Part shown: one piece after another, positions 1 through 64,000 of the stretch
How the letters are laid out: the number at the start of each line of letters is the position of its first letter
Position numbering within the stretch: position 1 is the stretch's first letter
Origin: an uncultured archaeon
GTDB taxonomy: Archaea; Asgardarchaeota; Lokiarchaeia; Sigyniarchaeales; SOKP01
Assembly (NCBI GenBank): GCA_964447495.1
Contig: CAYUTF010000006.1
Span: forward strand, 1,156 to 65,155
Reading direction: 5' to 3'
DNA length: 64,000 nucleotides
Program-made: the position numbers and the translations under genes
Notes under the pieces: model-generated
Told to the model about the DNA's origin: nothing
Seen by the model: only the letters and a program-made list of their open reading frames with translations
The model's database searches: none

Positions 1-272
1 ACTAATGCCGCAGTAACGTCATCTTGAGTAGATAAGGGGTTACTCCCACATAAATATACTTCTGCACCACCTGCTTTTAATGTTCGTGCAAGATTGCCTG
101 TTTCTTTTGTAACGTGGAGACACCCAGCTATAGTGACTCCTTGTAACGGCTTTTCTTTAGCAAATCTCTCACGAAGAACTTTTGCGGTAACCGGCATTTT
201 ATTTTCAGCAATATATAATGCCTCCTTACCTTTTTCTGCTAATGATATATCAGCAACTTTATAATTTACCAT
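1..272 (-). CDS. ahcY: S-adenosyl-L-homocysteine hydrolase, N-terminal part (gene runs off window start)
   Basis: Reverse translation from ATG (272-270) gives MVNYKVADISLAEKGKEALYIAENKMPVTAKVLRERFAKEKPLQGVTIAGCLHVTKETGNLARTLKAGGAEVYLCGSNPLSTQDDVTAAL. This matches the conserved AdoHcy hydrolase N-terminus. It is absent from the ORF track because it is truncated. Confidence 0.85.
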   Translation of the reverse strand, partial: MVNYKVADISLAEKGKEALYIAENKMPVTAKVLRERFAKEKPLQGVTIAGCLHVTKETGNLARTLKAGGAEVYLCGSNPLSTQDDVTAAL

Positions 273-419
273 TTTTTGTTCACTAATCTTTCTAACATTT
301 TTGTGAATGTTACTATTTTTAATTTTGAGTTAAATATAAATATTTTTTCGGAAATATGTATATTATATATTATTGAATTTATACAAATAATCATTTTATA
401 TACTAAAAATGAAAGAATT

Positions 420-1373
420 ATGGAAAAAAATTATGATATATCTTTACAGGAAATTCTAAAAAAGCTGAATAATTGTTCTAAATTTAATTTTACTGAGATT
501 GCTCGAGATTTGGGTATAACAAGATTAACCCTTAATAATAGAATTAAGAATTTAAGAAAACAAAAAATAATTTCCAATTACACAATTGATGTTAATCCAA
601 ATATTCGCCCAAATTTAAAATATGTCTTTATGGAAGTAAAAACTAATCCAAAGGAACCATTTTTGGTAAAAGAATTGTTAAAAATACCCCAATTAAAAAT
701 GTTAGATGGAATTTTTGGTGAATTTTCCTTAATTGCTATGTTTATTTTTAAAGATTTAGATGATTTTAACAATACTCTTATTAAAATCGATAATATCATG
801 GCAAATTCCTATTTTAAGAAATATCAATTTATTGAAACAATTAGAATTTATAAAATCAGCAGCTTTCGTTTAAATGAAGCAAAACCAATTTTAGAGGATT
901 TAGATAAGAAGGATTTTTTGCTTTTAAAAATATTACAAGACAATCAAAGGTTAAAATTACTTTCAACTTATGAAATAAAAGAGTTCCTTAACAAAGAACA
1001 TAATCTCATGACGTCACAGTCAACAATTCACAAAAGAATAAAAGATATGGAAGAAAAAGGGATTATTTTAAATTATTCAGTAACATTTAATCCAAAACAA
1101 ATTGGTTATAAGGGAAAGTTTTATGTACGAATTAAACCAAAAAATCCAGGAAAATACGATGCTATCGCTGAAAATTTAGAAAAAAGTGCCAATATCACCG
1201 ATTTATTCCGGATTGGTGAGCAATATGGCTTGTTAGCCATAGTTAGAGTGAAAAAAATTGATGAATATAGTATTTTTATAAAAAATATCTATGAAACAGA
1301 GGAAATTGAAGATACATTTACCAATTTTGCGCTTGATGAATTAAAACCATTTACACATTTTAACATCTTTTAA
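420..1373 (+). CDS. Lrp/AsnC-type transcriptional regulator with two tandem HTH plus RAM-like units
   Basis: Two repeats have a wHTH-like N-terminus (NFTEIARDLGITRLTLNNRIKNLRKQKII; STYEIKEFLNKEHNLMTSQSTIHKRIKDMEEKGII), each followed by an alpha/beta module. The start is moved to ATG 420 because residues 1-48 of the track ORF are low-complexity AT-rich read-through. Confidence 0.6.
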   Translation: MEKNYDISLQEILKKLNNCSKFNFTEIARDLGITRLTLNNRIKNLRKQKIISNYTIDVNPNIRPNLKYVFMEVKTNPKEPFLVKELLKIPQLKMLDGIFGEFSLIAMFIFKDLDDFNNTLIKIDNIMANSYFKKYQFIETIRIYKISSFRLNEAKPILEDLDKKDFLLLKILQDNQRLKLLSTYEIKEFLNKEHNLMTSQSTIHKRIKDMEEKGIILNYSVTFNPKQIGYKGKFYVRIKPKNPGKYDAIAENLEKSANITDLFRIGEQYGLLAIVRVKKIDEYSIFIKNIYETEEIEDTFTNFALDELKPFTHFNIF

Positions 1374-1430
1374 TATATTCCTATTCTATTGAATTACATT
1401 AATTTATTTATTATCGAATAATTTCTTCAT

Positions 1431-3518
1431 TTGAAGAAAATGAACTTGTTTTTTGATCTCAAAAGTAAAAAAGTGGGATATTCTAGAATAGGTAAAGTAT
1501 ATCTATCTTCCAAAGTTAGAAAATATTTCAGTACACCCAATATAGTAATTCCTATGACAAATACTTTGATAGGTAATATCAATTTCTTAGAATATTTTGA
1601 AAATCATGAGATCTTTTTAATAACAAAAGAAATTTTCTTAAAAATTGGATTTCTACAAGATAAATTTAGAAATACTAGTTTTATGTATTCACATAACGGT
1701 ACATTAGAACGGTATGAAGAAATTCTTCACATAAATGAGCAAATTTTTTCACAAGATAATATATGTTCTATTATACCATTTAATATACCAACATCTTCGA
1801 TAGATAAGGATTTTGCTGAAAAAGAAATTAAGAATTATATTCAAAATATAAATCAGATTTTAGAGAGATACCCCAATAATAATTTTGGGATTACTATCAA
1901 AATTTTTGATTATTCTGAATTAATAAGGTTATATTTTCCTCTTATAACTAAGTATAAAAATATTAGAATCTTAAATTTTGCAGATTTATTTGATACGTTT
2001 AAAAATTATAGGGCTATTCTTAAAGTCATTAATGAAGTTAAGCAAGAACTAAATAATAACTTGGTTTTAATGGCTTCTGGACGCATCATTCCTAAATTCT
2101 ATCCCTTCTTAATATATTTGGGAATAGATTTAATAGATAGTTCATATATGATGTATATTTCTGCAGAAAATTATTATGATGCTATTGAAGACTTATTACC
2201 AATATATAAACTTAAAGAATTACCATGTCCGTGTGTTGCTTGTTCAGGAAGATTGAATGAGCTCTTACAAGAAAAATATTCTCAACAAAAGATAATGCTC
2301 CTTGTTTTACATAATCTAATTTCAGCCAAAAATTATATGAATAAAATAAAGCAGTATTTAAACACTGAAGATTATCGAGCATTTTTGGAAAAGACAACTC
2401 ATGATGATCCATTATTGTATTCCAGTTTAAAGACATTGGACAAAGAATATTTTAAGACACTTAGATTAGAGACTCCATTATCAATGGAAAGCACATTAAT
2501 TAAATGTATAGGTCCAATTTCATATAATAGACCAGATTTTAAGGAGTTTAGGAAGAGAATTACGACTACTTTCACACCAGAACCATGGACAAAATTGATA
2601 ATAATTTTACCCTGTTCAGCTAAAAAACCTTATTCAGAATCTAAATCTCACAAATTATTCTATAAAGTAATTAGGAAATTTCCGGAGTTTCCTGATTTTC
2701 AAGAGATTATTTTAACCTCACCATTGGGGGCAATTCCAAGACAATTAGAGAACATATATCCTGTTAACTCTTATGATATTCCAGTAACAGGAGAATGGGA
2801 TTATGAGGAGGTACAGATTTCTGCGAAGATGTTAATAAAATTATTAAAGAAATACAATGAAAAAATTCCAATAATCTGTCATTTAAAAGACGGTGGTTAT
2901 TCTTCGATTATAGATGTTGCAGTTAAAGAATTAAAGCATCAATTTTATTTTAGTAAAACAGATAATGATCTCACTTCAAGTTATTCTTTAAAATCTTTAG
3001 AGGAAACATTGATTACCGTAAAGGATCAATTTATACCTGAGGGAGATTCAATAACTAATACTTCATTAACAAATACTTGGTTAAGAAAATTAATTAAAAT
3101 TGCAGACTATCAATATGGTGTAGATTCAGGTATAAAACTATTTACTGAAGGAATTACAACTCGAAAAAATCGAACTGGCACAAAATTTGAAATTTTTAAA
3201 GCAAATAGTAACGATTTTATGGGAATTTTTGACTTTAGAAAAGGGCAGATTGAATTAAGTTTAAATGGTGCAAATTTATTATTTCCTTTTGATGATAACG
3301 GAAATACTATCATCTTTGATGGAGACACTATAACAGGAAGTAATCTTTTCAGACCTGGAATAATTGATTACAGCTCTAATATTAAACCAAATAGTAATGT
3401 TTTCATATTAGATAAAAGTAAGCAGCATATAATTGCTATTGGTAATTCGGTTATTGGTTCAAATGATATTAGAAATACAAAAAAGGGATTAGTTGCTGAG
3501 ATTTATGAAAAACTATAA
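1431..3518 (+). CDS. arcS: archaeosine synthase ArcS (TGT-like N-domain, PC-X3-KPY-X2-S-X2-H motif domain, C-terminal PUA)
   Basis: The exact motif PCSAKKPYSESKSH is present. A TGT-type Zn motif CPCVAC is present. The C-terminal end is PUA-like (GNSVIGSNDIRNTKKGLVAEI). Confidence 0.75.
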   Translation: MKKMNLFFDLKSKKVGYSRIGKVYLSSKVRKYFSTPNIVIPMTNTLIGNINFLEYFENHEIFLITKEIFLKIGFLQDKFRNTSFMYSHNGTLERYEEILHINEQIFSQDNICSIIPFNIPTSSIDKDFAEKEIKNYIQNINQILERYPNNNFGITIKIFDYSELIRLYFPLITKYKNIRILNFADLFDTFKNYRAILKVINEVKQELNNNLVLMASGRIIPKFYPFLIYLGIDLIDSSYMMYISAENYYDAIEDLLPIYKLKELPCPCVACSGRLNELLQEKYSQQKIMLLVLHNLISAKNYMNKIKQYLNTEDYRAFLEKTTHDDPLLYSSLKTLDKEYFKTLRLETPLSMESTLIKCIGPISYNRPDFKEFRKRITTTFTPEPWTKLIIILPCSAKKPYSESKSHKLFYKVIRKFPEFPDFQEIILTSPLGAIPRQLENIYPVNSYDIPVTGEWDYEEVQISAKMLIKLLKKYNEKIPIICHLKDGGYSSIIDVAVKELKHQFYFSKTDNDLTSSYSLKSLEETLITVKDQFIPEGDSITNTSLTNTWLRKLIKIADYQYGVDSGIKLFTEGITTRKNRTGTKFEIFKANSNDFMGIFDFRKGQIELSLNGANLLFPFDDNGNTIIFDGDTITGSNLFRPGIIDYSSNIKPNSNVFILDKSKQHIIAIGNSVIGSNDIRNTKKGLVAEIYEKL

Positions 3519-4596
3519 CGAGAATATTTCATTAACCTCTAGGATTACACAAATTAGACAGAAAATCATTAATAAGAAGAAAAAAGTTTCAAACCTAAGA
3601 CTTGATATGCCAGTTAGTTATTGGATTAAAGAAGATCGGTTATTAAGTAAGAGAGGCAAAGAATTCATGATAATTCTTCGAACTAAAGGATGCAGTTGGG
3701 CTTTGGGAGATTCTGGTGGATGCTCAATGTGTGGATATATTGGAGATTCTAATATTAATTATGTTGAATCGAACAATATCATTAATCAATTTGATTATGC
3801 TATGGATAAAAAACGGGATGAAATTGCCGCAGCTGAGGAAGATTTTGTTCTTAAAATATTTAATTCGGGCAGCTTTTTTGATGATGAAGAGATCACAGAA
3901 GAAGTGAGAACTCATATCTATGAAGAAATTGAAATGAACAACAGGATTAAGGAGGTTGTAGTCGAATCTCGTGTTGAATATTTAGAAGAAGATAAGTTAA
4001 AAGCTATGCGAAATACATTAAAAGATAAATATATAGAGATTGCTATCGGTCTTGAAACTGTAGATGATTATTTTAGGAATAATTATATTAATAAAGGATT
4101 ATTATTTGATGATTTTTTAAAAGCTGTTGAATTATGTAAAAAGTTAAACCTCGGTATAAGAGTATATCTTCTTTTTAAACCACCATTTCTTAATGAACAA
4201 GCAGCTATTGACGATTGCATTAATTCTGTGAATAAATTAATTGATCTCAAAGTTGACACGATCTCTATTAATCCCATTAATATTCAAAAAGGTTCATATT
4301 TAGAATATTTATGGTACCAGAATCGATATCGACCCCCCTGGTTTTATTCCCTAATAAAAGCTTTAAAGAAAATATTTATAAATAAAAAAGATGAAATACC
4401 TGTACGGATTATATCTGATCCTTCTGGAGCAGGAACAAAAAGGGGAATTCATAATTGTTTAAAAAGAGAATGCAATGAAAATATGCTATCTCTACTAAGA
4501 AGTTTTGTTCTTACTCAAAAGATTGAGGAATTAGTTAAAGAAGTTCCGGAGTGTGAATGTTATCTACAATATAAACTAAAGAAATTTTATTTGTAA
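3505..4596 (+). CDS. radical SAM protein, RaSEA-like partner of ArcS
   Basis: It has the Cys cluster GCSWALGDSGGCSMCGY (C-x9-C-x2-C) and TIM-barrel-like radical SAM core motifs. It overlaps the arcS stop by 14 nt (ATG 3505). ArcS-RaSEA gene pairing is established for archaeosine formation. Confidence 0.65.
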   Translation: MKNYNENISLTSRITQIRQKIINKKKKVSNLRLDMPVSYWIKEDRLLSKRGKEFMIILRTKGCSWALGDSGGCSMCGYIGDSNINYVESNNIINQFDYAMDKKRDEIAAAEEDFVLKIFNSGSFFDDEEITEEVRTHIYEEIEMNNRIKEVVVESRVEYLEEDKLKAMRNTLKDKYIEIAIGLETVDDYFRNNYINKGLLFDDFLKAVELCKKLNLGIRVYLLFKPPFLNEQAAIDDCINSVNKLIDLKVDTISINPINIQKGSYLEYLWYQNRYRPPWFYSLIKALKKIFINKKDEIPVRIISDPSGAGTKRGIHNCLKRECNENMLSLLRSFVLTQKIEELVKEVPECECYLQYKLKKFYL

Positions 4597-4864
4597 CTCC
4601 TTAATGGGAATATATTTTTATTCATAATCTCTATTTAAAGAGATGAATCAAAATGAGTAGGGAAATGATTGAAAAAAGAGATTCTATATACTTTTAATAG
4701 CAATCTAAGTAATAGATTATAAAAATCGTCATAGCATTGGCAATTTTTGTCAATTCTCGATAATTGCGCATTCAAAAATGTAAAAAACCCATTTAAAAAA
4801 GTTATATTTAAATATAAGCCTTCAATTCTCTATTTTATATTTTAATAATTAGATAGGGTAAACC

Positions 4865-5113
4865 TTGAAAAATTGGGTCAAATTAAATCTATTCTATCTG
4901 GGGGACTCTAAAAAGAGTCGTATTTTTAGAGCAAAAAGATGGAATAAAAGCCTTGAAAAAATAACACATAAACATATTTTTACAGAAAAGTATGAAGAAA
5001 TCGGAGTTATAAAAGAAATTTTTGGTCCGATTAATTTACCATTCATTTCAGTCAAAACTCATCATGAAATCCAAATTAATCCCAATGAAAATTTTTATGT
5101 TAAAATGCAGTAA
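4865..5113 (+). CDS. gar1: H/ACA ribonucleoprotein complex subunit Gar1
   Basis: It carries the motif IGVIKEIFGPINLPFISVK typical of archaeal Gar1, and is about 80 aa long. It lies immediately upstream of tfb, as in many archaea. The start is TTG. Confidence 0.6.
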   Translation: MKNWVKLNLFYLGDSKKSRIFRAKRWNKSLEKITHKHIFTEKYEEIGVIKEIFGPINLPFISVKTHHEIQINPNENFYVKMQ

Positions 5114-5160
5114 AAAGTATTAAAATTCCCCGATAACCATTCTAAAAAAAGGTGTAAATT

Positions 5161-6123
5161 ATTTCGAGTTGGAACCAAATTAAAACAATCCCATTTGAAA
5201 GAATAAAGATTGTAAATAACCTTTGTTCTGAATGTGGAAAAAATATTTTGTTTGATGAAAATAGAGGGTTATTGGTTTGTGAAGAGTGCGGATTAGTTCA
5301 TTCAGAGAAATTTATTGATCATGGTCCTGAATGGAGAGCTTTTGATGCTGATCAAAAGAAAAAAAGAACTAGAACTGGAGCCCCTATGACTTATATGATA
5401 CATGATAAGGGCTTATCAACCATGATTGATTGGAAGAATAGAGATATTTTTGGAAAGGAAATTCCCGCAAAATTAAGAGGCCAAATTTATCGACTCCGTA
5501 AATGGCAGAGTCGAATTAGAGTGTCTGATGCGACTGAGCGAAATCTTACTTTTGCTTTAAGTGAATTGGATAGAATGGCTTCTAATTTAGATCTTCATAA
5601 GAACATTCGGGAGTGTTCTGCAAAGATATATAGAGATGCTGTTGAGGCTCATCTTATTCGTGGAAGGAGTATTGAAGGAGTAGCTGCTGCTAGTTTATAT
5701 GCAGCATGTCGTATGTACAAAATTCCACGAACACTCAATGAAATTGCTGATGTAGCAAGGGTAGACAAAAAAGAGATTGGAAGATCGTTTCGATTTATTT
5801 CGAATGAATTATTGCTTAACTTAAATCCTACTAAACCTTTGGATTTTCTTACACGATTTATTTCAGAATTGGAATTATCTCCTTATTGTCAGAAAACGGC
5901 TAAAAAGGTAATAAAAATGGCTGAAGTAAGAGGTTTAACCTCTGGAAGAGGTCCTACAGGAGTATGCGCTGCCGCAATTTATGCGGCCTCAATATTAACT
6001 AAAGAAAGAAGGACTCAAAGAAAAATCGCTAAAATTAGTCAGGTTACAGAAGTGACAGTAAGAAATAGATTTTCTGAATTAATAGATAATTTAGATTTAG
6101 GGATAAAGATTAAAAAGAAATAA
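5161..6123 (+). CDS. tfb: transcription initiation factor IIB (TFB)
   Basis: It has two cyclin-fold repeats and a B-finger/linker region (GPEWRAFD...). The Zn ribbon CSEC-x14-CEEC begins at 5224, upstream of the track's TTG start at 5248. The frame is open from 5158, and the only start candidates are ATT 5158 or 5161 after GGTG at 5151-5154. The call is secure but the start coordinate is uncertain. Confidence 0.85.
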
Positions 6124-6127
6124 TTCC

Positions 6128-6141
6128 TTTTTGCCTTTTTT
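6128..6141 (+). terminator. oligo-T tract downstream of tfb
   Basis: T5 (6128-6132) and T6 (6136-6141) lie directly after the stop codon. Archaeal termination typically uses oligo-T tracts. Confidence 0.4.
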
Positions 6142-6292
6142 CATTAATTTTTACATAACTATTTCACTGTGAAGGATTAAATTTTTGATATTGTTGTGTT
6201 TAAGAGACGTATTATCTTCATATCACACCATTTAATGACTTAAATTTTTCACATTTATTTTATAAATTGCATATTTTGATAGGTCAAATGTT

Positions 6293-6643
6293 ATGAAGTC
6301 AGAAAGTCCGAGATTGATTAATCAAACGGAAGTTAACTACTTTCTCCACCGAGTTAAGAAAAATTTTCCTAATTTTGTGGCAGTTGTTATCACAGATCGA
6401 AATGGATTTCCAATAGGTTCACATATCTCAAAAAGACTATGGGTTCATGAAAACACTTTGGCTTTGTGGGCAATTTCAAAAAATAAAGAATTGGTTATAA
6501 GAGATCCAAATTTAGTCCAATTGAAATTTAATATAGATAAAGAAAAAAGATACAAGCTTTTCATTTTATTGGAGAAATCTAAAAATTACAAAAGTAAATT
6601 AAAATTATTAAAAGAGATAATCAAGGGTCAAGAGCTATTCTAA
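6293..6643 (+). CDS. Roadblock/LC7 (MglB-like) domain protein
   Basis: Its size (116 aa) and pattern fit the Robl/LC7 fold (NFVAVVITDRNGFPIGSHIS...LALWAIS). Confidence 0.5.
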   Translation: MKSESPRLINQTEVNYFLHRVKKNFPNFVAVVITDRNGFPIGSHISKRLWVHENTLALWAISKNKELVIRDPNLVQLKFNIDKEKRYKLFILLEKSKNYKSKLKLLKEIIKGQELF

Positions 6644-6808
6644 TTAAGACTCTCTAACCTCGTTCTTTTAATTTAATAAGATCAATCGCTATTTCATCTA
6701 TAAATTCTCTTAAATAAATTTTTATAGAAAAAACGTTATTTTTATACTATATTAGGTTATTCTAGAAGAATATTGTAAATTTATTGAATTTGTTCTTATA
6801 TAATCAGG

Positions 6809-7288
6809 TTGATAACGTTGAGTTATTCTGAAGATGAGATGAAACTGAAAAAAATTCTAAAGGAGATTATTAATAGTACTGCTGGACTGAAAAACGTTAT
6901 TATTATAGATGATACAGGGATAACTATAATGAGCGAGTCTAAATTTAATTTCCCAAGTGAAGATGATATTTCAGTAGAAAAAATAGGAGCAATTGGAGGA
7001 GCTGTTTTCATAGCTGGACAGGAACAAGGTCATATCTTGGGTTATGGAGATATAAGTCTGCAGATCACGGAATATAATAAAGGCTTTCTTTTTTCACTAA
7101 AAATTGGAAAAGGAGTTCTTTGTATTGCTACAGATAACAACGTACAAGTTGGATATATACGCGCCTTAATGAAAAAATGGGCACCTTTAATAGCAAAAAT
7201 TTTGAACAACTATCTGCAAACTGACCAAGGAGAGATAAATAAAGAATTAAAAGATTTATTTAGTTCAGATACAATTGGAATGTTATAA
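6809..7288 (+). CDS. Roadblock/LC7 (MglB-like) domain protein
   Basis: LKNVIIIDDTGITIMSES...GAIGGAVFIAGQEQG...ITEYNKGFLFSLKIG is typical of Robl/LC7. The start could instead be ATG at MKLKK. Confidence 0.55.
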   Translation: MITLSYSEDEMKLKKILKEIINSTAGLKNVIIIDDTGITIMSESKFNFPSEDDISVEKIGAIGGAVFIAGQEQGHILGYGDISLQITEYNKGFLFSLKIGKGVLCIATDNNVQVGYIRALMKKWAPLIAKILNNYLQTDQGEINKELKDLFSSDTIGML

Positions 7289-7943
7289 TAAATTATTGCT
7301 TAAAATCAGCATATATTGTAGCCTAAAACACTAACCCTTTTTGCTCATTTTTAGGTATATACCATTTAAATCAAAAAAGTTCTCTCGTGTTAGGCAGTAA
7401 TTTCTATGCCTTTATGGGAACATAATCATGTCTTCCACCTGGGTACTGACTCAGGCCTCATTGCTTTGGTATCTACCTTTGCTAGGTCAAGAGCCCATTT
7501 TTTTGGAAAGGTATTGATTATTAAATTCAGGATGTAAGCATTACTTTGCACAATTAATCATGAATTTTCATAATTGTCCTCGAAAATGCTCATAGTATTC
7601 CATCATCATTTTCCCAAGATAGTAATATATGATCTAATTAAAAATTTTTAGTATTATTCTGAGATGAGGAGGAACTTTTTAAGATTTTAGGTCACCAAGT
7701 TAGAAAAAAAATTATCTCTAAATATAAAAAAAGATTTGTATATATACATTATAACCGTTCTTTGTTGGATTAGTATTCAATCCCTAGTTCCGATATATCT
7801 TAAATTTTAAGAACCTGACTGTAGAATTCCAAGTATATTTATTTTAATTTAAATAACACTTAATATTGTTGCAGTTATCAACTATGTTTTTATATGGAAA
7901 CTGAAAGAATAAGAGAATTAACCAAAATCTTAGAGTTGATATT

Positions 7944-8543
7944 ATGAGAATTGTATTTTTCATAAAATCTGGTACAGTTAAAATCGATAAATATAATATC
8001 AAGGATATTCCTGGATCTTCTGGTAGATTAGATGTAATCTCAAGATCAATTTTGTCTGCAGTGCTCAAGGATAATGAATTAGATAAAAATGTGGAGATCT
8101 GGGTATTTTTAGATAATTATGGGACATTCATTTTTGATTCAAATAGATTTGATGATGATATGTTCCCTAAAAATGAGATTTTGCTCTCAGATTATTTTGT
8201 GGATTTTATTTTAAAGAAAAATAAACCCATACTGTTGAGTGAAAATCCATTAAACATAATAAAATTTGCAGAATTAGATATCTTTGAAGCCTTAAAGAAT
8301 TTCATTAAAAAGGAATTTCAAATTTTTGTATTAAATGAAAGTGGTCATGATTTTTTTCAATATTTTTGCACTTTAAATGATCAGAGTAATCTGTTATTTA
8401 TTATTGGAGATCAGTCTGGTGAACTTGTCAACTCACAAAAATTATTAGATTTAAATCTTATGAATATCAGTCTAGGAACTCAATCCTACTTAGCATCTTC
8501 GGTTATTCGGTTAATAAAACTAAATTTAAGGTTAATAATATGA
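7944..8543 (+). CDS. trmY: tRNA (pseudouridine54-N1)-methyltransferase TrmY-like (SPOUT)
   Basis: The N-terminal motif IKDIPGSSGRLDVISRSI resembles the TrmY DLPG-x-GRLD signature, and the length is about 200 aa. Confidence 0.6.
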   Translation: MRIVFFIKSGTVKIDKYNIKDIPGSSGRLDVISRSILSAVLKDNELDKNVEIWVFLDNYGTFIFDSNRFDDDMFPKNEILLSDYFVDFILKKNKPILLSENPLNIIKFAELDIFEALKNFIKKEFQIFVLNESGHDFFQYFCTLNDQSNLLFIIGDQSGELVNSQKLLDLNLMNISLGTQSYLASSVIRLIKLNLRLII

Positions 8544-8589
8544 AAAGTTTTTTATTCCTAAACATTTTACCTTTATAATATCACTATTA

Positions 8590-9291
8590 TTGAAATCTGC
8601 AATAAAGTTGAGCGAAGAAGATTTTTTAAATGATAAAAGAAAGAATCAAAGGAAAGTTTTACTAAGATTTATTGATGCTCCAGTAAAATATTTAATCAAA
8701 CATAATGTTTCGCCCAATACTTTATCATATCTTGGCTTTATATGTTCATTAAGCGTAGCTTTTTTTGTTGCTATCGACGGATTGCATTTTTCTATTTGGT
8801 TTGGGTGGATAGTACCCTTCTTATTATTTTGGGCTGGAGCTTTTGATGTATTTGATGGGGAAGTGGCTCGAAGAACGCATCAAAAATCTAGAGCAGGAGC
8901 ATTTTTAGATTCAAATTTAGATAGACTATCTGATGCCGCAATAATAATTGGTATGATAATAGGTAATTATATAAATTATTATGTTGGATATCTGCTTCTA
9001 TTTTTATTTTTAATGATATCATATATCCGTGCTAAAGCAGAAAATGAAAATCTTGAAATGAGAGGCGTTGGTTTTATGGAAAGAGCTGATCGTTTGATAA
9101 TCCTATGGTTTGCGTTCATTGGGGAATTTTGGGTATATTTTTTATCAAATTTATTTTTAGGATTCACTGTAAATATCTTCTTTCCTATTTTTATCATTAT
9201 CTATATCATCTTACTCTTATTGACAATAGTTCAAAGAATAACTTTTTCTATGAAAGCTCTCAGAAAAATAGATGACCATGAAAATAATTAG
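8590..9291 (+). CDS. CDP-alcohol phosphatidyltransferase family protein (archaeal lipid head-group synthase)
   Basis: The complete motif D-x2-DG-x2-AR-x8-G-x3-D-x3-D is present (DVFDGEVARRTHQKSRAGAFLDSNLD), and the protein is multi-TM. Confidence 0.8.
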   Translation: MKSAIKLSEEDFLNDKRKNQRKVLLRFIDAPVKYLIKHNVSPNTLSYLGFICSLSVAFFVAIDGLHFSIWFGWIVPFLLFWAGAFDVFDGEVARRTHQKSRAGAFLDSNLDRLSDAAIIIGMIIGNYINYYVGYLLLFLFLMISYIRAKAENENLEMRGVGFMERADRLIILWFAFIGEFWVYFLSNLFLGFTVNIFFPIFIIIYIILLLLTIVQRITFSMKALRKIDDHENN

Positions 9292-9432
9292 GATGAAATA
9301 CTAAATAAAGTTGAAACCTACTTCACACTTTTAGTTAAATTGTGAAGAAGAATAAATTTTTTAAGTTGTGTAGTATTTAAGAATTGTGATTTAAAGGATA
9401 AATTAAAAAAATTTAAGTAAAAGCTGATTTTT

Positions 9433-9705
9433 ATTCCAAAGAAAAGAAGAAGTGGTGGAAAAAGCGGTTCTAGCAAGGGACATTATGCCCGAGTGCAATG
9501 TAGTAATTGCGGGAGGTTTGTTGCTAGAAGCAAGGCAAAAGCAGTTACTAGGAGAGTCTCTTTAGTGGATGGACGTATGTATACAGAATTAAAGAAAACT
9601 GGAACGATTATCCAAGCCCCAACTAAGACACAATATTTTTGTATCAGTTGTGCGGTCCATGGACACCAAATTAGTCAACGAGATAAAAATTTAAGAAAAA
9701 CTTAA
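9433..9705 (+). CDS. rps26e: 30S ribosomal protein eS26
   Basis: CSNCGRFV...YFCISCAVHG matches eS26. The conserved N-terminus (M)PKKRRSGGKSGSSKGH is encoded in frame upstream of the track's GTG at 9493. The only start candidate right before PKKRR is ATT 9433, with a stop at 9418-9420. Confidence 0.8.
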   Translation: MPKKRRSGGKSGSSKGHYARVQCSNCGRFVARSKAKAVTRRVSLVDGRMYTELKKTGTIIQAPTKTQYFCISCAVHGHQISQRDKNLRKT

Positions 9706-9839
9706 TTGTATTTTGTATTTTTTAAGAAAATTAGTCAGTATATTTCTAATTTCAGTTAGTTTCTTTTTTGTCATAAATGAACACTATATGGCAATAACCT
9801 TTCCCAAAAATTAAATTTGTTATTGCTTTATTTAAATAA

Positions 9840-11834
9840 TTATAGATTAAGTGCTTTGAAAAAAGCGGGTAAAGAATAGATAATTTCACACTCATTCTTT
9901 TTAGTTATTTCAATAATCGCACGAATTAAATAGCTATCTTTCAATTCATCACTTGGTTTATAAATTTTTGCTGTTGCTGTTGGCTTTAACTTAAGAGTAT
10001 AATTTTCCGCTATTCCGGTAATATTTTCTTCTGTATTTAGGATAAGCCCTAATAATCCTAATTCATAATGGGACACAATAAAAAGAATTTGATCTTGATC
10101 ACCATATTTTTCAAAATGAACCACTTCCAATTCATCTTCCTGAAGTTCTTTAGGAAATCTAGAGAAGGGGATAATCTTTCTTTTTCCTGATATGTAAGGA
10201 AAATCAGTGTAAAAAAGTAAATTAAAACTTGATATCTTCTTGATTTGTTCATTATATTTTTCTACGTCTTTAACGGAATAAGCTTTGTCAAGCAATACAT
10301 CCAATTTATCAATCATAATATCTTCTGCAGAATATCCATTTAGTACTGTTGCTATATACGCTCTTTTTAATTTTTCAATTAATGTATCGCTCCTCACATT
10401 CAGATTATAATCAATACTTAATTCGAGAGCCTCATTATACAGATTTACAGCTATTTGTGAATGCCCTAATGCTAAAAAGTAATCACCTAGTTCACTAAAG
10501 ACGATGATTGCATCTAGAAAATCTTTTTCAAAATCTATTTTTGAAATTTCTTCCATGATCGTTATCGCTGTTTCAGTTTCCTCACCTTGGATATATAATG
10601 AAATTGCTTTACCAATTAAGCATTTTAATTTTAATTTTTCATCATTGTAAATATCTGATAATTCTTCCGTAAAATTATAAGCCATAATCGCATCATCATA
10701 GAGTCCGTGAAATAGTAATATTAACGCTTTTACATAGTTAAGAGTTAAACAAGTTTGTTGATTACGAATTATTGTAGAAAATAATGCAGCCCTCTCAATG
10801 GAATCAATTGCAGAATTGATTCTACCTAAAGAAACCAAAATAAATGCCCGGAGGAACTCCATTTTACTTATTTCTGAACAGATTAATTTCTCTACTATTT
10901 CATAACTCTTTTGATTAGTAAGTTGCCCAGCAGCTAATTGGAGAAGAGAAATCAAAAATCCATTTCCTTTTTTTAAAAACTTTGCTGCTTCCTTAGAATC
11001 ATTTTTTATAATCGAATCCCGTGCTCTTTTTAAATATTCACGAGAAATTTTTAAATTTTCAAGAAAGTTAACAATATCTTGGATTTTCTCCTCTTCTTTT
11101 GATGAAAGCTTGTGATCTTCAATATATTTTTCAGCAATCGCAATTTCTTTTTCATACTTTTTCATTCCAATCTGAAATTTAACTTTAGTAGCTTTTTTAT
11201 CAACATATTCAGCATCTTGGGTTAGAATTGAGCTTTCTGTAACACTTATAGCTTTTTCAAGCAACCATGTAATTTTTGACTCTGCAGGATAAACTTTTGA
11301 TCTTTGAAGCATATACGAGAGTGTATAATTTAAGCTTTTCTTCCACAAATTATTGAAATAATTTCTTAATTGTTTATTAGGTATTGTTCTTTGGATTTTT
11401 AAAAGGAAACTTGATAATGATAAGGTTTCAACTTTACCATGGAATATTAGATTTGTATTTTTGATGAGTTTGAAATCATCAGATACCAAATAAATTAGAG
11501 TTTTATTTTCTTCATCCATTAGACGGTCCGCAAGGACAATTAATGACAAGTCAGGATCTTGTGCTGGAAATCGAATATTATGCATCATTAGTTCTGTTTT
11601 GATATTGTCAATTTCAGAATCAAGAATTTTTTCGATATTCATGATTTTTGCTAATCTTTCTTTATAAGTAAGGGGTGCTTTTATCTCATTAAAAACCGTT
11701 TCAGATATATAGTACTCAAAACCAAGCTGTTCTGATACTTCTTGTAAATTATCTAAAATGTGGCGTACTCTGATAGATAATAACATAATGAAGAAGTTTG
11801 CATCAAAAATGATCAATTCTTTTTTTTTAGGCAT
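9840..11834 (-). CDS. PIN-domain nuclease fused to a long TPR-like helical-repeat region
   Basis: The N-terminus has PIN acidic residues in the canonical order (IIFDANFF, ISETV, DPDLSLI, VSDDF). The C-terminal ~450 aa show repeated A/Y/L helical-pair patterns. Confidence 0.55.
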   Translation of the reverse strand: MPKKKELIIFDANFFIMLLSIRVRHILDNLQEVSEQLGFEYYISETVFNEIKAPLTYKERLAKIMNIEKILDSEIDNIKTELMMHNIRFPAQDPDLSLIVLADRLMDEENKTLIYLVSDDFKLIKNTNLIFHGKVETLSLSSFLLKIQRTIPNKQLRNYFNNLWKKSLNYTLSYMLQRSKVYPAESKITWLLEKAISVTESSILTQDAEYVDKKATKVKFQIGMKKYEKEIAIAEKYIEDHKLSSKEEEKIQDIVNFLENLKISREYLKRARDSIIKNDSKEAAKFLKKGNGFLISLLQLAAGQLTNQKSYEIVEKLICSEISKMEFLRAFILVSLGRINSAIDSIERAALFSTIIRNQQTCLTLNYVKALILLFHGLYDDAIMAYNFTEELSDIYNDEKLKLKCLIGKAISLYIQGEETETAITIMEEISKIDFEKDFLDAIIVFSELGDYFLALGHSQIAVNLYNEALELSIDYNLNVRSDTLIEKLKRAYIATVLNGYSAEDIMIDKLDVLLDKAYSVKDVEKYNEQIKKISSFNLLFYTDFPYISGKRKIIPFSRFPKELQEDELEVVHFEKYGDQDQILFIVSHYELGLLGLILNTEENITGIAENYTLKLKPTATAKIYKPSDELKDSYLIRAIIEITKKNECEIIYSLPAFFKALNL

Positions 11835-12028
11835 TTTTATCTCTCATTAGGATTGATAATAGGTCCACCAATGGATAGGATTTAATTGCTAATATTATAG
11901 TTTTATTGTTTTTATTGTTTTGTTAATGATAAAAAATCATAAGCGATTAATTTAGGTTTTTTAAAGAGTACTATCTTATCTTAATTTATTATCATATTTT
12001 TGAAAAAGAATGAAATAATTGATATTTT

Positions 12029-12532
12029 ATGAAAATTATAAGTCTAATTGGATATTCTGGTTCAGGGAAAACACATTTCATTGTCAAGGCAATAGAGATG
12101 TTAAAATCTGAATTTAATCTTAATATTATAGTAATTAAGAATGTACACACCCACAAACTAGATATTGAGGGTAAAGATTCATATGAATTTTCAAAAGCAG
12201 GAGCAGATTTTTCAATAATTAAAAATAAATATAATAAATTAGCCGTTTTTTTCAAAAAGGAATTAGAAGTTAACGATATTATTGATTGGATTTTAAAACT
12301 CTCTAATGATATTGATTTAGCTTTTATAGAAGGATTTAGAGAGGAAAAATATCCTGGAATATTATGTGCAAAGAATATTGAGGATGTTATTCCTCAATTG
12401 AACCCAAATATTAAAATGATATCTGGTTTAATCTCTGTTGATAATAATACTATAAAATCTGAAGAAGGGGTTCCAATTATTAATATAGAAAAGAATTTTC
12501 ACACATTTTTAGAAATATTTAATATTAAATAA
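12029..12532 (+). CDS. mobB: molybdopterin-guanine dinucleotide biosynthesis adapter MobB-like P-loop protein
   Basis: MKIISLIGYSGSGKTHF...VIKNVHTHKLDIEGKDSYEFSKAGA matches the MobB pattern. Confidence 0.65.
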   Translation: MKIISLIGYSGSGKTHFIVKAIEMLKSEFNLNIIVIKNVHTHKLDIEGKDSYEFSKAGADFSIIKNKYNKLAVFFKKELEVNDIIDWILKLSNDIDLAFIEGFREEKYPGILCAKNIEDVIPQLNPNIKMISGLISVDNNTIKSEEGVPIINIEKNFHTFLEIFNIK

Positions 12533-12547
12533 ATATGAAAATAGTAT

Positions 12548-14470
12548 TTAGTTATCCTTTATCCAATATTGAGCTAATTGCTGACAAGCTAATTGTAATT
12601 CATTTTTGAATTTAAAATTTGAATTTTCTTTCAAAAAAGATTGAGTTAATACTTGAAGAGCCTCGTCTTTATTCGAATGATCTTTTATAGAATTTTGTAT
12701 ATTATTAATGAAATTGGTCAGTGGAATTATTATTTCATTGATTAACCAATCTTCAAAGAGTTGCTGATCACTATAGGATTGAAAATTATATGTAATAACG
12801 AATCTTACGATATCTTGAAAACTATAAAAATACTTATCAGGAATATTAATATTATGAGGCTCCAATTCCTTTTTTAATGAATCCTTATTAAGACTTATAA
12901 GATAATCGGGCCATACGTCATCAGAAACGTTTAAATCTTGGAATATAAATAATTCTAATACTCTCAATGCAATATTTTTCCCAACATACCTACTTCGGGG
13001 ATCTAAAAAATTAACTGATGCTTGTTCTGGCATTTTCCTAATAAAGATTTTGTCAATCAAGGTGTAAAGCATCCGGCATATGTGGTCAATAATTATATTA
13101 AAAGTAATAATTCCATTCTTCGGATTTTCTGACAAAATTTCATTTTCTTTTTCTATAAGTGTTGAGATATTAAAATTTAAGCTTCTTAGAAATGTTTTAA
13201 AGAAATCATAATTAACATGAGACAATTCTAAATTAAATATTTTCTGAAAAATTAGATTCACCACATCTCCATTTGAAATTAGAGAAAAATAATCCATAAA
13301 GCTTTCAATAGATTTGATTGAGTTTGCGCTAATGACTATATTAGATACCTTATTATGTTCATTTAATATCTTTTTGAATCTTTCGGGTAATAATAATAAA
13401 TCTCCTACTTCTAATGCTTCGAGACTACCGCTCCCAAAGTAATATTTCATATATAATAAAAATAAATTAAACTGTGATTTGGTTGAGGGTAAATTGTTTG
13501 CTTGAAAAGTTGAATATAAAGTTGATTTCTTATCCAAAATATCAAAAATTCTCAGTAATGAATTTTTTTTTTCTTCAGAATAATTAAAATTAACAAGAAA
13601 TTCTTTTTTAATTACATCTAACTTTGAATAGATAGAATCCTCGACTCTTGCGCACACGAAATTAAGAAAATCAAGTAAGGGAGAAAAATTTTGCAAAAGA
13701 TTACATTTTTTATAGAAATAATATAATAAATCGACAAGCTTTTCCTTTGCAAAAGGATATTGTTCTAAAGCTAACTGATACAATTTTTTTCGACCCATTA
13801 GTAACTTCTCTAAATAAACCTCTGGGACATCTTTAAAATATTTAAGGAAGTAAAAAAGGAACATATAATAATAATTTTGAAACGTTTCATCTTTACTATT
13901 TTTAATAACAATAAAAAAACTAATAGTTTTTCCCTCTTCACCATTTCTAATTACAGCTCCATCAAGAATAATATAAAACTTTTCTTGAAGTAACTTTCTA
14001 ATTACAACACCTAAAATTGATACAATAAGATAGAAATATCCAAAAGGAGATGCTACTCCATTTAGTTTATCGTTCTGACTCTCTGAAATTTCTCTAAAAA
14101 TTGAAATTTCTTCATTAGATAAATGATAATCGTATTCAAAAAATAAAGTTTCATCTGAGATTTTTTCCCGATTTACTAATTCTAACTGTTCTTGTTTAAA
14201 TCCACAGAAGCGGTGTAAATAAAGCTTAAAATATTCATGAAAAGTTTGATAGAAAAACGTAGTATAAGTTTTTTTTATCAATCGTTTTTGATTTTTGTAT
14301 TGGAATTCTTCCCATTCTGATATAATAATACTTTTAAATTTGCTAAAATCAATGTTATTTTCATTTAAAATTTCGAAAAAAATGTTTGAATTAAAATTAA
14401 GTGTCAAACCTTGAGTACTAGCCTTGTTCCCAATTAATTCCAAGATATCTTTCAAATTTTTTTTGACCAC
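12548..14470 (-). CDS. hypothetical protein (640 aa, no recognisable motif)
   Basis: It is a long uninterrupted ORF with a GTG start after AGGA. It looks helical, and I recognise no domain. Confidence 0.5.
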   Translation of the reverse strand: MVKKNLKDILELIGNKASTQGLTLNFNSNIFFEILNENNIDFSKFKSIIISEWEEFQYKNQKRLIKKTYTTFFYQTFHEYFKLYLHRFCGFKQEQLELVNREKISDETLFFEYDYHLSNEEISIFREISESQNDKLNGVASPFGYFYLIVSILGVVIRKLLQEKFYIILDGAVIRNGEEGKTISFFIVIKNSKDETFQNYYYMFLFYFLKYFKDVPEVYLEKLLMGRKKLYQLALEQYPFAKEKLVDLLYYFYKKCNLLQNFSPLLDFLNFVCARVEDSIYSKLDVIKKEFLVNFNYSEEKKNSLLRIFDILDKKSTLYSTFQANNLPSTKSQFNLFLLYMKYYFGSGSLEALEVGDLLLLPERFKKILNEHNKVSNIVISANSIKSIESFMDYFSLISNGDVVNLIFQKIFNLELSHVNYDFFKTFLRSLNFNISTLIEKENEILSENPKNGIITFNIIIDHICRMLYTLIDKIFIRKMPEQASVNFLDPRSRYVGKNIALRVLELFIFQDLNVSDDVWPDYLISLNKDSLKKELEPHNINIPDKYFYSFQDIVRFVITYNFQSYSDQQLFEDWLINEIIIPLTNFINNIQNSIKDHSNKDEALQVLTQSFLKENSNFKFKNELQLACQQLAQYWIKDN

Positions 14471-14640
14471 TTTAATTCCTACATTTTTTAATTGAAAATT
14501 AAACTAACCCGAATCAACCCGTAAAATTAAGTCACAAAGATATATATTTAATGAAATTAAGAAAATAAAAATATTAGCTACAAGAAAAAAAACATCATAA
14601 ATTTCCGAATTAATAATTAATCCAACTCAATGAAATTAAA

Positions 14641-15690
14641 TTAATTATAAATTTTAATGATCTCATCTGTTTCTGAGTAAATTAAAGGTCTAACTTTACC
14701 ATTCTCAGATTTAACTACTAATTCTTTGTTTTTTGTAATATTTCCTATCTTTTCACTCCCAATTTTATTATTACTTAAAAAATCAATCAAATCTGATGAA
14801 TCCTTATCATCTATAGTGAGAAGTAGTGATCCAGAAGATATAGTGTTCATTGGGTTAAGATGAAAGATTTTACTTAACTCTAGAGACTCTGGTAATATTA
14901 AAATATTTTGATAATTAATACTTGCTCCTGTATCTGAAGCAATAGCTATTTCAGCAATTCCACAATATAAACCTCCCTCGGTAGGATCGTGCATTGAGTT
15001 AACCTTAAATTCTAAATTTGCTAGAGACGCTTCCTTATAAACACTAATTCCAGGATTGTAGAGATAATTCTTACATCTATTAATAAAATTTGAATCATAT
15101 CCCATTTCCAATAATAATCCTTCCTTTTCTCTCCCGATTATAGAGGTACCTTCAATGAAAATTCCCTTAGTTAAAATGATCGCATCACCAGGTTGGGCAC
15201 CTGATGTTAAAACAAGCTTATCTTTTTCTACTTCTCCAAGTAAAGAGCCCACTATGATGGGTCTAACTAATCCGCTTGTCACCTCAGTATGGCCTCCAAT
15301 AACACTTATTCCAAATTCTCTACATGTATCATGTATATTTTTAAAAATAGATTCGACTAATTCTTCATTCGTGGATTTTTCAGGTAGTAGAATTGTTGAT
15401 TGAAACCATTTAGGTGTAGCTCCCGTACATATAATATCATTAACATTCACATTAACCGCATAGTATCCAATATCATCGGTAACAAATGTGATAGGATCCG
15501 TTTTAGCTATTAAAAAAGTATCTCCCATATCAATAACTGCCGCATCTTCTCCAATTTTGGAACCTTGTATAATTCTTTTATCCTTAATTTCTAAATCTGA
15601 AATATAATTTGCTATAATTTTTGCTATTGTATTATGCTTAAGTTTTCCAACTTTGAGATTTCGATTCTTCTTATCATTCATACTTCTCAT
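14641..15690 (-). CDS. AIR synthase-related protein (PurM/HypE/ThiL superfamily)
   Basis: GEDAAVID...AKTDP...NVNDIICTGATP and GGHTE motifs are present. Confidence 0.7.
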   Translation of the reverse strand: MRSMNDKKNRNLKVGKLKHNTIAKIIANYISDLEIKDKRIIQGSKIGEDAAVIDMGDTFLIAKTDPITFVTDDIGYYAVNVNVNDIICTGATPKWFQSTILLPEKSTNEELVESIFKNIHDTCREFGISVIGGHTEVTSGLVRPIIVGSLLGEVEKDKLVLTSGAQPGDAIILTKGIFIEGTSIIGREKEGLLLEMGYDSNFINRCKNYLYNPGISVYKEASLANLEFKVNSMHDPTEGGLYCGIAEIAIASDTGASINYQNILILPESLELSKIFHLNPMNTISSGSLLLTIDDKDSSDLIDFLSNNKIGSEKIGNITKNKELVVKSENGKVRPLIYSETDEIIKIYN

Positions 15691-15838
15691 TTAACATTGA
15701 TGAATCTTATCGAATATTATAAACAATTATGAAATATTGACTTAAACTTAATAACTTTAAATATATTTAAATAAATATTGTTTTCTAGTTTATTCATATG
15801 ATTAGAAAAATAAAGAATTTAAACGATTATTACAGAGT

Positions 15839-16372
15839 TTGAAAAAAATGGGATTTGGAAAAGCATTTGGTTTTAGTTTGATTGCATTTATTGGTATTAA
15901 TTTCTTATTTGTTATTATTGCAGAAACAATTACCGGTGGTCTCAATACTCTATTCTCGGATATAACATTGAATCCTTTAGTTTTACTTTTTATCTTTTTT
16001 GGACCAATAGTCTATATGCCTGGAATGGTTATTCAAGGTATTTATGTATCTGTTACTTTTGGTGTTTATGATATCACGTTTATTGGTTTAATGGTGCAAT
16101 TAATTGGAAGTATTGTTGCCCCCTTGATAGCTGCTTTGATTGCGGGGAAAACGGGTGAGACTAAAGCTGGAAGTTTAGGCGGATGGTTTCTTACTGCAAT
16201 TGTAAGTAGTTTAGCTATAGGGTTACTAGTATTTATCAATCCGGCAATTTTAGCATATTATGGCTTACCTCCTACAATAGATACGTTTGTTACGTCTTTA
16301 TTAGGGGGAGTTGTGAATGGTATATTCTATGGTGCATTTGCTCTGTTATTTACTAGAATAGCACCTTATTAA
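15839..16372 (+). CDS. integral membrane protein
   Basis: It has several hydrophobic, Gly-rich TM segments. The start is uncertain (TTG 15839 or ATG 15848). Confidence 0.45.
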   Translation: MKKMGFGKAFGFSLIAFIGINFLFVIIAETITGGLNTLFSDITLNPLVLLFIFFGPIVYMPGMVIQGIYVSVTFGVYDITFIGLMVQLIGSIVAPLIAALIAGKTGETKAGSLGGWFLTAIVSSLAIGLLVFINPAILAYYGLPPTIDTFVTSLLGGVVNGIFYGAFALLFTRIAPY

Positions 16373-16458
16373 AAAGTCATAAAATAAATATAATTTTTTT
16401 TGTTTCATTTTTTATATTTTATCTTCTTCATTTTTCCGATTAACTATCGCATTAATGG

Positions 16459-17481
16459 TTATTTTTTATTAGAATTCGGTTTATGAGCAAATATAAAATA
16501 GATTCCAAATATAAGATTAAAGAACATGAATATGATAAAGATTCCCGCTTCTTGGAGTATAAGAAAGTGCTCAATGTCAGCTTTATCGAATATTTTTGAA
16601 ACTTGTACATATAATTTCATAATAATTAAAAAAATCGCGATTGTGTCTGCTCGAAAGACTTTTAACTTATCCTCTAAATAATCTACTCGGTCATAAATAG
16701 AACCTATAATATAAAAGAACAAAAGCAAGTCGATTAAGAAGGAGATAAGTACATAAAATGGAAGTTCTGATTCGGAACTATAGAGTTTACCAAAAAAGAA
16801 GTCTAAAATAATGTAAATTACATAGAAAAATGCTAAGAGAAAGAAGAATGTAATATATGCTGCGAACTTTTTTGTTATTAACAGGCGGAGAAAAACAATT
16901 ACCATAAGAAATAAGTTAGTCCATAATATGATCCGAAGGATATTGGCGGCTACTTGAGTGAATAGAGTCAAATTTTTGGTAATAAAACCTACAAAAAAGA
17001 TCATTACAAGCCAATTAAAAATTCCAAAAAGTATAAAGGCTAGTGTTCTTAATACTTTTCCAGCTTTCTTTCTTTTATATAAATAATCGTCACATTTTAT
17101 TGATGTATCCATACACATCTTAAAAGCAAAAAAGGCAGTAAAAAAGAGATTTACATTAATCGATATTAGGTAAAATAAGGTAAAAGTAGGCAGAAATATT
17201 GATTCTCTAAAGAAAATAGCAATAATGAAGGCTAATATAAAAGCTACAACCAAATAAATTTTCTTAATTTTATCAAATGGTTTAAAAAATGAGAAAATAA
17301 ATAAAAAAATATTAAATCCAATTAATATAGAACCAAGGAATATTAATGTGTTGCTTAAAACAATATTATGTATGAATTCTCTTTCAAGAAGAATTCCTAC
17401 CCATATTATGATAAATGAAAAAATAATTAGCAAATAAATCGGACGTTTAAAAATCCCCTTTAAGCCGGAAATAAACCTCAT
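16459..17481 (-). CDS. integral membrane protein (polytopic)
   Basis: There are about 9-10 hydrophobic segments throughout and no recognised family. Confidence 0.5.
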   Translation of the reverse strand: MRFISGLKGIFKRPIYLLIIFSFIIIWVGILLEREFIHNIVLSNTLIFLGSILIGFNIFLFIFSFFKPFDKIKKIYLVVAFILAFIIAIFFRESIFLPTFTLFYLISINVNLFFTAFFAFKMCMDTSIKCDDYLYKRKKAGKVLRTLAFILFGIFNWLVMIFFVGFITKNLTLFTQVAANILRIILWTNLFLMVIVFLRLLITKKFAAYITFFFLLAFFYVIYIILDFFFGKLYSSESELPFYVLISFLIDLLLFFYIIGSIYDRVDYLEDKLKVFRADTIAIFLIIMKLYVQVSKIFDKADIEHFLILQEAGIFIIFMFFNLIFGIYFIFAHKPNSNKK

Positions 17482-17784
17482 AATTATTCATTACTTTATT
17501 TCATTAATTTGAATATTTCCTAAATCATATTTTAATCTTTACTTTGTCAAGAAGTAGAGATTTTAGGTTTTTATTAATCAGTTAATATAGTAATTACTCT
17601 CAATTTAATATAAGAAAAATAATAGTATATGTAAAATTTGAGTAAATAGCGTGAATTACTCTCAAAAATGTAGAATTTTTACATAGAAAATATGTGATTC
17701 CGACAAAAATGAGAGAGGATAGGTAATCTCGGGAATTTATAATCTTGAATTTTTTTAATAAAAGGAGTTTAAGAGCGTATAATA

Positions 17785-18129
17785 ATGAGTTCAGGTAAAG
17801 TAGAGTTTAATTCAAACACAAAAATTAATAAAGTTGATTCTGTAGGATTTCTACCAAATTCCTCTTTTGAACAAGATTATAATGAAAATATAGAGATTAC
17901 TGAACTAAAATCCTTAAACTGTATATCGATTATTAATGATTATAGTAATTATGGTTTCCCAGCTGTTAAGAAAAATATCGAAGAATTTTATTACAAGGCA
18001 TTAAAAATTCATTTAATTCTTTTAAACAATGACAATCTAACAAATAATCAGAAGCTGAATTATTGCAAATTAGGAAGGACTTACATGAAACTATATTTAA
18101 AAGAAATTGTCAAAAAAAATTTCATTTAA
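17785..18129 (+). CDS. hypothetical protein
   Basis: The ORF has an AGGAG-like motif upstream (aaaggagtttaag) and no recognisable motif. Confidence 0.3.
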   Translation: MSSGKVEFNSNTKINKVDSVGFLPNSSFEQDYNENIEITELKSLNCISIINDYSNYGFPAVKKNIEEFYYKALKIHLILLNNDNLTNNQKLNYCKLGRTYMKLYLKEIVKKNFI

Positions 18130-18145
18130 ACACAAATCATTAATC

Positions 18146-19657
18146 TTAGATTTTTTTAGAGTTTAAAAATTCTGCATAATCGCATAATAAAGATATACTC
18201 TTTGCTGAATCTCTTAAATTAAAATAGTAAAGAATTCTTTCTTTGTGCAATATCTTTTTAGCTGAAGCAAACCTCTGAGAAAGCTCAAGTGAATCAGCTA
18301 TGCTTGGCATACAAATTATAAATGGTTTTTGAGTTGTTTTCTGAATTATTGTCATTCTTTTGAAAACATGACTATATATAAAGTGAGGCCAAAGTGGAAT
18401 AACTATAATATCAATATTCGGATCGTCCTTTACAACGTCAATACAATTAATTAAAACATCGACCACAAATCCAAGAGCACCGAGATCTACGGGATTTTTT
18501 ATATTTACATTTTCATATGGCAAGATGTTACTTAATTTTTCTTGCGATTCTTTTGTAAGCGGAGGAATAGTCAAATTATAGGAATTAAATAAATCGGTTG
18601 TATTGACTGAAGAGCCTCCACCAGGAGTTACAATACCAACTTTTCTTCCTTTAGGTAAATATTTTGGATATAATAATTCAAATGTTTTGATAGTGTTCCA
18701 AAATTCCTCATTATCATGAATTATAACAGCACCTGCCTGTTTTGTCATAGTGTTCCATAAACGAAAATCACTAGAAATCGCACCAGTATGCGAAAATGCG
18801 GCACGAGAACCATCTGAAGTATAACCCCCTTTCCAAATGATTACTGGTTTATTTATCGTTGCTTTTTTAAGTTCTTGATAAAAATCATATCCATTGCCTG
18901 ATCCAAAAGATTCTAAATAGGCTGCAATGATCTTAGTTTTTTGATCTTTGCGATAAAACTTTAAAAAATCAATAGAGTTTAAATCTATTTGGTTTCCAAA
19001 TGAAATACCATACCTAAATCTGATATCACGCCTAAATCCCGCGTCAATCAACTGGTTTAAATGCCCACCAGATTGAGACATGAATGAAACATTTCCAGGT
19101 ATTCCTTTTGGAGTGCTAAAAGAAAAAGCCATCCCAATTGAACCATTAAAAGGACCTAAACAATTTGGCCCTATGACTCGGGTATTAGAATTCTTAACTA
19201 AATCTTTAACGCAACGCTCTAATCTTAAACCTTCTTCGTCTCCAGTTTCAGAAAATCCAGAAGAGAAGATAATAACCCATTTAATATTTTTTTGGATACA
19301 TTCTTCAAGAACTTCAGGTATAAACTTTGTTTTCACAGAAATATAAGCAGTATCAACAGGGAAAGGAATTTCTAACACTGAATGATAACATTTCCAGTTG
19401 AGGATTCTGTCATATTTTGGGTTTACAGGATAAAATGTATTGGCCCAAATTGACTTTTTAAATGCTGATAGATATAACATCGACCCAAATTTGGATTTCT
19501 CAGATGCTCCAATAAATGCTATATGTTTTGGATGAAAGAGTGAATCAAAATCATTAGGTTTATTATCCATTAATTTAGAAAATATATGAGTAATTATATG
19601 TTTTTTGAAATTATTTACCGAGGTGAGGTCTTTCTTTTCCAAGAGATTAAAAAACAA
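18146..19657 (-). CDS. ADP-forming acetyl-CoA synthetase alpha-type / CoA-binding protein
   Basis: LFHPKHIAFIGAS, YPVNPK, IIFSSGFSETG and VIGPNCLG motifs are present. The internal ATG at 19570 (MDNKPNDFDSLFHPK) is the more likely start by comparison with known ACD N-termini. Confidence 0.75.
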   Translation of the reverse strand: MFFNLLEKKDLTSVNNFKKHIITHIFSKLMDNKPNDFDSLFHPKHIAFIGASEKSKFGSMLYLSAFKKSIWANTFYPVNPKYDRILNWKCYHSVLEIPFPVDTAYISVKTKFIPEVLEECIQKNIKWVIIFSSGFSETGDEEGLRLERCVKDLVKNSNTRVIGPNCLGPFNGSIGMAFSFSTPKGIPGNVSFMSQSGGHLNQLIDAGFRRDIRFRYGISFGNQIDLNSIDFLKFYRKDQKTKIIAAYLESFGSGNGYDFYQELKKATINKPVIIWKGGYTSDGSRAAFSHTGAISSDFRLWNTMTKQAGAVIIHDNEEFWNTIKTFELLYPKYLPKGRKVGIVTPGGGSSVNTTDLFNSYNLTIPPLTKESQEKLSNILPYENVNIKNPVDLGALGFVVDVLINCIDVVKDDPNIDIIVIPLWPHFIYSHVFKRMTIIQKTTQKPFIICMPSIADSLELSQRFASAKKILHKERILYYFNLRDSAKSISLLCDYAEFLNSKKI

Positions 19658-19770
19658 TTCACAAAAAATTCAAAAAATTCTAATTGTACCCTTTCAAAAA
19701 TTTTTAATGTAAAATACTATTAGTCTAGTTATTATTATATCGAATAATTAAGCAATTTGGAGAATATGAA

Positions 19771-21225
19771 ATGGCTAGACCAAGCCCGTTAGAAATTTAT
19801 GCGCTTCTTGACAAATCTAATTGTAAAGATTGCGGTTATGATACTTGTATGGCATATGCTACAGATCTTTTAGAAAGGAAAACAAAAGTTACTGATTGCT
19901 CGCATTTAATGCAAAAGCCGAAGCAAGCAAAAAACCGAGCAAAACTTATAAAAATCACTACTCCACCTCAAAGACCTGTGGTTGTAGGCGTAGGAGATCG
20001 TGCTTGCGAAATTGGGGGAGAAGAAGTTCTTTATCGCCATCAACTTACCTATTATAACCAAACAGCTATATTTGTTGAAATTGCTGATGATGATCCTGAT
20101 TTAGAAAATATAGCAAAATATTTATCAGATTTAAAGGTTGAAAGGATGGGAGATGTTCTTACTGTCAATGGCTTAGCATTAAGGAATGTTTCTGGAGATT
20201 TAGAGCAATTTAAATTAGCTGCTAAAAAGCTCACAGATATTTCTAAATTACCAATTATGTTATGTTCATTAAATCCTGATAATTTACTAGGTGTAGCAGG
20301 AGAGATAAAAGATAAAAAACCATTATTATATGCAATAACTAAGGACAATTGGGAATCAATTGGAAAGTTTGCAGTAGAGTACAACTTACCTGTAGTTGCA
20401 ACTTCAACTAATTTAGACGATTTAATATCTTTAAGTGCGACTTTACAGAAATTAGGGATAAAAGAAATGATATTAGATTCAGGTACCTTTTATGGATATG
20501 GTAGACTTCCAGTGACATATGACAATATTATGAGGCTAAGAATTGCTGCAATCGATAAAGGAAACTCTAATGCTGGATGGCCAGTTATGGGCGTACCCGC
20601 CGCTTATTGGAATTACATTGAAAATAAGGATGCAAAGGAGCCTTGGGAACATAAATACCAAGAAATAATAATGGCTGCTATAATGGAATCAATTGATACT
20701 AATTTAATAATCTTACATACGGGACAGAAGGAAGAAGATATATGGGCACTATTGGCATTAATGACGTTAAGGCAAAGTATCTTCAGTGATCCTCGTGTGT
20801 ATCCCACAGTTGATCCTGGAATTTATGAAATAGGAGAACCAAATGATATGTCCCCTGTTTTTGTTACATCAAATTATAGATTAACCAAGATACCTGTCGA
20901 GATAGATATTAAAGGTGCTAATCTTGACGCGTGGTTATTAGTTGTTGACTCGGAGGGAATTGGAATTGAGTCTGCTGTAGCAGGGGGTCAGTTCAATGCG
21001 GGTTCCATCGCAGAAGCCGTAAAAGAATTTGGCGTTTTTGGTAAAGTGAAACATCGAATACTTATTATTCCTGGAATGGCCGCTAGATTAAGTGGTGCTT
21101 TAGAAGATGAAGCTGATGCGCTAGTTGTTGTAGGTCCTAGAGATAGCTCTGGAATCGGTAAATTTTTCAAAGAACATTGGAAGCCTGACGAATTTATGAA
21201 GCAGTATGCGGAAATGAAAGAATAA
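19771..21225 (+). CDS. cdhE: acetyl-CoA decarbonylase/synthase corrinoid Fe-S protein large subunit (CdhE/AcsC)
   Basis: The N-terminal motif LEIYALLDKSNCKDCGYDTCMAYATDLLERKTKVTDC (C-x2-C-x4-C-x16-C) is present, and the ~480 aa length fits. Confidence 0.75.
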   Translation: MARPSPLEIYALLDKSNCKDCGYDTCMAYATDLLERKTKVTDCSHLMQKPKQAKNRAKLIKITTPPQRPVVVGVGDRACEIGGEEVLYRHQLTYYNQTAIFVEIADDDPDLENIAKYLSDLKVERMGDVLTVNGLALRNVSGDLEQFKLAAKKLTDISKLPIMLCSLNPDNLLGVAGEIKDKKPLLYAITKDNWESIGKFAVEYNLPVVATSTNLDDLISLSATLQKLGIKEMILDSGTFYGYGRLPVTYDNIMRLRIAAIDKGNSNAGWPVMGVPAAYWNYIENKDAKEPWEHKYQEIIMAAIMESIDTNLIILHTGQKEEDIWALLALMTLRQSIFSDPRVYPTVDPGIYEIGEPNDMSPVFVTSNYRLTKIPVEIDIKGANLDAWLLVVDSEGIGIESAVAGGQFNAGSIAEAVKEFGVFGKVKHRILIIPGMAARLSGALEDEADALVVVGPRDSSGIGKFFKEHWKPDEFMKQYAEMKE

Positions 21226-21258
21226 ATTTATTAATTCTTATCTTTTTTTATTTCTTTT

Positions 21259-21921
21259 TCATATTAATGAAAAAACCTTTTTTATTGTTAAATCTTTAAT
21301 TGAATTAAGAATCAAGTAATTCCCTTCTTTTAATTCTTTTAATTCATTAGATGAGTGATTTCCCGTTAAAACTCCTATAAAAGGACATCCTAAGTTATTG
21401 GAGAGTAAAACATCTTTTGGGTGATCACCAATAACAATGATATTAGTGTTAGGATATTGCTTGGTCAAAATATTTTTAAGAATAGGATCTAGTTTTCCCA
21501 ACTTTTTTCTTTCTTCTGTTTCTCCGTAGATATAATCAAAGTAATGTTTTAAATTTAATAATTCAACTACTTTTTCTGCCATTTCTTGTTTTTTAGAGGT
21601 AATAATTCCTAATATAAAAGAATTATCTTTCAGTTCTTGTAGTTTCTCTCTTACACCGGGTAATAACTCTACTTGATAAATACCTTTGGCTCGATAATAT
21701 TCTCGAAATGCGTAAATTAACTCATCAGAGTCCAAATCGGTAACATTTTGGAACATATCCGTTAAAGGTAATCCGATCATGCGTAAAATCTCTGATTCCT
21801 CTAATCGTGGTAAATTAAATTTATCTAAAGCATAGTTAAATGATTCTATGATTCCTTCTTGATTATTTACAAGAGTAAAATCAAGATCAAAGCTTAAAAG
21901 TATCTTAATTTTTTCAATCAT
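21259..21921 (-). CDS. HAD-superfamily hydrolase (phosphoglycolate phosphatase-like)
   Basis: The DxDxT motif (FDLDFTL) is present, together with ITSK and GDHPKD motifs. Confidence 0.7.
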   Translation of the reverse strand: MIEKIKILLSFDLDFTLVNNQEGIIESFNYALDKFNLPRLEESEILRMIGLPLTDMFQNVTDLDSDELIYAFREYYRAKGIYQVELLPGVREKLQELKDNSFILGIITSKKQEMAEKVVELLNLKHYFDYIYGETEERKKLGKLDPILKNILTKQYPNTNIIVIGDHPKDVLLSNNLGCPFIGVLTGNHSSNELKELKEGNYLILNSIKDLTIKKVFSLI

Positions 21922-22056
21922 AGAATATCTTTTGTAATGAAACTTGAAATTTATGTATGTAATAATTTAGAAAATAAAAACAAGATAATTAGTTTATTTG
22001 AGTTATATTTATTTCCTTTTAGAGAGGGGTATTTCTACAAGTATTAAAAATTAGTA

Positions 22057-23712
22057 TTAGATTTTTGCTTTTGAGCCTTTAAATAGATGTAGAAGATAAG
22101 TTATTTCTTCTGACCCATTTACAATCCTTTGAAGATGATAAGGAAAAGTAGAAAAATCAACCTGTTTTCCTTCTGAAACATACTTTATAATTAATTCGAC
22201 TAATTCAATATAGCGTTTGACGGTATTTCCTTTTAATTCTATTTCAGATATGATTTTTTGTGCTTTCTCAATACGACCATTCAATACTGAGGAAATAGCA
22301 GCTAATGTATATGATTGAACAATATGAGAATAGCCAATCGTTTTAAGATTTGCAGCACGATAATAGTATTTATATACGTTTTTGACCATTTCATTGACAA
22401 GGAAATCTTTAGCTGTATCCAATTGTTGATAAAACTTTATACTTTCTAAAATTAAGGTAGCTGCTGTGAAAAATTCTTTATTTTTTAACCCTTCCTTTGC
22501 AATAATATTTAATCCTCTAACAATTTGATTAAAAATTCCAAATCGATTATATTCGAGATTTCCCTCAACAGCAATATCATATGCATTTAAATAACTCTCA
22601 GTTGAGTCATTTACATTTCCTATTTTCCAATAACTATCTCCAGCTTTTACAAAATGTTTATAAGAAAGTTCAGTATTTTCTAATTCTCTAAATGTTACTG
22701 CTGCATTATAGAAATTAGTCCCGGCTTCATTAAAATCCTCAATTCTTTCAAAGTAATTCCCAGCTAAAATAAAACATGAGGCAGACTCAATTAAATTGCT
22801 ATTAATATCTCGATAGCATAAAGCTGCTCCACGATAATATTGTGCAATTTTTTGATAATTATCTTCATTTTTTGTAAGAATCTCAGCTAAATTTATATAA
22901 GACCCTGCCTCTCTTTTTGAATAGTTAATAAATTGATCCTCATCATCAATTAGTTTATATAATTTTTTTAAAACTTGACAAATTTGAGATACAGCAAGGT
23001 TGTCATTTTTAGTATCATATTTATCGAAAATCTCATTGAAAAACTCTATACCATCAAAAATTATATTAGTAGATTTATTAAATTCCTCTAATTCTTGGTA
23101 TGATTGAGCTATTTGCTGATATGAATATGAAAGTAAATCAAAAAAAAGATATTCTTTAGATATAGCAATGACGAGATTAAAATATCTTATAGCCTTTTTA
23201 GTATAAGAAATTCTTGAATATAGTTCAGCTATATTCTGGTAATTTTGAATTAATTTACGTATTTCATTAAATTCCCTCAATACTTTGCCTTCTTGTCGTA
23301 AATAACTAATAGCATTTAGAATATACTTTTTCTCTTGTTTCGTATTCTTGAATTTTTCAGAATACATATCTGCTAATCGTTTATAAATTTCTGCAATCTC
23401 GTGAAATTTGGCTTGTAGTTTATAAGAAGTAATTTGTTTTTCCCAAAAACTTATAGATAATTTATAAAGTTTATATGCCTGGGAGGAGTTTAATTCTTCA
23501 ATCAGTTCTGCGGCAGAGTATAAGAATTCTCCAGCTTCTTCATATTCTCGTGATTCAGCTAACTCATTGGCGTATGCTCTTGATTCCTCAGTCAAGCTTA
23601 AAATCAAGGCATAGCGTTCTCTTAAATTTTTAATATCTTCTATTTGTGAAATTTTTTTACTTAATTGCTCAATATATTCTCTGTTATCACTAAAAATATC
23701 TTCTTGAAGAAT
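22057..23712 (-). CDS. TPR-like helical repeat protein
   Basis: Repeated A-x-Y / Y-x-x-A helical-pair patterns occur throughout. The track starts at TTG 23607, but the frame stays open and protein-like for 35 more codons back to ATT 23712, directly after a TAA. The start is uncertain. Confidence 0.5.
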   Translation of the reverse strand: MLQEDIFSDNREYIEQLSKKISQIEDIKNLRERYALILSLTEESRAYANELAESREYEEAGEFLYSAAELIEELNSSQAYKLYKLSISFWEKQITSYKLQAKFHEIAEIYKRLADMYSEKFKNTKQEKKYILNAISYLRQEGKVLREFNEIRKLIQNYQNIAELYSRISYTKKAIRYFNLVIAISKEYLFFDLLSYSYQQIAQSYQELEEFNKSTNIIFDGIEFFNEIFDKYDTKNDNLAVSQICQVLKKLYKLIDDEDQFINYSKREAGSYINLAEILTKNEDNYQKIAQYYRGAALCYRDINSNLIESASCFILAGNYFERIEDFNEAGTNFYNAAVTFRELENTELSYKHFVKAGDSYWKIGNVNDSTESYLNAYDIAVEGNLEYNRFGIFNQIVRGLNIIAKEGLKNKEFFTAATLILESIKFYQQLDTAKDFLVNEMVKNVYKYYYRAANLKTIGYSHIVQSYTLAAISSVLNGRIEKAQKIISEIELKGNTVKRYIELVELIIKYVSEGKQVDFSTFPYHLQRIVNGSEEITYLLHLFKGSKAKI

Positions 23713-23989
23713 TTATAATCAACCCTTCTTGAAATATAAAGATTTATGTATAAAAATTAATACCTACATAAAAATAATGGTTTTTTGACCATAAAGTTCA
23801 AAAGGTATTATTTATCGCATCTCTAAATTATACTATTTAACTTAACAGTAGAATAGCCTAAAAGTGAATGGTAATATACTAATATTTTATTCAGAAAAAC
23901 ACTTTTAGAATTATAGAAATAGTTTTAAATATGAAAAGAGTTTTAATAATATTAATTCTAATTAATTAAAATGTAGTTAAAAAAAAAGG

Positions 23990-24208
23990 GTGATTGTAAT
24001 AAAACAGATTGCCGAACTTCTAGAAACGGGTTTGTATGAAACATTTAAGACCGAAAAACAAATGTTAGTTAAGGATTTACTTAAAGAATTAAATTTGGAA
24101 GGAAAATATTTTGGTATCCTTGTAGATGGGAAAAAGGCAGATGAAAACACTGTAATTAACGAAGAATCAGACGTTTTAATTTTGCCTCACATCGCAGGAG
24201 GCAAATAG
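23990..24208 (+). CDS. MoaD/ThiS-family ubiquitin-like small protein ending in GG-K
   Basis: It is 72 aa with a beta-grasp-like pattern and the C-terminus ILPHIAGGK. The start is GTG 23990 or in-frame ATA 23999. Confidence 0.5.
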   Translation: MIVIKQIAELLETGLYETFKTEKQMLVKDLLKELNLEGKYFGILVDGKKADENTVINEESDVLILPHIAGGK

Positions 24209-24258
24209 CATCATTTTTTTAGTTCTTTTTTTAAATAGTATTTTTCAATCAATTTATT

Positions 24259-25239
24259 CTATTTGAGCTCAATTCGAAGAAGATCATTTGCTAAAATGCT
24301 ATTTGGAAAAATTTTTTTAGCGTCTTCTAACAATTTTATCGCATCTTCTTGATATCTCGAAGAGATATGAGTCAATACTAATTGTTTAGCATTCATTTTT
24401 TTTGCAACATTTGCGGCATCTATTGAAGTAGAATGCTTCTTTTCAACAGCAATTTGAGATAATTCTTTTGAAAAGGTAGCTTCATGTATTAAAATATCAG
24501 AATCTTTTCCTAGTTTTATTAAGTTATCACATGGGGCAGTGTCTCCAGAATAAGTTATTTTTCTACCTGCTCTTTTTGGTCCAACAATTCCTTCTTTTAA
24601 AGGATTAACTATTTTTCCTTCAAACTCAATACTTTGTCCTTCATGTAATTTTTTCCAAAGGCTGCTCTCAGGTATTTCCAGTTCTCTTGCTCGAGTAGGA
24701 TTAAACTTTCCATTTCTTGGCTTTTCTAAAAAACTATAGCCGTATGTTAAAACCGAATGATCTACTAATGTATATTTGAGATAATATTTTGTATTCTCAA
24801 AAATGATGTTATTTTGTATTTGATATTCACCATGAGGTTGTTCAGATTCTAAACCTTCATATTCAATCAGTTTATTTTGGCTATAATGTATTTCAAAAAC
24901 CCTTAGGGGATAATTTGCTTTAAGTCCTAATATTTTTCTATGAAGATATAGGTAAAGATAAAGGTTGGGAGGGCCAAATATAAACAATGGAGCATTTCTA
25001 TCAATTAAACCAAAGCGAAATAAAAGCCCAGGGAGACCGATTATATGATCTCCATGAAAATGGGATATAAGAATTTTGAGAGGTTTATTAAATTTCAAAC
25101 CTGCATTAATAATGCCCCTTTGGATATCCTCACCGCAATCAAATATAATAAGTTCATTCTTATATTTTAAAGCAATTGCTGGTAAATTACGCTCTTGTAC
25201 TGGTATCGCTGCTGCTGACCCTAAAATAATCAATTCCAT
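24259..25239 (-). CDS. rnz: ribonuclease Z (tRNA 3' endonuclease)
   Basis: MELIILGS...ERNLPAIAL, the HFHGDH motif and the C-terminal THIS motif are present. Confidence 0.85.
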   Translation of the reverse strand: MELIILGSAAAIPVQERNLPAIALKYKNELIIFDCGEDIQRGIINAGLKFNKPLKILISHFHGDHIIGLPGLLFRFGLIDRNAPLFIFGPPNLYLYLYLHRKILGLKANYPLRVFEIHYSQNKLIEYEGLESEQPHGEYQIQNNIIFENTKYYLKYTLVDHSVLTYGYSFLEKPRNGKFNPTRARELEIPESSLWKKLHEGQSIEFEGKIVNPLKEGIVGPKRAGRKITYSGDTAPCDNLIKLGKDSDILIHEATFSKELSQIAVEKKHSTSIDAANVAKKMNAKQLVLTHISSRYQEDAIKLLEDAKKIFPNSILANDLLRIELK

Positions 25240-25253
25240 TAAAAATCAGTGAC

Positions 25254-26546
25254 TTATATACTTTTCCTTAGCTGTGATATTTCTAATCTTTGTTGAACAT
25301 TCTGTTTTTTTAAATCTTCAATTATACTTTTAAGTTCTTCTATTCTCAGAGCAATATTATGGTCTTCAACTTGATCTAAACCAGAATGAGTTTGATTTTT
25401 AATATTAAATGAGTTCAATTCATTTCTTAGGTCATATATTTTTTGATCTTTTTCTTTCATTTGATTTTCTAAGATTTCATAACTCTTTTTTATACGAATT
25501 GCTTCATTTTTTATTGTGCTAATCTCTTCTTCTTTAATATTTAGATTTCTTTTTGCTTCATCTAATTGTTGCTGTAAAAAACTGGCCATTTCGCGTTGAA
25601 TTTTTAGCTTTCCATCAATTTCTCCGGGAGAACTTGCTTGAAGTGGAGTAGTTTGAATTTGAGGTGTTTTTGATTGACTTTCTAAAAGTTGAATCCTCAC
25701 TTTTGCTTTATTGAGTTTATTCTGTAATTCTTCCACAACTTGATCTAATGGTAGTGGTTCATTTGACTCTTTAAGAGATGAGACTAATTCTTTTAATTCC
25801 TTGATTTGCACATTTTTTGATTCTAATTCGCTTGTTAAAGACATTAACGCCTTATCATTTGCTCCTTTTGAACTTTTTTTCTCATATTTTTCTAATTTCT
25901 TTTTTAAATTTTCATTTTGTTTTTTGACTTTGGTCAAAGTATCTTGAAGATCTTCTAATAAATCCTTAGTAATGTTCTCTGATTTTTTTTGATCCTTTGT
26001 AATAGCAGATTGTTCTAAAAAATTTTTTAATTTTAAGATTTCTTCTTTAAGATTTTCAATTTCCCTATCTTTCTCATCGACAATCTCAAGATCATCATGT
26101 TCTTCTCCTTTTCCTGTTCTTCTTAACTTTTTGATAAGAGAATCTTGTTTATTGATTTTATCTTGTAATTCTTTAACTAATATATTAAGTGGCTGCTTAT
26201 TCCTCAGATCCTCAACTCTAATAACGGAAGATGAGGTACTTTCTGAACTTTTGATTGATTCAAGTTCCTTTTGAGCATCTATCTTCTCCTTTCTTAAAAA
26301 TCCCATTCGATCTTTTAAATCTCTAATTTCTCTTTCTTTGGCTTCTAATTCGATACTTAATTTTGATTGCTTTGTCTTTTTAGATTGCTTCTTTGATTTT
26401 TTATCAGGGATTAATTCTCCCAATTTCATAATTTCATCTTCTAAATATTCGATCTTATCTAAATATTCACCGATCTCTCCTTCCTTTTTATTTAATTCTA
26501 ACTGTAGCCTTTCAAGTTGTTTTTTAAGATTAGCTTCTTCCGTCAT
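25254..26546 (-). CDS. long coiled-coil protein (K/E/L-rich, 430 aa)
   Basis: It has an almost continuous heptad-like charged sequence and no enzymatic motif. Confidence 0.55.
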   Translation of the reverse strand: MTEEANLKKQLERLQLELNKKEGEIGEYLDKIEYLEDEIMKLGELIPDKKSKKQSKKTKQSKLSIELEAKEREIRDLKDRMGFLRKEKIDAQKELESIKSSESTSSSVIRVEDLRNKQPLNILVKELQDKINKQDSLIKKLRRTGKGEEHDDLEIVDEKDREIENLKEEILKLKNFLEQSAITKDQKKSENITKDLLEDLQDTLTKVKKQNENLKKKLEKYEKKSSKGANDKALMSLTSELESKNVQIKELKELVSSLKESNEPLPLDQVVEELQNKLNKAKVRIQLLESQSKTPQIQTTPLQASSPGEIDGKLKIQREMASFLQQQLDEAKRNLNIKEEEISTIKNEAIRIKKSYEILENQMKEKDQKIYDLRNELNSFNIKNQTHSGLDQVEDHNIALRIEELKSIIEDLKKQNVQQRLEISQLRKSI

Positions 26547-26633
26547 TATTGATTTATAGGAATTATTTTGAAATTATCTTTATATATATTACATCTTTAA
26601 TTATATTTTTAATCTTTTTCATAAAATAATATT

Positions 26634-28547
26634 CTAATACATTTCGAAATCCTTTATTGAAAATTGCTTGACTTTTTTCATTACAGGAAAAAGACTAAGA
26701 GCATTAAATATTCCGAATATGATAAATAAAAAGCCTATAAAGATAAAAGGTATAAAGATATGGGGCAAATATACTCTTTCAAATATTATAATTGAATTTA
26801 ATATCATACCTACTCCCAAACTTACACCAAGAGAAGGTATTATAACATACATAGCCTCTAAGAACAAAATCTTTCTTATTGATTTATTCTTAGAACCAAT
26901 CGCTCTCATAATCAGGAAATCTTTTACTTTTTCCATTATTCCACCTTTTTGATAGTTATAGAGAGATAATATCGCAACTACACTCAAAATTATTATTAAA
27001 ATCGATGGAAACAGAGCTAGATTTGAAATGAAATTAAGATTTTCAGTAAATATATGATCCATTTTTAGATATGTAAATTGCTCTCCTAAAGAAGCATTAA
27101 TAATGCTTTCAAGCTGACCTTGAATGCTATCAAATCCCTCTGAATTTACTTTAATAAATGCTAGATTTACTTGGTTTGAAGTTAAATTCATATTAGTACG
27201 GAATTTATCTATATCAATATAAGTTGCATAGCCGCTGTAGAGACTATCAATAACAACACCAGATATTTCAAATATTTCACCTAATTGATCAAAAAGAATA
27301 GCCTGATCAAAAGGATAGTCAAAAAAGTTATAGGCTAAACCATCTCCAATGACCGCATAGTAACTCGATACCCCTTGTAGTGTGATAAAATCACCCTCGA
27401 TTTCAAAATTTTGGAGATTATCACTTTGATTAACACCAATAACTGGAAAAATCCCTTTTCTATTCTGACCTACATATAAATATCCTCCATCTTCATAAAT
27501 GTGAGTTCCAGATATTTCTTCCGCTTCTAAAAAGTTAATAAGTCGATACTCTTGATCTTCAATCTCTGAAAGGGTATTTAAATCATCTAAGGATGAGATA
27601 TTAAATAAGTAATCCTCTTGTAAGAAGTTAATACTAGTATTATCTATAAATATAGCTGGATTCTGAAACATCTCATACATTAAAGAATAATTTTGAACCA
27701 CATCCTTATGTCCAATTAATATAAGGTTATCTGTTTGTGATTTCCTAACCCATTCATATGAAGAGGTGTATAATACTATAGTTCCTAAACCTAAAGTAAA
27801 AATGATTAATGATATAATAGAGAAAACTATAATATATCTCTTAAACTCTCCTTTCCTCCTTATAGAATTAATTACAGACATTTTAAAATTTAGGTTTATT
27901 AATGATAACCATTTAGGGATGAATGTCAGGTCTTTAGATGCATTATAGTTATAAGGTATATCCTTAGAGAAATTCTTCACAATTTTTTGATTCCCTATTT
28001 TACGTAATATGTATCCAGGTACAATAAAAATACCCCCTAAGCATGAGAAAAACAAAATGGGAGTATATACAAAATCTAATTGGAATTGCATATAAATATT
28101 GGTAAACGAAAAACTAAATGCAAATATAGCAAATGAAATTATTCCAATAACTATACCGATTATAAATGCAATTAAAAAGATGAGATATACTTCAGTTAAA
28201 TAAAAACTATATAATTTACGTGGTAATGAACCTAGCGCCCTCATTATCGCGATGTCACGCTTCTTGGAGATAATTAAGGTACTACTTATCACAATAACAA
28301 CAATAAACGCCAAAATCATCATTAATATGATAATTAAGCTATTAAAATCAGTAAAAATTATATTAATTCCGCCTGAAAAATAAAATTCGTTTACATAACT
28401 ATATTGGATAAAGTTGTTTAAACCAATAGAGGAAGTAAAATAAATTAAGAACTCAGTAACTGAAATTATTAATACTAATACCACTAAATAAGGATAGGAT
28501 ATGTCTTTTTTTCGATAGATATCTTTAAACGCAAAATCAAGTGAAAT
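26634..28547 (-). CDS. ABC transporter permease, FtsX/MacB type
   Basis: There are two FtsX-like TM bundles separated by a large extracytoplasmic domain. The track start is GTG 28484, but the frame is open upstream and encodes a typical N-terminus (SLDFAFKDIYRKKDISYPYL). ATT 28547 lies 7 nt after GGTGA. Confidence 0.75.
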   Translation of the reverse strand: MSLDFAFKDIYRKKDISYPYLVVLVLIISVTEFLIYFTSSIGLNNFIQYSYVNEFYFSGGINIIFTDFNSLIIILMMILAFIVVIVISSTLIISKKRDIAIMRALGSLPRKLYSFYLTEVYLIFLIAFIIGIVIGIISFAIFAFSFSFTNIYMQFQLDFVYTPILFFSCLGGIFIVPGYILRKIGNQKIVKNFSKDIPYNYNASKDLTFIPKWLSLINLNFKMSVINSIRRKGEFKRYIIVFSIISLIIFTLGLGTIVLYTSSYEWVRKSQTDNLILIGHKDVVQNYSLMYEMFQNPAIFIDNTSINFLQEDYLFNISSLDDLNTLSEIEDQEYRLINFLEAEEISGTHIYEDGGYLYVGQNRKGIFPVIGVNQSDNLQNFEIEGDFITLQGVSSYYAVIGDGLAYNFFDYPFDQAILFDQLGEIFEISGVVIDSLYSGYATYIDIDKFRTNMNLTSNQVNLAFIKVNSEGFDSIQGQLESIINASLGEQFTYLKMDHIFTENLNFISNLALFPSILIIILSVVAILSLYNYQKGGIMEKVKDFLIMRAIGSKNKSIRKILFLEAMYVIIPSLGVSLGVGMILNSIIIFERVYLPHIFIPFIFIGFLFIIFGIFNALSLFPVMKKVKQFSIKDFEMY

Positions 28548-28560
28548 TTCTCAATCACCA

Positions 28561-29349
28561 TTAAATTTTTATAATATTCTTTTCTGGCAGATAATCTTCA
28601 TTAATTATATGACCATCTTCAAAAGTGATTACCCTATTCGCAAGTTCGATTAAAAACTCGTCATGGCTAGCTATTATTATCGTTTTTTCATTTTCTTTCA
28701 TATCCTTAAAGATATCCCTAATAAAAATGCTAGTATCTTTATCTAAATTAGCAGTAGGCTCATCTGCTAAAATGAAGGGAGGCTCATTTGCTAATGCTCG
28801 AGCTATTGCTACTCTTTGTTGTTCACCCGCAGATAATTGGAAAGGTAGATGCTCTCTTCTATTTCCAAGTCCAACCTTTTTCAAAAGCTTAACAGCTTTT
28901 TCTCTCTGTTCTTTTAGGCTTAGCCCTGTTAAACTCATGGGAAACATGACATTTTCTTCTGCAGTTAATGTGCTAATCAAATTATAATTTTGAAAGATAA
29001 AACCCGAATTTATCAATCTAAATGTAGCTAAACTCTCTTCTCCCATATCTGTAATTCTTATTCCATTTGAGATAATAATTCCTGAATTTGGATTGTCTAA
29101 ACCACCAAGAAGATTTAATAAAGTAGTTTTTCCTGCTCCAGAGGGACCTTTTATCACAATGAAATCATTTTTCATAATTTCTAAGGATACATTATCTACT
29201 GCTCTGACTATATACTCACCAATTTCATAATCCTTGGTAAGCTTTTTTGCTATTAATATCATATTTGTGTCAAAAACGATATCTGATAATTCAGAGTCTT
29301 CTAAATTAGGTTGATCTTCTAAAATTTTCTTCGACATTTTATATTCCAT
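28561..29349 (-). CDS. ABC transporter ATP-binding protein (MacB/LolD-like)
   Basis: Walker A GPSGAGKTT, signature LSAGEQQR and Walker B ILADEP are present. Confidence 0.9.
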   Translation of the reverse strand: MEYKMSKKILEDQPNLEDSELSDIVFDTNMILIAKKLTKDYEIGEYIVRAVDNVSLEIMKNDFIVIKGPSGAGKTTLLNLLGGLDNPNSGIIISNGIRITDMGEESLATFRLINSGFIFQNYNLISTLTAEENVMFPMSLTGLSLKEQREKAVKLLKKVGLGNRREHLPFQLSAGEQQRVAIARALANEPPFILADEPTANLDKDTSIFIRDIFKDMKENEKTIIIASHDEFLIELANRVITFEDGHIINEDYLPEKNIIKI

Positions 29350-29460
29350 AAAAATTTCTTTCTGAGATTCTTTTCTAAATAATAATGTTTCCTTTAAAAT
29401 ATTAATTATAGATTTTCAAAGGAACTGGAATATAAATAAAGTTGAATTAAAGAAAAAAAG

Positions 29461-29469
29461 TTTATATAT
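29461..29469 (+). promoter_or_regulatory. candidate TATA box (TTTATATAT) preceded by an A-rich BRE-like tract
   Basis: It sits about 25-29 nt upstream of the first base of the 19-bp stem element at 29490, which is the expected archaeal TATA-to-TSS distance. Confidence 0.35.
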
Positions 29470-29489
29470 GAGCTTATAATATAAGTGAT

Positions 29490-29647
29490 TAGAGGGAAGC
29501 GTGAAAATAGCACGATCGTTTTCGTGTAAAAATATAATATCCCCTAATTTCCTAATTAAAAATGGTAAAAATACCTAAATTTTATCCCAAAATCTTAAAC
29601 CTGTACTTAGGTTTTTGATTTTCTCGCTTCCCTCTACTCTCTTTTTT
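29490..29647 (+). ncRNA. candidate structured ncRNA (alternatively a MITE) closed by a 19-bp terminal stem
   Basis: 29490-29508 (TAGAGGGAAGCGTGAAAAT) pairs with 29618-29636 (ATTTTCTCGCTTCCCTCTA) at 18 of 19 positions. Internal hairpins are cacga/tcgtg (29511-29526) and aaacct/aggttt (29597-29614). A T6 run lies at 29642-29647. The element sits between divergent genes and contains no ORF. Confidence 0.3.
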
Positions 29648-29852
29648 GAGAAAGTTTCATTAATTTTAATTCTTATAGCGTATTGACATTCTAAATTCCC
29701 TTCAATATCTATTAATGTTAAATGTTTTTATCAAAAATGTCAAATTCAAAAAATTAAATTCGACTTTTATTCAAAAAAATTTTAACAACTTCAATATTTA
29801 TAAAATTTAAAGTATAATCTAAAGTATTACATAAAAAATGGGGTAAATTTTA

Positions 29853-30488
29853 GTGGATTTTGAAAAATTAACAGAACTTATTATAGAATTAGAAGTAGAT
29901 GATATCGCGGATGCCGTTAAAGAAGCGTTAGAAGCAGATGGAAAAGATCCATTTGACATTTTAAATGCTTTAACGAAAGGGATGGATGAAGTTGGTAAAC
30001 GTTATGAAGAGAAGGAATACTACCTTACAGAGCTTGTTTTGGCCGGTGAAACCATGAAAGAAGCATTTAAGGTATTACAGCCAGCCTTAGCTGCTGTGGA
30101 TAAATCGCAAGACAAGACTAAAATTATTTTAGCGACAGTAAAGGGGGATAATCATGATATTGGCAAAAATATTCTCGCATCCTTGCTTTTGAGCTCAGGA
30201 TTTGAACTTATTGACCTTGGAATGGATGTTGGCGAAGACATAATTGTACAAAAGGTCAAAGAAACGGGAGCAACCATTATAGCTTTAAGCTCCTTACTTA
30301 CGATGACAGTGGAACAGATAAAGGTTGTGGATGAGGCATTAAGAGCGGCAGGTATTAGAGATAAAGTTAGTTTAATTGTTGGAGGCGCACCATTAAATAT
30401 GGAACTTGCAAAAAAACTAGGCGCTGATGACTTCGCTGAAGATGCCGTCGATGGTGTTAAGCATATTAAGAAATTAGCAGGAAAATAG
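29853..30488 (+). CDS. cobalamin-binding corrinoid protein (MtaC/MtbC/MttC-like)
   Basis: It has a B12-binding cap helix bundle plus a Rossmann domain with the DxHxxG motif (GDNHDIGKN) and SxL (SSLLT). Confidence 0.8.
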   Translation: MDFEKLTELIIELEVDDIADAVKEALEADGKDPFDILNALTKGMDEVGKRYEEKEYYLTELVLAGETMKEAFKVLQPALAAVDKSQDKTKIILATVKGDNHDIGKNILASLLLSSGFELIDLGMDVGEDIIVQKVKETGATIIALSSLLTMTVEQIKVVDEALRAAGIRDKVSLIVGGAPLNMELAKKLGADDFAEDAVDGVKHIKKLAGK

Positions 30489-30613
30489 ATACTTTTTTTA
30501 CATTTTTTTCTTTATAATACTTCTTCTTGGAATTAAATAGAAGAAAATCCTATGTGGTTTATAATTTATAAAACTGATTTAAAATACATTTAATTTTATA
30601 CGTTCATTAAAAG

Positions 30614-30643
30614 AGATTCTTCGTTAAATTATAAGAAGAATCT
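30614..30643. promoter_or_regulatory. perfect 9-bp inverted repeat AGATTCTTC-N12-GAAGAATCT upstream of the tusA-iscS-iscU genes
   Basis: The arms are 30614-30622 and 30635-30643, read directly from the sequence. It lies about 105 nt upstream of the likely TusA start. Confidence 0.35.
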
Positions 30644-30716
30644 TTAATTGTTTAAGGTGAATTATTAGTATTAGAACCAATTATTAAGAATTATTCACTC
30701 AAAATATTGTTCAATT

Positions 30717-31001
30717 TTGAATGAATGTGTTTACAAGGAGGTTTTTAATTTGGCTGATGAAAAAAAGAAGATAAAGTATGATGGGGAACTAGATACAAGA
30801 GGTTTATTTTGTCCAGAACCACTTTTTGAGGTGCGTAATTTTTCAGAATCGCTAGAAATCGGTCAATGCTTTAAAGTATTGGCAGATGATCCTGCCGCAG
30901 AAGAGGATTTAACTCGATGGGCAAAAAGGACTGATACAGAAATAGTAGAGTTCTTTAAAGATGGGGAAGATTTAGTGTTTTATTTTAAGAAAAAAAAGTA
31001 A
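30717..31001 (+). CDS. tusA: TusA/SirA-family sulfurtransferase
   Basis: GLFCPEPLFEV...VLADDPAAEEDLTRWAK matches the TusA CPxP signature. The likely true start is TTG 30750, 8 nt after AGGAGG (30736-30741). Confidence 0.8.
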   Translation: MNECVYKEVFNLADEKKKIKYDGELDTRGLFCPEPLFEVRNFSESLEIGQCFKVLADDPAAEEDLTRWAKRTDTEIVEFFKDGEDLVFYFKKKK

Positions 31002-31028
31002 AAATAGAGATAAAAAGAGGTAAATTGA

Positions 31029-32207
31029 ATGAGTTATTATTTAGACAATCAAGCGGCAAAACCCGTGGATGAACGGGTTATTGAAGAAATGATGCCCTAC
31101 TTCAGAGAGAAATTTGCTAATCCTGCTTCTCTTCATTGTGATGGTGACATTGCTACTGACGTTTTAGAGAAGTCTCGAAAGAAAGTTGCTGATTTTATTA
31201 ACGCACCAGATGCATCTGATATTATATTCACTTCAGGAGCCACAGAATCAAATAACTTAGCTTTAATTGGTGCAGCTTTAAAATATCAGAAAAAAGGGAA
31301 GCATATAATCATATCAGAAATCGAACATATATCTATTCACAATATTGCAAAATACCTAGAAAAACTAGGATTCAGAGTCAGTAGAGTTGCGGTTGATCAA
31401 TTTGGAATAATTAGATTAGATAAGTTAGAAAGGCTAATTTCAGACGATACCATTTTAGTTTCTATCACTACAGCAAGTAATGAGGTGGGGTCATTGCAGC
31501 CAACAGAGGAAATTAGTAAAATAACAAAAGAAAATAACGTTTTATTTCATACGGATGCGATTCCAAGTGAAAGTGTTATCCCTATAGATGTCCAAAAAAC
31601 ACCCATAGACTTAATTACACTCTCTTCAAATGATATTTATGGCCCTAGAGGAGTTGGCGCATTATATTTACGAAAAGGAGTAAGAGTAAATCCAATACTT
31701 ATTGGTGGTGGACAAGAAAAAGGATTACGATCTGGTTCTGAAAATATTCCAGGAATAGTTGGTTTTGCTAAGGCTGCAGAGATAACAAAACGTGAAATGG
31801 AAATGGAAGCAAAGAGATTAAAAGTAATGAGAGATAAATTAATTAGAAATGTCTTAGAGACAATTCCAAAATCACATTTAAATGGTCATCCTGAAAAAAG
31901 ACTTCCTAACAATGCTCATTTTAGATTTGATTACATTGAAGGAGAATCTTTAATTTTAGGATTAAAAGAACATAAAATAGCTGCTGCCACCGGTTCTGCT
32001 TGTAGTTCAAAAACGTTAGAAGCGTCTCATACACTAATTTCTATGGGTTTACTCCACGAAGAAGCTCATGGAAGTTTATTAGTCTCATTAGGTAGAACAA
32101 CAAAAGAATCTGATATCGATAAATTAATTGAAACTTTGCCTGGAGTTGTAAAAAGATTACGCATATTATCACCCCTAACGCCTCCTGAATTATTAAAAGA
32201 AGAATAA
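31029..32207 (+). CDS. iscS: cysteine desulfurase (IscS/NifS class)
   Basis: It has PLP-fold motifs (FTSGATESNN, HTDA, SSNDIYGPRGVGALY) and the active-site loop GSACSS. Confidence 0.9.
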   Translation: MSYYLDNQAAKPVDERVIEEMMPYFREKFANPASLHCDGDIATDVLEKSRKKVADFINAPDASDIIFTSGATESNNLALIGAALKYQKKGKHIIISEIEHISIHNIAKYLEKLGFRVSRVAVDQFGIIRLDKLERLISDDTILVSITTASNEVGSLQPTEEISKITKENNVLFHTDAIPSESVIPIDVQKTPIDLITLSSNDIYGPRGVGALYLRKGVRVNPILIGGGQEKGLRSGSENIPGIVGFAKAAEITKREMEMEAKRLKVMRDKLIRNVLETIPKSHLNGHPEKRLPNNAHFRFDYIEGESLILGLKEHKIAAATGSACSSKTLEASHTLISMGLLHEEAHGSLLVSLGRTTKESDIDKLIETLPGVVKRLRILSPLTPPELLKEE

Positions 32208-32226
32208 AATTAGGTGAGAAAAAAGA

Positions 32227-33024
32227 ATGAAATCTACGCAGTATTCTGAGAAAGTAATGGAACATTTTAGAAATCCTCGCAATGTAGGGGTTATAGAGAA
32301 CCCAGATGGTGTGGGACGTGTTGGGAACCCCGTGTGCGGGGATTTGATGGAAGTATTTATAAAAGTAAAGAAGGATGAGAAAGGTGAGGATGTTATTGAT
32401 GACATCAAATTCAGAACTTTTGGATGCGGCTCTGCTGTTGCCACATCTTCAATGGTAACAGAAATGGCTAAAGGTATGAAATTAGACGATGCTTATAAAA
32501 TAACTAGAACAGATATAGCTGACGAATTAGATGGTTTACCCCCGATTAAGATGCATTGCTCTAATTTAGGTGCAGACGCTCTGAAAGCAGCAATCGATAA
32601 TTATAGGCTGGGTACTAATTCTGATGTTGAAATCGCAGCTTCTTGTAGTGTACCTAACCTTAAAGTTATCCTTGGTTTAGAAGAATTTATTGGAAAAGGT
32701 GTCTATAAAAAGGTTCCAGAACTTTCAGAATTAAAAGATAAGAGAGTTTTAGTATTAGATTATGGAGACAGATCATTGGAACTTGCATTAGAGTTAACTA
32801 AATACACGGGACGAGTTATTGTACTTACTTCTGCTAAATCGATGCCTGGATCTCAAGAAGTAAAGATGAAACTAAAAGCTTCTGATGTAAAAGTGTTGTA
32901 TCAATCAGAACTTTTAGAAGTCCAAGGTACGAATGATGTAGAAAAAGTTGTTATTCTTGATCATGACGAGGAAGAGAAATACGATTTATATCTGGACTCT
33001 GTAATAATTTTGGATGAAGAGTAA
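32227..33024 (+). CDS. iscU: IscU/NifU-type Fe-S scaffold fused to a degenerate thioredoxin-reductase-like NADPH-domain
   Basis: The N-terminal ~130 aa carry all three IscU Cys motifs (GNPVCGD, FGCGSAVA, MHCSNLG). The C-terminal ~115 aa (GLEEFIGKGVYKKVPELSELKDKRVLVLDYGDRSLELALELTKYTGRVIVL...) align by eye to the TrxR NADPH domain. The CxxC motif is replaced by KKVP and GGGDSA by DYGDRS. Confidence 0.75.
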   Translation: MKSTQYSEKVMEHFRNPRNVGVIENPDGVGRVGNPVCGDLMEVFIKVKKDEKGEDVIDDIKFRTFGCGSAVATSSMVTEMAKGMKLDDAYKITRTDIADELDGLPPIKMHCSNLGADALKAAIDNYRLGTNSDVEIAASCSVPNLKVILGLEEFIGKGVYKKVPELSELKDKRVLVLDYGDRSLELALELTKYTGRVIVLTSAKSMPGSQEVKMKLKASDVKVLYQSELLEVQGTNDVEKVVILDHDEEEKYDLYLDSVIILDEE

Positions 33025-33285
33025 TATTCAAATACATTTTTTTTAACATATCCTTTTATTTTAGGTAATTCATAAAACAAGAAGTTTAACTAAAAATTAC
33101 TCCTCTTTATTATTTAATTTGTTAGTGTTATTTCTAAAAAATTACAATTTATCTAAATAAAAACAGTGTTTTTAGATTGTAAATTGAAAGAATTAAATAC
33201 TTAATCTTCCGCAAATAAGAATTTAATCCAAACAATATTTTATAATGATCTTTTTTATATTATTCTTTAAATTAAGATAATTAGA

Positions 33286-35685
33286 ATGAGAAAAGTTATT
33301 ATTGTCGGCGGAGTTGCTGGTGGAGCTTCAGCAGCAGCTCGTTTAAGAAGATTAAGGGAAGATAATGAGATTATAGTTCTTGAAAAGGGTTCATACGTGT
33401 CTTTTGCTAATTGTGGTTTACCATATTATGTAGGTAACGTCATTAAAGAACGAGGACAATTAGAATTGATGACCCCTAAAGATTTTTATGATCGTTTTAA
33501 CATTGACGTAAGAATAAAGCAGGAAGTAATATCCATTAATCGTGATGAAAAGACAATTACTATCAAAAATTTAGAAGATGACAAAGAATATAGGTTAGGG
33601 TATGATTATTTAATTCTTTCTCCAGGTGCAGCTCCTATAGTACCTCCTTTTAAGGGGTTAGAGGACGTACCAACTTTTACTCTTAGAACTATTCCCGATT
33701 CTGTGAAAATTAAAGAATTTGCTGAAAAAAATAAAGTAAAACATACAACGATAATCGGAGGTGGGTATATCGGATTAGAAATGGCAGAAAACCTAAAAAA
33801 AAAAGGAATTAGAGTGAAAATTGTTGAAATGCTTGATCAAGTCTTAGCCCCTTTAGATAAAGAGATTGCTCAATTTGTGCACCAGGAATTGATTTTAAAT
33901 GGAGTGTGCCTGCAATTAGGGGATGCTGTTGATTCGTTTCAGTGTGACGATCAAAAATGTAATTATGTGATTCCGAGAAGCGGGAAAAAAATTAAAACGG
34001 ATATGATTATTATGGCGATTGGTGTGAAACCAGAGAATAAATTAGCTGTAGACTCTGGATTAGAAATTGGACCAAAAGGCCATATTGTTGTTGATGATCA
34101 TATGAGAACATCTGATCCCTATATATATGCTGTAGGGGATGTTGTTCAAACTAAAAATTATCTAACAAATCAACCTACTGCCATTCCACTTGCAGGTCCA
34201 GCGAATAAGCAAGGTAGGATTGCCGCAGATAATATTGCTGGACGAGATTCAACATATAAAGGAGTATTAGGAGCATCCGTACTGAAAGTTTTTGATCTTA
34301 CAGTTGCGTTTGTTGGATTAAGCGAGAAGCAATTAAAAGGTTCGGATATTGCTTATGAAAAAATTTATATCCATCCAAATAACCATGCGGGTTATTATCC
34401 TGGTGCGATTCCAATCACATTGAAATTATTATTTGAAACTCCGAGCGGGAGAATTCTGGGAGCTCAGGCTATGGGTGGCCCTGGTACAGAAAAACGAATA
34501 GATGTATTATCGACCGCAATCAAGTTTAGGGGAACTGTATATGACTTAGAAGAATTAGAACTTACTTATGCTCCACCTTTTGGATCAGCAAAAGATCCAG
34601 TAAACATGGCGGGATTTGTCGCCGCAAATGTACTACGAGGGGATCATCCCATATGGCATTGGGAGGATTTGCCAGATATTCAACAAAATAATAGTCTCTT
34701 TTTAGATGTGAGGACACCTGAAGAATTTGCAGTTGGGAGCATAGAAAATGCCCTCAATATCAATGATTTAGATTTGCGAAATAAACTTAGTAAGATTCCG
34801 AAAAATAAAAATATCTATGTATTCTGTGAGGTAGGATTTAGAGGCTATTTAGCAACGAGATTATTGCTTCAAGAAGGATTCAAAAGTGTACGTAATCTGA
34901 CTGGGGGTTATAAGTTATTAAAAACCGCACAAGCAACAATCCAAGAACTAGCTGAAGCATGCGGACCACCGGAGGAAATTATTGAAGATATGATGGAGAA
35001 AAAAACTATTGAAACAGATGAATTCATTGAAGTTGATGCGTGTGGTATTTCCTGTCCTGGTCCTTTGAACGCTCTCATACAAGGACTTGAAAAGTTGCCT
35101 CCAGGTAAAAAATTAAAAATATATGCGTCTGACCCCGGATTTAAATCTAGTGTAGAAGCCTATGTGCAACTTAATGAAGGTGTAAATTTATTACACTTAG
35201 GAAAAGAAAAAGGTAAATTGCTGGCGATACTTGAGAAGGGAAGATTAACCAAAGATGAGGTCGAAGCGCCAGTTAAAACAAAAAAAAAGACAAGAAAAAC
35301 TTTAAGAGGACCAGACGCGCCTGCCTTATCAGAAATTAATGCCAAGGAACTATATGAAAGATTTGGTGGTGATGATTCACCGGCAGTAATAGTAGATGTT
35401 CGAATGCCCAATGAGTACCTGGAAACAGGCATTATTAGAGGTGCCAAACTAATCCCTCTAGGAGAGTTGATGAGTGATTTGGGAAAATTAGAAGCCTATA
35501 AAGATAAAGAGATCGTAGTTTTATGCGCTGTTGGGGGACGATCTTTTATGGCAGCCCAACTTTTGGTGAGAGCCGGGTTCAGTGATGTTAGGAATTTAGT
35601 AGGAGGGATTAGAGCATGGTTACGACTCGGATATCCCACAATCGATAGTGCTATAGATTCAGCCGTAAAATATCTTAGAACCTAA
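33286..35685 (+). CDS. CoA-disulfide/persulfide reductase (CoADR) fused to rhodanese, TusA-like and a second rhodanese domain
   Basis: The FAD motif is IIVGGVAGGASAA. The redox Cys lies in SFANCGLPYY (tgt 33412-33414). Rhodanese 1 has active-site FCEVGFRG (~34825). The TusA-like motif is DACGISCPGP (~35041-35064). Rhodanese 2 has LCAVGGRS (~35524). Confidence 0.8.
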   Translation: MRKVIIVGGVAGGASAAARLRRLREDNEIIVLEKGSYVSFANCGLPYYVGNVIKERGQLELMTPKDFYDRFNIDVRIKQEVISINRDEKTITIKNLEDDKEYRLGYDYLILSPGAAPIVPPFKGLEDVPTFTLRTIPDSVKIKEFAEKNKVKHTTIIGGGYIGLEMAENLKKKGIRVKIVEMLDQVLAPLDKEIAQFVHQELILNGVCLQLGDAVDSFQCDDQKCNYVIPRSGKKIKTDMIIMAIGVKPENKLAVDSGLEIGPKGHIVVDDHMRTSDPYIYAVGDVVQTKNYLTNQPTAIPLAGPANKQGRIAADNIAGRDSTYKGVLGASVLKVFDLTVAFVGLSEKQLKGSDIAYEKIYIHPNNHAGYYPGAIPITLKLLFETPSGRILGAQAMGGPGTEKRIDVLSTAIKFRGTVYDLEELELTYAPPFGSAKDPVNMAGFVAANVLRGDHPIWHWEDLPDIQQNNSLFLDVRTPEEFAVGSIENALNINDLDLRNKLSKIPKNKNIYVFCEVGFRGYLATRLLLQEGFKSVRNLTGGYKLLKTAQATIQELAEACGPPEEIIEDMMEKKTIETDEFIEVDACGISCPGPLNALIQGLEKLPPGKKLKIYASDPGFKSSVEAYVQLNEGVNLLHLGKEKGKLLAILEKGRLTKDEVEAPVKTKKKTRKTLRGPDAPALSEINAKELYERFGGDDSPAVIVDVRMPNEYLETGIIRGAKLIPLGELMSDLGKLEAYKDKEIVVLCAVGGRSFMAAQLLVRAGFSDVRNLVGGIRAWLRLGYPTIDSAIDSAVKYLRT

Positions 35686-35818
35686 TATTCTTTTTTTAAA
35701 TATATTGTTACATCTTTAAATTATAAGTGAAAGAGTTATTATTAAATGGGCAAATATAACTATTTAGATATAGTTATAATTCAATTAATCTAAAATAATT
35801 TTAAAATAAGGTGAAATT

Positions 35819-36403
35819 ATGAAAGAAACTCCAAAAAAACTCTTCGCCGCCTATGTCGGGGAGAGCCAAGCACGTAATCGGTATACTTTCTTCGCTAAAG
35901 TCGCAAAAAAGGATGGTTATGCTTTAATATCAAAGATTTTTGAAGAGACCGCTATGCAAGAGCTGCAACACGGTACTTGGTTTTATAAAATGTTACAAGA
36001 TTTTAAGAAGGAAGAAAAATTCGATGATTTTAAGGTTTGCGAAGAATATCCAACCACATACGGAAATACCATCGAAAATTTAAAATCAGCCGTAAAAGGT
36101 GAGAATATGGAATGGCAAACGCTCTATCCCGATTTAGCAAATACAGCTGAGAAAGAAGGTTATCCTGAGGTCGCAAAGAGAACCCGAGCAATTGCTCGAG
36201 CAGAACAGCATCATGCAGAACGCTACGGAAAATTGTTAAAGTTAATAGGTGACGATGCATTCTTTAAGCGTGGAAAAAAGGTCGTTTGGGTATGCTTAGA
36301 ATGTGGTTATGAAGTAGAAATGGATAAGCTTCCAGATGATTGGAAATGTCCTTCATGTGGCCATCCCAGAGCATATTTCATGAAGAAATGTGAAGAGTTC
36401 TAA
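35819..36403 (+). CDS. rbr: rubrerythrin
   Basis: It has diiron four-helix motifs (ExxH twice: MQELQH, AEQHH) plus a C-terminal rubredoxin-like CLEC...CPSC. GGTGA lies 4 nt upstream of the ATG. Confidence 0.9.
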   Translation: MKETPKKLFAAYVGESQARNRYTFFAKVAKKDGYALISKIFEETAMQELQHGTWFYKMLQDFKKEEKFDDFKVCEEYPTTYGNTIENLKSAVKGENMEWQTLYPDLANTAEKEGYPEVAKRTRAIARAEQHHAERYGKLLKLIGDDAFFKRGKKVVWVCLECGYEVEMDKLPDDWKCPSCGHPRAYFMKKCEEF

Positions 36404-36509
36404 ACGATTTAAGCAATATTATAAAATTTAAACAAAATAATTAAATAGGATAGAATCTATTTTTAGATGGAACTACAATCTATATTGTAGCGCAAAAAGA
36501 TGATTTGAT

Positions 36510-36905
36510 ATGAAACAAAAAGAAATTTACCATTGCGAAATTTGTGGAAAAGTTATAGAGATTCTTCACCCCGGCACTGCTCCAGAAACGATTTGCTGCG
36601 GAAAACCTATGAAATTAATGGAAGAGAAAACAGCGGACTGGAAAGGTGAGAAACATGTGCCAAAGATCACGGTGAACGGGAATAAGATTACCGTTGACAT
36701 AGGTATTAGCATGGGTACTCCTCATCCAATGACTTCTGAGCATTATATCATGTGGATTGAGATAATCTGTAAGGACGGATGCTATGAAAGAAGATTCTTG
36801 AAGCCTGGTATGGAACCTAAAGCAACCTTTACCGTTGCTAATCCAGAAGGTATGTGGGCTCGCGAATATTGTAATATCCACGGTTTATGGAAAGGAACAA
36901 AATAG
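36510..36905 (+). CDS. dfx: desulfoferrodoxin (2Fe superoxide reductase)
   Basis: The N-terminal desulforedoxin motif is CEIC...CC, and a neelaredoxin-type domain follows (EKHVPKI..., HPMTSEHYIMWIE, CNIHGLW). Confidence 0.9.
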   Translation: MKQKEIYHCEICGKVIEILHPGTAPETICCGKPMKLMEEKTADWKGEKHVPKITVNGNKITVDIGISMGTPHPMTSEHYIMWIEIICKDGCYERRFLKPGMEPKATFTVANPEGMWAREYCNIHGLWKGTK

Positions 36906-36917
36906 ATCAAGTTTTAA

Positions 36918-36928
36918 TTTTTTTTTTT
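36918..36928 (+). terminator. T11 tract downstream of dfx
   Basis: Eleven consecutive T residues lie 13 nt after the stop codon. Confidence 0.45.
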
Positions 36929-36981
36929 ATTTTCTTATTTATTATAGTTTTTAAGTTATTAACATAGGTTTAATCAGAAAG

Positions 36982-38337
36982 ATGGAGTTATTATTACAGA
37001 TAATAGTAATATGTTGTTTCATAGTAGTCATTATAGCACTTTTTAGGGATAAGATTGATTTTTTGTTTTATTCTATGGCTGCAATGCTTATCGCAGCAGC
37101 AGCAACTTACTTTTTGTCTACAGAGCCTGTATCAATGGAAGACTTATTTCTATCAGTAGATTGGGCAGTTATTTTTTTTTTAATATCCTTATTCACCATT
37201 GTAGCAATCTTAGAAGAAAAAAAAATTTTTCAAGAAATAGCAAGAAGAATAACAACCAAATTTAGCACCAATACTAGAAGATTTTTCTGGGTAATTTGTC
37301 TTACATCAACTATCAGTGCAGCATTTATAGAAGATGTCTCAGTTGCGATTATTTTCATCCCTATGATTATCAACACAAGTGAAAAAATGAAAATAAATCC
37401 AGCACCTATTCTCTTAGGAATGACAATTTGCATCAATCTTGCTTCTACACTTACCCCATTTGGTTCTGCTGAGAATATTCTAATAGCGAATCAGTTTAAT
37501 CTCTCGTTTCAATGGTTTTTCCTTAATTTAGGTTTATATTTCATAATAGGCACTTTAACTACTCTATATTTTTTAGATAAATTTATTCTTCAGAAACATT
37601 TAAAAGATATTTGGATTCCGCATTGTGAAGAACCCAAAGAATCCTTAATAAAAGAAGATATTGAAGAACAAGAGTTAATAATTATGGAAAAGCCTATAAA
37701 TCAAAAAATTTTTTATAAGAACTTGATATCGCTTTCAATTTTCTTCATTTTACTAGTTTTCATTCCAAATATCTTATTTATGGGAATTTTGGGAATGCTT
37801 TTGTTTGTATTAATCAACCCTCGGAAGGGTGAATCTGGAAAAAGATACCCTGATATCTCTTATTACTTTAAGAAGGTAGATTTTAAGTTAGTTTTTTTCT
37901 TCATTAGTTTGTTTGTACTCGTATTTTCTTTTGAAAAGGCAGGGATTATCCAATTGTTAGAGAATCTGGTTTTAAATATTGCTCCAGAAAATTTATTCTT
38001 ATTAAGCATTATGATCTTGATTTTAACATCTGTTCTTTCAGGATTTCTTGATAATGTTCCAGTGACGGTGTTTTTTATACCTATAATACAGGTTATAGTA
38101 GATAATAGCCTTGCTTCTATTCCTATTCTGATTGCTTTTATTTTAGGTATAAATTTGGGAGGGAACTTTTTACCTCAAGGTTCTGCGGCAGATATGATGA
38201 CGCTTGAATTGTCTAAAAAGTCTTGCGGAAATGATCTTAATTATAAAAGGTTGTTAAAAGTTGGTGGAATATTCGCAATTTACCATATAGCCTTAGGGAT
38301 TGGATATCTTGCTTTATTGATATTCTTCTTCTTTTAA
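36982..38337 (+). CDS. ArsB/NhaD/CitMHS-superfamily ion transporter permease
   Basis: It is a polytopic membrane protein with an internal two-fold repeat and a central hydrophilic loop. The family assignment rests on overall pattern only. Confidence 0.5.
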   Translation: MELLLQIIVICCFIVVIIALFRDKIDFLFYSMAAMLIAAAATYFLSTEPVSMEDLFLSVDWAVIFFLISLFTIVAILEEKKIFQEIARRITTKFSTNTRRFFWVICLTSTISAAFIEDVSVAIIFIPMIINTSEKMKINPAPILLGMTICINLASTLTPFGSAENILIANQFNLSFQWFFLNLGLYFIIGTLTTLYFLDKFILQKHLKDIWIPHCEEPKESLIKEDIEEQELIIMEKPINQKIFYKNLISLSIFFILLVFIPNILFMGILGMLLFVLINPRKGESGKRYPDISYYFKKVDFKLVFFFISLFVLVFSFEKAGIIQLLENLVLNIAPENLFLLSIMILILTSVLSGFLDNVPVTVFFIPIIQVIVDNSLASIPILIAFILGINLGGNFLPQGSAADMMTLELSKKSCGNDLNYKRLLKVGGIFAIYHIALGIGYLALLIFFFF

Positions 38338-38364
38338 AATGAAATTACACTTTTAATTCTTAAA

Positions 38365-38931
38365 ATGAATCTAGAGATTATGAAGCAGAACAGAGCAATC
38401 ATTTTAGATAGAGACGGAGTTTTAATAGAAGATAAAGATTATTCCTATAAACTTGAAGATTTAGTGCTTTTACCGGGAGTAATAGAAGGACTAAAATTAT
38501 TGCACATAAAATACAAGCTTTTTATCGTAACTAATCAATCTGGGATTGGAAAGGGCTTTTATACTGTAAATGATTTTTTTATTTATAACAATTATTTAAT
38601 CTCTCTGTTAAAAAAAGAAGGTATACGAATTGAAGAAACCTTTTTTTGTCCGCATCTAAAAGAAGAGAATTGTGAGTGTCGAAAACCAAAACCTAAATAT
38701 TTATTTGATATTCGGAACGGTTGGAAGATTGATTTGAAATTGTCTTGGATGATTGGTGATCATCCATCAGACATACTTTTTGGCATAAATGGAGGCTGTA
38801 AAACAGTCTATATGAGTACTGGACATGGCGAGAAACACCTAAATGAACTGATTTCTCAAAAGATTAAACCCACTGTAATAAGTTCTAACTTTCTTAATGC
38901 CGCAGAAAAAATCCTTGAATTCACACTTTAA
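38365..38931 (+). CDS. HAD-IIIA phosphatase (GmhB/histidinol-phosphatase-like)
   Basis: ILDRDGVLIED, VTNQSGIG and the Zn-loop CPHLKEENCECRKPKP are present. Confidence 0.8.
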   Translation: MNLEIMKQNRAIILDRDGVLIEDKDYSYKLEDLVLLPGVIEGLKLLHIKYKLFIVTNQSGIGKGFYTVNDFFIYNNYLISLLKKEGIRIEETFFCPHLKEENCECRKPKPKYLFDIRNGWKIDLKLSWMIGDHPSDILFGINGGCKTVYMSTGHGEKHLNELISQKIKPTVISSNFLNAAEKILEFTL

Positions 38932-39041
38932 ATTGATGTAAAAATGTGGCATAAAATATTCAAATAAATTAATCATATGTAGAAATTTATCTAATCTTAA
39001 ATATTAAATGAAAAAAAAATATTAAAAATAAAAAAGGAATT

Positions 39042-40220
39042 TTAATCTCTTTTTTTTCCAAGATAAGGCATTGCATGCTCATATCTTTTTAAAACAAATC
39101 GAGATATCACAATTCTTTGAATTTCGCTGGTTCCTTCATAGATTTGGTATAGTTTTGCATCTCTAAATAATTTTTCGACTGGGTATGTTCTCAAATATCC
39201 ATAACCTCCGAAAATCTGGATAGCTTCAGTTGTTACATTCATGACAACATCTGAAGCAAATGCTTTAGCAATAGCAGAACTCAAATTATTATCCATGCCT
39301 TGATCTGCTTCCCAAGCTGCTTTATGAGTCAACAAACGTGCCGCTTCAATATCCTTATACATGTTAGCGATTTTTTCTTGTATCATTTGATAATTTTCAA
39401 TTGGTCTTCCAAAAGCTTCTCTTTTTTTCGCATAGTCAATAGAATATTCCATTGCTGATCGAGCACACCCAACAGCAAAAGCACCTATAGCAGGCCGAGT
39501 ATGAGCGAAAGTTTGCATTGCGAGTACGAAACCTCTTCCTGGTTTTGCTAAAACATTTTCTTTGGGTATTCTTACATCCTTTAGATTTACTGCGACCGTA
39601 TTAGAAGCTCTTTGACCCAATTTGGGAATATGCTTTCCTAACCGGACACCTTCAGTTTTTGTATCTACAATAAAAGCGCCTATTCCCTTATGCTTCTTCT
39701 CTGGATCTACTGTAGCAAAAACAGTAATATAATCTGCATATCCTCCGTTTGTGATCCAAAATTTATTGCCATTAAGGATATATTCCTCACCATCTTTTTC
39801 TGCCCGACATTTCATCCCCGCAACATCAGAGCCCATGGTGGGTTCAGAAGTCGCAAAAGCAATTAATTTAAATTCACTGGTTAACCCTTTTAGAATTCTT
39901 TGTTTTTGCTCTTCATTACCTCCAATAACTATTGGTTCAGCACCAAGATTATTATCAAAAATTGATGTTGCAATACCAGGACAAGCAGAAGAAAACTCTT
40001 CCACTACAATGCAGGCATCCAATAAACCATAACCAGGACCACCATATTGCTTAGGAATTCCTAAGTTAAGTAAGCCTTCTTCCCAAGCTTTCTTAATAAC
40101 TGGTAAAGGAAATTCTTCCGATTCGTCATATTTTTGTCCTACAGGTAAAACTTCCCGAATTGCGAATTCTCTTGCTTTTTTTTTAAGAGTTATTTGTTCT
40201 TCCGTTAATTTAAAATCCAT
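39042..40220 (-). CDS. acyl-CoA dehydrogenase
   Basis: The full-length ACAD pattern is present (TEPTMGSDVAG, FWITNGG, QIFGGYGY, YEGTSEIQR). Confidence 0.9.
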   Translation of the reverse strand: MDFKLTEEQITLKKKAREFAIREVLPVGQKYDESEEFPLPVIKKAWEEGLLNLGIPKQYGGPGYGLLDACIVVEEFSSACPGIATSIFDNNLGAEPIVIGGNEEQKQRILKGLTSEFKLIAFATSEPTMGSDVAGMKCRAEKDGEEYILNGNKFWITNGGYADYITVFATVDPEKKHKGIGAFIVDTKTEGVRLGKHIPKLGQRASNTVAVNLKDVRIPKENVLAKPGRGFVLAMQTFAHTRPAIGAFAVGCARSAMEYSIDYAKKREAFGRPIENYQMIQEKIANMYKDIEAARLLTHKAAWEADQGMDNNLSSAIAKAFASDVVMNVTTEAIQIFGGYGYLRTYPVEKLFRDAKLYQIYEGTSEIQRIVISRFVLKRYEHAMPYLGKKRD

Positions 40221-40235
40221 GATTTTATCCTCTTT

Positions 40236-41444
40236 TTAACCCATTTTTTGAATTAATTTGTCTACTATTTTTTCAAAATCTAATTCTTCTGGTTTTGGTA
40301 CAAATTTGATCTCTATTTTTTCATCCATAACATCTATTTTAGTCGCTTCTAATTCCTTAATTATCTCTTTAACTGCTCCACCGCCCCATCCATAGGAACC
40401 GAAAGCCATTCCTATTTTATTCATGGGTTTAAGCCCTTTCTGATAACTTAAATATTCAGCGACTAATGGATAAAGACCATTATTCAATGTTGGGCTTCCT
40501 ACTAGAATTGCTTTTGCTTTCATTGCCTCTGTTATAACATCAGAATAGTCTGCATTGGTCAATCGAAATCGTTTTACACGGATACCTCTATGAGTAAGTT
40601 CTTTATACAATGCTTTAGCAATTTTTTCGGTACTTCCCCACATTGTATCGTACACAATTATAACGCTTTTTTCATCGATCTCACCTGCTGACCATTTCTT
40701 ATATGCTTCAACAATCTTGCCAATATGAGTTCGCCAGCATATTCCATGAGAGGGGCATATTATCTCGATAGGTAGAGCCCCCACTTTTGGTAATGCTTTC
40801 GCTATTAACCCAGATAAGTGCAGTAGAATATTCGCATAATATTTCTCTGCCTCCCACATTATTTCAGAAAGATCATTTTCATCATCCCATCGTTTAGACG
40901 TAGCTAAATGTTGCCCAAAAGCATCATTTGAAAATAAAATATTTTTCCCATTCTTGTCTGTCATAAAAGATACCATCGAATCTGGCCAATGAATCATTGG
41001 AATTGGAACAAATGCAAATTGTTTACCATTTCCGATATCTAAAGTATCGCCTTCTTTAACGGTTCTAATCTTTTCAAAATTTTCTTTCTCGATTTCCTCA
41101 TGATATTGAAGTTCAAGAATTTCCTTTCCTCGAGTAGAGGCTATAACTTCTGCATTTGGTAAGTATTTCAAAATTAAGGGAAAGGAGCCTGAATGATCGG
41201 GTTCTACATGATTGACAATAAAATAGTCAATCTCTTTTGGATCACATACATGCTTGATATTATTTAAGAAATATTCAAAATAGGGGCGCTTTACAGCATC
41301 GATTAAGACCGTTTTATCCCCTGATTTCACAATATAGGCGTTATAAGAAGAGCCTTTATGCGTAGAATATCCATGGAAGTTTCGAACCTCGAAATCTACA
41401 TATCCCACATAAGATACATCTTTCATTAGTTCTAAATGTGTCAT
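40236..41444 (-). CDS. fprA: flavodiiron protein (FprA; metallo-beta-lactamase plus flavodoxin domains)
   Basis: HVEPDHSG is the diiron motif, and the C-terminal flavodoxin segment is IVYDTMWGSTEKIA. Confidence 0.9.
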   Translation of the reverse strand: MTHLELMKDVSYVGYVDFEVRNFHGYSTHKGSSYNAYIVKSGDKTVLIDAVKRPYFEYFLNNIKHVCDPKEIDYFIVNHVEPDHSGSFPLILKYLPNAEVIASTRGKEILELQYHEEIEKENFEKIRTVKEGDTLDIGNGKQFAFVPIPMIHWPDSMVSFMTDKNGKNILFSNDAFGQHLATSKRWDDENDLSEIMWEAEKYYANILLHLSGLIAKALPKVGALPIEIICPSHGICWRTHIGKIVEAYKKWSAGEIDEKSVIIVYDTMWGSTEKIAKALYKELTHRGIRVKRFRLTNADYSDVITEAMKAKAILVGSPTLNNGLYPLVAEYLSYQKGLKPMNKIGMAFGSYGWGGGAVKEIIKELEATKIDVMDEKIEIKFVPKPEELDFEKIVDKLIQKMG

Positions 41445-41566
41445 TAATTAATTCACCATCTTTTTAGGATTAATTCTGTTATTTTTTTGTAATTTCATTA
41501 CAATTATAAATTTACTTTCTATGATTTATAATATTAAATAAGAATTATTTTAAATGTTGATGAGGC

Positions 41567-42448
41567 TTATTCTAAAGGCCACTCCAATAATGAGAGGATT
41601 AGGTTTTGGTTGGAAATTCCTCCTCGGGTTAATTGCCCTATAAAGCTCTCCTTGCCAAACATTTTTCGAGTGATATATCGTAATAAGCGTTTACCACTAT
41701 ATCCTTTATCTTTTGCTTCTTTATAAAATTTAAATGCATTCTTATGCAGTTTCTCAATTTCTATCATTTTTTCCTCGAAGATCTTTTGAGTATTAAATAT
41801 GCCTCGACCTGAGGTAAAAATTTTTAATTTTTCCATGCTTGTGGTGATTAAATCAAGCTTTTTTAAAGAATTATATATCTGAGATATATTCTCAGGAATA
41901 TCGGTATTTTTACCAAATATCATAGTGTATTTTGGCATTATTCCATCTGCAACAATAGCCCATTGCTGCTTCTTTTCTATTAGAGCAATTTCTTCTATTG
42001 CATGACCTGGAATTTCAACTACATCAAAATTATATTTATTCGAATGAGTTGAGATTGATTTACCTATAGGTTTTCCTTCAAAAGGGTGATAAGGGTAACC
42101 CCATGTAATTCGCCTATAATCAGGATAATCTTTCTCGTTTTTTAAAAGAGGTATTGCTTTCTTGCTAGCATAAATCGGAACATTAAATTCTGATTGAAGC
42201 ATTGCTGCCCCACCACAATGATCTTCATGAGAATGTGTAATTATACATTTTTTTACCTTCTGTTCTTCATCAAGCGAAGAAAGAAATTTTTTTAATTCAT
42301 TTTCTCCTGCTGGAGGTCCTGAGTCAATTAGCAATCCATCAATCAAATAGCACGATGTCCAAAAAGGAGCGGGAAGAAGTTTACTGTCTGAGGACCACTT
42401 CCATTCAATAATTTCATTATTGCAATGATGTAGTATTTGTACGACCAT
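41567..42448 (-). CDS. MBL-fold metallo-hydrolase
   Basis: The HxHxDH motif is present (THSHEDHCGG). Confidence 0.7.
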   Translation of the reverse strand: MVVQILHHCNNEIIEWKWSSDSKLLPAPFWTSCYLIDGLLIDSGPPAGENELKKFLSSLDEEQKVKKCIITHSHEDHCGGAAMLQSEFNVPIYASKKAIPLLKNEKDYPDYRRITWGYPYHPFEGKPIGKSISTHSNKYNFDVVEIPGHAIEEIALIEKKQQWAIVADGIMPKYTMIFGKNTDIPENISQIYNSLKKLDLITTSMEKLKIFTSGRGIFNTQKIFEEKMIEIEKLHKNAFKFYKEAKDKGYSGKRLLRYITRKMFGKESFIGQLTRGGISNQNLILSLLEWPLE

Positions 42449-42603
42449 CTTGATACCAATAAAAATTAAGATTCAATAAAGCAAAGGAGAAAAAGAAATA
42501 AAAAAGCTAGGATTGTACCCAAAAAAAAATTTGCTTATGAAATGAATTTATTTCGAAAAAATTAAAAAATTTAAAAAAAAGGATAAGATAATATTAATCA
42601 TTA

Positions 42604-42744
42604 TTAATCTGATATTTTCGTGAAGAAACTTTTATCTACTCCACACACAGGGCATACCCAATCATCAGGTAAGTCTTCAAACTTGGTGCCTTCTGCAGCT
42701 TCATCATAAATAAAACCGCAAGCCCCACACTCATATTTCGCTAT
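42604..42744 (-). CDS. rubredoxin (46 aa; not in ORF track)
   Basis: Reverse translation gives (I)[45 protein letters not shown]. It has C-x2-C...C-x2-C with the canonical Y-x-C, DLPDDW and CPVCG motifs. No ATG, GTG or TTG lies between the upstream TGA (42753-42751) and the first Cys. ATA 42744-42742 lies 6 nt after AGGTGA. Confidence 0.75.
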
Positions 42745-42881
42745 GATCTTTCACCTATTTTTAGTTACTTTTAATTTTCTAATTATTTTATGGATTTGTT
42801 AATTGAGTATTTATTAAAAATATTAATTTAATAATTTATAAATAAATTTGGTTAACTTCTATTTAACGTTTAATATAAAGT

Positions 42882-43031
42882 CTAAATTGTATTAGGTTTT
42901 TTTATAAATAATTGTCGTGCTGCTCTGCATTTCGGACATTTATATTCCTCATTCAAGTTATCGAATGGTATTTTGTTCTCTTCATCAATGTAAAGGTAAT
43001 TACATCGTTTGCATCTATATATCGCCACCAA
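42882..43031 (-). CDS. rubredoxin-like small CxxC...CxxC protein (49 aa; not in ORF track)
   Basis: Reverse translation gives (M)VAIYRCKRCNYLYIDEENKIPFDNLNEEYKCPKCRAARQLFIKKPNTI*. The start is TTG 43031 or GTG 43028, just after GGTGAT. It lies 10 nt downstream of the NROR-Rd gene stop. Confidence 0.55.
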   Translation of the reverse strand: MVAIYRCKRCNYLYIDEENKIPFDNLNEEYKCPKCRAARQLFIKKPNTI

Positions 43032-43040
43032 ATCACCGCT

Positions 43041-44405
43041 TTATTCTTTTAGTTTGAAATCTTTTTTAGTAGCACGGCACTTTGGATTAGGGCATTTAAA
43101 ATCTTCTGGTAAATCTTTAAATGTTACGTCCATTTTAGCCTCATCGTAGACAGCACCACAGTTGACGCATGCATATTCATGTATATTTAACAAGTTCTTT
43201 AATTCTTTCGTATTGACATCTTGCTCCATCTTACTATAAACATAGGATAATGCATTATTATCACCAAAGAGGATTGCTCCTTTAAGTTTATTATCTTTAA
43301 GAACGACTTTTTGATAACAGCAATCTTTTTTATCTGCGCGTTTTAAGATATCCCATCCGCCACCCTTTTCGCTACTAGGATCAAAGGTTCCGATTGAAGT
43401 TAGTTCTAATCCTACTATTTTTAGGGTATTTTTCGGAGTTGTGCCAGTATACTCTTTCATTTTCTTCTCAAGTACCGAAGCGGCTATGATTTTTGATTGC
43501 TCCATGCATGCAGGGATAATTCCCCACGTTTGATTTTTATATTCGATACAATCCCCAACAGCATAAATATCTTTTTCACTTGTTTCCAAGAATTCATTTA
43601 CGATAATCCCTCTATTAGTGGCAATACCTGCCTTTTGAGCTAATTCGATTTCAGGTTTGATTCCCGCTTGAATCAGGATAAGATCGGCAGTAAGGGTTCT
43701 CCCATCTTTTAATTTAATGCCCTCAACGCTTCCATTTCCCAATATTTCCTCTGTTGTTGCATTTAAGACAACTTCTATTCCACGATTTTCAATCTCTTCC
43801 TTTAACATAGTACTGCATTCGTCATCTAACTGTTTTGGTAGTAATCGAGGGAAAAATTCAACGATGGTTGTATCGAGATTTGATTTGTTAATTTGATTTG
43901 CTAATTCTAGACCTAATAATCCTCCACCAATTATTATCGCTTTCTTTTTTGAGTTGAATAGTTTGATATAATCCTTTATTTCCATAGCATCCTTTATGCT
44001 ACGGAGAGTAAAAAGCCCTTTATGGTTCATTTCTAGAGCATTTTTAATCGGAGGAATACTTGGATTACTTCCGGTGGCAATAATGAGCTTATTGTATGAT
44101 ATTGGATTAGGAGATTTCTCAGAATAGATCAATTTGTCTTTTGGGTTTATTTTTGTTATTTTTTCCCCAAGATGGAGCTTAATATTTTTAGTTTCATACC
44201 ATTTTTCTTTAAAGACAATTAAATCTGGGATTGTAACTTTATCGGAGATGAATTCTGGTAATTTAATCCGAGTATAGTAGGGATATTTTTCTTGAGTGAA
44301 TATGTCGATCTCCGCGCTATCATTGAGATTACGTATATTTTGAGCGCTAAAGGTTCCGGCAACATTATTACCGATTATTAATATCTTCATAGATTTTAAA
44401 CTCAT
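43041..44405 (-). CDS. NAD(P)H:rubredoxin oxidoreductase-like FAD flavoprotein with C-terminal rubredoxin-type domain
   Basis: It has two dinucleotide-binding motifs (ILIIGNNVAGTFSA; AIIIGGGLLGLELA) and GDC. The C-terminus is YACVNCGAVYDE...DLPEDFKCPNPKC (C-x2-C...C-x4-C). Confidence 0.8.
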   Translation of the reverse strand: MSLKSMKILIIGNNVAGTFSAQNIRNLNDSAEIDIFTQEKYPYYTRIKLPEFISDKVTIPDLIVFKEKWYETKNIKLHLGEKITKINPKDKLIYSEKSPNPISYNKLIIATGSNPSIPPIKNALEMNHKGLFTLRSIKDAMEIKDYIKLFNSKKKAIIIGGGLLGLELANQINKSNLDTTIVEFFPRLLPKQLDDECSTMLKEEIENRGIEVVLNATTEEILGNGSVEGIKLKDGRTLTADLILIQAGIKPEIELAQKAGIATNRGIIVNEFLETSEKDIYAVGDCIEYKNQTWGIIPACMEQSKIIAASVLEKKMKEYTGTTPKNTLKIVGLELTSIGTFDPSSEKGGGWDILKRADKKDCCYQKVVLKDNKLKGAILFGDNNALSYVYSKMEQDVNTKELKNLLNIHEYACVNCGAVYDEAKMDVTFKDLPEDFKCPNPKCRATKKDFKLKE

Positions 44406-44542
44406 TTCATTTTATTTTAAGATTATTATTATATATTTAAAATTTAAAAATAAAATGAGAAGATTTGGAGATGTTCAAATAAAACTTTAATAATTCATGA
44501 TAATTCAATACAATGAAAAAAATTTTGTAAGAGGTTATATAA

Positions 44543-44929
44543 ATGTTAGAAAAATTGAAGATTGATTTAATTGAAAAGATAATTGATACATTACCACTTG
44601 AGATGTCTTTTATTGATGCAGAGGACCGTGTTCAATATTATAGTAAAGGAAATAAAAGGATTTTTAAAAGATCTCCAGCTGTAATCGGTAAAAAAGTACA
44701 AAATTGTCATCCTCAGAAAAGTCTTGATAAAGTAAATGCAATATTAGAAGATTTTAAAAACAAGAAGCGAAATGTAGCGGAATTTTGGATTCCAGTAAAT
44801 GATATGTTTTTATATATCAGATATTTCCCTGTTGAAGATGAAAACGGAAAATACTTAGGAACATTAGAAGTGACTCAAGAGATAAGTAAGATTAAGACAA
44901 TAGAAGGAGAAAAAAGATTGCTTGATTGA
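44543..44929 (+). CDS. PAS-like domain protein of the type found C-terminal in DUF438/hemerythrin-associated proteins
   Basis: LPLEMSFIDAEDRVQYYSKG..IFKRSPAVIGKKVQNCHPQKS...ILEDFKNKKRNVAEFWI matches that conserved family pattern. Confidence 0.55.
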   Translation: MLEKLKIDLIEKIIDTLPLEMSFIDAEDRVQYYSKGNKRIFKRSPAVIGKKVQNCHPQKSLDKVNAILEDFKNKKRNVAEFWIPVNDMFLYIRYFPVEDENGKYLGTLEVTQEISKIKTIEGEKRLLD

Positions 44930-45007
44930 AACCAGTAATCGAAGATGTTCGAAAGTTAGAGTTTAAGGTTTCTATAATTCAAACATCTATGATTGAATTG
45001 GTTCTTA

Positions 45008-45760
45008 TCAATAGGATTTCTTAAAACAGATTATTCCCCCAAATTCATTAATTCGGCTTCCCGCAGCAGTCTCTTCAGAGATTATTCTTGTCATAATTCC
45101 CTTGTTTTCAGCGATTTGTTTAAGTCTGTAAATTCGGTTCTTTTTTTTATGATTTTCAAAAAAATTATCAGATATTAAAAGATAATCTACTTTTTCAGCT
45201 GGAGATTTATCATTTTTGCCACCCTTATAAATTAAATCCTCGATCTCTTTTAAACCATAAAGTACTAATATGGTTTTATCATCTAAGTTTATTGCTTTCT
45301 CAAGCTGGTTTATAATAAGATTGGTTTCATCTGATATTGTTTCGGATATAATTTTCAAAGAATGGTCCTGAGCTATGAGAGTCGTTGTTTCTTCTAAATT
45401 ACGAGCAAAACCATCAATTTGTCCAATAGTTATCTGGTTATTTCTTCTTGAACTTACTAACCAATGATGATGTTTATTGATATGTTCAAGAAAGCTATTA
45501 GAATAATCTAGTTTTGAAGGATTCGCTAAGAGAATACTTTTAAGACCATTGTTTATTATTGGTCTGATCGAATCTACGAGCTCTTCAAAAAAGTGGTATT
45601 TTTCCTTATCATCTGCATATTGCCATTTCTTAGATAGTTTTATTTGTTTAATTCTATTTACTTTATAAGTATAAACGTTCCAAAGATGTATTTCTTGCTC
45701 AGCAAACCCAACCAGCAATGCAACCAAGAATCCTCTTTTTTGCTTTTTCTTCATTGCCAT
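45008..45760 (-). CDS. short eRF1/Pelota-like paralog (central plus C-terminal domains only, no GGQ)
   Basis: The C-terminal part (VLYGLKEIEDLIYKGG...VDYLLISD...LKQIAENKGIMTRIISEETAAGSRINEFGGIICF) resembles eRF1 domain 3. The N-terminal part (GFLVALLVGFAEQEIHLWNV) resembles the central domain. It is only 250 aa long. Confidence 0.5.
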   Translation of the reverse strand: MAMKKKQKRGFLVALLVGFAEQEIHLWNVYTYKVNRIKQIKLSKKWQYADDKEKYHFFEELVDSIRPIINNGLKSILLANPSKLDYSNSFLEHINKHHHWLVSSRRNNQITIGQIDGFARNLEETTTLIAQDHSLKIISETISDETNLIINQLEKAINLDDKTILVLYGLKEIEDLIYKGGKNDKSPAEKVDYLLISDNFFENHKKKNRIYRLKQIAENKGIMTRIISEETAAGSRINEFGGIICFKKSY

Positions 45761-45971
45761 GAATAAAGTGGATTGAGTATTAGATGTTTTTTGTAAAAAT
45801 AATTACTTAATGACCGATTTCTCTATTCTATAGGAGAAATCCTTCAAAATTTAAATTATAAATATAAAATGTTTTCAAATTAATTAAAATTTCTCCTTTA
45901 GAATTAGTTAAATGAATCCTTAGAACATGTTCGAGATAGAAATTATTTTTTAGAAAATATTGTATCTATTT

Positions 45972-46721
45972 ATGACCGAAGCTCAAAGTAAAAGAGTAAA
46001 AAGAAAGATCATTGAAATTGATGATGAACTGTGTACTGGCTGTGGAAATTGTGTCGTCTCTTGTGCAGAAGGAGCTTTAAAAATAATTGATGGAAAAGCA
46101 CGCGTCATAAATGAAGTTTTTTGTGATGGATTAGGAGCCTGTATCGGAGAATGTCCTGAAGGAGCTCTAAAAATTATAGAAAGAGAAGCTTTAGAATTTA
46201 ATGAGGAGGAAGTCGAAAAATATTTGGAATCTATAAAACAAGAAACTATAAGCGAAGTTCATCAATGTGGTTGTCCTTCCGCTCAAACTATAGTATTTGA
46301 AGAAAATCTCGCTGAAGAGATGCCTTCTGGAGAGTCTTATTCAGCACTTAGGCAGTGGCCAATCCAGATGCATTTAATAAATCCTTCAGCACCCTATTTT
46401 AAAAATGCAGATGTGTTACTCACAGCAGATTGTGTTGCTTATGCACTCGGAGGATATCACAGCGAGTTTCTGAGAGGAAAATCTATAGCTATTGCATGTC
46501 CTAAACTTGACCAAGGAAGAGAACGATACATTGAGAAGATTAGAATGTGGATTGATGATGCAAAAATCAATACGCTTACAGTTATGATGATGGAAGTTCC
46601 ATGTTGTACGGGATTATTAGCTCTAGCAAAAGATGCTGCAAATCAGGCACGTCGAAAAGTTCCTATTAAATATATTATAGTTGGGATAAAAGGAGAGATA
46701 TTAAAAGAAGAATGGCTTTAA
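45972..46721 (+). CDS. 2x[4Fe-4S] ferredoxin-domain protein with conserved Cys-rich C-terminal domain
   Basis: CTGCGNCVVSC and CDGLGACIGECP are present, and the downstream domain has CGCP, ADCVAY, IACPKLD and VPCCTG. The track ORF begins at TTG 45960. Confidence 0.65.
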   Translation: MTEAQSKRVKRKIIEIDDELCTGCGNCVVSCAEGALKIIDGKARVINEVFCDGLGACIGECPEGALKIIEREALEFNEEEVEKYLESIKQETISEVHQCGCPSAQTIVFEENLAEEMPSGESYSALRQWPIQMHLINPSAPYFKNADVLLTADCVAYALGGYHSEFLRGKSIAIACPKLDQGRERYIEKIRMWIDDAKINTLTVMMMEVPCCTGLLALAKDAANQARRKVPIKYIIVGIKGEILKEEWL

Positions 46722-46741
46722 TATTCTTCGTTTTATCGATT

Positions 46742-47395
46742 TTAATCATTTACGACTACTTTCTTTTTAATTATTTTTCTTAGCATTACAGATAATGCTG
46801 ATTTTGATTTACCTAAATGATTCGCTAATTCTTCTAAAGAAATTAACCGTGGAATTTCAAAAAATCCTTGTTCTATTGCCGCTTCTAAAACTTTAGATTC
46901 ATCTAATGTTAAGCGTTCTTTCTCTTCATCTAAAATGTAGGGAGAAGTACCGATTCTCAATAATTCATAATTGATTTTTCTTTGCTCAAAAATTGTTAAT
47001 AACTTATCTATATTCTCTCTACTAGAAATGAGCCGCCAGTAAGCAAATCCATTGCGGACATGAACAGGAAATTTAACAAGCACGCCACATTTAATTAAAG
47101 CATATAATAGATAAGGATCTTTAGTTTTTATGTTAAACCTTACTTTATTCTCTTCTTGCTTCAAAAGCGTAAAATCATGAACAGAGGGATGAGTTCTTAC
47201 AGAATTTATCACATCTTTAATATGATAATCTTGAATTTCAATAATGGAATTCCCGATAGATTTTTCTAAATCAAAGGGTAGAAAATACTCAATTTCCATC
47301 TTAATATTAGGAAATTTATCAAATATCTCAGAAATCCAAATTTGTTCTGGAAATTTTACTTTTATTCTTGCCAAACTTGCTTTCCGTGAGACCAT
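46742..47395 (-). CDS. HTH_10 (bacterio-opsin activator-type) transcriptional regulator
   Basis: The C-terminus is LTLDESKVLEAAIEQGFFEIPRLISLEELANHLGKSKSALSVMLRKIIKK. Confidence 0.65.
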   Translation of the reverse strand: MVSRKASLARIKVKFPEQIWISEIFDKFPNIKMEIEYFLPFDLEKSIGNSIIEIQDYHIKDVINSVRTHPSVHDFTLLKQEENKVRFNIKTKDPYLLYALIKCGVLVKFPVHVRNGFAYWRLISSRENIDKLLTIFEQRKINYELLRIGTSPYILDEEKERLTLDESKVLEAAIEQGFFEIPRLISLEELANHLGKSKSALSVMLRKIIKKKVVVND

Positions 47396-47480
47396 CTAAT
47401 TTAGTAGTGATAAGCAGTATAAATTTTTTTTCTGTAATTTAAATAATTAATAATATATAGCTCTAGAAATTTGTATTATT

Positions 47481-48080
47481 ATGGTCGAGAACAAAAATTT
47501 ATTATTAGGTATCTGTGGAAGTCCTAGGAAGCAAGGAACGGAATTTGCAGTGCAATATGCTCTAGATTATGCTCGTGAAAAATTCAATTTTGAGACTGAT
47601 TTTTGGACGGTAAGGGGGAAGAAAATCAATTTTTGTATACATTGCGATTATTGTGTTAATGAGAAAAAAGGATGTATTCATAAGGACGATATGCTTGAAC
47701 TATATCCTAAATTAGAGAATGCTAAATTTTTATTGTTTGGAACGCCGGTGTTCCAAGGGAATCTTTCGGGCCAATTGAAAACAATCATGGATCGGTGCAG
47801 AGCTTTAGTTGCAAAAAATCCGCAGGTATTTAAAGGAAAGTTTGCCGCTGCTCTTGCTGTAGGAGGCGACCGAAATGGAGGACAAGAAATTGCAATACGC
47901 ACAATTCTCGACTTTTATCAGCAAAATCACATATTTTCTATATCAGGAGGTGCATTTGGAGCAAATTTGGGCGCAAGTTTATGGAGTAAGGATATTGGTA
48001 AAGATGGTGTTGAGAATGATGAAGAAGGTTTAAGAGCGATAAGAAAAATAATAAAACGATTAGCAGAGCTTAAAAAATAA
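47481..48080 (+). CDS. iron-sulfur flavoprotein (Isf; NADPH-dependent FMN reductase fold)
   Basis: GICGSPRK is present, with the compact Cys motif CIHCDYCVNEKKGC (C-x2-C-x2-C-x6-C) and LAVGGDRNGGQE. Confidence 0.8.
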   Translation: MVENKNLLLGICGSPRKQGTEFAVQYALDYAREKFNFETDFWTVRGKKINFCIHCDYCVNEKKGCIHKDDMLELYPKLENAKFLLFGTPVFQGNLSGQLKTIMDRCRALVAKNPQVFKGKFAAALAVGGDRNGGQEIAIRTILDFYQQNHIFSISGGAFGANLGASLWSKDIGKDGVENDEEGLRAIRKIIKRLAELKK

Positions 48081-48107
48081 ACAAAAAAGAAAAATACGAT
48101 TTTAAAC

Positions 48108-48431
48108 TTATTTTACACCAAAAATTTTCTTCGCTTCCTTTTCGCGGAGCCCGGAGATCCCCCACAATTCCTTGAACCAATACTTTCCTTTATACATTAC
48201 GACTGGTGTGTTGACAACACATCCATCCGCATCACAATAATTTTTTAAGAAATTCTCATCATGGAGTAATTGATGCACAAATTCCTCGTCATTAATATCT
48301 TTTTCAACAAATTTTACTTCGTGTTTGTCTAACCAAGTCTTTAACTCATGGCAGTGCGAGCAGCCTTCTTTTGTAATGAGTATTGGGAGATTAATTTCTG
48401 ACATAATATTATTATTAAGACTGTAAGACAT
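48108..48431 (-). CDS. glutaredoxin/NrdH-like thioredoxin-fold protein
   Basis: ILITKEGCSHCHELKTWLDKHEVKFVEKDIN is present, with a CxxC motif. Confidence 0.65.
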   Translation of the reverse strand: MSYSLNNNIMSEINLPILITKEGCSHCHELKTWLDKHEVKFVEKDINDEEFVHQLLHDENFLKNYCDADGCVVNTPVVMYKGKYWFKELWGISGLREKEAKKIFGVK

Positions 48432-48573
48432 AAAAAATTTTTATCTTCTAAATTATAAATTTAATAATGAAACAGTGATTCTAAGTTGAATTATTTATAA
48501 TTACGTTAATTCCGTATTGCGAAGGATTTTAATAGAGAAGAAGTAATTTAATTAAATAAACTGAATATGTAAT

Positions 48574-49617
48574 TTAAATAAGTTGTTTTATTAACCACCG
48601 TAATGCATTAATTAATTTTTCGTCTTCGCTTAACACATTTATAGAAAAAAATTGTATGGGCATTCCGCATTTTTCTAATTCATTGATATCAAAGTTTTTA
48701 TATATGAAATCAGAACTTATTTCTTCCTTATCATGGAACTTGTTTCCAATAATCATGATGGGCATATATTCTCCTTTATCTAAACATCTATTTAAAACAA
48801 GCTGAAACATATCTATAGTATCATTTACACTGGTTTTATCTGTTGCGTTAAAGATTAAAATAAACGCTTCTGCATTATCCATGCAATAGTCATAAAATTT
48901 TTTCTGTGTTCCTTCATACTCATCATCAATACATTCATAAGTTAAAATCTCAATGTTGTCAATTATAAAATCATAGACTTTATTAACGAGATTCCTCTTT
49001 GCTTCATTCTCTTTATAGTGAAGAAATTGTATTACTTCTAAGTTTTTTAATAATGTTGTTTTGCCTGAATTCCTCGGTCCAAAGATATAGACTTTTTTCA
49101 AGTCTCCTTTACCTAAAATAGGTGCTGCAACGTTGATTTTTGGGCTAATATTCATGTAATATTTATTAAAAATATCTAAGAATTGCTTTTTGAAACGCTT
49201 TGATGCCATCTTTAAGGGATTTTTTTTAAGAGAACCCTCTTTTTGATTATGGATTAGTTTGGTTAACTCCTTATGTGTTTTTAATTCAGCAGCAAAATCT
49301 TCTAATTCTTTTGATTTTGATAATAAATAATTGTAAATATCCGTAATTTCGTCTTTATAATAGGCGGCACGGATCATATAGGTTATCATGAGTACCTCCT
49401 TCCCTCCACGGGCTATTTCTGATTCTATGTAAAAGATATGGTTAATCGTTTGATATTTTCGATAGGCAAAAATGAAGGTGCCTTCTTCCTCTTGAAATTC
49501 AAGAATTCTTCCTAAATCTGGATGTTCATTAGCAACCAGAGGAGTAGTGCAATAAAGGATATTAGGTCCTATGATACTATCGAAATAACTTAAACAAAGA
49601 ATAGATTCATTTGGCAT
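48574..49617 (-). CDS. divergent small-GTPase-like P-loop domain with ~160-aa N-terminal alpha/beta extension
   Basis: The G1 motif is GPRNSGKT. The G4-like motif is IIGNKFHD (NKxD with one extra residue). I found no clean DxxG. The N-terminal domain pattern resembles longin/roadblock-type folds. Confidence 0.5.
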   Translation of the reverse strand: MPNESILCLSYFDSIIGPNILYCTTPLVANEHPDLGRILEFQEEEGTFIFAYRKYQTINHIFYIESEIARGGKEVLMITYMIRAAYYKDEITDIYNYLLSKSKELEDFAAELKTHKELTKLIHNQKEGSLKKNPLKMASKRFKKQFLDIFNKYYMNISPKINVAAPILGKGDLKKVYIFGPRNSGKTTLLKNLEVIQFLHYKENEAKRNLVNKVYDFIIDNIEILTYECIDDEYEGTQKKFYDYCMDNAEAFILIFNATDKTSVNDTIDMFQLVLNRCLDKGEYMPIMIIGNKFHDKEEISSDFIYKNFDINELEKCGMPIQFFSINVLSEDEKLINALRWLIKQLI

Positions 49618-49833
49618 TTTATATTTGAAAGCGTTAATTTTTCTCTATTTTATATAAAAGAAATTCATAGTTTTATATTAAACTATAAAATCAAGAAAAT
49701 AATTTTATAAACAAAATTAATCTACCCTTTTGAAAGTATATTCTAATTTTTATTATTATTTTCTTTACGTTTTTCTATTTATGTAATAATTTATAAAAAA
49801 CAAATTTTAATTTGCTTAACTTCTCTCAATCAT

Positions 49834-50283
49834 ATGGATTCTACTACTCAAAATGAAATCTTCAACAATGCAATTAAAAAATTATTTCATGGTGAAATTA
49901 TGGAAAGAGTTTCCGCAGCGAAACAACTTGGATCTATAAAAGATGGGAGAGCCACAAATCTTTTAGTAAAAGCATTAAATTCTGAAAAAGATGATATTGT
50001 TATTAATCGAATTATTGAAGCAATGGGTGATATAAAAGATCCTAAAGCCACATTATCGATAATTGATCTCTTAAAAGTTGAGGTTCAAAAGCCTGAGGAG
50101 GAGCAAGATAAGAGCAGAATATTCTTAATTATCGAGAGTCTGATGAAGATAGGGGATAAAAGAGCCTTGACACATCTGGGCATTTTATTAAATTCATGCT
50201 ATAGTGATATTCGAAAACTTACAGAAGAAGCATTTGAGTGTATTGATCCAAATTGGAAAGATAATATTAAAAAAACAATTTAA
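49834..50283 (+). CDS. HEAT/PBS-lyase-type repeat protein
   Basis: The repeat pattern is RVSAAKQLGSIKDGRATNLLVKALNSEKDDIVINRIIEAMGDIKDPKA. Confidence 0.6.
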   Translation: MDSTTQNEIFNNAIKKLFHGEIMERVSAAKQLGSIKDGRATNLLVKALNSEKDDIVINRIIEAMGDIKDPKATLSIIDLLKVEVQKPEEEQDKSRIFLIIESLMKIGDKRALTHLGILLNSCYSDIRKLTEEAFECIDPNWKDNIKKTI

Positions 50284-50318
50284 TCTAAATATATTATAAA
50301 TTTAATTAAGGAGAAAAA

Positions 50319-50645
50319 GTGAATAAAATGTTTCCAGAATTTATGAATGAATTATTTGAGGAAGTTGAGGGCAAAAAAAATAAACAAGACGTATCAATAT
50401 TCACATTATCTAGTTGTATGTGGTGCAAGAAATGCAAAGCATATCTTAAAGAGAAGAATGTTAAGTATAAATATATAGACGTTGATAATATTACTGTAGA
50501 CCAGAAGTCAAAGATATTAGAATATTTACGAGAAAATTACAAACCTGACAGAATTGCCTATCCTTTTTTAGTATGTGATGATAAATTTGTCGTGGGATAT
50601 GACCCAAACAAATATGAAGAATTAATTAAATCGGAGGAGAAATAA
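50319..50645 (+). CDS. glutaredoxin-like protein with CxxCxxC motif
   Basis: FTLSSCMWCKKCKAYLKEKNVKYKYIDVD is present. The GTG start follows AAGGAG. The stop is 1 nt before the FTR-like gene start. Confidence 0.6.
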   Translation: MNKMFPEFMNELFEEVEGKKNKQDVSIFTLSSCMWCKKCKAYLKEKNVKYKYIDVDNITVDQKSKILEYLRENYKPDRIAYPFLVCDDKFVVGYDPNKYEELIKSEEK

Positions 50646-50646
50646 A

Positions 50647-51024
50647 GTGGATTTGAAAACAAAAGAAGGTATGAAGAAGTATGTTGAACAAGTAAGTAAA
50701 AAGAATAACTGGATTCTGAATATGGATAGCAATACATTCAATGATTTGATTGATGGGTTAGTCGAGAATTTTCAGAAATATGGATATCAATCCTGTCCTT
50801 GCCGCTTAGCGTCAGGAAAGAGAGAGTTAGATAGAGATCTAATATGTCCCTGTGATTATGCTCCATTAGACGTGAAAGAACATGGAGCTTGTTATTGTAA
50901 TTTATATATGCGCGAGAACTTTTATGAGACAATTAAAAAAGATTACATCGTTGTTCCTGAACGTAGACCTATTGAAAAAGAAAAAGCCGTATTGGCTTAT
51001 TTTAATGAGCAAAATTCGCGCTAA
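50647..51024 (+). CDS. ferredoxin:thioredoxin reductase catalytic-subunit-like protein (FTRc family)
   Basis: CPC-x14-CPC-x12-CYC is present (SCPCRLASGKRELDRDLICPCDYAPLDVKEHGACYCNLY). Confidence 0.7.
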   Translation: MDLKTKEGMKKYVEQVSKKNNWILNMDSNTFNDLIDGLVENFQKYGYQSCPCRLASGKRELDRDLICPCDYAPLDVKEHGACYCNLYMRENFYETIKKDYIVVPERRPIEKEKAVLAYFNEQNSR

Positions 51025-51124
51025 AAGTATTAAAAAATCTCTTTTTTTATCTATATTAACAAACTTTTACTTTCAATTTTTTATAAATATAAGGCTTAAA
51101 TATTTCTTTTACACTATTAATAAT

Positions 51125-51280
51125 ATGCCAGATAAGGAAATTTCTGATGATGAGTTAGAAGACGAACTAGATAAAGCATTGAAAGCAAATGAAGCTAAAA
51201 AAGATCATTGCGGTACAGCACTCCCCACTAATAGAGAAGTAGGAATACAAAGAACCGATGTAAAAATTAAGAAGAAATAA
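51125..51280 (+). CDS. small hypothetical protein (51 aa, acidic N-terminus, basic C-terminus)
   Basis: The ATG lies about 25-35 nt downstream of the TTTATAAATATA TATA-like element. This is the distal part of track ORF 50882..51280, whose upstream part overlaps the FTR-like gene out of frame. Confidence 0.25.
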   Translation: MPDKEISDDELEDELDKALKANEAKKDHCGTALPTNREVGIQRTDVKIKKK

Positions 51281-51536
51281 TGATCTTTTTTTACTTTTAA
51301 TTTTTTTCATTCTATTATAGTAAATTTTGTAATAGGCCCTATTTCATTAAATTCTGATGGTTCCATTCTTAACTCTTCTACGGTTAATTTATTAAAAATA
51401 GAAGCAGCAAATATTTGTTAATATTAGATAAATAGTGGTTAAATATATAAAAAATATATTTATGAAATTTAGAAAATATAATTTTATTAAAACCAAAAAC
51501 ATGTTTTATTAGGTTATTTCAATTTCATTTTTATGA

Positions 51537-52529
51537 GTGGTTTATATGAAGGAACGATTTAAAGGTAGAAAAAATTATCCAACAGACGAAGTGGATTCTG
51601 AGAATTTTCTTAGTGATGATGAGGTAAAAAAATTAGCTAATAAAAAAGAGAAGTTTACTTTTCATCCTAATGATTATTATAAGCTCTATAATTGCGTTCA
51701 TTGCGGAGAGTGTGAATCTGAAGAAGAGAGATTTCTTTTAAAACAAAAATTTATCGAAGACGGGAACACGTTTGATGGTAAAGAAGAAATGGTGGAATAT
51801 TTTAAGAAATACCGGTCACCTTATCCAACCAATGAAATGCGTATAAGAAAGCCGAATAATATCCCAGAATCCTCAGATACACTATTTTTTATGGGATGTT
51901 TATCAACAATTCGTATCCCCAGATATACCGAACATGCGCTAAAATTTCTTCTTAAGGAAAATGTAAATTTTACAATTTTGAGTAAAGAAATATGCTGTGG
52001 ATGGCACTTATTAGCAAGTGGACTAAAAAATGAATTTGAAGTGTGTAAAAAAGAAAATATAGAAATCTTCCAAAAATATAAAAAAATCATTTGTCTTTGT
52101 CCCGCCTGTTATTATTTATTTAATGTAGTATATAGACCTGAACTAGATGAGCATATTAAAGTTGAATATATTGCTACTTATTTAAAACCAGCATCAGAAA
52201 TGAGAAAAGGGAGCGTAGCAGTTCAGCATCTCTGTCAACTTATGAATAGAGGGAAAGAAGGTGTAGATAGATTTGTCAATAACATTCTTGAAAAAAGTGG
52301 ATATAATGTTGTTGATGTCCCTCATTGGTGTTGCGGGGGAGGAACCGGATGGATGGGAAGAACGGATGTTATAGAGGCAATTGCTCGTAAAAGAATGACT
52401 GATTTTGATAATGCTCAAGTAGATTATGCTACAACCTATTGCCCATCATGCTGGTGGATTCTACAAAGATTCAGTAAGATTTGTAAAATTCAACCGCAAG
52501 CTAAGGATTTATTTGAACTACTTTTATAG
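51537..52529 (+). CDS. HdrB/HdrD-like protein with two CCG domains
   Basis: There are two C-x31-39-CC-x35-36-C-x2-C units (GC...EICCG...CPAC and LC...HWCCGG...CPSC). The N-terminal motif is CVHCGEC. Confidence 0.7.
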   Translation: MVYMKERFKGRKNYPTDEVDSENFLSDDEVKKLANKKEKFTFHPNDYYKLYNCVHCGECESEEERFLLKQKFIEDGNTFDGKEEMVEYFKKYRSPYPTNEMRIRKPNNIPESSDTLFFMGCLSTIRIPRYTEHALKFLLKENVNFTILSKEICCGWHLLASGLKNEFEVCKKENIEIFQKYKKIICLCPACYYLFNVVYRPELDEHIKVEYIATYLKPASEMRKGSVAVQHLCQLMNRGKEGVDRFVNNILEKSGYNVVDVPHWCCGGGTGWMGRTDVIEAIARKRMTDFDNAQVDYATTYCPSCWWILQRFSKICKIQPQAKDLFELLL

Positions 52530-52538
52530 GTTAGAGTA

Positions 52539-53537
52539 ATGAAAGAAGATTACAAATGTCCTTGTCGAGATACTGACCCAGAGCACTTTGTAACGAATGA
52601 AGAGGTCTATAAACTATTAGCTAATAAAAAAAAATTTAAATTTACTCAAGATGATTATTTTAAGCTCTATAATTGCATACATTGTAATGACTGCGGCACT
52701 GCTGAAGAGAGGTTTCTATTAAAAGAGAAATTTTTAAAAGATGGAAATAAAATTGAAGGATTAGATGAAGTTTTAAAAACATTTGAAAAATATAATAGTC
52801 CTTTTATCCAAAATAAGAGTCGAGTTAGACCCATTGAGGGTATATCTTTAGAAAGTACTACATTGCTATATTTAGGCTGTTTTACTACCGTTAAGACGCC
52901 TCGATATGGTGAAAATATAATAAAATACTTATTAAGAGAAAAGATTGATTTTTGTCTATTAGAAGAAGAAATTTGTTGTGGATATCCGATTCTCTGTACG
53001 GGGGAGATAAAAACCTATGAAAAATTTGTAAAAAAAAATCTTGAGTTATTTAAATCTAAAGGGTTTAAAAAAATTATAACAGCCTGTCCAAGTTGCTATA
53101 TGGTTTTCAAAAAACATTATAGTGAGCATGGAATTACGGTAGATTACTTTACAGATTATTTAAGACCCGCAAAACTTAAGAAAAAGGGAAATCTTATTAT
53201 ACAACATGCATGCCCATTGAAAAACGGTGAAATTCCGGGGATAGTAGATAATTTAGAAAGCTTATTTAAGAAAAGTGGGTATAATATATTGGATGCTGTT
53301 CCTAGAGATTGTTGTGGGTTTGGTGTTGGACATCAACTAAGAGTGGATATATCTGAAGCTATCGCAATGAAAAGGATGATAGACTTCAAAGAAGAAGGGG
53401 GTTATATAGAAAAAGTAAAAGATAATGAAAATTTTATTACATCCTACTGTCCAGATGCATATTGGGTATTAAAAGCGTATGGTAGAAAACAGAGAATCCC
53501 ATTTAAGGTTAAAGATATGTGTAATCTCTTAATGTGA
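52539..53537 (+). CDS. HdrB/HdrD-like protein with two CCG domains (tandem paralog)
   Basis: It has the same architecture: CIHCNDC, GC...EICCG...CPSC and AC...RDCCGFG...YCPDAY. Confidence 0.7.
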   Translation: MKEDYKCPCRDTDPEHFVTNEEVYKLLANKKKFKFTQDDYFKLYNCIHCNDCGTAEERFLLKEKFLKDGNKIEGLDEVLKTFEKYNSPFIQNKSRVRPIEGISLESTTLLYLGCFTTVKTPRYGENIIKYLLREKIDFCLLEEEICCGYPILCTGEIKTYEKFVKKNLELFKSKGFKKIITACPSCYMVFKKHYSEHGITVDYFTDYLRPAKLKKKGNLIIQHACPLKNGEIPGIVDNLESLFKKSGYNILDAVPRDCCGFGVGHQLRVDISEAIAMKRMIDFKEEGGYIEKVKDNENFITSYCPDAYWVLKAYGRKQRIPFKVKDMCNLLM

Positions 53538-53682
53538 TAGAAATATTATAGTTTTAAAATCGATTTTTTGAGATATTTATCTTAATATCAAGTTTTCGCT
53601 ATTATTTTTATAATTTAAACGAATAAATATTTTAAGATTAAATAGTAATATACATCTTAGCTTAAACAGTAATGGTGATTTT

Positions 53683-54375
53683 ATGCTATTTTCGGAAAAT
53701 GAATTAAATAATATTAAAAGAGAAATGAGTAAATTAAAAAATAAAGTTATTCTCAAATTATTTACTGATTTTAAAACTCAAGAAGATGGTTCTAAGTTAA
53801 GAAAATGTATGTCATGTGAAGGAACTTATGAATTATTGATATCTTTAGAGGAACTATCTAATGGAAAATTATTAATTGAAGAAGTATCAATAGAAGAAAA
53901 TGCTGATGAAGCAAAAAAGTATAGTGTTTCTAGAATTCCAGCAATTTTATTTGTTGATGACGACGGAAAAGAAATTCTACGTTATTCTGCCTATCCAACA
54001 GGATCTGAATTTGTACCGTTTCTTAATAGTATACAGTACTTTTCTGGTGTAAGACCCTTTTATGCGGATCAGATACTTTCTCATCTTAAAAAGATTGATC
54101 AGTCAAAGATGAAGATTTTTATAACTCCCACATGTCCATATTGTCCTGCAACCGTTCCAGTGTTAACTCTATTCGCCATTGTATCAAAAGGTAAGATTTC
54201 AGCGGAGGTTATAGATGTGAACTTAAATCCAGATATTGCAATGAAATATCAAGTTCAAGGAGTGCCCCATACGGTAATAAATGAAACAGAAAATATTTAT
54301 GGCATGTTTTCTCCTCAGGATTTACTGGATAAACTTACTAAGGGGGAGAGAGATTTTGGGGGAATGTATGCTTAA
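53683..54375 (+). CDS. protein disulfide oxidoreductase (PDO; two thioredoxin-fold units), paralog 1
   Basis: The N-unit has CMSC and the C-unit has CPYC, the length is ~230 aa, and RIPAILFVDDDGKE is present. Confidence 0.75.
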   Translation: MLFSENELNNIKREMSKLKNKVILKLFTDFKTQEDGSKLRKCMSCEGTYELLISLEELSNGKLLIEEVSIEENADEAKKYSVSRIPAILFVDDDGKEILRYSAYPTGSEFVPFLNSIQYFSGVRPFYADQILSHLKKIDQSKMKIFITPTCPYCPATVPVLTLFAIVSKGKISAEVIDVNLNPDIAMKYQVQGVPHTVINETENIYGMFSPQDLLDKLTKGERDFGGMYA

Positions 54376-54396
54376 TTTATTGAGGTGATTTAAACA

Positions 54397-55080
54397 ATGT
54401 CGCAAGATGATAAATATCGAGAGATAATTAAGAGAGAAATGGCTAAATTGACTAAGCCGGTGAAATTGAAAGTATTCACTTCTCTAAGCGCTAAACCAGA
54501 TGGAACTAAGATAAGAGCTTGCATGGATTGCGATCAGTTTATGTCTTTATTAAGAATTTATGAAGAAAATTCTAATGGATTGCTCACAATAAATGAGCTT
54601 TCCATTGAGGAAAATCCAGAATTTGCTAAAAGATATGACATTCAGAGAGTTCCAACAATATTATTTGTAGATGATAATGGGGATGAATTAATTAGATATT
54701 TAGCAGCCCCTCAAGGTGGAGAGATCCAACCGTTTATTCAAGCACTTTTTACTTTTGCAGGATCTCCCAATTATTATGAAGCAACAATAAAGCAAAATCT
54801 AAATAGAATTTCACCATCCACGATAAAAGTTATGATCACAAATTCTTGCCCATATTGCCCTCAAGTAGTCTCAATAAGCAATCAGTTTGCATTGGCTTCG
54901 AACGGAAAAATTAGAACTATAGTCATCGATATTATGGCAAATCCTGATATAGGACAATATTATGATGCCTCTGGTGTACCATATACTATTATTAATGATA
55001 AAAAAACTTTAGTTGGAATGGTAGGTCCGAATGAAATAATTCGAGAGCTTATTGGGGGCAATATCCGGGTACAGTATTGA
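54397..55080 (+). CDS. protein disulfide oxidoreductase (PDO), paralog 2
   Basis: The N-unit has CMDC and the C-unit has CPYC. GGTGAT lies 8 nt upstream of the ATG. Confidence 0.75.
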   Translation: MSQDDKYREIIKREMAKLTKPVKLKVFTSLSAKPDGTKIRACMDCDQFMSLLRIYEENSNGLLTINELSIEENPEFAKRYDIQRVPTILFVDDNGDELIRYLAAPQGGEIQPFIQALFTFAGSPNYYEATIKQNLNRISPSTIKVMITNSCPYCPQVVSISNQFALASNGKIRTIVIDIMANPDIGQYYDASGVPYTIINDKKTLVGMVGPNEIIRELIGGNIRVQY

Positions 55081-55113
55081 TTTAAGTAAATCTTTATTTT
55101 AAAAATAAAAAAA

Positions 55114-55773
55114 GTGAGCAAAATGCCAGCTTCATACATAATTAAGAAAATGTTAAAACAAGAATTAAATAAGCTTCTAAACCCTGTTAGGCTAATGTTA
55201 TTTTTTGATAATAATGATACAATAAAATCCCAAGGAGAAAAAGATAATTTATTAACACTTAAGATGTATGAAGAGTATTCTAATGGGAAGTTAATATTCG
55301 AAAAATACATTATCAATGAAAATAAAGAATTAGCAGAAAAATATCACATTGATAGAGTTCCAACTATTTTGTTTGTTGATGATAAAGGAAATGAACTAAT
55401 TCGCTATCTAGCGATACCAAAAGGTAGTGAAGTAAAACCATTTATTCAAACCATAGTAATACTTTCAGGAGTGAAGAATTATTATAAAGCCGCTATTAGA
55501 GGAATTATTGGAAAGATTGATTCTACTACTTTAAAGGTCATGGTGACAGATTCTTGTGCCTATTGTCCAGAATTAGTCATTATGGCTTCCCAATTTGCAC
55601 TGGCTTCGAAAGGAAAGATTAGAGCCGAAATAATAGATATTATGAAAAATCATGATATTGGTAATAAATATAATACTCAAAGTGTTCCTTATATTGTTAT
55701 AAACGATAGGAATCCTATAGTAGGTTTATATCACCCTAATGATTTATTGGAGGAAATTCTTAAAGAAAATTAA
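55114..55773 (+). CDS. protein disulfide oxidoreductase (PDO) paralog 3, N-terminal CxxC lost
   Basis: It is colinear with paralogs 1 and 2. The C-unit CAYC is retained, but the N-unit position reads KSQGEKDNLL with no Cys. Confidence 0.7.
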   Translation: MSKMPASYIIKKMLKQELNKLLNPVRLMLFFDNNDTIKSQGEKDNLLTLKMYEEYSNGKLIFEKYIINENKELAEKYHIDRVPTILFVDDKGNELIRYLAIPKGSEVKPFIQTIVILSGVKNYYKAAIRGIIGKIDSTTLKVMVTDSCAYCPELVIMASQFALASKGKIRAEIIDIMKNHDIGNKYNTQSVPYIVINDRNPIVGLYHPNDLLEEILKEN

Positions 55774-55823
55774 TTTAGATATATTATTAAGTGAAAATTA
55801 TATAAAAAAATCAAGAGAGAATT

Positions 55824-56768
55824 ATGTATAATATTAATATGGAAGAATTTGATGTAGAGAAAATATATGATCTTATTGTTTTAGGAGGAGGTCCTACGGC
55901 TATAGGATGTGCAATATATGCAAAACGATTCGCAATGGATGTGCTCATAATAGGCAAAACTTTTGGAGGATTAATTGCTACTACTCATATTGTAGAAAAT
56001 TATCCTGGAATTACTACAGTTAGTGGTCAGGGCTTAATGGATATGTTCAGAGATCATATGGATTCGCTAGAGATCCCGTACATTTCTGATGAAATAAGAA
56101 GCATTGAAAAAATAGATGACCATTTTGAATTGCTTTCTTTTTTCCAGAAATTTAAAGCCCATTCAATCGTCATCGCAACAGGATCAGTAAGGAAGAAGCT
56201 GGGGATACCTGGAGAAGATGAATTTGCAGGAAGGGGAGTATCTTATTGTGCAACTTGTGATGGTCCATTTTACAAGGATAAGATAGTTTGCGTAATAGGA
56301 GGGAGTGATTCGGCAGCAAAAGAGGCTCTCTTTTTAGCACAGAATGTTAAAAAAGTCTATATCATATATCGAGGTGAAGAATTAAGAGCTGAACCAATAA
56401 ATAAAAAAAGAGTAAAAGAAAATGAGAAAATTGAAATCATATATAAGAGAAATATCATAGAAATCATCGGAGAGGGAAATGTTAAATCTGTTATGTTTGA
56501 TAATGGAGAGATTCTACATGTCGATGGTGTGTTTATTGAAATAGGATCCGTTCCTAACTCTGAGATTGCTCAGCGAATTGGAGTAAATTTGAATGCAAAA
56601 AATGAGATTATAATAAATCGTAAATCCGAAACAAATATTCCTGGTATATTTGCTGCAGGAGATGTGGCGGATGCTCCTTTCAAGCAAGCAATAACAGGAG
56701 TGGCAGAAGGAGTAATGGCAGCATATTCCTCATTTGACTTTTTAAAAGAAATGAATATTGAATATTAA
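55824..56768 (+). CDS. trxB: thioredoxin reductase
   Basis: GGGPTAIG, the redox motif CATCDG, GGSDSAAKEA and GDV are present. Confidence 0.9.
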   Translation: MYNINMEEFDVEKIYDLIVLGGGPTAIGCAIYAKRFAMDVLIIGKTFGGLIATTHIVENYPGITTVSGQGLMDMFRDHMDSLEIPYISDEIRSIEKIDDHFELLSFFQKFKAHSIVIATGSVRKKLGIPGEDEFAGRGVSYCATCDGPFYKDKIVCVIGGSDSAAKEALFLAQNVKKVYIIYRGEELRAEPINKKRVKENEKIEIIYKRNIIEIIGEGNVKSVMFDNGEILHVDGVFIEIGSVPNSEIAQRIGVNLNAKNEIIINRKSETNIPGIFAAGDVADAPFKQAITGVAEGVMAAYSSFDFLKEMNIEY

Positions 56769-56916
56769 TTATTTGATGTGTTTTATCCTATTTTTAATTT
56801 AAAGTCTTTTTAAATCCATAGAATAAAAATCAATTCCATGTTATATTGGAGTTTATATTATTCTATTAAAAAAAATAACAACCAAGAAATTTTTAATAAA
56901 CTGGAGAAGATATTTC

Positions 56917-58230
56917 GTGTCTTGGCTAAGTGTTATTTTAACGCTTACTTTAACCATTACTTGTTATTATATTATTACTATTTTTTATTTAGAGGTTTTG
57001 AAAAAGAAAGGAAAATCTTTTTGGAAGAAATTAAAGCTAAATAAAAATCATCCAAGATTAAATACTGTACTGGGGCTTAGTTTATTAATTTTATTAGGGG
57101 GATCAATAGGATTATTCTGTTTTAATATAAGTAATCGAATTGCATATTTTAAATTTGGCATATCAGGTTCATCTGAGTGGGTCTATTCGAATGGTCAAAA
57201 ATATCTACACATCAACGCAGATAATAATTATGATTTAGGGTATCACACAGGGTACCAATTATCATCAGAAGTTTTCAAAATGAAATTTTTATTATCTGTT
57301 TCAGAAGCTTCCTTTGGTGTTTCCTATGCTCAATTTCTCGATTTATCAGAAAAATATCTTCCATTTATTCCTCAAAAATATATTGAGGAAATGCAAGGTT
57401 TAAGTGAAGGTGCTTCTGCGGGAAGTGGTTTTCCTATAAGCTTTTCTGATATTCTTATACAAAATGTTATTTTTGAGATTTTATATGGTCTTATCAATCC
57501 TCTTGATTTATCTGTGGAAAATACTTTAGGATGTACCACTTTTGGTTCAAAAAATCATGATGGAACAATAATTATAGGTCAAAATATGGATTTAGTAAAA
57601 CCTTTTTCATGGGTACAATCATTCGTATTGCATAAAGTAAATGATGATCCCTACGTTTTTTCTTATAGGCTAGGAGGGTGTTTAGCGATGCCTATGGGAA
57701 AAAATGAATATGGATTGACATTAATAACAAATTTAGTACAAACAAAAATAGTAGCACCAATAATGACACCAACATTTGTCTTGATAAGAGAAGGTTTAGA
57801 AAAAGAAAAGAGTGTAGATGACTTATATGATTCGCTATTTCCAAGTAATAAAAGTTCGTATAGTAGAAATTTTATAATTGCAAATCAAACTACTTTATTA
57901 TCAGTTCAATCTTTACCAGATAATCAAACAATTTGTCATCCTGAAACGATAGTTGTACAATCTAACACTTTTAACAATCTTTATTGGCAAAAATATCTGG
58001 TTGATGACCAATACTCAAAAGAGCGACAAATATACGCTGAAAGTTTAATAATCGATGCTTTTAATGATAATGAATTAACAAATCAAGAATTACTTTTAAT
58101 TTTAAAAGATACCCCAATCATTTGTAGAGACGAAGAAGGTCTCATTGGAATGAGTACGCTAGCATTTATGACTTCTAAATCCTTTGGGTTAGGAAATCCA
58201 AATGGTAAGATCGGAATTCTCCCATTTTAG
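56917..58230 (+). CDS. membrane-anchored peptidase C45 / acyl-CoA:6-APA acyltransferase-family Ntn hydrolase
   Basis: It has two N-terminal TM segments. The nucleophile context LGCTTFGSK..GQNMD is typical of C45/choloylglycine-type Ntn hydrolases. Confidence 0.6.
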   Translation: MSWLSVILTLTLTITCYYIITIFYLEVLKKKGKSFWKKLKLNKNHPRLNTVLGLSLLILLGGSIGLFCFNISNRIAYFKFGISGSSEWVYSNGQKYLHINADNNYDLGYHTGYQLSSEVFKMKFLLSVSEASFGVSYAQFLDLSEKYLPFIPQKYIEEMQGLSEGASAGSGFPISFSDILIQNVIFEILYGLINPLDLSVENTLGCTTFGSKNHDGTIIIGQNMDLVKPFSWVQSFVLHKVNDDPYVFSYRLGGCLAMPMGKNEYGLTLITNLVQTKIVAPIMTPTFVLIREGLEKEKSVDDLYDSLFPSNKSSYSRNFIIANQTTLLSVQSLPDNQTICHPETIVVQSNTFNNLYWQKYLVDDQYSKERQIYAESLIIDAFNDNELTNQELLLILKDTPIICRDEEGLIGMSTLAFMTSKSFGLGNPNGKIGILPF

Positions 58231-58274
58231 CTATAAGTCATAATTTTAATAGTTAAATAAAAAAAAGAAATATA

Positions 58275-58583
58275 TTAATCAATTGGTACATCTACAGCAC
58301 CTTCCATATGATCCTTGAAAGGTACTTCAACTTTTAATATTCCATTTTTATACATGGCTTTCGATTTATCAGCAGATACGGGACAACATATGGCATATGA
58401 TCCCACATATACTGTATTTTCACTTTCCCCTTTCACAAAAAAAGAATCCTCATGCATTTTCAAAGCTATTGTATCTTTTTCTACACCGGGCATAGTTATT
58501 TCAATATGATAATTATCATGTTCATCATCTGCATAAGCACATATATCAGGGGATATTATATACTTTTCTTTCTCTTCAGATAT
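58275..58583 (-). CDS. Hsp20/alpha-crystallin-domain small heat shock protein
   Basis: HIEITMPGVEKDTIALKMHEDSFFVKGE...AMYKNGILKVEVP is present. The track start ATG 58493 falls inside the ACD (within ..EITMPGV..). The frame is open back to TGA 58592-58590, and ATA 58583 lies 6 nt after GGTGA (58594-58590). Confidence 0.7.
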   Translation of the reverse strand: MSEEKEKYIISPDICAYADDEHDNYHIEITMPGVEKDTIALKMHEDSFFVKGESENTVYVGSYAICCPVSADKSKAMYKNGILKVEVPFKDHMEGAVDVPID

Positions 58584-58779
58584 GATTAATCACCTTTTTA
58601 ATTTAATTGGATTTATTTCATTAAGAAATATCAAAATAGGCATTTTAAAACTTTGTTTTATGATTTGTAAGACTTTGGACTAAATCCTTATTTGAAAGAA
58701 TATTTCAGAGCCATTTTTATTTTATTTTATAAATTTTATACATAATATCATATTTACGTTAACTTTATCGCCTATTTTT

Positions 58780-59448
58780 TCAAAATTCTGCTAGAGGAAT
58801 TTTGCCATCCAAAAAGATGGTACTCCCATCGAAAGAAATTTGGATTGCATAGATAGGAATATTCTTTTTTCTTGCTTCACTTAATTTAATTGAGAAGATA
58901 GGATCGGTCTCCCAATTAGGTTTGAAATTATTAGATTTACGAAAAATTAAGAACATTATCATTCCATTATGATCTATTATTTCTTGCACATGACGAGCCC
59001 CTCTTTTAGTAGGAGCATCAGGAAATAGAGCGATCTCATCCTGAACTAAAGTGACTCCTTTAACTTCCAATGGAACGCCGTCTAACAGAAAGTCTATACG
59101 ACTTTTACCTATTTTAACTTCTTTTTGGATAGTATTTACTTTTTCAAAATCTTCTAGAAATTTAAACACTTGTAAAGCTATTTTCGAGTGAAGTGCGGTA
59201 TCAATTAAAATCCATTCGCCATTGTGTAGCACTGCTTTAACGTAATAATCTAACTTTCCCTTAGAATTAGCAAATAAAATCTTTGAATTTTTGATTAATA
59301 ATTCAGTTAATCTTCCAGGATCATGAATATGAGCTGAAAACACTTTATTTTTATATTCTATCTCACTTGAAAACCTATTAGGCCGGTTTAAAAAAGTACC
59401 TAGTTTAAGATTCGTCAATTTTAATAAAGGAATTTGAGAATTCTTCAT
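58780..59448 (-). CDS. sfsA: sugar fermentation stimulation protein SfsA-like nuclease-fold protein
   Basis: FLNRPNRFSSEI...AHIHDPGRLTELL and the C-terminal PD-(D/E)xK-like region are present. Confidence 0.75.
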   Translation of the reverse strand: MKNSQIPLLKLTNLKLGTFLNRPNRFSSEIEYKNKVFSAHIHDPGRLTELLIKNSKILFANSKGKLDYYVKAVLHNGEWILIDTALHSKIALQVFKFLEDFEKVNTIQKEVKIGKSRIDFLLDGVPLEVKGVTLVQDEIALFPDAPTKRGARHVQEIIDHNGMIMFLIFRKSNNFKPNWETDPIFSIKLSEARKKNIPIYAIQISFDGSTIFLDGKIPLAEF

Positions 59449-59563
59449 AACGATGATAAATAGAAGAGATTTTTAATAATTAGAGGTATTAAAATAGAGA
59501 TTAAAAAGATATTATTATATAATATAAACTATATAGATAAATAGACTTCAATTTTCTTCAATC

Positions 59564-59806
59564 ATGATGAATACGATAAAAAAGCATAAGAATATTGCAA
59601 GTTATAAATTCCACCATATTGACACTGATAAATGTAAGAGATGCACTCAATTTTCTTGTGAAGAAGCATGTTTTAGAGGAATTTATAAAGTGATTAATAA
59701 AAATTCTGAACCACGATGCACAGTTGTTGAGAATCGAGAAGATCGATGCGTTAAATGTCATATTTGTACGACAGCATGTAAATTTGAAGCTATTACTATT
59801 GATTAA
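59564..59806 (+). CDS. small ferredoxin-like 4Fe-4S protein
   Basis: CKRCTQFSCEEAC and CVKCHICTTAC motifs are present. Confidence 0.6.
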   Translation: MMNTIKKHKNIASYKFHHIDTDKCKRCTQFSCEEACFRGIYKVINKNSEPRCTVVENREDRCVKCHICTTACKFEAITID

Positions 59807-59958
59807 TCATTATATTTTTAATAAACTCATTTTAAAGGCATATAAACTAGCTAATTAATATTAAATTGGATTATAAGATATTAGATAAATCTTATAAAAT
59901 ATAAATTTTAGAAAAAATTAATGAAATATAGAATTTATAAAAATTTAAATGATTTATT

Positions 59959-60516
59959 ATGATATCAGAAAAATTAAAACTAGATGATATTGACCGTAAG
60001 ATAATTAGCTTAGTCCAAGATGATCCTAGTCTTACTCATACTGAAATCGCAGAAAAAATTGATAGAAGTCAACCTACAGTCGGTATGCGAATCAAGAAAT
60101 TAGAAAAAGAAGGAATTCTTCAATTCCAACCAGGTATTAATTTTAAAAAGGTGGACTTATTTCTGGCTACTGTTGAATTAAAAACTAAATATCCCGATGA
60201 GATAATCGATATGGCTAAATATTGTCCATTTATGCTAAATGCTTTCCGCTTAAGTGGGGATCATAACATATGTATCCTTCTTGCAAGCTCAAAGCTTGAT
60301 AAGTTAGATAATATTATCAATTATCATTTTAGAAATAATATTAATGTCCAATCTGTTTCAATGGAAATTGTAACTCAAATTGCTAAGGATTTTATTCTTC
60401 CGATTGACTTTGATTCCGAAAATCATAATCCCACATTGGAGGAGGGATGCGGAGAGAACTGTAAATATAGGTTGGGTGCGTTAAAAGGAAGGGTAGAGGA
60501 ATCACATTTCATGTGA
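59959..60516 (+). CDS. Lrp/AsnC-like wHTH regulator with Cys-containing C-terminal extension
   Basis: DDIDRKIISLVQDDPSLTHTEIAEKIDRSQPTVGMRIKKLEKEGIL is present, with a RAM-like core and the C-terminal motif CGENC. Confidence 0.6.
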   Translation: MISEKLKLDDIDRKIISLVQDDPSLTHTEIAEKIDRSQPTVGMRIKKLEKEGILQFQPGINFKKVDLFLATVELKTKYPDEIIDMAKYCPFMLNAFRLSGDHNICILLASSKLDKLDNIINYHFRNNINVQSVSMEIVTQIAKDFILPIDFDSENHNPTLEEGCGENCKYRLGALKGRVEESHFM

Positions 60517-60540
60517 TGTGTTTACAAGAAAGATTGAGGA

Positions 60541-61110
60541 TTATTCTTCCTCCTCTATTTTATCAAATCGATATTTTGGAAGATTTACATTAAGATTACA
60601 ATCAGGACCACAATTATTAGAATGAATATCAAACTTTTCTATCTGAAAGTCTATTGGTACTACAAAATCATGAATAGATTCTATAATAATATTAGTTTTC
60701 ACACTTGTAACATGGGGATCTTTTCTAAAACATATATCCACTAACTTTTCGATAGTCTGTAAGTCTGAAGCAGCTACAAAGCATAATAAATTAAATTCAC
60801 CAGAGATTTTAAATGCATGATTGACAAACGGGCATTTCTCGAGTTTGTTAACAATACTATCAACATCTTTAGTTGAGATAAATACAATCGCAGTCTTAAT
60901 ATCTACTTTTTTGATATTAAATCCCACTTGCTTTGTTAATAGATTTTTCCTCTCTAACTTTATAATTCGAGCACCAACTGCAGGTTGAGACTTTTCTATT
61001 TCTGCAGCAATCTGACTATGGGTGATATCTGGATCATGCTCAATCATTTCGATTATTTTATAATCGTCATCATCAATTCCTAATATTTCCTTAAAAGTTT
61101 TCTTTATCAT
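60541..61110 (-). CDS. Lrp/AsnC-like wHTH regulator, convergent paralog of 59959..60516
   Basis: It is colinear with its neighbour (DDYKIIEMIEHDPDITHSQIAAEIEKSQPAVGARIIKLERKNLL; CPFVNHAF; PIDF; CGPDC). Confidence 0.6.
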   Translation of the reverse strand: MIKKTFKEILGIDDDDYKIIEMIEHDPDITHSQIAAEIEKSQPAVGARIIKLERKNLLTKQVGFNIKKVDIKTAIVFISTKDVDSIVNKLEKCPFVNHAFKISGEFNLLCFVAASDLQTIEKLVDICFRKDPHVTSVKTNIIIESIHDFVVPIDFQIEKFDIHSNNCGPDCNLNVNLPKYRFDKIEEEE

Positions 61111-61290
61111 ACCTTTGTACCTAGAGACTCTATTTTAATATAAATTTTATTTCTATGAATATAAAATTTCCTTGTATTTAATATTAAAAAATATGAATAG
61201 TTATGATTTAGTTCTTTTATTTTATAAATTATATTTCTAACCTTTGTTTAATAATATAAGTTATAATATTATATTTTCTTTGTTTTTCAT

Positions 61291-62274
61291 TTAGAGAAAA
61301 CTAGTAGATAATTGAAGAAATAAAATAATCAAAGAGTATCCAATAAATCCAAGTAAAAAGTAAAGTGGTTTACCTTTTTCTTTTTCCGGGATTACTTCGC
61401 GGACAATAGTGTATAAGATTACTCCAGAAATGAAAGAATATATAATATAGAATAATTCTAAATCAAGAGGGTTTATTGGGAAAATGAGTTCAAGAAGTAT
61501 TTCAATAATAATTCCTAATAAGACAGCACTAGCCAAGAGATATTTTCTTAGCTTATTATCACTAATATCCGTCTTCTCATAAATTTCTAGGTCTGCAAAT
61601 ATAATATGACTCTCAGATCTATTTGTTATAATAGCTCTAGACCATGCAAATATAAAAAAAAGGATACCTGATATGAATTCTATCGAAAGCAAACCTGCTA
61701 ATATAATTCCTATAAGAAAATGATATGTAAAATCTGTAAAAATTCGCAATCGCGATAAATCTTCACTAACACGGTTTTGAATTTTAATTTTATAGCGATT
61801 TATTTCATATAACATTTCTTCTTCCTCTTTATTTAAGCTAGAAATCGTTTGAGCTATATCTCTTACCGCTAATTCATCTAAGCTATCCTTAGTTAGCTCT
61901 TTAGTTAAAATTCTCTCAATATTTCTCTCAACTTGCTCTAATGTTTTTTCTTTAAGAAGTAACTTTCGCATTCTTTTCTGGGAGTTCAATTCAACTTTCT
62001 GAAGGATTATTTTTTCAGATAAATGGACAAATGAAAAACCAACTACTACAAAAAAATATTCAAAAATTACAACATCAAAAGGATATACAGGTATTCCAAC
62101 AGCAACTTCTGGAAGCAGAACAAGAAAGAAGTAAGCTAATGACATTCCACCTATAAGAGAAATATGGAGTTTAGGATGTTTATGTTCATAAAAATCAACA
62201 ATAAAAAAAACCATCCCAAATACTAGAGATACAATCGCTACAATTAAAAAATTCTCGATCATTATTATTCTCAA
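61291..62274 (-). CDS. integral membrane protein with central charged coiled-coil loop
   Basis: TM segments flank a ~100-aa K/E-rich segment. The likely start is ATG 62262. Confidence 0.45.
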   Translation of the reverse strand: MRIIMIENFLIVAIVSLVFGMVFFIVDFYEHKHPKLHISLIGGMSLAYFFLVLLPEVAVGIPVYPFDVVIFEYFFVVVGFSFVHLSEKIILQKVELNSQKRMRKLLLKEKTLEQVERNIERILTKELTKDSLDELAVRDIAQTISSLNKEEEEMLYEINRYKIKIQNRVSEDLSRLRIFTDFTYHFLIGIILAGLLSIEFISGILFFIFAWSRAIITNRSESHIIFADLEIYEKTDISDNKLRKYLLASAVLLGIIIEILLELIFPINPLDLELFYIIYSFISGVILYTIVREVIPEKEKGKPLYFLLGFIGYSLIILFLQLSTSFL

Positions 62275-62379
62275 GATTGAAGATTTTTATTAAAGTTTTA
62301 TGATATGAAACTTAAAATTAAATTATTAATAGTATCTATTTTTTTAGTATGCTAACTTGATTAATTAATGTGAATATAG

Positions 62380-63291
62380 ATGGAATTTCTGATAGTTTTT
62401 TCAACAGAAGATAAAGCTTCAATGAATATTAGAAATAATATAATGAATTCAAAAAAATATTCATTAAAAGAGCTTGATATAATTTGGCATGAAAATAAGT
62501 TATTTCAATTAGAAAGTTTTACAAAAAATAAAGCACTGAATGCTATTTTAAAGAATAATCAAATTTACTTGGGATTAACTGATGAACATTTAATTTTTTT
62601 AACCAGTTTAAAATTAAACAAATTTAAGATTAATCCTAACTTAGTTGTATTTGCTAGTCGTCATACTTCTAAGACAGCAAGACCAGCTATATTAATCCAC
62701 ACAACAGGCAATTGGAGTGATGATGCAAGTTTTGGAGGAAGTCCTCATGAACTTTCTAAAACAAGTGCCTTATTGCAAAAAGCGGGTTTTTATTGTTTAG
62801 AGGAACATTTAAAAAAGAGAAGTTTACCTGAATTTAAGTTTGATATGGAAGTAACCCATCATGGTCCGACAAAAGTTGATATCCCTCTTGTATTTATGGA
62901 GTTAGGAAGTAGTAAAAAAGAATGGGGGATAAAAGAGGCAGGTGAGAGGGTTGGGGATGCCATAGTTGATACCATCTTTAAATATCTTTCATTTAAGGAA
63001 GATAAAACTTTACAAATTGGATTAGGATTTGGTGGAACTCATTATGCTCCAAATTTTTATAAAATTATGAGGGAAACTAATATTGCCTTATCTTTTATTT
63101 GTCCAAAATATCATATAAAAAACCTTGATGAAAATTTGGTCACTCAAATGATGCAAAATACTATTGAAGATATTGATTATTTTATAATAGACTGGAAAGG
63201 AACAAACTCAGAGGAAAAGCAACACTTATTTATGATTTTAAAAGAATTTGATCTACCTATTAAAAAAACTAAAGATTTTAAATCTGTCTGA
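62380..63291 (+). CDS. dtdA: D-aminoacyl-tRNA deacylase, archaeal DTD2 type
   Basis: VFSTEDKASMNI, FASRHTS, AILIHTTGNW, EVTHHGPT and GGTHYAP motifs are present. Confidence 0.7.
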   Translation: MEFLIVFSTEDKASMNIRNNIMNSKKYSLKELDIIWHENKLFQLESFTKNKALNAILKNNQIYLGLTDEHLIFLTSLKLNKFKINPNLVVFASRHTSKTARPAILIHTTGNWSDDASFGGSPHELSKTSALLQKAGFYCLEEHLKKRSLPEFKFDMEVTHHGPTKVDIPLVFMELGSSKKEWGIKEAGERVGDAIVDTIFKYLSFKEDKTLQIGLGFGGTHYAPNFYKIMRETNIALSFICPKYHIKNLDENLVTQMMQNTIEDIDYFIIDWKGTNSEEKQHLFMILKEFDLPIKKTKDFKSV

Positions 63292-63308
63292 CTTAAAAAG
63301 ATTATTTG

Positions 63309-64000
63309 TTATTGATATTCTTTATAATATTTGATTAAATTCTCAAAGACGTAATGACAAGCTACATATCCTTGGGTTGCAGCTTTAGATAATATTTTAT
63401 TTAGTAATTCAGGATTTTTTGCTCCTTCTGTGACAGTTACATTGATTTCCCTTATATTATAATAACTTCTCCAAAAGAGTGTTGGCCAATCGACGAGGGG
63501 ACGTAATAATTGATTAAACTTCTTTTTACCTTTCTCAGATAATTCAACTTCTTTACCTAAATTATAATAGAAAACATTTCCCTTTTTCTTTTTAGTAAAA
63601 AACCCATCATTAATTATTAAATTGATAGTTTTTTTAAGCTCTGGTAATTTTAAATCAATATTAATTTTTTTAAGATTTTCTTTTATTTCTGTAGCTTTTT
63701 GTCCTACCCTCTTGACCAAAAAATAATTTCTCGCTAATATATTATATTTCAATGGAACAGTCTCATGATCCATTTCATTATATTGAATTAAATTGCCCAG
63801 AATTTCTTTAGCTACAAAGTATTGAAGATTTAATTGATCTTCCTCTGAAAAATCTCTTAAAAATTTGTCAGAATTATTAAAGTAAGAACTGTAAAGCGTA
63901 GAAAGTAATGATTTTATTGAAAGAAACCCATCTTCGAAAGAGAGTCGAATAGTATCTAAAATTTTTATCCTATAATCAACATCGTTAAGAAAAGCGTCCT
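63309..64000 (-). CDS. hypothetical protein (5' end beyond window)
   Basis: The track starts it at ATG 63773. However, the reverse frame stays open and protein-like (…DAFLNDVDYRIKILDTIRLSFEDGFLSIKSLLSTLYSSYFNNSDKFLRDFSEEDQLNLQYFVAKEILGNLIQYNEMDHE…) to the window end. Confidence 0.45.
   Translation of the reverse strand, partial: DAFLNDVDYRIKILDTIRLSFEDGFLSIKSLLSTLYSSYFNNSDKFLRDFSEEDQLNLQYFVAKEILGNLIQYNEMDHETVPLKYNILARNYFLVKRVGQKATEIKENLKKINIDLKLPELKKTINLIINDGFFTKKKKGNVFYYNLGKEVELSEKGKKKFNQLLRPLVDWPTLFWRSYYNIREINVTVTEGAKNPELLNKILSKAATQGYVACHYVFENLIKYYKEYQ

Follow-up and report, generated by a model that had tools for sequence, protein, structure and literature searches.

Can archaeal genes be translated as a matter of course from AUU and AUA codons? 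In vitro, aIF1 of Sulfolobus solfataricus blocks 30S complex formation on AUU mRNA (PMC4705826), and because of this block the archaeal machinery would be expected to disfavor AUU. The question is raised by a 64,000-nt stretch of contig CAYUTF010000006.1 (the window) from a Lokiarchaeia (Promethearchaeota) genome of ~29% GC. Six of its genes, encoding TFB (TFIIB), ribosomal protein eS26, a MacB/FtsX permease, a TPR protein, rubredoxin, and Hsp20, contain no ATG, GTG, or TTG between the upstream in-frame stop and the conserved N-terminal residues. In all six, residue 1, as defined by orthologues or by the Pfam profile, falls on an ATT or ATA codon. We consider it likely, with a probability of roughly 0.85, that these genes are translated from near-cognate starts, mostly AUU and also AUA, with AUC used in relatives. 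Judging from the related sequences, the habit appears to be shared across Lokiarchaeia species.

Start regions of the six genes

The TFB gene (5161 to 6123, plus strand) would start with ATT at 5161. Its Shine-Dalgarno (SD) sequence, AGGTG at 5150 to 5154, is followed by an in-frame TAA (5155 to 5157) and a single variable codon (5158 to 5160). The frame is open from 5158, the Pfam Zn_Ribbon_TF match covers residues 23 to 62 of this open frame, and the earliest canonical codon, TTG at 5248, lies between both CxxC pairs. Among 81 TFB sequences, the start column held ATT in 70, ATC in 8, ATA in 3, and ATG in none; an in-frame stop was found at most one codon upstream of this column in 44, and 30 had no canonical codon between the upstream stop and a point 10 codons downstream. 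The GGTG positions of the SD were conserved across the 81 sequences, with entropies of 0.10 to 0.48 bit per base.

The eS26 gene (9433 to 9705, plus strand) has a candidate ATT start at 9433. The SD-like GCTGA at 9423 to 9427, with one mismatch relative to GGTGA, is located five bases 5' of the start codon, and the string (A)GCTGATTTTT-ATT is kept in most of 44 eS26 loci. The frame is open from 9421, position 1 of the Pfam S26e profile falls on the ATT residue, and the earliest canonical codon is a GTG 24 codons into the open frame. At the start column of the 44 loci we counted 35 ATT, 3 ATA, 2 ATC, 2 ATG, 1 CTG, and 1 GTT, and in 39 no canonical alternative was available. Entropies at the three codon positions 5' of the first canonical codon were 0.36, 0.35, and 1.15, values typical of coding sequence; the stretch thus has a coding-type substitution pattern. 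ATT makes up 86 to 88% of the TFB and eS26 start columns versus 52% in Ile codon usage, in a test that ignores phylogeny.

The MacB/FtsX-type permease (26634 to 28547, minus strand) would begin with ATT at 28547, preceded by an SD, GGTGA (28559 to 28555), and an in-frame TGA (28553 to 28551). The start region reads TGA-GAA-ATT, and the earliest canonical codon is a GTG 22 codons into the open frame. The ATT is kept in all five metagenomic relatives (51 to 76% identity), four of which have stops zero to two codons upstream; in one of the relatives, L090, ATT directly follows TAA. The TPR/SNAP-like protein (22057 to 23712, minus strand) had been rated a weaker case by the original prediction and turned out to be a strong one. 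Its putative ATT start at 23712 directly follows TAA (23715 to 23713), Met1 of the full-length homologues P0121, P0122, P0124, and P0103 aligns to it, and the earliest canonical codon is a TTG 35 codons into the open frame. The SD of this gene, GGGTTGAT at 23725 to 23718, is imperfect.

Rubredoxin (46 aa; 42604 to 42744, minus strand) and Hsp20 (102 aa; 58275 to 58583, minus strand) have candidate ATA starts at 42744 and 58583, and in both the SD, AGGTGA (42756 to 42751 and 58595 to 58590, respectively), includes the in-frame stop TGA. The rubredoxin start region, TGA-AAG-ATC-ATA-GCG-AAA-TAT-GAG-TGT, leaves four codons from the stop to KYEC. Orthologues of 46 aa beginning MAKYEC, 83 to 89% identical, place Met1 on the window ATA. 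A JGI contig (L001) that is 100% identical over 42455 to 48598 carries the same ATA; a Logan contig, identical over 42927 to 45405, ends before the gene. The Hsp20 frame is open from 58589, and the earliest ATG is 32 codons in, within the alpha-crystallin domain and about ten residues past the beginning of its Pfam match. Orthologues of 102 aa, 82 to 83% identical, have Met exactly at the window ATA, and a second lineage (L083) independently carries AGGTGA-N6-ATA.

The original prediction had named TFB, eS26, rubredoxin, Hsp20, and the permease as its primary cases, and all five are present in the sequence as described. Its reading of ATT and ATA as initiation codons is supported by the comparison of start regions in related genomes: Met1 of ATG-starting orthologues falls on the window codon in Hsp20, rubredoxin, and the TPR gene, and many independent assemblies retain the codon in TFB, eS26, and the permease, with in-frame stops zero to two codons upstream. 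In these alignments, the predicted start codon is pinned between in-frame stops and either conserved residues or the Met1 of orthologues. Since ATT, ATA, and ATC account for ~15% of codons in these upstream stretches, a single case could arise by chance; chance as the cause of the whole set is ruled out by the comparative data. A second gene flagged as weaker, encoding Ubl, was not supported: an in-frame GTG is available at 23990, and initiation at the ATA at 23999 would probably cut off IVI, in our reading the residues that open the first beta strand.

Shine-Dalgarno association, frequency, and further families

A GGTG-type SD precedes ATT or ATA by 5 to 8 nt in the six genes, imperfectly in eS26 and the TPR gene. 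For the four SD-led starts that had been claimed, the distance from GGTG to the start codon is 6, 7, 7, and 8 bases, and the canonical starts cited as having the same SD are present at 35819, 32227, and 54397. In a set of 821 first canonical starts, SD matches were mostly 5 to 9 nt upstream, peaking at 6 to 7. We analyzed the codons 5' of the first canonical start, excluding TFB, for an SD 5 to 9 nt upstream. Such a motif preceded 62 of 1,070 ATT/ATA/ATC codons (5.8%) but only 44 of 6,116 other codons (0.7%), and the Fisher P value of 2e-25 is inflated, since it is based on instance-level counts that are redundant for orthologues and families; at the family level, the counts were 8 versus 11 (binomial P = 0.004). 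Some ATT/ATA/ATC enrichment was also seen with permuted G-rich control motifs, whose odds ratios were 0.5 to 4.2, as compared to 8.5 for the real SD set. Within the window, a strict 5-mer SD was found in 4 of the 6 ATT/ATA-start genes versus ~8 of 54 canonical-start genes, the latter by our own tally (Fisher P = 0.012). Near-cognate starts are associated with the SD motif.

Genes with ATT or ATA starts make up ~10% of the window (6 of ~60), a figure that comes from a single 64-kb window picked for this very feature. A rough tally of families in the TFB neighborhood gave a similar frequency, with ~2 of 23 dominated by ATT and 2 more using it sporadically. Further examples were found in relatives. 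A CbiO-type ATPase has an SD followed by ATT in at least 29 species. The N-terminus of CbiM contributes to the metal site of the protein. Its invariant His2 is preceded by ATG in 31 species, TTG in 2, and ATT in 3; those with ATT carry AAGGTGA-N7, and position 1 of the Pfam profile is residue 2. A 165-aa family (fam19 in our clustering) has ATG in 16 members, ATT/ATA/ATC in 12 (11 without a canonical alternative), GTG in 2, and TTG in 2. In both CbiM and the 165-aa family, near-cognate codons occupy the Met1 position of orthologues.

Proposed mechanism and alternative explanations

We propose that a duplex between the GGTG-type SD, 5 to 8 nt upstream, and the anti-SD would set the 30S preinitiation complex with AUU or AUA in the P site. 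Initiator Met-tRNA, with its CAU anticodon, would pair with bases 1 and 2 and tolerate the mismatch at the third position. Because the initiator Met-tRNA is proposed to read AUU and AUA, the protein would begin with Met where orthologues have ATG; our statements on the initial residue (Met or Ile) and on how efficiently initiation proceeds are inferences. Two regimes can be seen. ATT itself is conserved in TFB, eS26, the CbiO-type ATPase, and the MacB-type permease, which may mean that selection keeps the start weak and possibly sensitive to aIF1, by analogy with bacterial infC. In Hsp20, rubredoxin, CbiM, and the 165-aa family, ATG alternates with ATT, ATA, or ATC between species, a pattern that points to near-neutral turnover, the genome being AT rich and its initiation machinery presumably tolerant of such codons.

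A stronger form of this explanation, that a lineage-specific change makes AUU and AUA efficient regular starts, is possible, and we regard it as doubtful. The change could lie in the initiator tRNA anticodon, modified or variant, or in aIF1, aIF1A, or aIF2. The high frequency (~10% of genes), the inclusion of genes whose products are presumably required in large amounts (TFB, eS26, and Hsp20), and the free alternation of ATG with ATT, ATA, and ATC in several families speak for it. However, weak codons in need of assistance would account for the dependence on a strong SD, and the sequence inspected contains no tRNA or initiation factor gene, a scan of the window and 60 related loci having yielded no tRNA genes.

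For TFB only, initiation could be placed at the GTG of AAGGTG, which is in frame three codons upstream of the start column in 35 of the 81 genes and could act as a start in those species. It would add three residues where no stop follows; where the GTG is followed by TAA, it would form a one-codon "start-stop," with reinitiation at the nearby ATT, and the commonest layout is indeed GTG, then TAA or TAG, one codon, and ATT. Yet no SD is found 5' of this GTG, where the sequence is A/T rich, the motif matches the SD before canonical starts in both sequence and spacing, and the residues from GTG to ISSW are not conserved. Nor is the layout common to the other ATT/ATA-start genes, which have TAA, or the TGA within GGTGA, as their in-frame stop. 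We consider this reading improbable.

Still less credible is translation from the first downstream ATG, GTG, or TTG, with truncated proteins and a noncoding or vestigial upstream stretch. It corresponds exactly to what gene finders call: eS26 is called with 62 to 70 aa, and on this contig the public TFB starts at TTG 5248 (291 aa) and the public Hsp20 is a 72-aa truncation. Such products would lack one half of the zinc ribbon in TFB and the first rubredoxin CxxC, as well as the N-termini of eS26 and the permease and the early alpha-crystallin domain of Hsp20. The upstream eS26 stretch evolves in the manner of coding sequence, Met1 of ATG orthologues lies exactly at the ATT/ATA position, and the downstream canonical codons vary in position among species. 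Because of the Met1 alignment, the conserved codon, and the in-frame stops zero to two codons upstream, a downstream start is untenable and misassembly is excluded. The latter, in which ATT or ATA would be a miscalled ATG or a homopolymer indel would hide a canonical start (in the permease, this would be the +1-frame ATG at 28560, which overlaps the ATPase stop codon in TAATG and has a run of seven A's downstream; one relative, L084, does have a 1-nt deletion in Hsp20), deserves almost no weight, as does a frameshift, given the same codons in independent assemblies (81 for TFB, 44 for eS26, and 5 for the permease), the retention of SD-ATT in L086, L087, and L090, which have no out-of-frame ATG, the conserved permease N-terminus ISLDFA, encoded only by the frame starting at ATT, and the perfect identity of the JGI contig across the rubredoxin start.

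Related systems and public annotation

Mitochondria, like this lineage in our reading, use AUA, AUU, and AUC as routine starts in very AT-rich genomes. They initiate with just one modified tRNA-Met (f5C34), and their mRNAs are largely leaderless, whereas the near-cognate codons described here are tied to an SD. In eukaryotes, eIF1, the homologue of aIF1, and eIF5 control the stringency toward near-cognate codons; such starts are sensitive to the eIF1 level, and eIF1 autoregulates via a poor start context. Eukaryotic initiation differs in that it involves scanning and Kozak context and favors CUG, while here the start is SD positioned and AUU is dominant.

The AUU starts of Escherichia coli infC (IF3) and pcnB resemble the present ones in being near-cognate, SD preceded, read (as proposed here) by initiator tRNA, and conserved as weak codons, and their use depends on a start codon fidelity factor (PMC4705826). 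They differ in being bacterial, IF3 based, and confined to a handful of genes per genome rather than ~10%. infC itself encodes an initiation factor, whereas the genes here encode TFB, eS26, transporters, and stress proteins, and no autoregulatory loop is apparent here. Another parallel is AtubA of a Kariarchaeaceae (Heimdallarchaeia) MAG, for which an ATT start was proposed (Sci Adv 2026, PMC13394414): it is likewise an Asgard gene with a truncated public call, in which an upstream ATT at a plausible ribosome-binding-site distance restores a conserved N-terminal strand. That case concerns one gene, called "rare," from a different Asgard class and without comparative or statistical analysis. 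Noncanonical initiation codons were reported for Deinococcus deserti on the basis of N-terminal proteomics (PMC2830850), and Streptomyces sigR is reported to have a GTC start that carries IF3-dependent regulation (PMC5472188). In both, as here, prokaryotic starts other than ATG, GTG, and TTG led to misannotation; those cases are bacterial, few, and experimentally validated, while the present one is comparative and far more frequent.

Public annotation of ATT/ATA-start genes is inconsistent. eS26 of this contig, full length or truncated at GTG, is not on record in the protein collection, and rubredoxin has neither a call on the identical JGI contig nor a public record for this contig. The expectation of systematic misannotation is correct for Prodigal-type calls, which truncate or miss genes, but does not extend to all annotation, since in some related MAGs the NCBI annotation of eS26 and TFB already has ATT, ATA, or CTG as the start codon.

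Six genes with probable ATT or ATA starts

The window, whose GC content ranges from 26 to 35% (overall ~29%), contains six genes in which the stretch from the upstream in-frame stop to the residues required by the protein family holds no ATG, GTG, or TTG. The original prediction had named five of them as initiating at ATT or ATA, those for TFB, eS26, rubredoxin, Hsp20, and a MacB/FtsX-type permease; we re-derived every frame and found all five present as claimed. In TFB (plus strand), TAA at 5155-5157 is followed by one ATT and then by ATT 5161 TCG AGT TGG, and the next canonical codon is TTG 5248. Since the Pfam TFIIB zinc ribbon spans residues 23 to 62 of the open frame, this TTG sits after the first CxxC pair and before the second. 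The eS26 frame (plus strand) is open from 9421; position 1 of the Pfam S26e profile falls on its ATT 9433, and the first canonical codon, a GTG, lies 24 codons into the open frame.

The remaining genes lie on the minus strand. Rubredoxin reads AGG TGA AAG ATC ATA (42744) GCG AAA TAT GAG TGT, which leaves four codons from the stop to KYEC, and orthologues of 46 amino acids beginning MAKYEC (83 to 89% identical) place Met1 on the window's ATA. For Hsp20, the upstream stop is the TGA inside AGGTGA, the putative start is ATA 58583, and the first ATG comes 32 codons in, within the alpha-crystallin domain. Twenty-odd orthologues of 102 amino acids, the closest of them 82 to 83% identical, have Met1 (MSEEK, MSEDK, or similar) exactly at this ATA, and a relative from another sample (L083), itself called as a 72-amino-acid truncation, repeats AGGTGA-N6-ATA with the TGA likewise in frame. 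A TPR protein, which had been rated a weaker case, belongs with this group: ATT 23712 is the first codon after TAA, a canonical codon appears only 35 codons further on, and full-length homologues found among 1.84 billion representative proteins align their residue 1 with this ATT.

In the permease, GGTGAT TGA GAA is followed by ATT 28547, and the first canonical codon is 22 codons in. Here a conventional explanation is available, namely that the gene starts at the ATG of an upstream TAATG and that a poly-A indel hides the connection; an assembly error or a programmed frameshift would have the same effect. Both versions were rejected upon comparison with five metagenomic relatives (51 to 76% identical). 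All five keep SD-N6-8-ATT TCn, encoding I-S-L/I-D-F-A, and the out-of-frame ATG is missing from three; an in-frame stop lies 0 to 2 codons upstream in four of the five, directly before the ATT in one (L090). The TAATG itself joins the ABC ATPase stop to an ATG that opens a 25-codon ORF (28483-28560, minus strand) in a frame other than that of the permease and overlapping its ATT start. The arrangement ATGGTGATTGA is common to two of the relatives, L088 and L089.

The second case rated weaker, a Ubl gene with ATA 23999, is not supported: an in-frame GTG 23990 is available, and a start at the ATA would probably cost IVI, with which the first beta strand seems to begin. Pfam domain boundaries revealed no further clear case in the window; TusA, B12-binding, CoA-ligase, and ABC ATPase genes fit canonical starts. 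A membrane protein with an AAT-family domain (56827-58230, plus strand) may be a seventh ATT/ATA start: its first canonical codon, a GTG, is 30 codons into the open frame, and a typical positively charged n-region (KKITTKKFLINWRR) is encoded upstream of the GTG, with no clear SD. At 17779-17787 (plus strand), AAAGGAG-N8-ATA ATA ATG leaves the start ambiguous, since the SD lies at a distance better suited to the ATA codons than to the ATG.

Redox and oxidative-stress genes are dense in the window (42604-44405, minus strand; 35819-36905 and 53683-55773, plus strand). Among them are a pyridine-nucleotide oxidoreductase whose C terminus carries a rubredoxin-like domain, two small rubredoxins that follow it, and a gene resembling rubrerythrin. 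Three genes in tandem between 53.6 and 55.8 kb are those originally described as PDO paralogues; the first, the only one scanned, has a thioredoxin-fold domain.

Start codons across related loci

We scanned one genome per species with the TFB protein and kept the best 80 of 142 relatives. These loci, nearly all labelled Promethearchaeota or Promethearchaeia (Asgard, Lokiarchaeia lineage), share gene order with the window, and their TFB proteins are 82 to 95% identical to its own. ORFs of all 81 sequences (1.37 Mb) were clustered, and the families were aligned. The comparison of sister genomes proposed in the original prediction came out in its favor: ATT, ATA, or ATC recurs at the start of TFB and eS26, and ATT at that of the permease, and the window's ATA aligns with Met1 of Hsp20 and rubredoxin orthologues.

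The Ile codon of the conserved I-S-S-W motif of TFB is ATT in 70, ATC in 8, ATA in 3, and ATG in none of the 81 sequences. The preceding codon varies (TTT, AAT, ATT, TCT, TAT, and others); in 43 of the 81 it is the first codon of the open frame, and in one more the frame opens at the ATT itself. The most conserved noncoding stretch nearby is the upstream AAGGTGT. In 30/81, canonical codons are absent between the stop and the tenth codon downstream; the GTG of the SD is in frame with TFB in 35/81, and a nonconserved canonical codon lies within ten codons downstream in 16/81. ATT accounts for 86% of the start column, compared with 52% of ordinary Ile codons, in a test that ignores phylogeny. The TFB start codon is unlike a freely drifting Ile codon.

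The eS26 gene lies ~4 kb from TFB and is present in 44 of the loci, where the start column holds ATT (35), ATA (3), ATC (2), ATG (2), CTG (1), and GTT (1); 39 of the 44 have no canonical alternative. A conserved (A)GCTGA-TTTTT precedes this column, and in four species its TGA is in frame with eS26, leaving two codons before the ATT. Per-position entropies from the ATT to the first canonical codon (0.36, 0.35, and 1.15) resemble those downstream (0.49, 0.34, and 1.16), and therefore the stretch before the first canonical codon is under protein-coding selection. In one species (locus L017), TAA is directly followed by CTG CCA AAG, making CUG a candidate eS26 start there. As at an infC-type AUU start, the near-cognate codon is kept and has not drifted to ATG, which is found at the start in none of the TFB genes, in 2/44 eS26 genes, and in 0/6 permeases (the window and its five relatives).

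Similar starts occur in other families of these loci. Directly ahead of its invariant His2, CbiM has ATG in 31 members, TTG in 2, and ATT in 3, the ATT cases carrying AAGGTGA-N7; position 1 of the Pfam profile is residue 2. The metal site of CbiM is formed by the free N terminus and His2, and therefore no other start is possible. A CbiO-type ATPase has ATT in at least 29 species, preceded at 6 to 8 nt by GGAGGT or AAGGTG; in several of these, a stop lies directly upstream and no canonical codon follows for 9 to 84 codons. A 165-amino-acid family of unknown function (N terminus MHLVLTYF) starts with ATG (16), ATT (8), ATA (2), ATC (2), GTG (2), or TTG (2), and 11 of its ATT/ATA/ATC members lack a canonical alternative. 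A ketopantoate-reductase-like gene reads AGGTGA-N6-ATT AAA ATA TTA, giving (M)KILIYGAGVIGS, and position 1 of Pfam ApbA is its residue 3. In Hsp20, rubredoxin, TPR, CbiM, the 165-amino-acid family, and, with few ATG members, eS26, the near-cognate codon thus aligns with a canonical start of orthologues.

The remaining noncanonical codons in start columns were rare singletons. Apparent near-cognate starts in an AsnC-type regulator (window 246-1373), a P-loop protein with GGKGGVGKS, and a small protein (window 12023-12532) proved to be one-codon alignment shifts beside a canonical codon, and two more families were not counted, one being an antisense shadow ORF and the other an internal SD-like Gly-rich stretch. 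Several families of the related loci have a conserved TTG start (78/80, 63/73, 43/47, and 36/43 members), which makes TTG a major rather than an occasional start codon of the lineage; TTG-start families in the window lie at 4865-5113, 6809-7288, and 8590-9291.

Association with Shine-Dalgarno motifs and interpretation

The finding holds up: the near-cognate codons occupy a start position that is conserved among relatives, and they are linked to SD motifs. Where an SD match precedes one of the 821 first canonical starts in the window and related loci, it is mostly 5 to 9 nt upstream, with a peak at 6 to 7. The consistent spacing originally proposed for four of the ATT/ATA genes falls within this range, with 6, 7, 7, and 8 bases between GGTG and the codon, and the canonical SD-led genes cited for comparison were confirmed. 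The SD is imperfect in eS26 (GCTGA) and TPR (GGGTTGAT).

We examined enrichment using codons that lie upstream of the first canonical start and are followed by four codons without a canonical one, leaving TFB out. A strict SD 5-mer at 5 to 9 nt preceded 5.8% of ATT/ATA/ATC codons (9.1% of ATT) versus 0.7% of other codons, an odds ratio of 8.5 (P = 2e-25, with counts redundant across orthologues); by family, the count was 8 against 11, with 15% expected (P = 0.004). The predicted enrichment was found in the related loci and the window. With G-rich permutations of the motif, odds ratios were 0.5 to 4.2, an imperfect control, since such permutations overlap degenerate SDs. We treat this statistic as secondary evidence. 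In the window, a strict SD precedes 4/6 ATT/ATA-start genes versus ~8/54 canonical genes by hand tally (P = 0.012). SD-led genes thus hold a disproportionate share of the ATT/ATA starts, as would follow if weak codons have to be positioned. They make up 6 of ~60 window genes (four ATT and two ATA), a rough figure; in the TFB neighborhoods, TFB aside, a similarly rough hand tally gave ~2 of 23 real families dominated by ATT and 2 more with sporadic cases, roughly 9% of gene instances. A variant genetic code with a reassigned stop is rejected, as TAA (38), TGA (9), and TAG (7) all end long ORFs in the window and all three occur upstream of near-cognate starts.

These observations are best read as SD-assisted near-cognate initiation that would be unusually frequent in Lokiarchaeia and conserved gene by gene. 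Reviews give AUG, GUG, and UUG as archaeal starts, and SD motifs are described as not prevalent in P. syntrophicum. Haloferax ribosome profiling classed ~30% of putative alternative sites as near-cognate and set them aside. Full-text literature searches, which do not prove absence, returned no systematic report of such starts, the only Asgard precedent being the anecdotal "rare ATT start codon" of one tubulin gene, AtubA (PMC13394414). Met is presumably the first residue, and initiation from these codons is probably weak or aIF1 sensitive. A search for an initiator tRNA and other RNA features detected no tRNA gene in the window or in 60 related loci and gave no Rfam hit. For an aIF1-sensitive AUU of the type seen in infC, the E. 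coli IF3 gene, the sole precedent is the discrimination of S. solfataricus aIF1 against AUU in vitro (PMC4705826). Conservation of ATT in TFB and eS26 may reflect a role in regulation.

A broader joint reading, to which we give a probability of about 0.4, is one in which AUU would serve Lokiarchaeia, perhaps Asgard archaea more widely, as a regular fourth start codon where an SD leads the mRNA, AUA and AUC would be used less often, about 1 gene in 10 would be affected, and selection would hold the weak codon in TFB and eS26 such that their output tracks initiation stringency, i.e., aIF1 activity. If this is true, the closest archaeal relatives of eukaryotes show relaxed, tunable start codon selection, and Asgard proteomes from standard gene finders carry a systematic bias of N-terminal truncation and omission. 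The lineage-wide conserved AUU on TFB and eS26 offers a concrete, testable handle on aIF1-dependent start codon stringency among the archaea most closely related to eukaryotes.

Consequences for public annotation

The anticipated misannotation is evident in this contig but is not uniform elsewhere. Its public proteins include TFB as a 291-amino-acid truncation from TTG, called without half its zinc ribbon, and Hsp20 as a 72-amino-acid truncation; a lookup of exact products found neither full-length TFB or Hsp20, nor either eS26 form, nor rubredoxin on record for this contig. Window positions 42455-48598 are 100% identical to a JGI metagenome contig whose gene calls omit rubredoxin, and 42927-45405 are 100% identical to a Logan contig. 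In some related MAGs, by contrast, NCBI calls eS26 and TFB correctly: eS26 appears as MPKKR (90 amino acids) on contigs with ATT in the DNA, and elsewhere as MIFIPKKR from CTG (P0187), and TFB appears as MISSW from ATA. Near-cognate starts are thus handled ad hoc by one pipeline and not described as a phenomenon. As the same genes are called right only in some NCBI MAGs, presence/absence and domain comparisons are biased by pipeline. Searches for eukaryotic signature proteins and surveys of ribosomal and transcription factor content draw on Asgard genomes; if ~10% of genes start at ATT or ATA, gene calls of the Prodigal type drop N-terminal domains or miss small genes altogether.

A 72-amino-acid public Hsp20 fragment has a different origin in one relative (L084, positions 512-600, an ENA assembly), in which an ordinary ATG start is followed by a frame-shifting 1-nt deletion, reflecting either a pseudogene or a fault in the assembly. 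Several MAGs in the comparison set (L006, L013, L016, L024, L026, L043, L051, and others), with TFB 84 to 90% identical to the window's, bear titles such as Hodarchaeota, Hermodarchaeota, Odinarchaeota, Thorarchaeota, and even Nanopelagicaceae, which are likely taxonomic mislabels.

Follow-up and report, generated by a model that had tools for sequence, protein, structure and literature searches.

The main TFB gene of Lokiarchaeia probably starts at a conserved AUU-type codon. We studied its copy in the window, a stretch of 64,000 nucleotides of archaeal DNA with a G+C content of 29.7%. The reading that we favour is Shine-Dalgarno (SD)-directed translation initiation at AUU 5161, which would give a product with an intact zinc ribbon. 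This proposal draws on the anatomy of the locus, its conservation across species, the pattern of coding constraint and the exclusion of sequencing error. From these observations we infer that AUU 5161 is the initiating codon, that AAGGTG upstream has the role of an SD element, and that the arrangement has a regulatory consequence.

The tfb locus and its product

The tfb frame, read from the sequence, is open from 5158, directly after TAA 5155-5157, and ends at TAA 6121-6123. None of the 30 codons between 5158 and 5247 is ATG, GTG or TTG. The first half of this stretch reads ATT ATT TCG AGT TGG AAC CAA ATT AAA ACA ATC CCA TTT GAA AGA and the second half ATA AAG ATT GTA AAT AAC CTT TGT TCT GAA TGT GGA AAA AAT ATT. 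We estimate that 30 codons lacking a canonical start have a probability of about 0.25 in DNA of roughly 30% G+C, which is not rare alone. What chance does not account for is the presence of a conserved domain, together with a conserved N-terminal motif, within the start-free stretch. An earlier note on this DNA had described the same open frame and preceding TAA, GGTG at 5151-5154, and four in-frame candidate starts (ATT 5158, ATT 5161, ATA 5203 and ATT 5209); all of its coordinates agree with the sequence. It missed that GTG 5152-5154 is itself in frame, with TAA directly after. Features of the locus are listed in Table 1.

Table 1. Features of the tfb locus, and of a second gene with a similar leader, in window coordinates
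Feature	Position	Strand	Basis or remark
gar1 (H/ACA RNP protein Gar1)	4865..5113	+	Pfam Gar1, E=6.4e-8; directly 5' of tfb, co-oriented
TATA-like TATTAAAA, with an A-rich BRE-like stretch 5' of it	5118..5125	+	Read from sequence
AAGGTG, putative Shine-Dalgarno element	5149..5154	+	Conservation and 16S complementarity
In-frame GTG-TAA "start-stop", inside and directly after the putative SD	5152..5157	+	Sequence
ATT, first codon of the open frame	5158..5160	+	Possible alternative start here; not conserved
ATT, proposed TFB start codon	5161..5163	+	Conservation in 80 species
Proposed TFB coding sequence, 320 codons and TAA	5161..6123	+	Pfam, PDB matches, homologs
S-S-W-N motif codons (consensus S-[S/N]-W-[N/K/R])	5164..5175	+	Alignment of relatives
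First zinc-ribbon Cys pair, C-S-E-C	5224..5235	+	Sequence and Pfam
TTG, first canonical start codon	5248..5250	+	Gene-caller choice; 291-aa product without the first Cys pair
Second zinc-ribbon Cys pair, C-E-E-C	5278..5289	+	Sequence and Pfam
Hsp20; AAGGTG 58596-58591, 7-nt spacer, likely start ATA 58583-58581	58275..58596	-	Pfam and homologs

By sequence similarity, the gene encodes the main, highly conserved TFB of Promethearchaeota/Lokiarchaeia. The Pfam TFIIB repeat profile matched two stretches of the ORF (E=1.1e-47), corresponding to two cyclin repeats. The core also matched Pyrococcus TFBc structures (PDB 1d3u_B and 1ais_B, about 2e-63) and human TFIIB (8e-44), and the best 120 database homologs were 81-95% identical to the window protein. 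The Zn_Ribbon_TF profile (E=8.1e-14, profile positions 3-43 of 43) aligned with residues 23-62 of the ORF when read from 5158. Hence, the ribbon begins 5' of TTG 5248, as the earlier note had stated. Both cysteines of the first CxxC are invariant in an alignment of 48 protein sequences. The zinc ribbon, with both CxxC motifs, is complete only if translation starts 5' of 5224. Briefly, the predicted layout of the 320-residue protein is an N-terminal tail of about 21 residues, the zinc ribbon, a reader/linker and the two cyclin repeats. The core of an AlphaFold2 model had a pLDDT of about 90; residues 1-18 were below 50 and the tail is predicted to be disordered. With pLDDT this low, the model was uninformative about the role of the SSW motif.

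The upstream gene, gar1, is possibly co-transcribed with tfb. At least 69 of the 80 loci surveyed below have Gar1 5' of TFB, and its stop codon is 20-50 nt from AAGGTG. A spacer this short fits either an SD internal to a gar1-tfb operon or a promoter lying within the final part of gar1. The TATA-like element at 5118-5125 is kept in the closest relatives (L001 and L006). It is a possible tfb promoter, which would place the transcript start near 5144-5150.

Called N-termini of homologs disagree. They include VSIISSWN... from GTG, MSSWNQ... or MISSWNQ... from ATT or ATA (NCBI), MK... and similar from a downstream ATG, and LFDENRG... (291 aa) from TTG. This last, TTG-started product is recorded in NCBI, Logan and JGI, and entries P0121 and P0128 are of this form. 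For one relative, L022, the NCBI annotation (P0018) already starts at the codon equivalent to 5161. On the proposed start, standard gene callers truncate or mis-start TFB. A rule of the form AAGGTG-N6-ATH would mend TFB start calls across Lokiarchaeia.

Conservation of the leader and first codons

The survey comprised 79 species-representative genomes of Promethearchaeota (Lokiarchaeia), with one locus each, and the window, making 80 species. The 79 genomes were picked by protein similarity and not by motif; 42 metagenome contigs also fetched by DNA pattern stand outside the 80-species counts. The genome scan covered the closest 80 relatives, with TFBs at least 81% identical to that of the window. 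All relatives are metagenome-assembled genomes under the taxon labels of their submitters.

Nearly all loci share the leader AAGGTG NNN NNN ATH TCN AGT TGG A[A/G]N. The codon homologous to 5161 is ATT in 69 species, ATC in 8 and ATA in 3, and is ATG, GTG or TTG in none (n=80). No other near-cognate codon is common to all 80 species. The triplet before it, at 5158 in the window, is variable (TTT in 28 species, AAT in 13, ATT in 13, TCT in 6, others in the remainder) and so cannot be a general start. Hence, of the four candidates put forward earlier, ATT 5161 is conserved and ATT 5158, ATA 5203 and ATT 5209 are not. Comparison with related TFB orthologs, the check that had been proposed, finds an ATH codon at this position in 80 of 80 species. 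The non-AUG arrangement is not peculiar to this genome but occurs throughout the lineage sampled.

Coding constraint was mapped by counting stop codons. Between ATH and the first Cys there are 18-24 codons, usually 21. Across the 80 species, not one of the 1681 frame-0 codons of this interval is a stop, against 135 and 202 of 1601 codons in the other two frames. Over the 63 nt preceding GTG, 191 of 1680 frame-0 codons are stops. Three-base periodic conservation is present 3' of ATH and, AAGGTG excepted, absent 5' of it. Together, stop counts and periodicity indicate that coding constraint starts at ATH or no more than 6 bases before it, and the stop counts by frame place the beginning of translation between GTG and ATH. 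The open frame has no canonical start before the ribbon in 21 of the 80 species, or before the SSW motif in 49, and the position of the first canonical codon differs among species. The earlier claim was that TFB starts 5' of every canonical start codon. The invariant first CxxC and a frame that is stop-free from the ribbon back to the conserved ATH in all 80 species support this.

The first codons also vary less at synonymous positions than comparable codons elsewhere. ATT has a share of 0.86 at the 5161 codon, compared with 0.45-0.75 at 14 invariant internal Ile codons. The codon after ATH is TCA in 85% of species, compared with at most 55% at other invariant TCN Ser codons. Raised synonymous conservation of this kind is expected of an initiation region and, at the level of sequence, argues against an ordinary Ile codon at 5161. 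That the codon is never ATG, with about six changes at this codon, is weak evidence alone. An ordinary internal Ile codon would also vary between ATT, ATC and ATA.

Upstream of ATH, conservation is concentrated in GGTG: G at -10 in 79 of 80 species, G at -9 in 77, T at -8 in 75 and G at -7 in 76. GGTG is separated from ATH by 6 nt in 75 species, 7 nt in three and 5 nt in one; L022 has AGGGAG in place of AAGGTG. Within the spacer, T at -6 (82%) and T at -1 are both more than 80% conserved. AGGUG is complementary to CACCU within the consensus 3' end of archaeal 16S rRNA, AUCACCUCCU (PMC7531240). The natural leader of P. abyssi aEF1A, GGAGGUGAUUUAA-AUG (PMC6237735), has the same 6-nt spacing. AAGGTG would thus act as an SD. 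The suggestion of a non-canonical start behind GGTG accordingly gains a fixed 6-nt spacing from a conserved ATH. Lokiarchaea reportedly have few SDs (PMC12993045, PMC7531240); given this rarity, AAGGTG could serve another role. Within the window, AGGTG stands 4-10 nt ahead of the 5'-most plausible start of only five genes. We found no conserved RNA structure in the tfb leader with RNAalifold (-0.18 kcal/mol, 3 pairs), single folds of tfb leaders had a mean z-score of -0.55, and Rfam gave no match in the window. Hence, a structured RNA leader, such as a riboswitch or thermometer, was rejected.

A second gene in the window has the same layout. The leader of Hsp20 reads AAGGTG ATTAATC ATA TCT GAA GAG..., and its homologs begin MSE[D/E]KEKY.... 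In the extended ORF the Pfam HSP20 match spans residues 22-95, and the first canonical ATG (58493) is residue 33; this ATG therefore sits inside the alpha-crystallin domain. In L129 the homologous codon is ATG, in L130 GTG and in L128, as in the window, ATA; each lies 7 nt after GGTG. On this comparison of sequences, at least two genes of the lineage carry ATH exactly where a canonical SD-led start would lie. The Hsp20 case hints that the phenomenon extends beyond one gene. Further SD and ATH candidates from a relaxed scan of the window, at 56857 (+) and 28547 (-), were dropped, as plausible canonical starts lie nearby.

The GTG within AAGGTG behaves differently from ATH. A stop directly follows it in 43 of the 80 species (TAA in 34, TAG in 8, TGA in 1); L054 has TAA one triplet later, bringing those with a stop within two codons of GTG to 44. 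Four species (L014, L027, L018 and L058) have GGTG in another frame, and L022 lacks it. The remaining 31 species have an in-frame GTG followed by an open frame, and may use it as a start. GTG 5152 aligns with the start codon called in relatives without the stop. The codon after GTG switched between stop and sense at least 12 times on a neighbour-joining tree built from the coding sequences, and TFB stays intact through all of these switches. Among sister species, L039 has TGT TAC and L054 has TGT TAA, a nonsense change, and L058 is distinguished from L023 and L060 by a 1-nt indel in the spacer. The N-terminus VSIISSWN of one relative (P0001) might suggest that GTG 5152 is the true start, lost from use here by a recent nonsense mutation to TAA; as a general explanation this is rejected by the survey of 80 species and by the tree. 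Stops directly after GTG amount to 54%, against about 11% expected, or roughly five times background. A simple SD-spacer model leaves this excess unexplained. A functional GUG-UAA start-stop could account for it, as could a safeguard against an extended protein initiated at GUG.

Proposed initiation at AUU and alternative readings

We propose that AAGGUG 5149-5154 would pair with the 3' end of 16S rRNA and so set AUU 5161 in the P site of the 30S subunit. Initiator Met-tRNA would then read AUU with a third-position mismatch. The product, M-S-S-W-N-Q..., would have 320 residues, with a short disordered tail followed by the four-Cys zinc ribbon. The GUG inside the SD would not be a productive start; in the window, UAA comes directly after it. 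The AUU start would be weak, its usage would be set by initiation stringency, and TFB synthesis would be held down or tuned. An unusually strong SD might partly compensate for the weak codon. In vitro, S. solfataricus 30S subunits with aIF1A, aIF2 and Met-tRNAi bind AUU mRNA unless aIF1 is present (PMC4705826). Since aIF1 rejects AUU in this system, a start at AUU 5161 should be weak and stringency-dependent. By analogy, initiation there is probably weak and aIF1-sensitive. ATG is one mutation from the 5161 codon, yet occurs in no sampled species. This modestly suggests selection for a weak start, or on the sequence itself. In this genome ATT 5158, 3 nt after GGTG, is also a possible start; sequence alone does not separate it from 5161. 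Tentatively, the proposal can be widened. AUU, AUC and AUA might be genuine SD-dependent starts in Lokiarchaeia, kept weak on TFB class-wide as a control point governed by aIF1 stringency, with GUG-UAA as a second layer.

In one alternative reading, GUG 5152 would be an initiation site, reached through a very short leader or in a leaderless-like mode, and ribosomes would stop at UAA straight away; this minimal start-stop ORF would then lead to reinitiation at AUU or act as a brake on TFB translation. SD pairing explains neither the excess of direct in-frame stops after GTG (43/80, about five times background) nor the T at -6 (82%), and a transcript driven by the TATA-like element at 5118-5125 would begin just a few bases ahead of GTG. 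We nevertheless consider this start-stop unlikely. The stop is missing in 36 of 80 species and has been gained or lost 12 times or more, GTG is out of frame in four species and absent in one, and the GUG would be buried in the SD duplex if AAGGUG pairs with 16S rRNA. Moreover, productive synthesis would still need AUU; hence, the start-stop would be an added layer and not a replacement. Alternatively, the transcript might be leaderless and begin at or near ATH, AAGGTG being a promoter-proximal element at the DNA level, or the start might be a species-specific near-cognate codon. The rarity of SDs in Lokiarchaea and A/T-rich tracts 12-30 nt 5' of ATH in many species are in keeping with such a route. 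However, the bases 24-31 nt 5' of ATT 5161 are CGATAACC, which is not TATA-like, and a G-rich promoter-proximal element would be atypical. Codons other than AUG are poor leaderless starts when 5'-terminal. Hsp20 shows AAGGTG, spacer and start in the same arrangement, and relatives have ATG or GTG at the start position, as predicted for an SD. We judge this route to be quite improbable.

The remaining readings dispense with a non-canonical start. If TTG 5248 were the true start, TFB would function without its first Cys pair and the upstream open frame would be fortuitous. TTG is the first canonical start, and several public annotations give the 291-aa form. Against this, TTG has no SD before it, no stop interrupts the upstream frame in any of the 80 species and its conservation has three-base periodicity, and the position of the first canonical codon varies across species. 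The B-ribbon of TFB and TFIIB is required for RNA polymerase recruitment. The earlier note had itself named a functional protein starting at L(5248) as a result that would overturn its claim. The first CxxC is also invariant in the 48-sequence alignment. Overall, such a start is very unlikely. Sequencing error was the other such result. An error in sequencing or assembly, or a decaying pseudogene whose start was lost by a nonsense change (TCA>TAA) at codon 2, would fit the single-base difference between GTG TCA in L004 (P0001) and GTG TAA in the window. However, positions 5101-5260 are base-for-base identical in L131 and L132, which are independent JGI metagenome assemblies from different samples. 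The GTG-stop form recurs in dozens of diverged species, including the closed MAG chromosome CP070831.1 (L084). The gene body is intact, with the protein 81-95% identical to homologs. Sequencing error is thereby excluded, and for error and pseudogene together the probability is negligible. The A7 run before GGTG in the window is absent from relatives. A frameshift or upstream ORF was rejected because other upstream frames carry stops and no start, and stop-codon reassignment was rejected because TAA ends both gar1 and tfb.

Relation to known initiation systems

Conserved near-cognate start codons are known. We found no prior description of the Asgard TFB case; literature on the Asgard TFB start, on archaeal AUU/AUC/AUA starts and on Asgard transcript-start maps yielded nothing specific, and some NCBI annotations already use ATT or ATA. 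Reviews give only AUG, GUG and UUG as archaeal start codons (PMC7531240). If true, the tfb start would be the first conserved start other than AUG, GUG or UUG described in archaea. If TFB does start at AUH throughout the class, the gene would serve as a natural reporter of aIF1 function and of how stringently start codons are chosen, and would suggest translational control of the basal transcription machinery. Its interest lies in an essential gene, conservation throughout the class, and the archaeal lineage closest to eukaryotes.

The tfb gene has the sequence features of an SD-led, AUU-type start: a domain 5' of the canonical starts, a conserved codon and a matching SD distance. The closest bacterial counterpart is infC, encoding IF3, which likewise has a near-cognate AUU start that is conserved among orthologs with an SD 5' of it. 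E. coli pcnB also has an AUU start. In both cases AUU is expected to be weak, its use depending on a fidelity factor that rejects non-AUG codons (PMC4705826). In the archaeal case this factor would be aIF1 and aIF2 and not IF3. Unlike infC, tfb encodes a transcription factor, and an autoregulatory loop is thus not obvious. The proposed tfb start position can also hold ATC or ATA.

Near-cognate starts controlled by eIF1 and eIF5 in eukaryotes share several properties with the proposed tfb start. These involve a mismatch with initiator tRNA, at the third or first position, and regulatory genes, and eIF1 is the homolog of aIF1. Examples are AUU-initiated TEAD1 and GUG-initiated EIF4G2. In contrast, the tfb codon would be placed by an SD, and not by scanning and Kozak context, in a prokaryote with polycistronic genes.

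The GTG and TAA just 5' of the main start recall start-stop uORFs, such as AUG-UAA of Arabidopsis NIP5;1 and the E. coli start-stops found by retapamulin ribosome profiling. In the window a start, GTG 5152-5154, is followed by a stop, TAA 5155-5157. Unlike in those uORFs, the two codons are not conserved together in frame: the direct stop is present in only 43 of 80 species, was switched at least 12 times and is absent, as a stop within two codons, from 36 of 80. The GTG is also part of the putative SD, and the 6-nt element overlaps the putative initiation region.

The protein conforms to archaeal TFB and to TFIIB in having an N-terminal four-Cys zinc ribbon and two cyclin repeats. Only a few residues precede the first Cys in Pyrococcus TFB. 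The Lokiarchaeial protein has a tail of about 21 residues that is specific to the lineage, is predicted to be disordered and carries a conserved terminal S-S-W, and it also differs in its proposed non-canonical start.

Leader and N-terminal tail of the TFB gene

We compared the TFB leader in 80 species (79 species-representative relatives and the window). The triplet directly after GGTG was a stop codon in 54% of species, against the approximately 11% expected. Relative to the proposed ATH (ATT, ATC or ATA) start codon, T was more than 80% conserved at both position -6 and position -1. SD pairing leaves the stop excess and these conserved bases unaccounted for. In rare lineages the 6-nt spacer itself contains ATG. 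Hence, loci L008 (AGGGTG TAG ATG ATT) and L100 (TAGGTG ATG ATT ATT) have a canonical start codon 3 nt and 0 nt after GGTG, respectively. These lineages may have switched to a canonical start.

The TFB tail, of about 21 residues, is lineage-specific and predicted to be disordered. A near-invariant motif, S-[S/N]-W-[N/K/R]-[E/Q/D], marks its terminus in the window and in the related loci L001-L127.

Features of the window
Feature	Position	Strand	Remark
Conserved tfb surroundings	4865-5113, 6293-6643, 6809-7288		
Triplet directly 3' of GGTG	5155-5157		homologous triplet compared in 80 species
TFB tail motif codons	5164-5175		homologous codons in L001-L127
AGGTG-led genes	5150, 32212, 35809, 54383	+	
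AGGTG-led gene	58595	-	
Hsp20 gene	58275-58596	-	alpha-crystallin domain begins 5' of first ATG

Genes surrounding tfb

Gar1 is encoded upstream of tfb in at least 69 of the 80 loci, and two small proteins are encoded downstream. One of these gives a MAPKK1_Int match at E=1.3e-6 (roadblock fold, LAMTOR3/MP1-like). Such eukaryote-like signatures are typical of Asgard genomes. In L028 (DATKTW010000174.1), a Lokiarchaeal TFB locus (86% protein identity) sits in a GTDB representative genome whose title reads 'Candidatus Nanopelagicaceae bacterium'. The contig is probably mis-binned.

Hsp20 and AGGTG usage across the window

The window Hsp20 leader reads AAGGTG, 7 nt, then ATA. In three relatives, the matching codon is ATG (L129), GTG (L130) or ATA (L128). 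The L129 homolog (L129:235-415) has a canonical ATG, yet its frame is cut by an apparent 1-nt deletion ('gatactatcacattgaaataa'), which is either an assembly error or the mark of a pseudogene. Because of this truncation, the database entry P0189 is called at 72 aa.

Across the 64 kb, AGGTG precedes the 5'-most start by 4-10 nt in only five genes; that start is ATG in three of them and ATH in two. This number is consistent with the reported rarity of SD motifs in Lokiarchaea.

Follow-up and report, generated by a model that had tools for sequence, protein, structure and literature searches.

A probable ATT start codon and a conserved Shine-Dalgarno-like leader motif in the ribosomal protein eS26 gene of Asgard archaea

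The gene for ribosomal protein eS26 in the analysed DNA (hereafter the window, 64,000 nucleotides in full) very probably starts at an ATT codon, which stands directly before the conserved N-terminal residues PKKRR. Comparison of orthologous loci showed that a non-AUG weak start of this gene is common to most of the Asgard genomes sampled. Taken as a whole, the locus is explained with high confidence as an intact and expressed eS26 gene with an AUU start, a leader of about 45 nt, a Shine-Dalgarno-like (SD-like) positioning and a conjectured feedback, the last of which is discussed on its own below. The features of the locus are collected in Table 1. The window has a G+C content of about 29%, and neither tRNA genes nor rRNA genes were found in it.

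Table 1. Features of the eS26 locus and of two further genes in the window (positions are those of the window).
Feature	Position	Strand	Remark
BRE/TATA-like element GAATAAATTTTTTAAG (RNWAAW, then T-rich TATA)	9350-9365	+	conserved; promoter role suggested by agreement with the consensus
Predicted transcription start	9386-9389	+	about 23-25 nt past the TATA; placed by the usual archaeal distance
In-frame TAA	9418-9420	+	closes the frame four codons 5' of the start
SD-like leader motif AAGCTGATTTTT, equal to AGGTGATTT with a central G-to-C	9421-9432	+	conserved; abuts the start codon
eS26 coding sequence	9433-9705	+	90 codons, then TAA 9703-9705
ATT, probable initiation codon of eS26	9433-9435	+	putative Met via initiator tRNA
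GTG (Val21), first canonical in-frame codon	9493-9495	+	probable internal sense codon, not start
First zinc-binding CxxC, Cys23/Cys26 (CSNC), TGT AGT AAT TGC	9499-9510	+	invariant in the orthologue alignment
Second zinc-binding CxxC, Cys70/Cys73 (CISC)	9640-9651	+	invariant in the orthologue alignment
T-rich tract ttgtattttgtattttttaag	9706-9727	+	directly 3' of the stop; function putative
TFB gene	5161-6123		ATT at 5161; zinc ribbon upstream of the first canonical codon
Small heat-shock protein gene (sHsp20)	58278-58586	-	AAGGTGAT, then ATC/ATA

The open reading frame (ORF) that ends with the TAA at 9703-9705 is identified as ribosomal protein eS26 by three alignments that agree with each other, and this assignment had already been made in an earlier note on the same DNA. 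The Pfam profile PF01283 matched the ORF with an E value of 1.3e-14 (55 bits, cutoff 27) over profile positions 1-93 of 108. The NCBIfam model NF006816 matched it with an E value of 2.8e-23, residues 1-89 being aligned on positions 1-89 of 96, and its score, 82 bits, falls short of the equivalog cutoff (118). The best solved structure was the eS26 chain of S. solfataricus (9fs6_b), whose residues 1-89 were aligned on residues 1-89 of the ORF. The closest database proteins are the S26e proteins of Asgard archaea (Promethearchaeota), with up to 89% identity. Both CxxC pairs of the eS26 zinc knuckle are present (residues 23-26 and 70-73), and their invariance was judged on an alignment of 32 orthologues. 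By homology, this eS26 is assumed to bind in the mRNA exit channel around the rRNA's 3' end. To our knowledge, eS26 is one of three eukaryote-type small-subunit proteins that are confined to TACK and Asgard archaea. The T-rich tract that follows the stop codon is likely an archaeal oligo-T terminator.

After the in-frame TAA, the frame reads AAG CTG ATT TTT ATT (9421-9435) and then CCA AAG AAA AGA AGA, which corresponds to K L I F I P K K R R. The earlier note had placed ATT 9433-9435 directly before PKKRR and had found no ATG, GTG or TTG until the GTG at 9493, and these coordinates were confirmed. This first canonical codon (9493-9495) is located two codons 5' of the first Cys codon (TGT 9499-9501, CSNC). 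The note had also proposed ATT as the codon from which translation of the conserved N-terminus (M)PKKRR begins, and the proposal is strongly supported by the 80 orthologous loci and by ATT calls in GenBank. The 80 Asgard eS26 loci were fetched from their genomes, giving 81 with the window, and were aligned on the Pro2 codon; the gene trees were rough NJ trees of the 90-residue protein. The codon preceding Pro2 was ATT in 51 loci, ATG in 15, TTG in 8, ATA in 4, ATC in 2 and ACG in one, the loci being phylogenetically non-independent in these counts.

At the start position, each of the 81 Asgard loci therefore has either AUG itself or a codon that differs from it by one base, a pattern that is far beyond chance. 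The eight Leu codons at this position are always TTG, which makes up 12.7% of the Leu codons in the same genomes; the single Thr codon is ACG, which represents 10% of the Thr codons. Because only these two codons appear despite their low usage, the start position is more than a conserved hydrophobic residue. Among the 58 loci with a non-canonical codon (ATT, ATA, ATC or ACG), 55 have no ATG, GTG or TTG from the upstream stop to Pro2, and in 23 of the 58 the frame opens merely four codons upstream.

The homologous proteins point to the same residue. The Pfam, NCBIfam and PDB alignments all begin at the residue encoded by ATT, and the eS26 proteins of both S. solfataricus and Plasmodium begin with MPKKR. 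The Plasmodium chain 3j7a_3 (MPKKRRNGG) was aligned from residue 1, and the N-terminus of 9fs6_b is MPKKRENRG. GenBank translates ATT as Met at this position in the metagenome-assembled loci L001, L007, L029, L039, L044/45 and L057; genetic code table 11 and the PGAP pipeline permit near-cognate AUU starts. Judged from these comparisons, AUU would be used for initiation and decoded as Met. The Met is probably removed since Pro is the next residue, and the mature protein would begin with PKKRR, as in other archaea and in eukaryotes.

A start at GTG 9493, or at a later ATG, would yield a truncated eS26 without the basic N-terminal tail. The GTG is the sole ATG, GTG or TTG available in the frame, and gene callers gave 70-aa and 62-aa versions of some orthologues; however, the comparative data contradict this start, which is exceedingly improbable. 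Of 79 unique loci, just 6 have GTG as the Val21 codon, and 55 have GTT. Where the start is non-canonical, the canonical codon that comes next is in most loci number 49 or 38, beyond the first CxxC; it is codon 49 in 31 loci, which would place initiation after the first zinc-binding pair. Codons 2-20 (PKKRKSGGKSGSSKG...) have a clear signature of purifying selection: the amino acids are conserved and synonymous changes are abundant, as in Ser7 (AGT, AGC, TCT, TCG, TCA) and Arg5 (AGA, CGA, AGG, CGT, CGC) of the Asgard loci. Since the protein is conserved amid so many synonymous changes, these codons are taken to be translated. Moreover, the N-terminus can be aligned from residue 1 with the archaeal and eukaryotic eS26 of solved ribosomes.

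A sequencing or assembly error at the ATT, or a pseudogene, has a negligible probability. One base change from ATG to ATT would suffice for such an error; however, 51 independent assemblies have ATT and a further 15 have another near-cognate codon, the eS26 ORF is intact, and purifying selection is evident. The earlier note had regarded orthologues with ATG in an otherwise identical context as the sign of an error. ATG does occur in 15 of the 81 loci, but the leader context differs in these, and most loci have ATT; the ATT is therefore not considered to be a sequencing error. Codon conservation, the synonymous changes and the data on Val21 and codon 49 together exclude downstream initiation as well as a sequencing error or a pseudogene. 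An upstream ATG in another frame, an intron and a frameshift were also rejected, as the window contains no ATG within 60 nt upstream. Across the loci, the BRE/TATA block and the SD-like motif are the sole conserved elements of the leader, and neither of them contains an ATG.

The sequence between the stop codon and the ATT could also be read as protein. In that case translation would start at CTG 9424-9426, the fourth codon upstream, and 'LIFI' would be coding sequence that adds the N-terminal extension MIFI. About 45 loci have this CTG in frame as a near-cognate codon, and 'LIFI' appears conserved at the protein level. GenBank takes the CTG as Met in L015 (MIFIPKKRK) and uses codons farther upstream in L041 and L065; in L037 and L046 a TTG is found at the CTG position. 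However, in L022, L042, L047 and L050 the GCTGAT is moved by one base, which puts the CTG out of frame and supplies an in-frame TGA before the ATT. These loci rule against CTG 9424 as a start. Further evidence is unfavourable to it as well: the spacing of AAGCTGA varies from 3 to 9 nt in the L008-L061 sub-clade, the third codon of 'LIFI' varies non-conservatively (F, L, V, S, Y), and an SD is absent upstream of the CTG. In lineages that lack the motif, a near-cognate codon is still located exactly at the Met position, and the eS26 of solved structures begins with MPKKR. The CTG start is thus left as very improbable. Because the motif is frame-shifted in four loci that have an in-frame TGA, it is considered to act at the nucleotide level; on this comparison 'LIFI' is a nucleotide element and not protein.

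The earlier note had seen no SD upstream of the ATT, a view that has to be revised, as a nearly invariant AGCTGATTTTT lies there in the normal SD register. Positions -14 to -1, which consist of A or G followed by GCTGATTTTTATT, hardly vary among 44 unique loci. In the L008-L061 sub-clade, the AAGCTGA lies 3-9 nt from an ATG, TTG or ATT. Other Asgard lineages have an ordinary SD (GAGGT, GGAGGT or AGGTGA) at the motif position, with ATG and near-cognate starts alike. The genes of the window otherwise use AGGTGA(TTT) or GGAGGT as SD, for example ttgAGGTGATTTaaacaATG, which precedes the ORF at 54394, and aaGGAGGTttttaatTTG at 30751; these are complementary to the archaeal 16S 3' tail, 5'-AUCACCUCCU-3' (PMC7531240). 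The eS26 leader equals AGGUGAUUU carrying a conserved G-to-C change.

The strength of the pairing was predicted with the archaeal consensus tail AUCACCUCCU, which was assumed here and may differ from the organism's own. With this tail, the predicted anti-SD duplex of the eS26 motif has -4.1 kcal/mol, whereas that of the G variant has -10.8; the value of the motif falls between the background median (-3.0) and the lower quartile (-4.4). The geometry AAGCTG-N6-ATT of eS26 is the same as the AAGGTG-N6-ATT of TFB, and the C mismatch weakens the predicted pairing. An SD role of the eS26 motif is suggested by its position and by this analogy. The C is possibly conserved as the only base at that place which avoids an in-frame ATG, GTG or TTG.

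The leader motif is specific to eS26. It has one occurrence in the window, at a frequency not above that in shuffled sequences, and GCTGA was found near one of 298 putative ATG starts, at which TGATT, GGTGA, AGGTG and GAGGT are enriched. On these counts, the motif was rejected as a repeat and as a general element for ribosome binding. The Rfam scan of the whole window gave no match at the gathering threshold. RNAalifold was applied to four segments over -30 to +100 (43-44 unique sequences each) and returned an open chain with no consensus structure; a hairpin predicted from the sequence of the window alone is not conserved.

These results bear on a further explanation, in which the leader GCUGAUUUUUAUU is a mimic of the 16S 3' tail (GGCUGGAUCA...) and is bound by free eS26, so that translation would be repressed directly, in the way of the classical autoregulation of ribosomal proteins. 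Leader and rRNA tail have GCUG and AU in common, the single-stranded GGAUCACC is bound by eS26 (PMC11698992), and the motif is both too weak for a good SD and specific to eS26. However, leader and tail are alike over only about 6 nt, the palindromic GAUC confounds this resemblance, and an ordinary GAGGT SD is found at the motif position in other Asgard lineages. Neither a conserved RNA structure nor an Rfam match was obtained for the leader. Direct repression through a mimic is improbable, and the SD-like reading of the motif is preferred.

A BRE/TATA-like block, RRATAAATTTTTTAAG, was spotted by eye 5' of eS26 and then followed by pattern search. Its core ATAAATTTTTTAAG, with two substitutions at most, was found in 65 of the 81 Asgard eS26 loci. 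The distance from the end of the core to the start codon is 48-71 nt, with a mode of 67-68, and it is 67 nt in the window. The copy in the window is exact, and it is the single occurrence there without mismatch. The GATAAA agrees with the archaeal BRE consensus RNWAAW, and a T-rich TATA comes next. Lineages that start with ATG have the block as well, as do those with an ordinary SD.

From the TATA spacing, the 5' UTR of eS26 is predicted to be about 44-47 nt long. The earlier note had suggested a leaderless or short-leadered mRNA; this does not agree with the conserved BRE/TATA, whose distance of 67 nt to the start codon points to a leader of about 45 nt, and the mRNA is therefore regarded as leadered. 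The TATA-like element is not placed about 26 nt before the start codon, where it would be expected for a leaderless mRNA with a transcription start no more than 5 nt from that codon, and a conserved 14-nt element lies within the leader. The TATA-like string TTTAAGTAAAA, to which the note had pointed about 20 nt upstream, is indeed present (9412-9422), but it is unconserved and wrongly spaced for a promoter. It is too close: transcription would be expected to start about 26 nt past the centre of a TATA, which in this case is downstream of the ATT.

Weak eS26 starts were found across TACK and Asgard archaea. As an outgroup, 80 metagenomic eS26 loci of the Nitrososphaerota/Bathyarchaeia type were used, in which the start was ATG in 38, TTG in 34, CTG in 3 and GTG in one; TTG and CTG thus account for about half, and they represent 10% and 21%, respectively, of the Leu codons in these loci. 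The ATT class of eS26 starts was seen solely in the Asgard set. Many of the Nitrososphaerota-type loci have a TATA-like TTTAAAG about 35 nt upstream, which implies short leaders.

Starts of the ATT type were also found on other genes. In TFB, the arrangement AAG GTG nnn nnn ATT / TCA AGT TGG was present in 10 of 10 loci (the window and the other Asgard loci L161-L169), and the ATT is invariant. In 6 of the 10, a stop codon is located between the GTG, which is part of the SD, and the ATT. The geometry AAG-[G/C]TG-N6-ATT is identical in TFB and eS26. The alpha-crystallin domain of sHsp20 starts 11 residues before the first canonical codon, and the gene in the window probably starts at ATC or ATA. 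CbiM in L079 has an ATT start, with position 1 of the Pfam profile at residue 2 (HIPDG). A 'rare ATT start codon' was reported for the Asgard tubulin AtubA (PMC13394414). In 523 kb, an SD followed by ATT was counted at 6 ORF openings and an SD followed by ATG at 18, with a ratio to the interior of 1.4, although these counts are underpowered. A permease candidate has a putative ATT start at 28547.

The ATT of eS26 may be one instance of a more general tendency in Asgard archaea to give certain genes AUU-type starts. Along this line, which is the chief competitor of the regulatory reading, the ATT start would be real but have no regulatory meaning specific to eS26: AUU, AUA or AUC would occur on a few percent of SD-led Asgard genes, and the odd leader would reflect the avoidance of upstream starts. 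The unrelated genes speak for it (TFB in all ten loci, sHsp20 as a probable case, CbiM in L079, the permease candidate and the tubulin). On the other hand, 58 of the 81 eS26 loci, spread over deep Asgard lineages, retain the non-canonical state even as the codon itself alternates among near-cognates. TTG and CTG are enriched in parallel on the eS26 genes of the Nitrososphaerota-type loci, and the leader motif is eS26-specific and nearly invariant. A start without regulatory meaning is accordingly possible and yet rather unlikely. Gene-specific selection is indicated, because the weak state persists as the codon turns over, the leader is specific and the outgroup has a parallel. The weak start probably tunes the amount of eS26 that is made.

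How such tuning might work is suggested by studies of S. solfataricus. There, within the mRNA exit channel, eS26 wraps the single-stranded 3' end of 16S rRNA (Bourgeois et al. 2025; PMC11698992); yeast and human eS26 are known to bind at this site as well. The position it occupies is not compatible with a duplex of SD and anti-SD, the protein is sub-stoichiometric and reversibly bound, and an excess of it abolishes toeprints on SD-leadered mRNAs, so that it acts in the manner of an initiation factor (PMC11698992).

In the mechanism proposed here, the initiator Met-tRNA would read AUU as a near-cognate start, and the conserved imperfect SD-like element AAGCUGAUUUUU would position the 30S subunit on it. 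The UGAUUU and AG parts of the leader would pair with the 16S 3' tail, the start lying 6 nt past the xUG. With a weak codon and a weak SD, the synthesis of eS26 would depend strongly on a free anti-SD. The eS26 mRNA would be translated mainly by eS26-free subunits, and the accumulation of eS26 would shut the mRNA off; the mismatched SD would make this feedback switch more sensitive. Surplus eS26 might repress its own mRNA because eS26 excludes SD:anti-SD duplexes at the 16S 3' tail. This negative-feedback model, which is drawn by analogy, is tentative.

AUU starts are known in bacteria, namely in infC, which encodes IF3, and in pcnB of E. coli. In the case of infC, IF3 rejects non-canonical codons directly and the AUU gives negative feedback. 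The eS26 gene resembles infC in having a conserved AUU, here combined with an SD-like element, on a gene for a protein of translation initiation, and a product-sensitive expression is proposed for it here. It belongs to another domain of life and encodes another protein, however, and eS26 would act by occlusion of the anti-SD (PMC11698992). In addition, the eS26 codon drifts among AUU, AUA, AUC, UUG and ACG instead of being fixed as AUU, and the feedback of eS26 has the standing of a proposal.

A second comparison is offered by the stringency control of eukaryotes, in which eIF1 has an AUG in poor context and eIF5 has uORFs; the factors aIF1, aIF1A and aIF2 are common to Asgard archaea and eukaryotes. 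Both cases have weak initiation sites on genes of the initiation machinery. The difference is that scanning and Kozak context play no part in the archaeal case, in which the start would be placed in an SD-like manner. Among archaea, the eS26 of S. solfataricus belongs to the same family, and its N-terminus is aligned from residue 1 (9fs6_b). This organism is a crenarchaeon with mostly leaderless mRNAs, whereas the Asgard eS26 gene is predicted to be leadered and has an SD-like element. TFB, CbiM (L079) and AtubA share with eS26 the order of an SD (in eS26 the SD-like motif), 6-7 nt and ATT in place of the conserved N-terminal Met codon. Their SD is the canonical AGGTG; the eS26 leader instead carries the conserved G-to-C mismatch and is spread far more widely across lineages.

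A broader scheme can be formulated, in which Asgard archaea would have a regulon of start-codon stringency. It would comprise eS26, TFB, sHsp, some transporters and tubulin on SD-assisted AUU, AUA, AUC, UUG or ACG starts, with self-feedback of eS26, and it would be an archaeal forerunner of the eukaryotic control by near-cognate codons and Kozak context in which eS26 takes part. This extension is unlikely. If it were true, eS26 would set the balance of SD-dependent against SD-independent initiation by occluding the anti-SD.

A near-cognate AUU start is a known kind of feature; the case of eS26 appears to be undescribed in the literature that was found. A search for eS26 or S26e with ATT, AUU or near-cognate starts in archaea returned nothing, and no paper was found on the ATT start of eS26, its conservation in Asgard archaea, its leader or its promoter. 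The tubulin paper was the single one found to mention an ATT start in Asgard archaea. In reviews of archaeal translation, AUG, GUG and UUG are listed as the only start codons (PMC7531240), and the start codon and leader of the eS26 gene are not discussed by Bourgeois et al. (PMC11698992). The combination of a near-cognate start, a gene-specific leader and a conserved promoter may provide a handle on the tuning of initiation in eukaryotes' closest relatives.

The results also have consequences for annotation. Genes for eS26, TFB and other Asgard proteins are often truncated, extended or missed by gene callers. The eS26 start calls in GenBank are inconsistent (ATT, CTG or upstream codons), which affects marker-gene phylogenies and recombinant constructs.

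The start codon of the TFB (TFIIB) gene was ATT in all of the 10 orthologous loci compared (the window and L161-L169). Upstream of it, the window has a Shine-Dalgarno (SD) sequence (AAGGTG, 5149-5154) followed by an in-frame TAA (5155-5157); a stop codon separates the GTG from the ATT in six of these loci. The N-termini in GenBank are divided between the ATT (MSSW...) and the GTG (MGLISSW, MCFISSW).

Other genes were also found with near-cognate starts or candidates for them, and one with a TTG start; their coordinates are listed in the table. The small heat-shock protein is likely the third such case in the window, because a strong SD sequence (aaAAGGTGATta) precedes ATC 58586 / ATA 58583; its first canonical start is residue 32, which lies within the PF00011 domain. 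The FtsX-like permease ORF begins with GGTGATtgagaa ATT, and its first canonical codon is a GTG located 21 codons downstream; this ATT is possibly a fourth ATT start, judging from the sequence. In another Asgard MAG (locus L079), the CbiM gene reads aaaaGGTGAaaataat ATT CAT ATT CCT GAT GGT, giving (M)HIPDG, and residue 2 was aligned to position 1 of the Pfam profile, with the next canonical codon 11 codons downstream of the ATT. The TusA/SirA-like ORF is without any ATG; a strong SD sequence (acAAGGAGGTttttaat) lies ahead of the TTG, at which the protein evidently initiates.

Features of the window and of locus L079
Feature	Location	Strand	Remarks
TFB gene with SD	5149-6123	+	start ATT 5161-5163
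Three eS26 neighbours	7944-9291; 9840-11834	+; -	
BRE/TATA-like block RRATAAATTTTTTAAG	9350-9365		upstream of eS26; conserved in 65/81 Asgard loci
Metallo-beta-lactamase-fold gene	24262-25245	-	leader at 25246-25260
FtsX-like ABC permease ORF	26637-28547	-	candidate ATT start 28547
TusA/SirA-like small protein (...DTRGLFCPEPLFEVR...)	30751-31001	+	start TTG 30751
Small heat-shock protein, Hsp20/alpha-crystallin	58278-58586	-	PF00011 at residues 21-94
CbiM, another Asgard MAG	L079:361-1029	+	start ATT; Pfam PF01891

The eS26 gene appears to be monocistronic. Its neighbours encode a SAM-dependent RNA methyltransferase (PF04013), a CDP-alcohol phosphatidyltransferase and, in convergent orientation, a TPR-repeat protein of 664 aa. 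In the phosphatidyltransferase gene, the open frame runs for 17 codons before a canonical start, a TTG, is reached. The BRE/TATA-like block upstream of eS26 is far more strictly conserved among the Asgard loci than the remaining intergenic region, and is uncommon in the rest of the window; after it comes KTTT, frequently with ATTCAA as well. Besides eS26, leaders of the GCTGA/CTGAT type were seen only in two genes: the metallo-beta-lactamase-fold gene, whose leader tcaCTGATTTTTA-ATG is closely similar to the eS26 leader CTGATTTTT-ATT, and a radical-SAM gene at 3505 (GCTGAgattt-ATG).

The GenBank and JGI protein calls of Asgard eS26 (P0003-P0116) showed at least five different N-termini for this one gene, including M from the ATT, MIFI from the CTG, long upstream extensions, and shortened forms of 70 aa (from the GTG at Val21) and 62 aa (from an internal ATG). 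Such divergence may affect ribosomal-protein marker sets. In the metagenome loci with eS26 of the Nitrososphaerota/Bathyarchaeia type (L081-L160), many gene calls likewise run upstream to a spurious ATG. The starts in these loci were ATG (38), TTG (34), CTG (3) and GTG (1). A TATA-like TTTAAAG is located about 35 nt upstream of eS26 in many of them, and its position suggests that the leaders are very short.

Follow-up and report, generated by a model that had tools for sequence, protein, structure and literature searches.

Bacterial infC, which encodes IF3, and pcnB of Escherichia coli carry a conserved AUU behind a Shine–Dalgarno (SD) sequence as the only start of an otherwise normal gene. 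At these isolated genes, which are policed by IF3, the initiator tRNA reads AUU with a third-position mismatch. In eukaryotes, initiation at near-cognate codons (ACG, AUU, AUA, CUG and others) is controlled by eIF1. The archaeal initiation machinery includes aIF1, aIF1A and aIF2 (PMC7531240), and ribosome profiling of Haloferax volcanii found ~30% of putative alternative initiation sites to be near-cognate (PMC7261190).

Here, we analyzed the start of an ABC-transporter permease gene in the window, a 64,000-nucleotide stretch of DNA from a Loki-type Asgard (Promethearchaeota) genus. Comparison with related genomes, all of them metagenome-assembled genomes (MAGs), makes it very probable that the permease is translated from an ATT at 28547–28545 and not from the GTG at 28484, as one case of genus-wide, SD-dependent near-cognate starts (ATT, ATA, ACG and rarely ATC). 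Among the papers covered by our literature search, none described ATT or ATA starts for Asgard archaea. As with infC, a fidelity factor is itself involved, in that this genus has no usable canonical start in its gene for aIF1, which corresponds in function to IF3; unlike infC and pcnB, which belong to bacteria, the permease start codon toggles between ATG, ATT and ATA from species to species, and dozens of genes appear to be affected. The resemblance to eukaryotic near-cognate initiation lies in the codons ATT, ATA, ACG and ATC, all single-base variants of AUG, and in the homology of aIF1 to eIF1. It does not extend to placement, which here would depend on SD pairing and not on scanning, or to the role of the codon, which would be the only start of housekeeping genes rather than an alternative upstream start. 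H. volcanii is likewise an archaeon with initiation signals at near-cognate codons, but the sites in question were alternative ones, set aside by the authors, and not primary starts whose conservation is backed by comparison (PMC7261190).

Organization of the locus and the re-called permease gene

The ATPase gene that precedes the permease encodes 262 amino acids (28561..29349, minus strand; Pfam ABC_tran, E=1.2e-30) and stops at TAA 28563–28561, as the earlier note had read it. The motif GGTGA, which that note placed three nucleotides past the stop, begins 2 nt after the last stop base and is part of a putative SD, GGTGAT (28554..28559, minus strand), located 6 nt before the ATT (7 nt when counted from GGTGA). 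On the minus strand, the SD is followed by an in-frame TGA (28553–28551), which lies two codons ahead of the ATT and closes the permease frame, then by GAA, the proposed initiation codon ATT (28547–28545), the 20 codons SLDFAFKDIYRKKDISYPYL (28485..28544) and the GTG (28484–28482). The ATT opens the permease frame ahead of GTG 28484, just as had been claimed, and we confirmed that the interval between the TGA and this GTG contains no in-frame ATG, GTG or TTG. Re-called from the ATT, the permease CDS (26634..28547, minus strand) comprises 637 codons plus a stop, with two FtsX modules and ~8 transmembrane (TM) segments. Orthologues in same-genus genomes align from residue 1–2 of this query through residue 637, and the synteny of the ATPase and permease genes is kept among them. 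GTG 28484, where the start had previously been called and which is the first canonical codon, has no SD ahead of it, is not conserved as a start, and most probably encodes an internal Val within TM1.

The same junction holds an out-of-frame ATG mini-ORF of 25 codons (28484..28561, minus strand), which the earlier note had overlooked. Its ATG (28561–28559) overlaps the ATPase stop in the arrangement TAATG, and it closes at TAG 28486–28484 in a frame other than that of the permease; it is probably incidental.

Permease family and topology

The permease matches Pfam FtsX (PF02687, E=3.1e-23) in two stretches. Its earlier description as MacB-type stands in the broad sense of two FtsX domains beside an ABC ATPase but not in a stricter one, in that Pfam returned no MacB_PCD match in the permease and similarity to MacB and LolF is weak: in the solved structures of MacB (5nik) and LolF (9w2w), only the FtsX cores match, with E ~1e-3, and the permease N-terminus is not covered. 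In common with type VII ABC permeases (MacB, LolC/E/F and FtsX), the protein has FtsX domains, a neighbouring gene for an ABC ATPase and, ahead of TM1, a short N-terminus of basic character. Unlike them, it carries two FtsX modules fused in one chain with ~8 TM segments, and its first module, with a loop of only ~25 residues, has no large extracytoplasmic domain. The second module contains ~240 non-hydrophobic residues between the hydrophobic stretches 234–263 and 503–534. The basic stretch before TM1 that had been noticed earlier was also found in our count of charges, with four K/R in residues 1–21 and none in the loop after TM1. A comparison of the N-terminus with the lead-in of the second FtsX module yielded no significant internal repeat, as 338 of 2000 shuffles scored as high.

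Conservation of the upstream codons as protein

At 31% GC, 22 codons would remain open by chance with a probability of ~0.17, so that openness alone has little meaning; the conservation of this segment, on the other hand, exceeds chance. Across 27 close orthologues, the 20 disputed codons displayed a pN/pS of 0.25 (pS 0.75), indicative of purifying selection, and a mean amino-acid identity of 70%. Serine is retained across TCN/AGY changes, the most conserved motif of the leader is S-[LIF]-D-F-A-x-K-D, and the other two frames are interrupted by stops in 24/27 and 26/27 loci. These comparative measures show the 20 upstream codons, which are predicted to specify a basic cytoplasmic N-terminus and the beginning of TM1, to be protein-coding.

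The start column across relatives

In the column of the ATT, the 27 close orthologues carry ATT (15), ATA (5) or ATG (7), while the corresponding codon in ten same-order homologues is ATG (9) or GTG (1). The alignment shows the putative ATT start occupying a column that is ATG in relatives. Within the window's own clade (L001, L044 and L045), the codon is ATT in all. Mapped on the tree, ATG is basal and the start column changes state at least five times within the genus; one ATA genome, L016, is nested inside an ATG clade. An in-frame stop lies 0–2 codons upstream of the start column in L001, L016 and L026, and in L026 and L046 an in-frame TAA directly abuts the ATT, so no upstream alternative start is left there. 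In L015 and L045, a canonical codon precedes the ATT by two codons and sits directly against the SD. Downstream of the column, the first canonical codon appears anywhere from +1 to +81 codons among the orthologues and is therefore not a conserved start. Homologues begin at the ATT column rather than at the equivalent of 28484, in agreement with the ATT start that the earlier note had put forward.

Predicted Shine–Dalgarno pairing at the permease

All six nucleotides of GGTGAT are complementary to the 16S rRNA 3′ tail of the genus, GGAUCACCUCCU. The tail was taken from two same-genus 16S genes; the window's own MAG has no assembled 16S. In the genome of the window (G000), ATG starts have an SD at an aligned spacing of 1–10 nt with a peak at 4–7, a distribution into which the permease SD fits. 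Among the orthologues, an SD core is found ~8 nt upstream in 20/20 with ATT or ATA, versus 4/7 with ATG (Fisher p=0.012, computed on rows that are not phylogenetically independent). As judged by this core, the alignment shows that an SD always accompanies the non-ATG forms of the permease start. Its retention whenever the codon is not ATG suggests that SD strength may compensate for a weak codon.

Probable near-cognate starts across the genus

When the 61 non-canonical triplets were ranked across the G000 genome by the occurrence of an SD at spacing 4–7, ATT came first and ATA second. Compared with A/T-only control triplets, the two codons were enriched at start-like SD spacing (OR 3.4, p=1.4e-9), and no enrichment was found at off-target SD spacings in this genome. 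The 61-triplet test with its spacing controls, which covers SD-led sites in G000, superseded a test with GGTGA alone that was biased, as the TGA within the motif closes one frame. As a rough figure, ATT and ATA account for ~10% of SD-led starts in G000.

In ten other candidate genes, the first canonical start falls only after a Pfam domain has begun, and truncated candidates elsewhere lose P-loops, zinc ribbons and Rossmann motifs under canonical starts. One gene with a putative ATT start, encoding TFB, lies in the same window (5161..6120, plus strand). Its Zn_Ribbon_TF domain spans residues 22–61, its next canonical start is at +29, and its start column is ATT, ATA or ATC in 24/24 same-genus orthologues. 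The RadA start in the genus is distributed over ATT (4), ATA (4), ACG (4) and ATG (5), and the first canonical codon in the 113-codon open frame of aIF1 comes no earlier than codon 109. Many genes of the genus, including essential ones, likewise appear to start at ATT, ATA or ACG, and standard gene finders would consequently cut off their beginnings.

The genus has a canonical initiator tRNA, with A1:U72, three G:C pairs and the anticodon CAU, which rules out an altered initiator anticodon arm as the cause of ATT starts. The G000 copy, which carries two introns, was found by BLAST with a copy from the genus; it was missed by ARAGORN, run with and without introns, and by a pattern search. Loss of aIF1 was also ruled out as a cause, since aIF1 is present, with two copies in G000.

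Probable initiation at the ATT and alternative explanations

At the permease, the small ribosomal subunit would be positioned as GGTGAT pairs with the 3′ tail of the 16S rRNA, and the ordinary Met-initiator tRNA (CAU) would read AUU with a third-position mismatch. We infer that initiation occurs on AUU with Met as the inserted residue, and that its output is below that of AUG. The product, encoded in a two-gene ABC transporter operon, would be 637 residues long, with a basic cytoplasmic lead-in and the start of TM1 in its first 21 residues.

Alternatively, GTG 28484 could be the real start and the 21 codons upstream of it an untranslated leader that is open by chance. The GTG is indeed the first canonical codon, the 22-codon opening is not rare at this GC (~0.17), and an ATG or GTG occurs close to codon +20/+21 in roughly half of the orthologues. 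We nevertheless regard a GTG start as highly improbable, given that the leader is conserved as protein (pN/pS 0.25, 70% identity), that no SD precedes the GTG, that the ATG orthologues begin at the ATT column, and that the first canonical codon downstream of it lies anywhere between +1 and +81 among the orthologues; moreover, a protein starting there would drop all four N-terminal K/R and the beginning of TM1. Initiation is also very unlikely at the other near-cognate codons inside the extension, ATC 28520 or ATA 28502. Both are in frame and the genus appears to tolerate ATA and ATC starts, yet neither has an SD at proper spacing, orthologues do not keep ATN or ATG in either column, and the use of either would remove the S-[LIF]-D-F-A-x-K-D motif.

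Another route would start at ATG 28561, coupled to the ATPase stop through TAATG, and reach the permease frame by a −1 shift, or directly if the AAATTT run was misassembled by 1 nt. Such an overlap is a classic coupling arrangement, homopolymer errors do happen in MAGs, and one extra T would yield M-V-I-E-K-F-S-L-D-F. However, this ATG is absent in the close relative L044, lies ~30 nt beyond the ATPase stop and is not coupled in L045, and most orthologues have no out-of-frame start of any kind; where orthologues use ATG, they place it exactly in the ATT column and not 4–5 codons upstream. G-AAA-TTT is not a canonical X-XXY-YYZ slippery site, and the same frame relation recurs in independent MAGs, an argument against an indel that comes from genome comparison only. 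We accordingly assign this route a very small probability. It is more improbable still, to the point of being nearly negligible, that the permease gene has lost its ATG and is decaying without a functional start. The ancestral state is ATG and G-to-A/T drift is expected at 31% GC, but each of the 20 species with ATT or ATA retains the whole 637-codon frame, uninterrupted by stops, purifying selection persists, the non-ATG state is common to whole clades, and the essential genes TFB, RadA and aIF1 are in the same state.

Implications for start selection in Asgard archaea

Beyond translation of the permease from ATT 28547–28545, our analysis gives about equal weight for and against a broader proposal, namely that SD-guided AUU, AUA, ACG and some AUC starts are a systematic, heritable property of this genus, used by about a tenth of its SD-led genes, including those for TFB, RadA and aIF1. 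The weak aIF1 start could then form a feedback loop that keeps start-codon stringency low, as with IF3/infC and eIF1. If true, the closest archaeal relatives of eukaryotes would provide a natural system in which eukaryote-like near-cognate initiation takes place on bacterial-type, SD-led mRNAs. With gene callers limited to ATG, GTG and TTG, a considerable number of Asgard proteins would be shortened or overlooked, the permease losing 21 residues, and these errors would spread to protein databases, to domain censuses and to predicted structures for a lineage that is used in reconstructing the origin of eukaryotes. The permease start column, with five or more switches between ATG, ATT and ATA inside one genus, would constitute a natural experiment, and the combination of a canonical initiator tRNA with a non-canonically started aIF1 would make the stringency of start selection testable in archaea with a eukaryotic initiation-factor core.

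Start region of the permease

The ABC ATPase, 262 aa long and matched by Pfam ABC_tran at E=1.2e-30, is encoded on the reverse strand of the window and has a TAA stop (28563-28561). This stop is followed, one base further on, by GGTGAT (28559-28554), then by an in-frame TGA (28553-28551), a GAA codon, and the ATT (28547-28545) proposed as the start of the downstream permease. Within the open frame of 638 codons, the earliest canonical codon (ATG, GTG, or TTG) is GTG 28484-28482, which bears out the earlier note's claim that no canonical start precedes it; the coordinates in that note were likewise right, apart from the start of GGTGA, which was off by one base. The note did not mention an ATG (28561-28559, reverse strand) that overlaps the ATPase stop (TAATG). 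From this ATG runs a nonconserved, out-of-frame ORF of 25 codons in the third frame (28484-28561, reverse strand), whose TAG end overlaps GTG 28484 and which, if translated by coupling, would cross the ATT start. Directly downstream of the permease lies a gene for a 430-aa charged, repetitive, coiled-coil-like protein (25254-26546, reverse strand); it has a normal ATG start and stays in this position across the genus loci. A 211-aa ORF (29853-30488, forward strand), divergent to the transporter operon, has a GDNHDIGKN motif, presumably akin to the DxHxxG found in cobalamin-binding (corrinoid) proteins.

The source metagenome-assembled genome (G000), whose contig C6 holds the window, is 3.8 Mb in size, 98% complete, and has 31.3% GC. 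In same-genus genomes the archaeal 16S rRNA ends GGAUCACCUCCU-3', and GGTGAT is a perfect 6-mer Shine-Dalgarno (SD) match to this tail. Across the first ATGs of G000, the SD spacing profile spans 1-10 nt with a peak at 4-7 nt, and 234 of 2463 (about 9.5%) carry a 5-mer SD at aligned spacings of 4-7 nt; the permease ATT has an aligned spacing of 7.

Conservation of the start column and leader

The 20 codons between the ATT and GTG 28484 encode SLDFAFKDIYRKKDISYPYL. At 31% GC, chance alone would leave 22 successive codons free of stops with a probability of ~0.17, and the case therefore rests on cross-genome comparison. We defined the start column as the codon immediately before S-[LIF]-D-F-A. 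Among 27 close orthologues this codon is ATT in 15, ATA in 5, ATG in 7, and GTG in none, while the ten same-order homologues from other families have ATG (9) or GTG (1) and neither ATT nor ATA. The homologue starts to which the earlier note had looked thus fall in the ATT column, and GTG 28484 is not conserved as a start. An in-frame stop lies two codons upstream of the column in the window and in locus L016, and in L026/L046 an in-frame TAA directly adjoins the ATT. A canonical codon upstream of the column was found in L015 and L045 only, adjoining the SD in both, and the earliest downstream canonical codon varies from +1 to +81 codons.

In a maximum-likelihood tree of 32 permeases, ATG is basal and at least five changes of start-codon state are needed; the clade of the window with L044 and L045 (75% and 73% identity) is all ATT, and L016 (ATA) is nested within an ATG clade. 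An SD core ~8 nt upstream is present in 20/20 ATT/ATA orthologues vs 4/7 ATG orthologues (Fisher p=0.012, with phylogenetically non-independent rows).

When 40 relatives were searched, the orthologous matches from most genomes of the genus extended back to query residue 1 or 2. Over residues 2-21 of the 27 close orthologues, mean identity is 70% and pN/pS is 0.25 (pS 0.75, pN 0.19), Ser2 is retained across TCN-to-AGY changes, and the two other frames of the 20-codon stretch contain stops in 24/27 and 26/27 loci. Residues 1-21 hold four K/R and the loop after TM1 none, consistent with an N-in first helix. On this sequence evidence, we conclude that the 20 codons upstream of GTG 28484 are translated and that the permease very probably starts at ATT 28547-28545.

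A start at GTG 28484 itself is highly improbable, for it would leave a selected, protein-like leader untranslated, and this codon is without an SD as well as not being conserved. Hardly more can be said for initiation at ATG 28561 followed by a -1 shift or an indel: this ATG is missing in L044 and uncoupled from the ATPase stop in L045, G-AAA-TTT does not conform to the canonical slippery-site pattern, and orthologues with an ATG carry it in the ATT column. We give as little weight to ATC 28520 or ATA 28502, both of which are without an SD and would, as starts, remove the most conserved motif. Least probable is a decaying gene, a reading contradicted by the intact frames of 20/20 non-ATG species. 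The ATT remains the preferred start.

Probable near-cognate starts across the genome

Triplets were tested in G000 if they lay in an open frame of 100 codons or more, ahead of its first canonical start, with an in-frame stop upstream and the next canonical start at least 10 codons away. Ranked by SD at spacing 4-7 among 61 non-canonical triplets, ATT came first (33/1121, p=1.3e-5), ATA second (24/830, p=2.8e-4), and ACG third (5/88, p=6e-3). Compared with five A/T-only control triplets, ATT and ATA together gave an odds ratio of 3.4 (p=1.4e-9), and this enrichment was absent at off-target SD spacings (1.07 and 1.13). The excess amounts to ~36 ATT/ATA sites vs 326 SD-led canonical first starts, so that ATT/ATA make up, as a rough figure, 10% of SD-led starts in G000.

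Forty candidate ATT/ATA/ACG starts were listed in G000, textbook N-termini among them, and in the ten tested, the Pfam match begins ahead of the next canonical codon, at position 1-3 of the model. Candidates with Pfam matches include two Ras-type GTPases (P-loop; contig positions C95:6029 and C208:39), a universal stress protein (C39:25778), ApbA (Rossmann fold), an ABC ATPase (Walker A; C67:8983), a NiFe hydrogenase large subunit (C32:19706; next canonical start at +93), the NAPRTase N-terminal domain (C1:6036), the TFB zinc ribbon, and the RadA HhH domain.

In the TFB gene (window 5161-6120, forward strand), no canonical start lies ahead of the zinc ribbon. In 24 same-genus orthologues the TFB start column reads ATT (20), ATA (3), or ATC (1), 6 nt after GGTG and usually one codon after a stop; other families of the order start TFB with ATG. 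For RadA (G000 C171:2-709, reverse strand), compared with loci L139-L162, the column within the genus is ATT 4, ATA 4, ACG 4, and ATG 5, every non-ATG start is preceded by GGAGTTGAT, and outgroups use ATG. Additional RadA copies occur in two relatives' genomes (G007 and G005). In the main aIF1 (SUI1) orthologue, all 15 of 15 genus loci share a conserved ATT (C27:4922 in G000) and have no canonical codon from the in-frame stop to the zinc-knuckle cysteines; the sole canonical codon of the 113-codon G000 frame (C27:4913-5254, forward strand) is codon 109.

Initiation machinery and proposed mechanism

The initiator tRNA of the genus is canonical (A1:U72, three G:C pairs in the anticodon stem, CAU anticodon), and the G000 copy (C27:28820-28673, reverse strand) has exons identical to the genus copy. 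aIF1 is present in G000 in two copies, the second paralogue at C23:10957-11169. The canonical tRNA and the presence of aIF1 therefore argue against an altered initiator tRNA and a lost fidelity factor, respectively, as the cause. The G000 tRNA gene, which ARAGORN did not detect, is split by two introns, the first directly behind the anticodon loop and the second within the T arm; G002 and G003, genomes of relatives, carry copies without introns. Separately, G000 contig C80 (about 1-13100) carries a dense array of ~20 tRNA genes, some very A+T-rich, including tRNA-Ile(UAU) and elongator tRNA-Met; the array may represent either a true tRNA cluster or an element of mobile or viral origin.

The data fit a mechanism in which SD-anchored placement would let a normal initiator tRNA accept single-mismatch codons. 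The weak start codon might lower permease output relative to the ATPase, and aIF1's own weak start could set a permissive stringency, an idea for which infC and eIF1 are precedents. A role of aIF1 in start fidelity is known (PMC7531240).

None of the papers searched describes ATT or ATA as a start codon in Asgard archaea; in Haloferax ribosome profiling, near-cognate alternative sites were seen but set aside (PMC7261190). Taken alone, the permease is nothing unusual within a rare class of genes; it is of value because it offers a clean case, replicated across the phylogeny, of a probably lineage-wide use of near-cognate starts.
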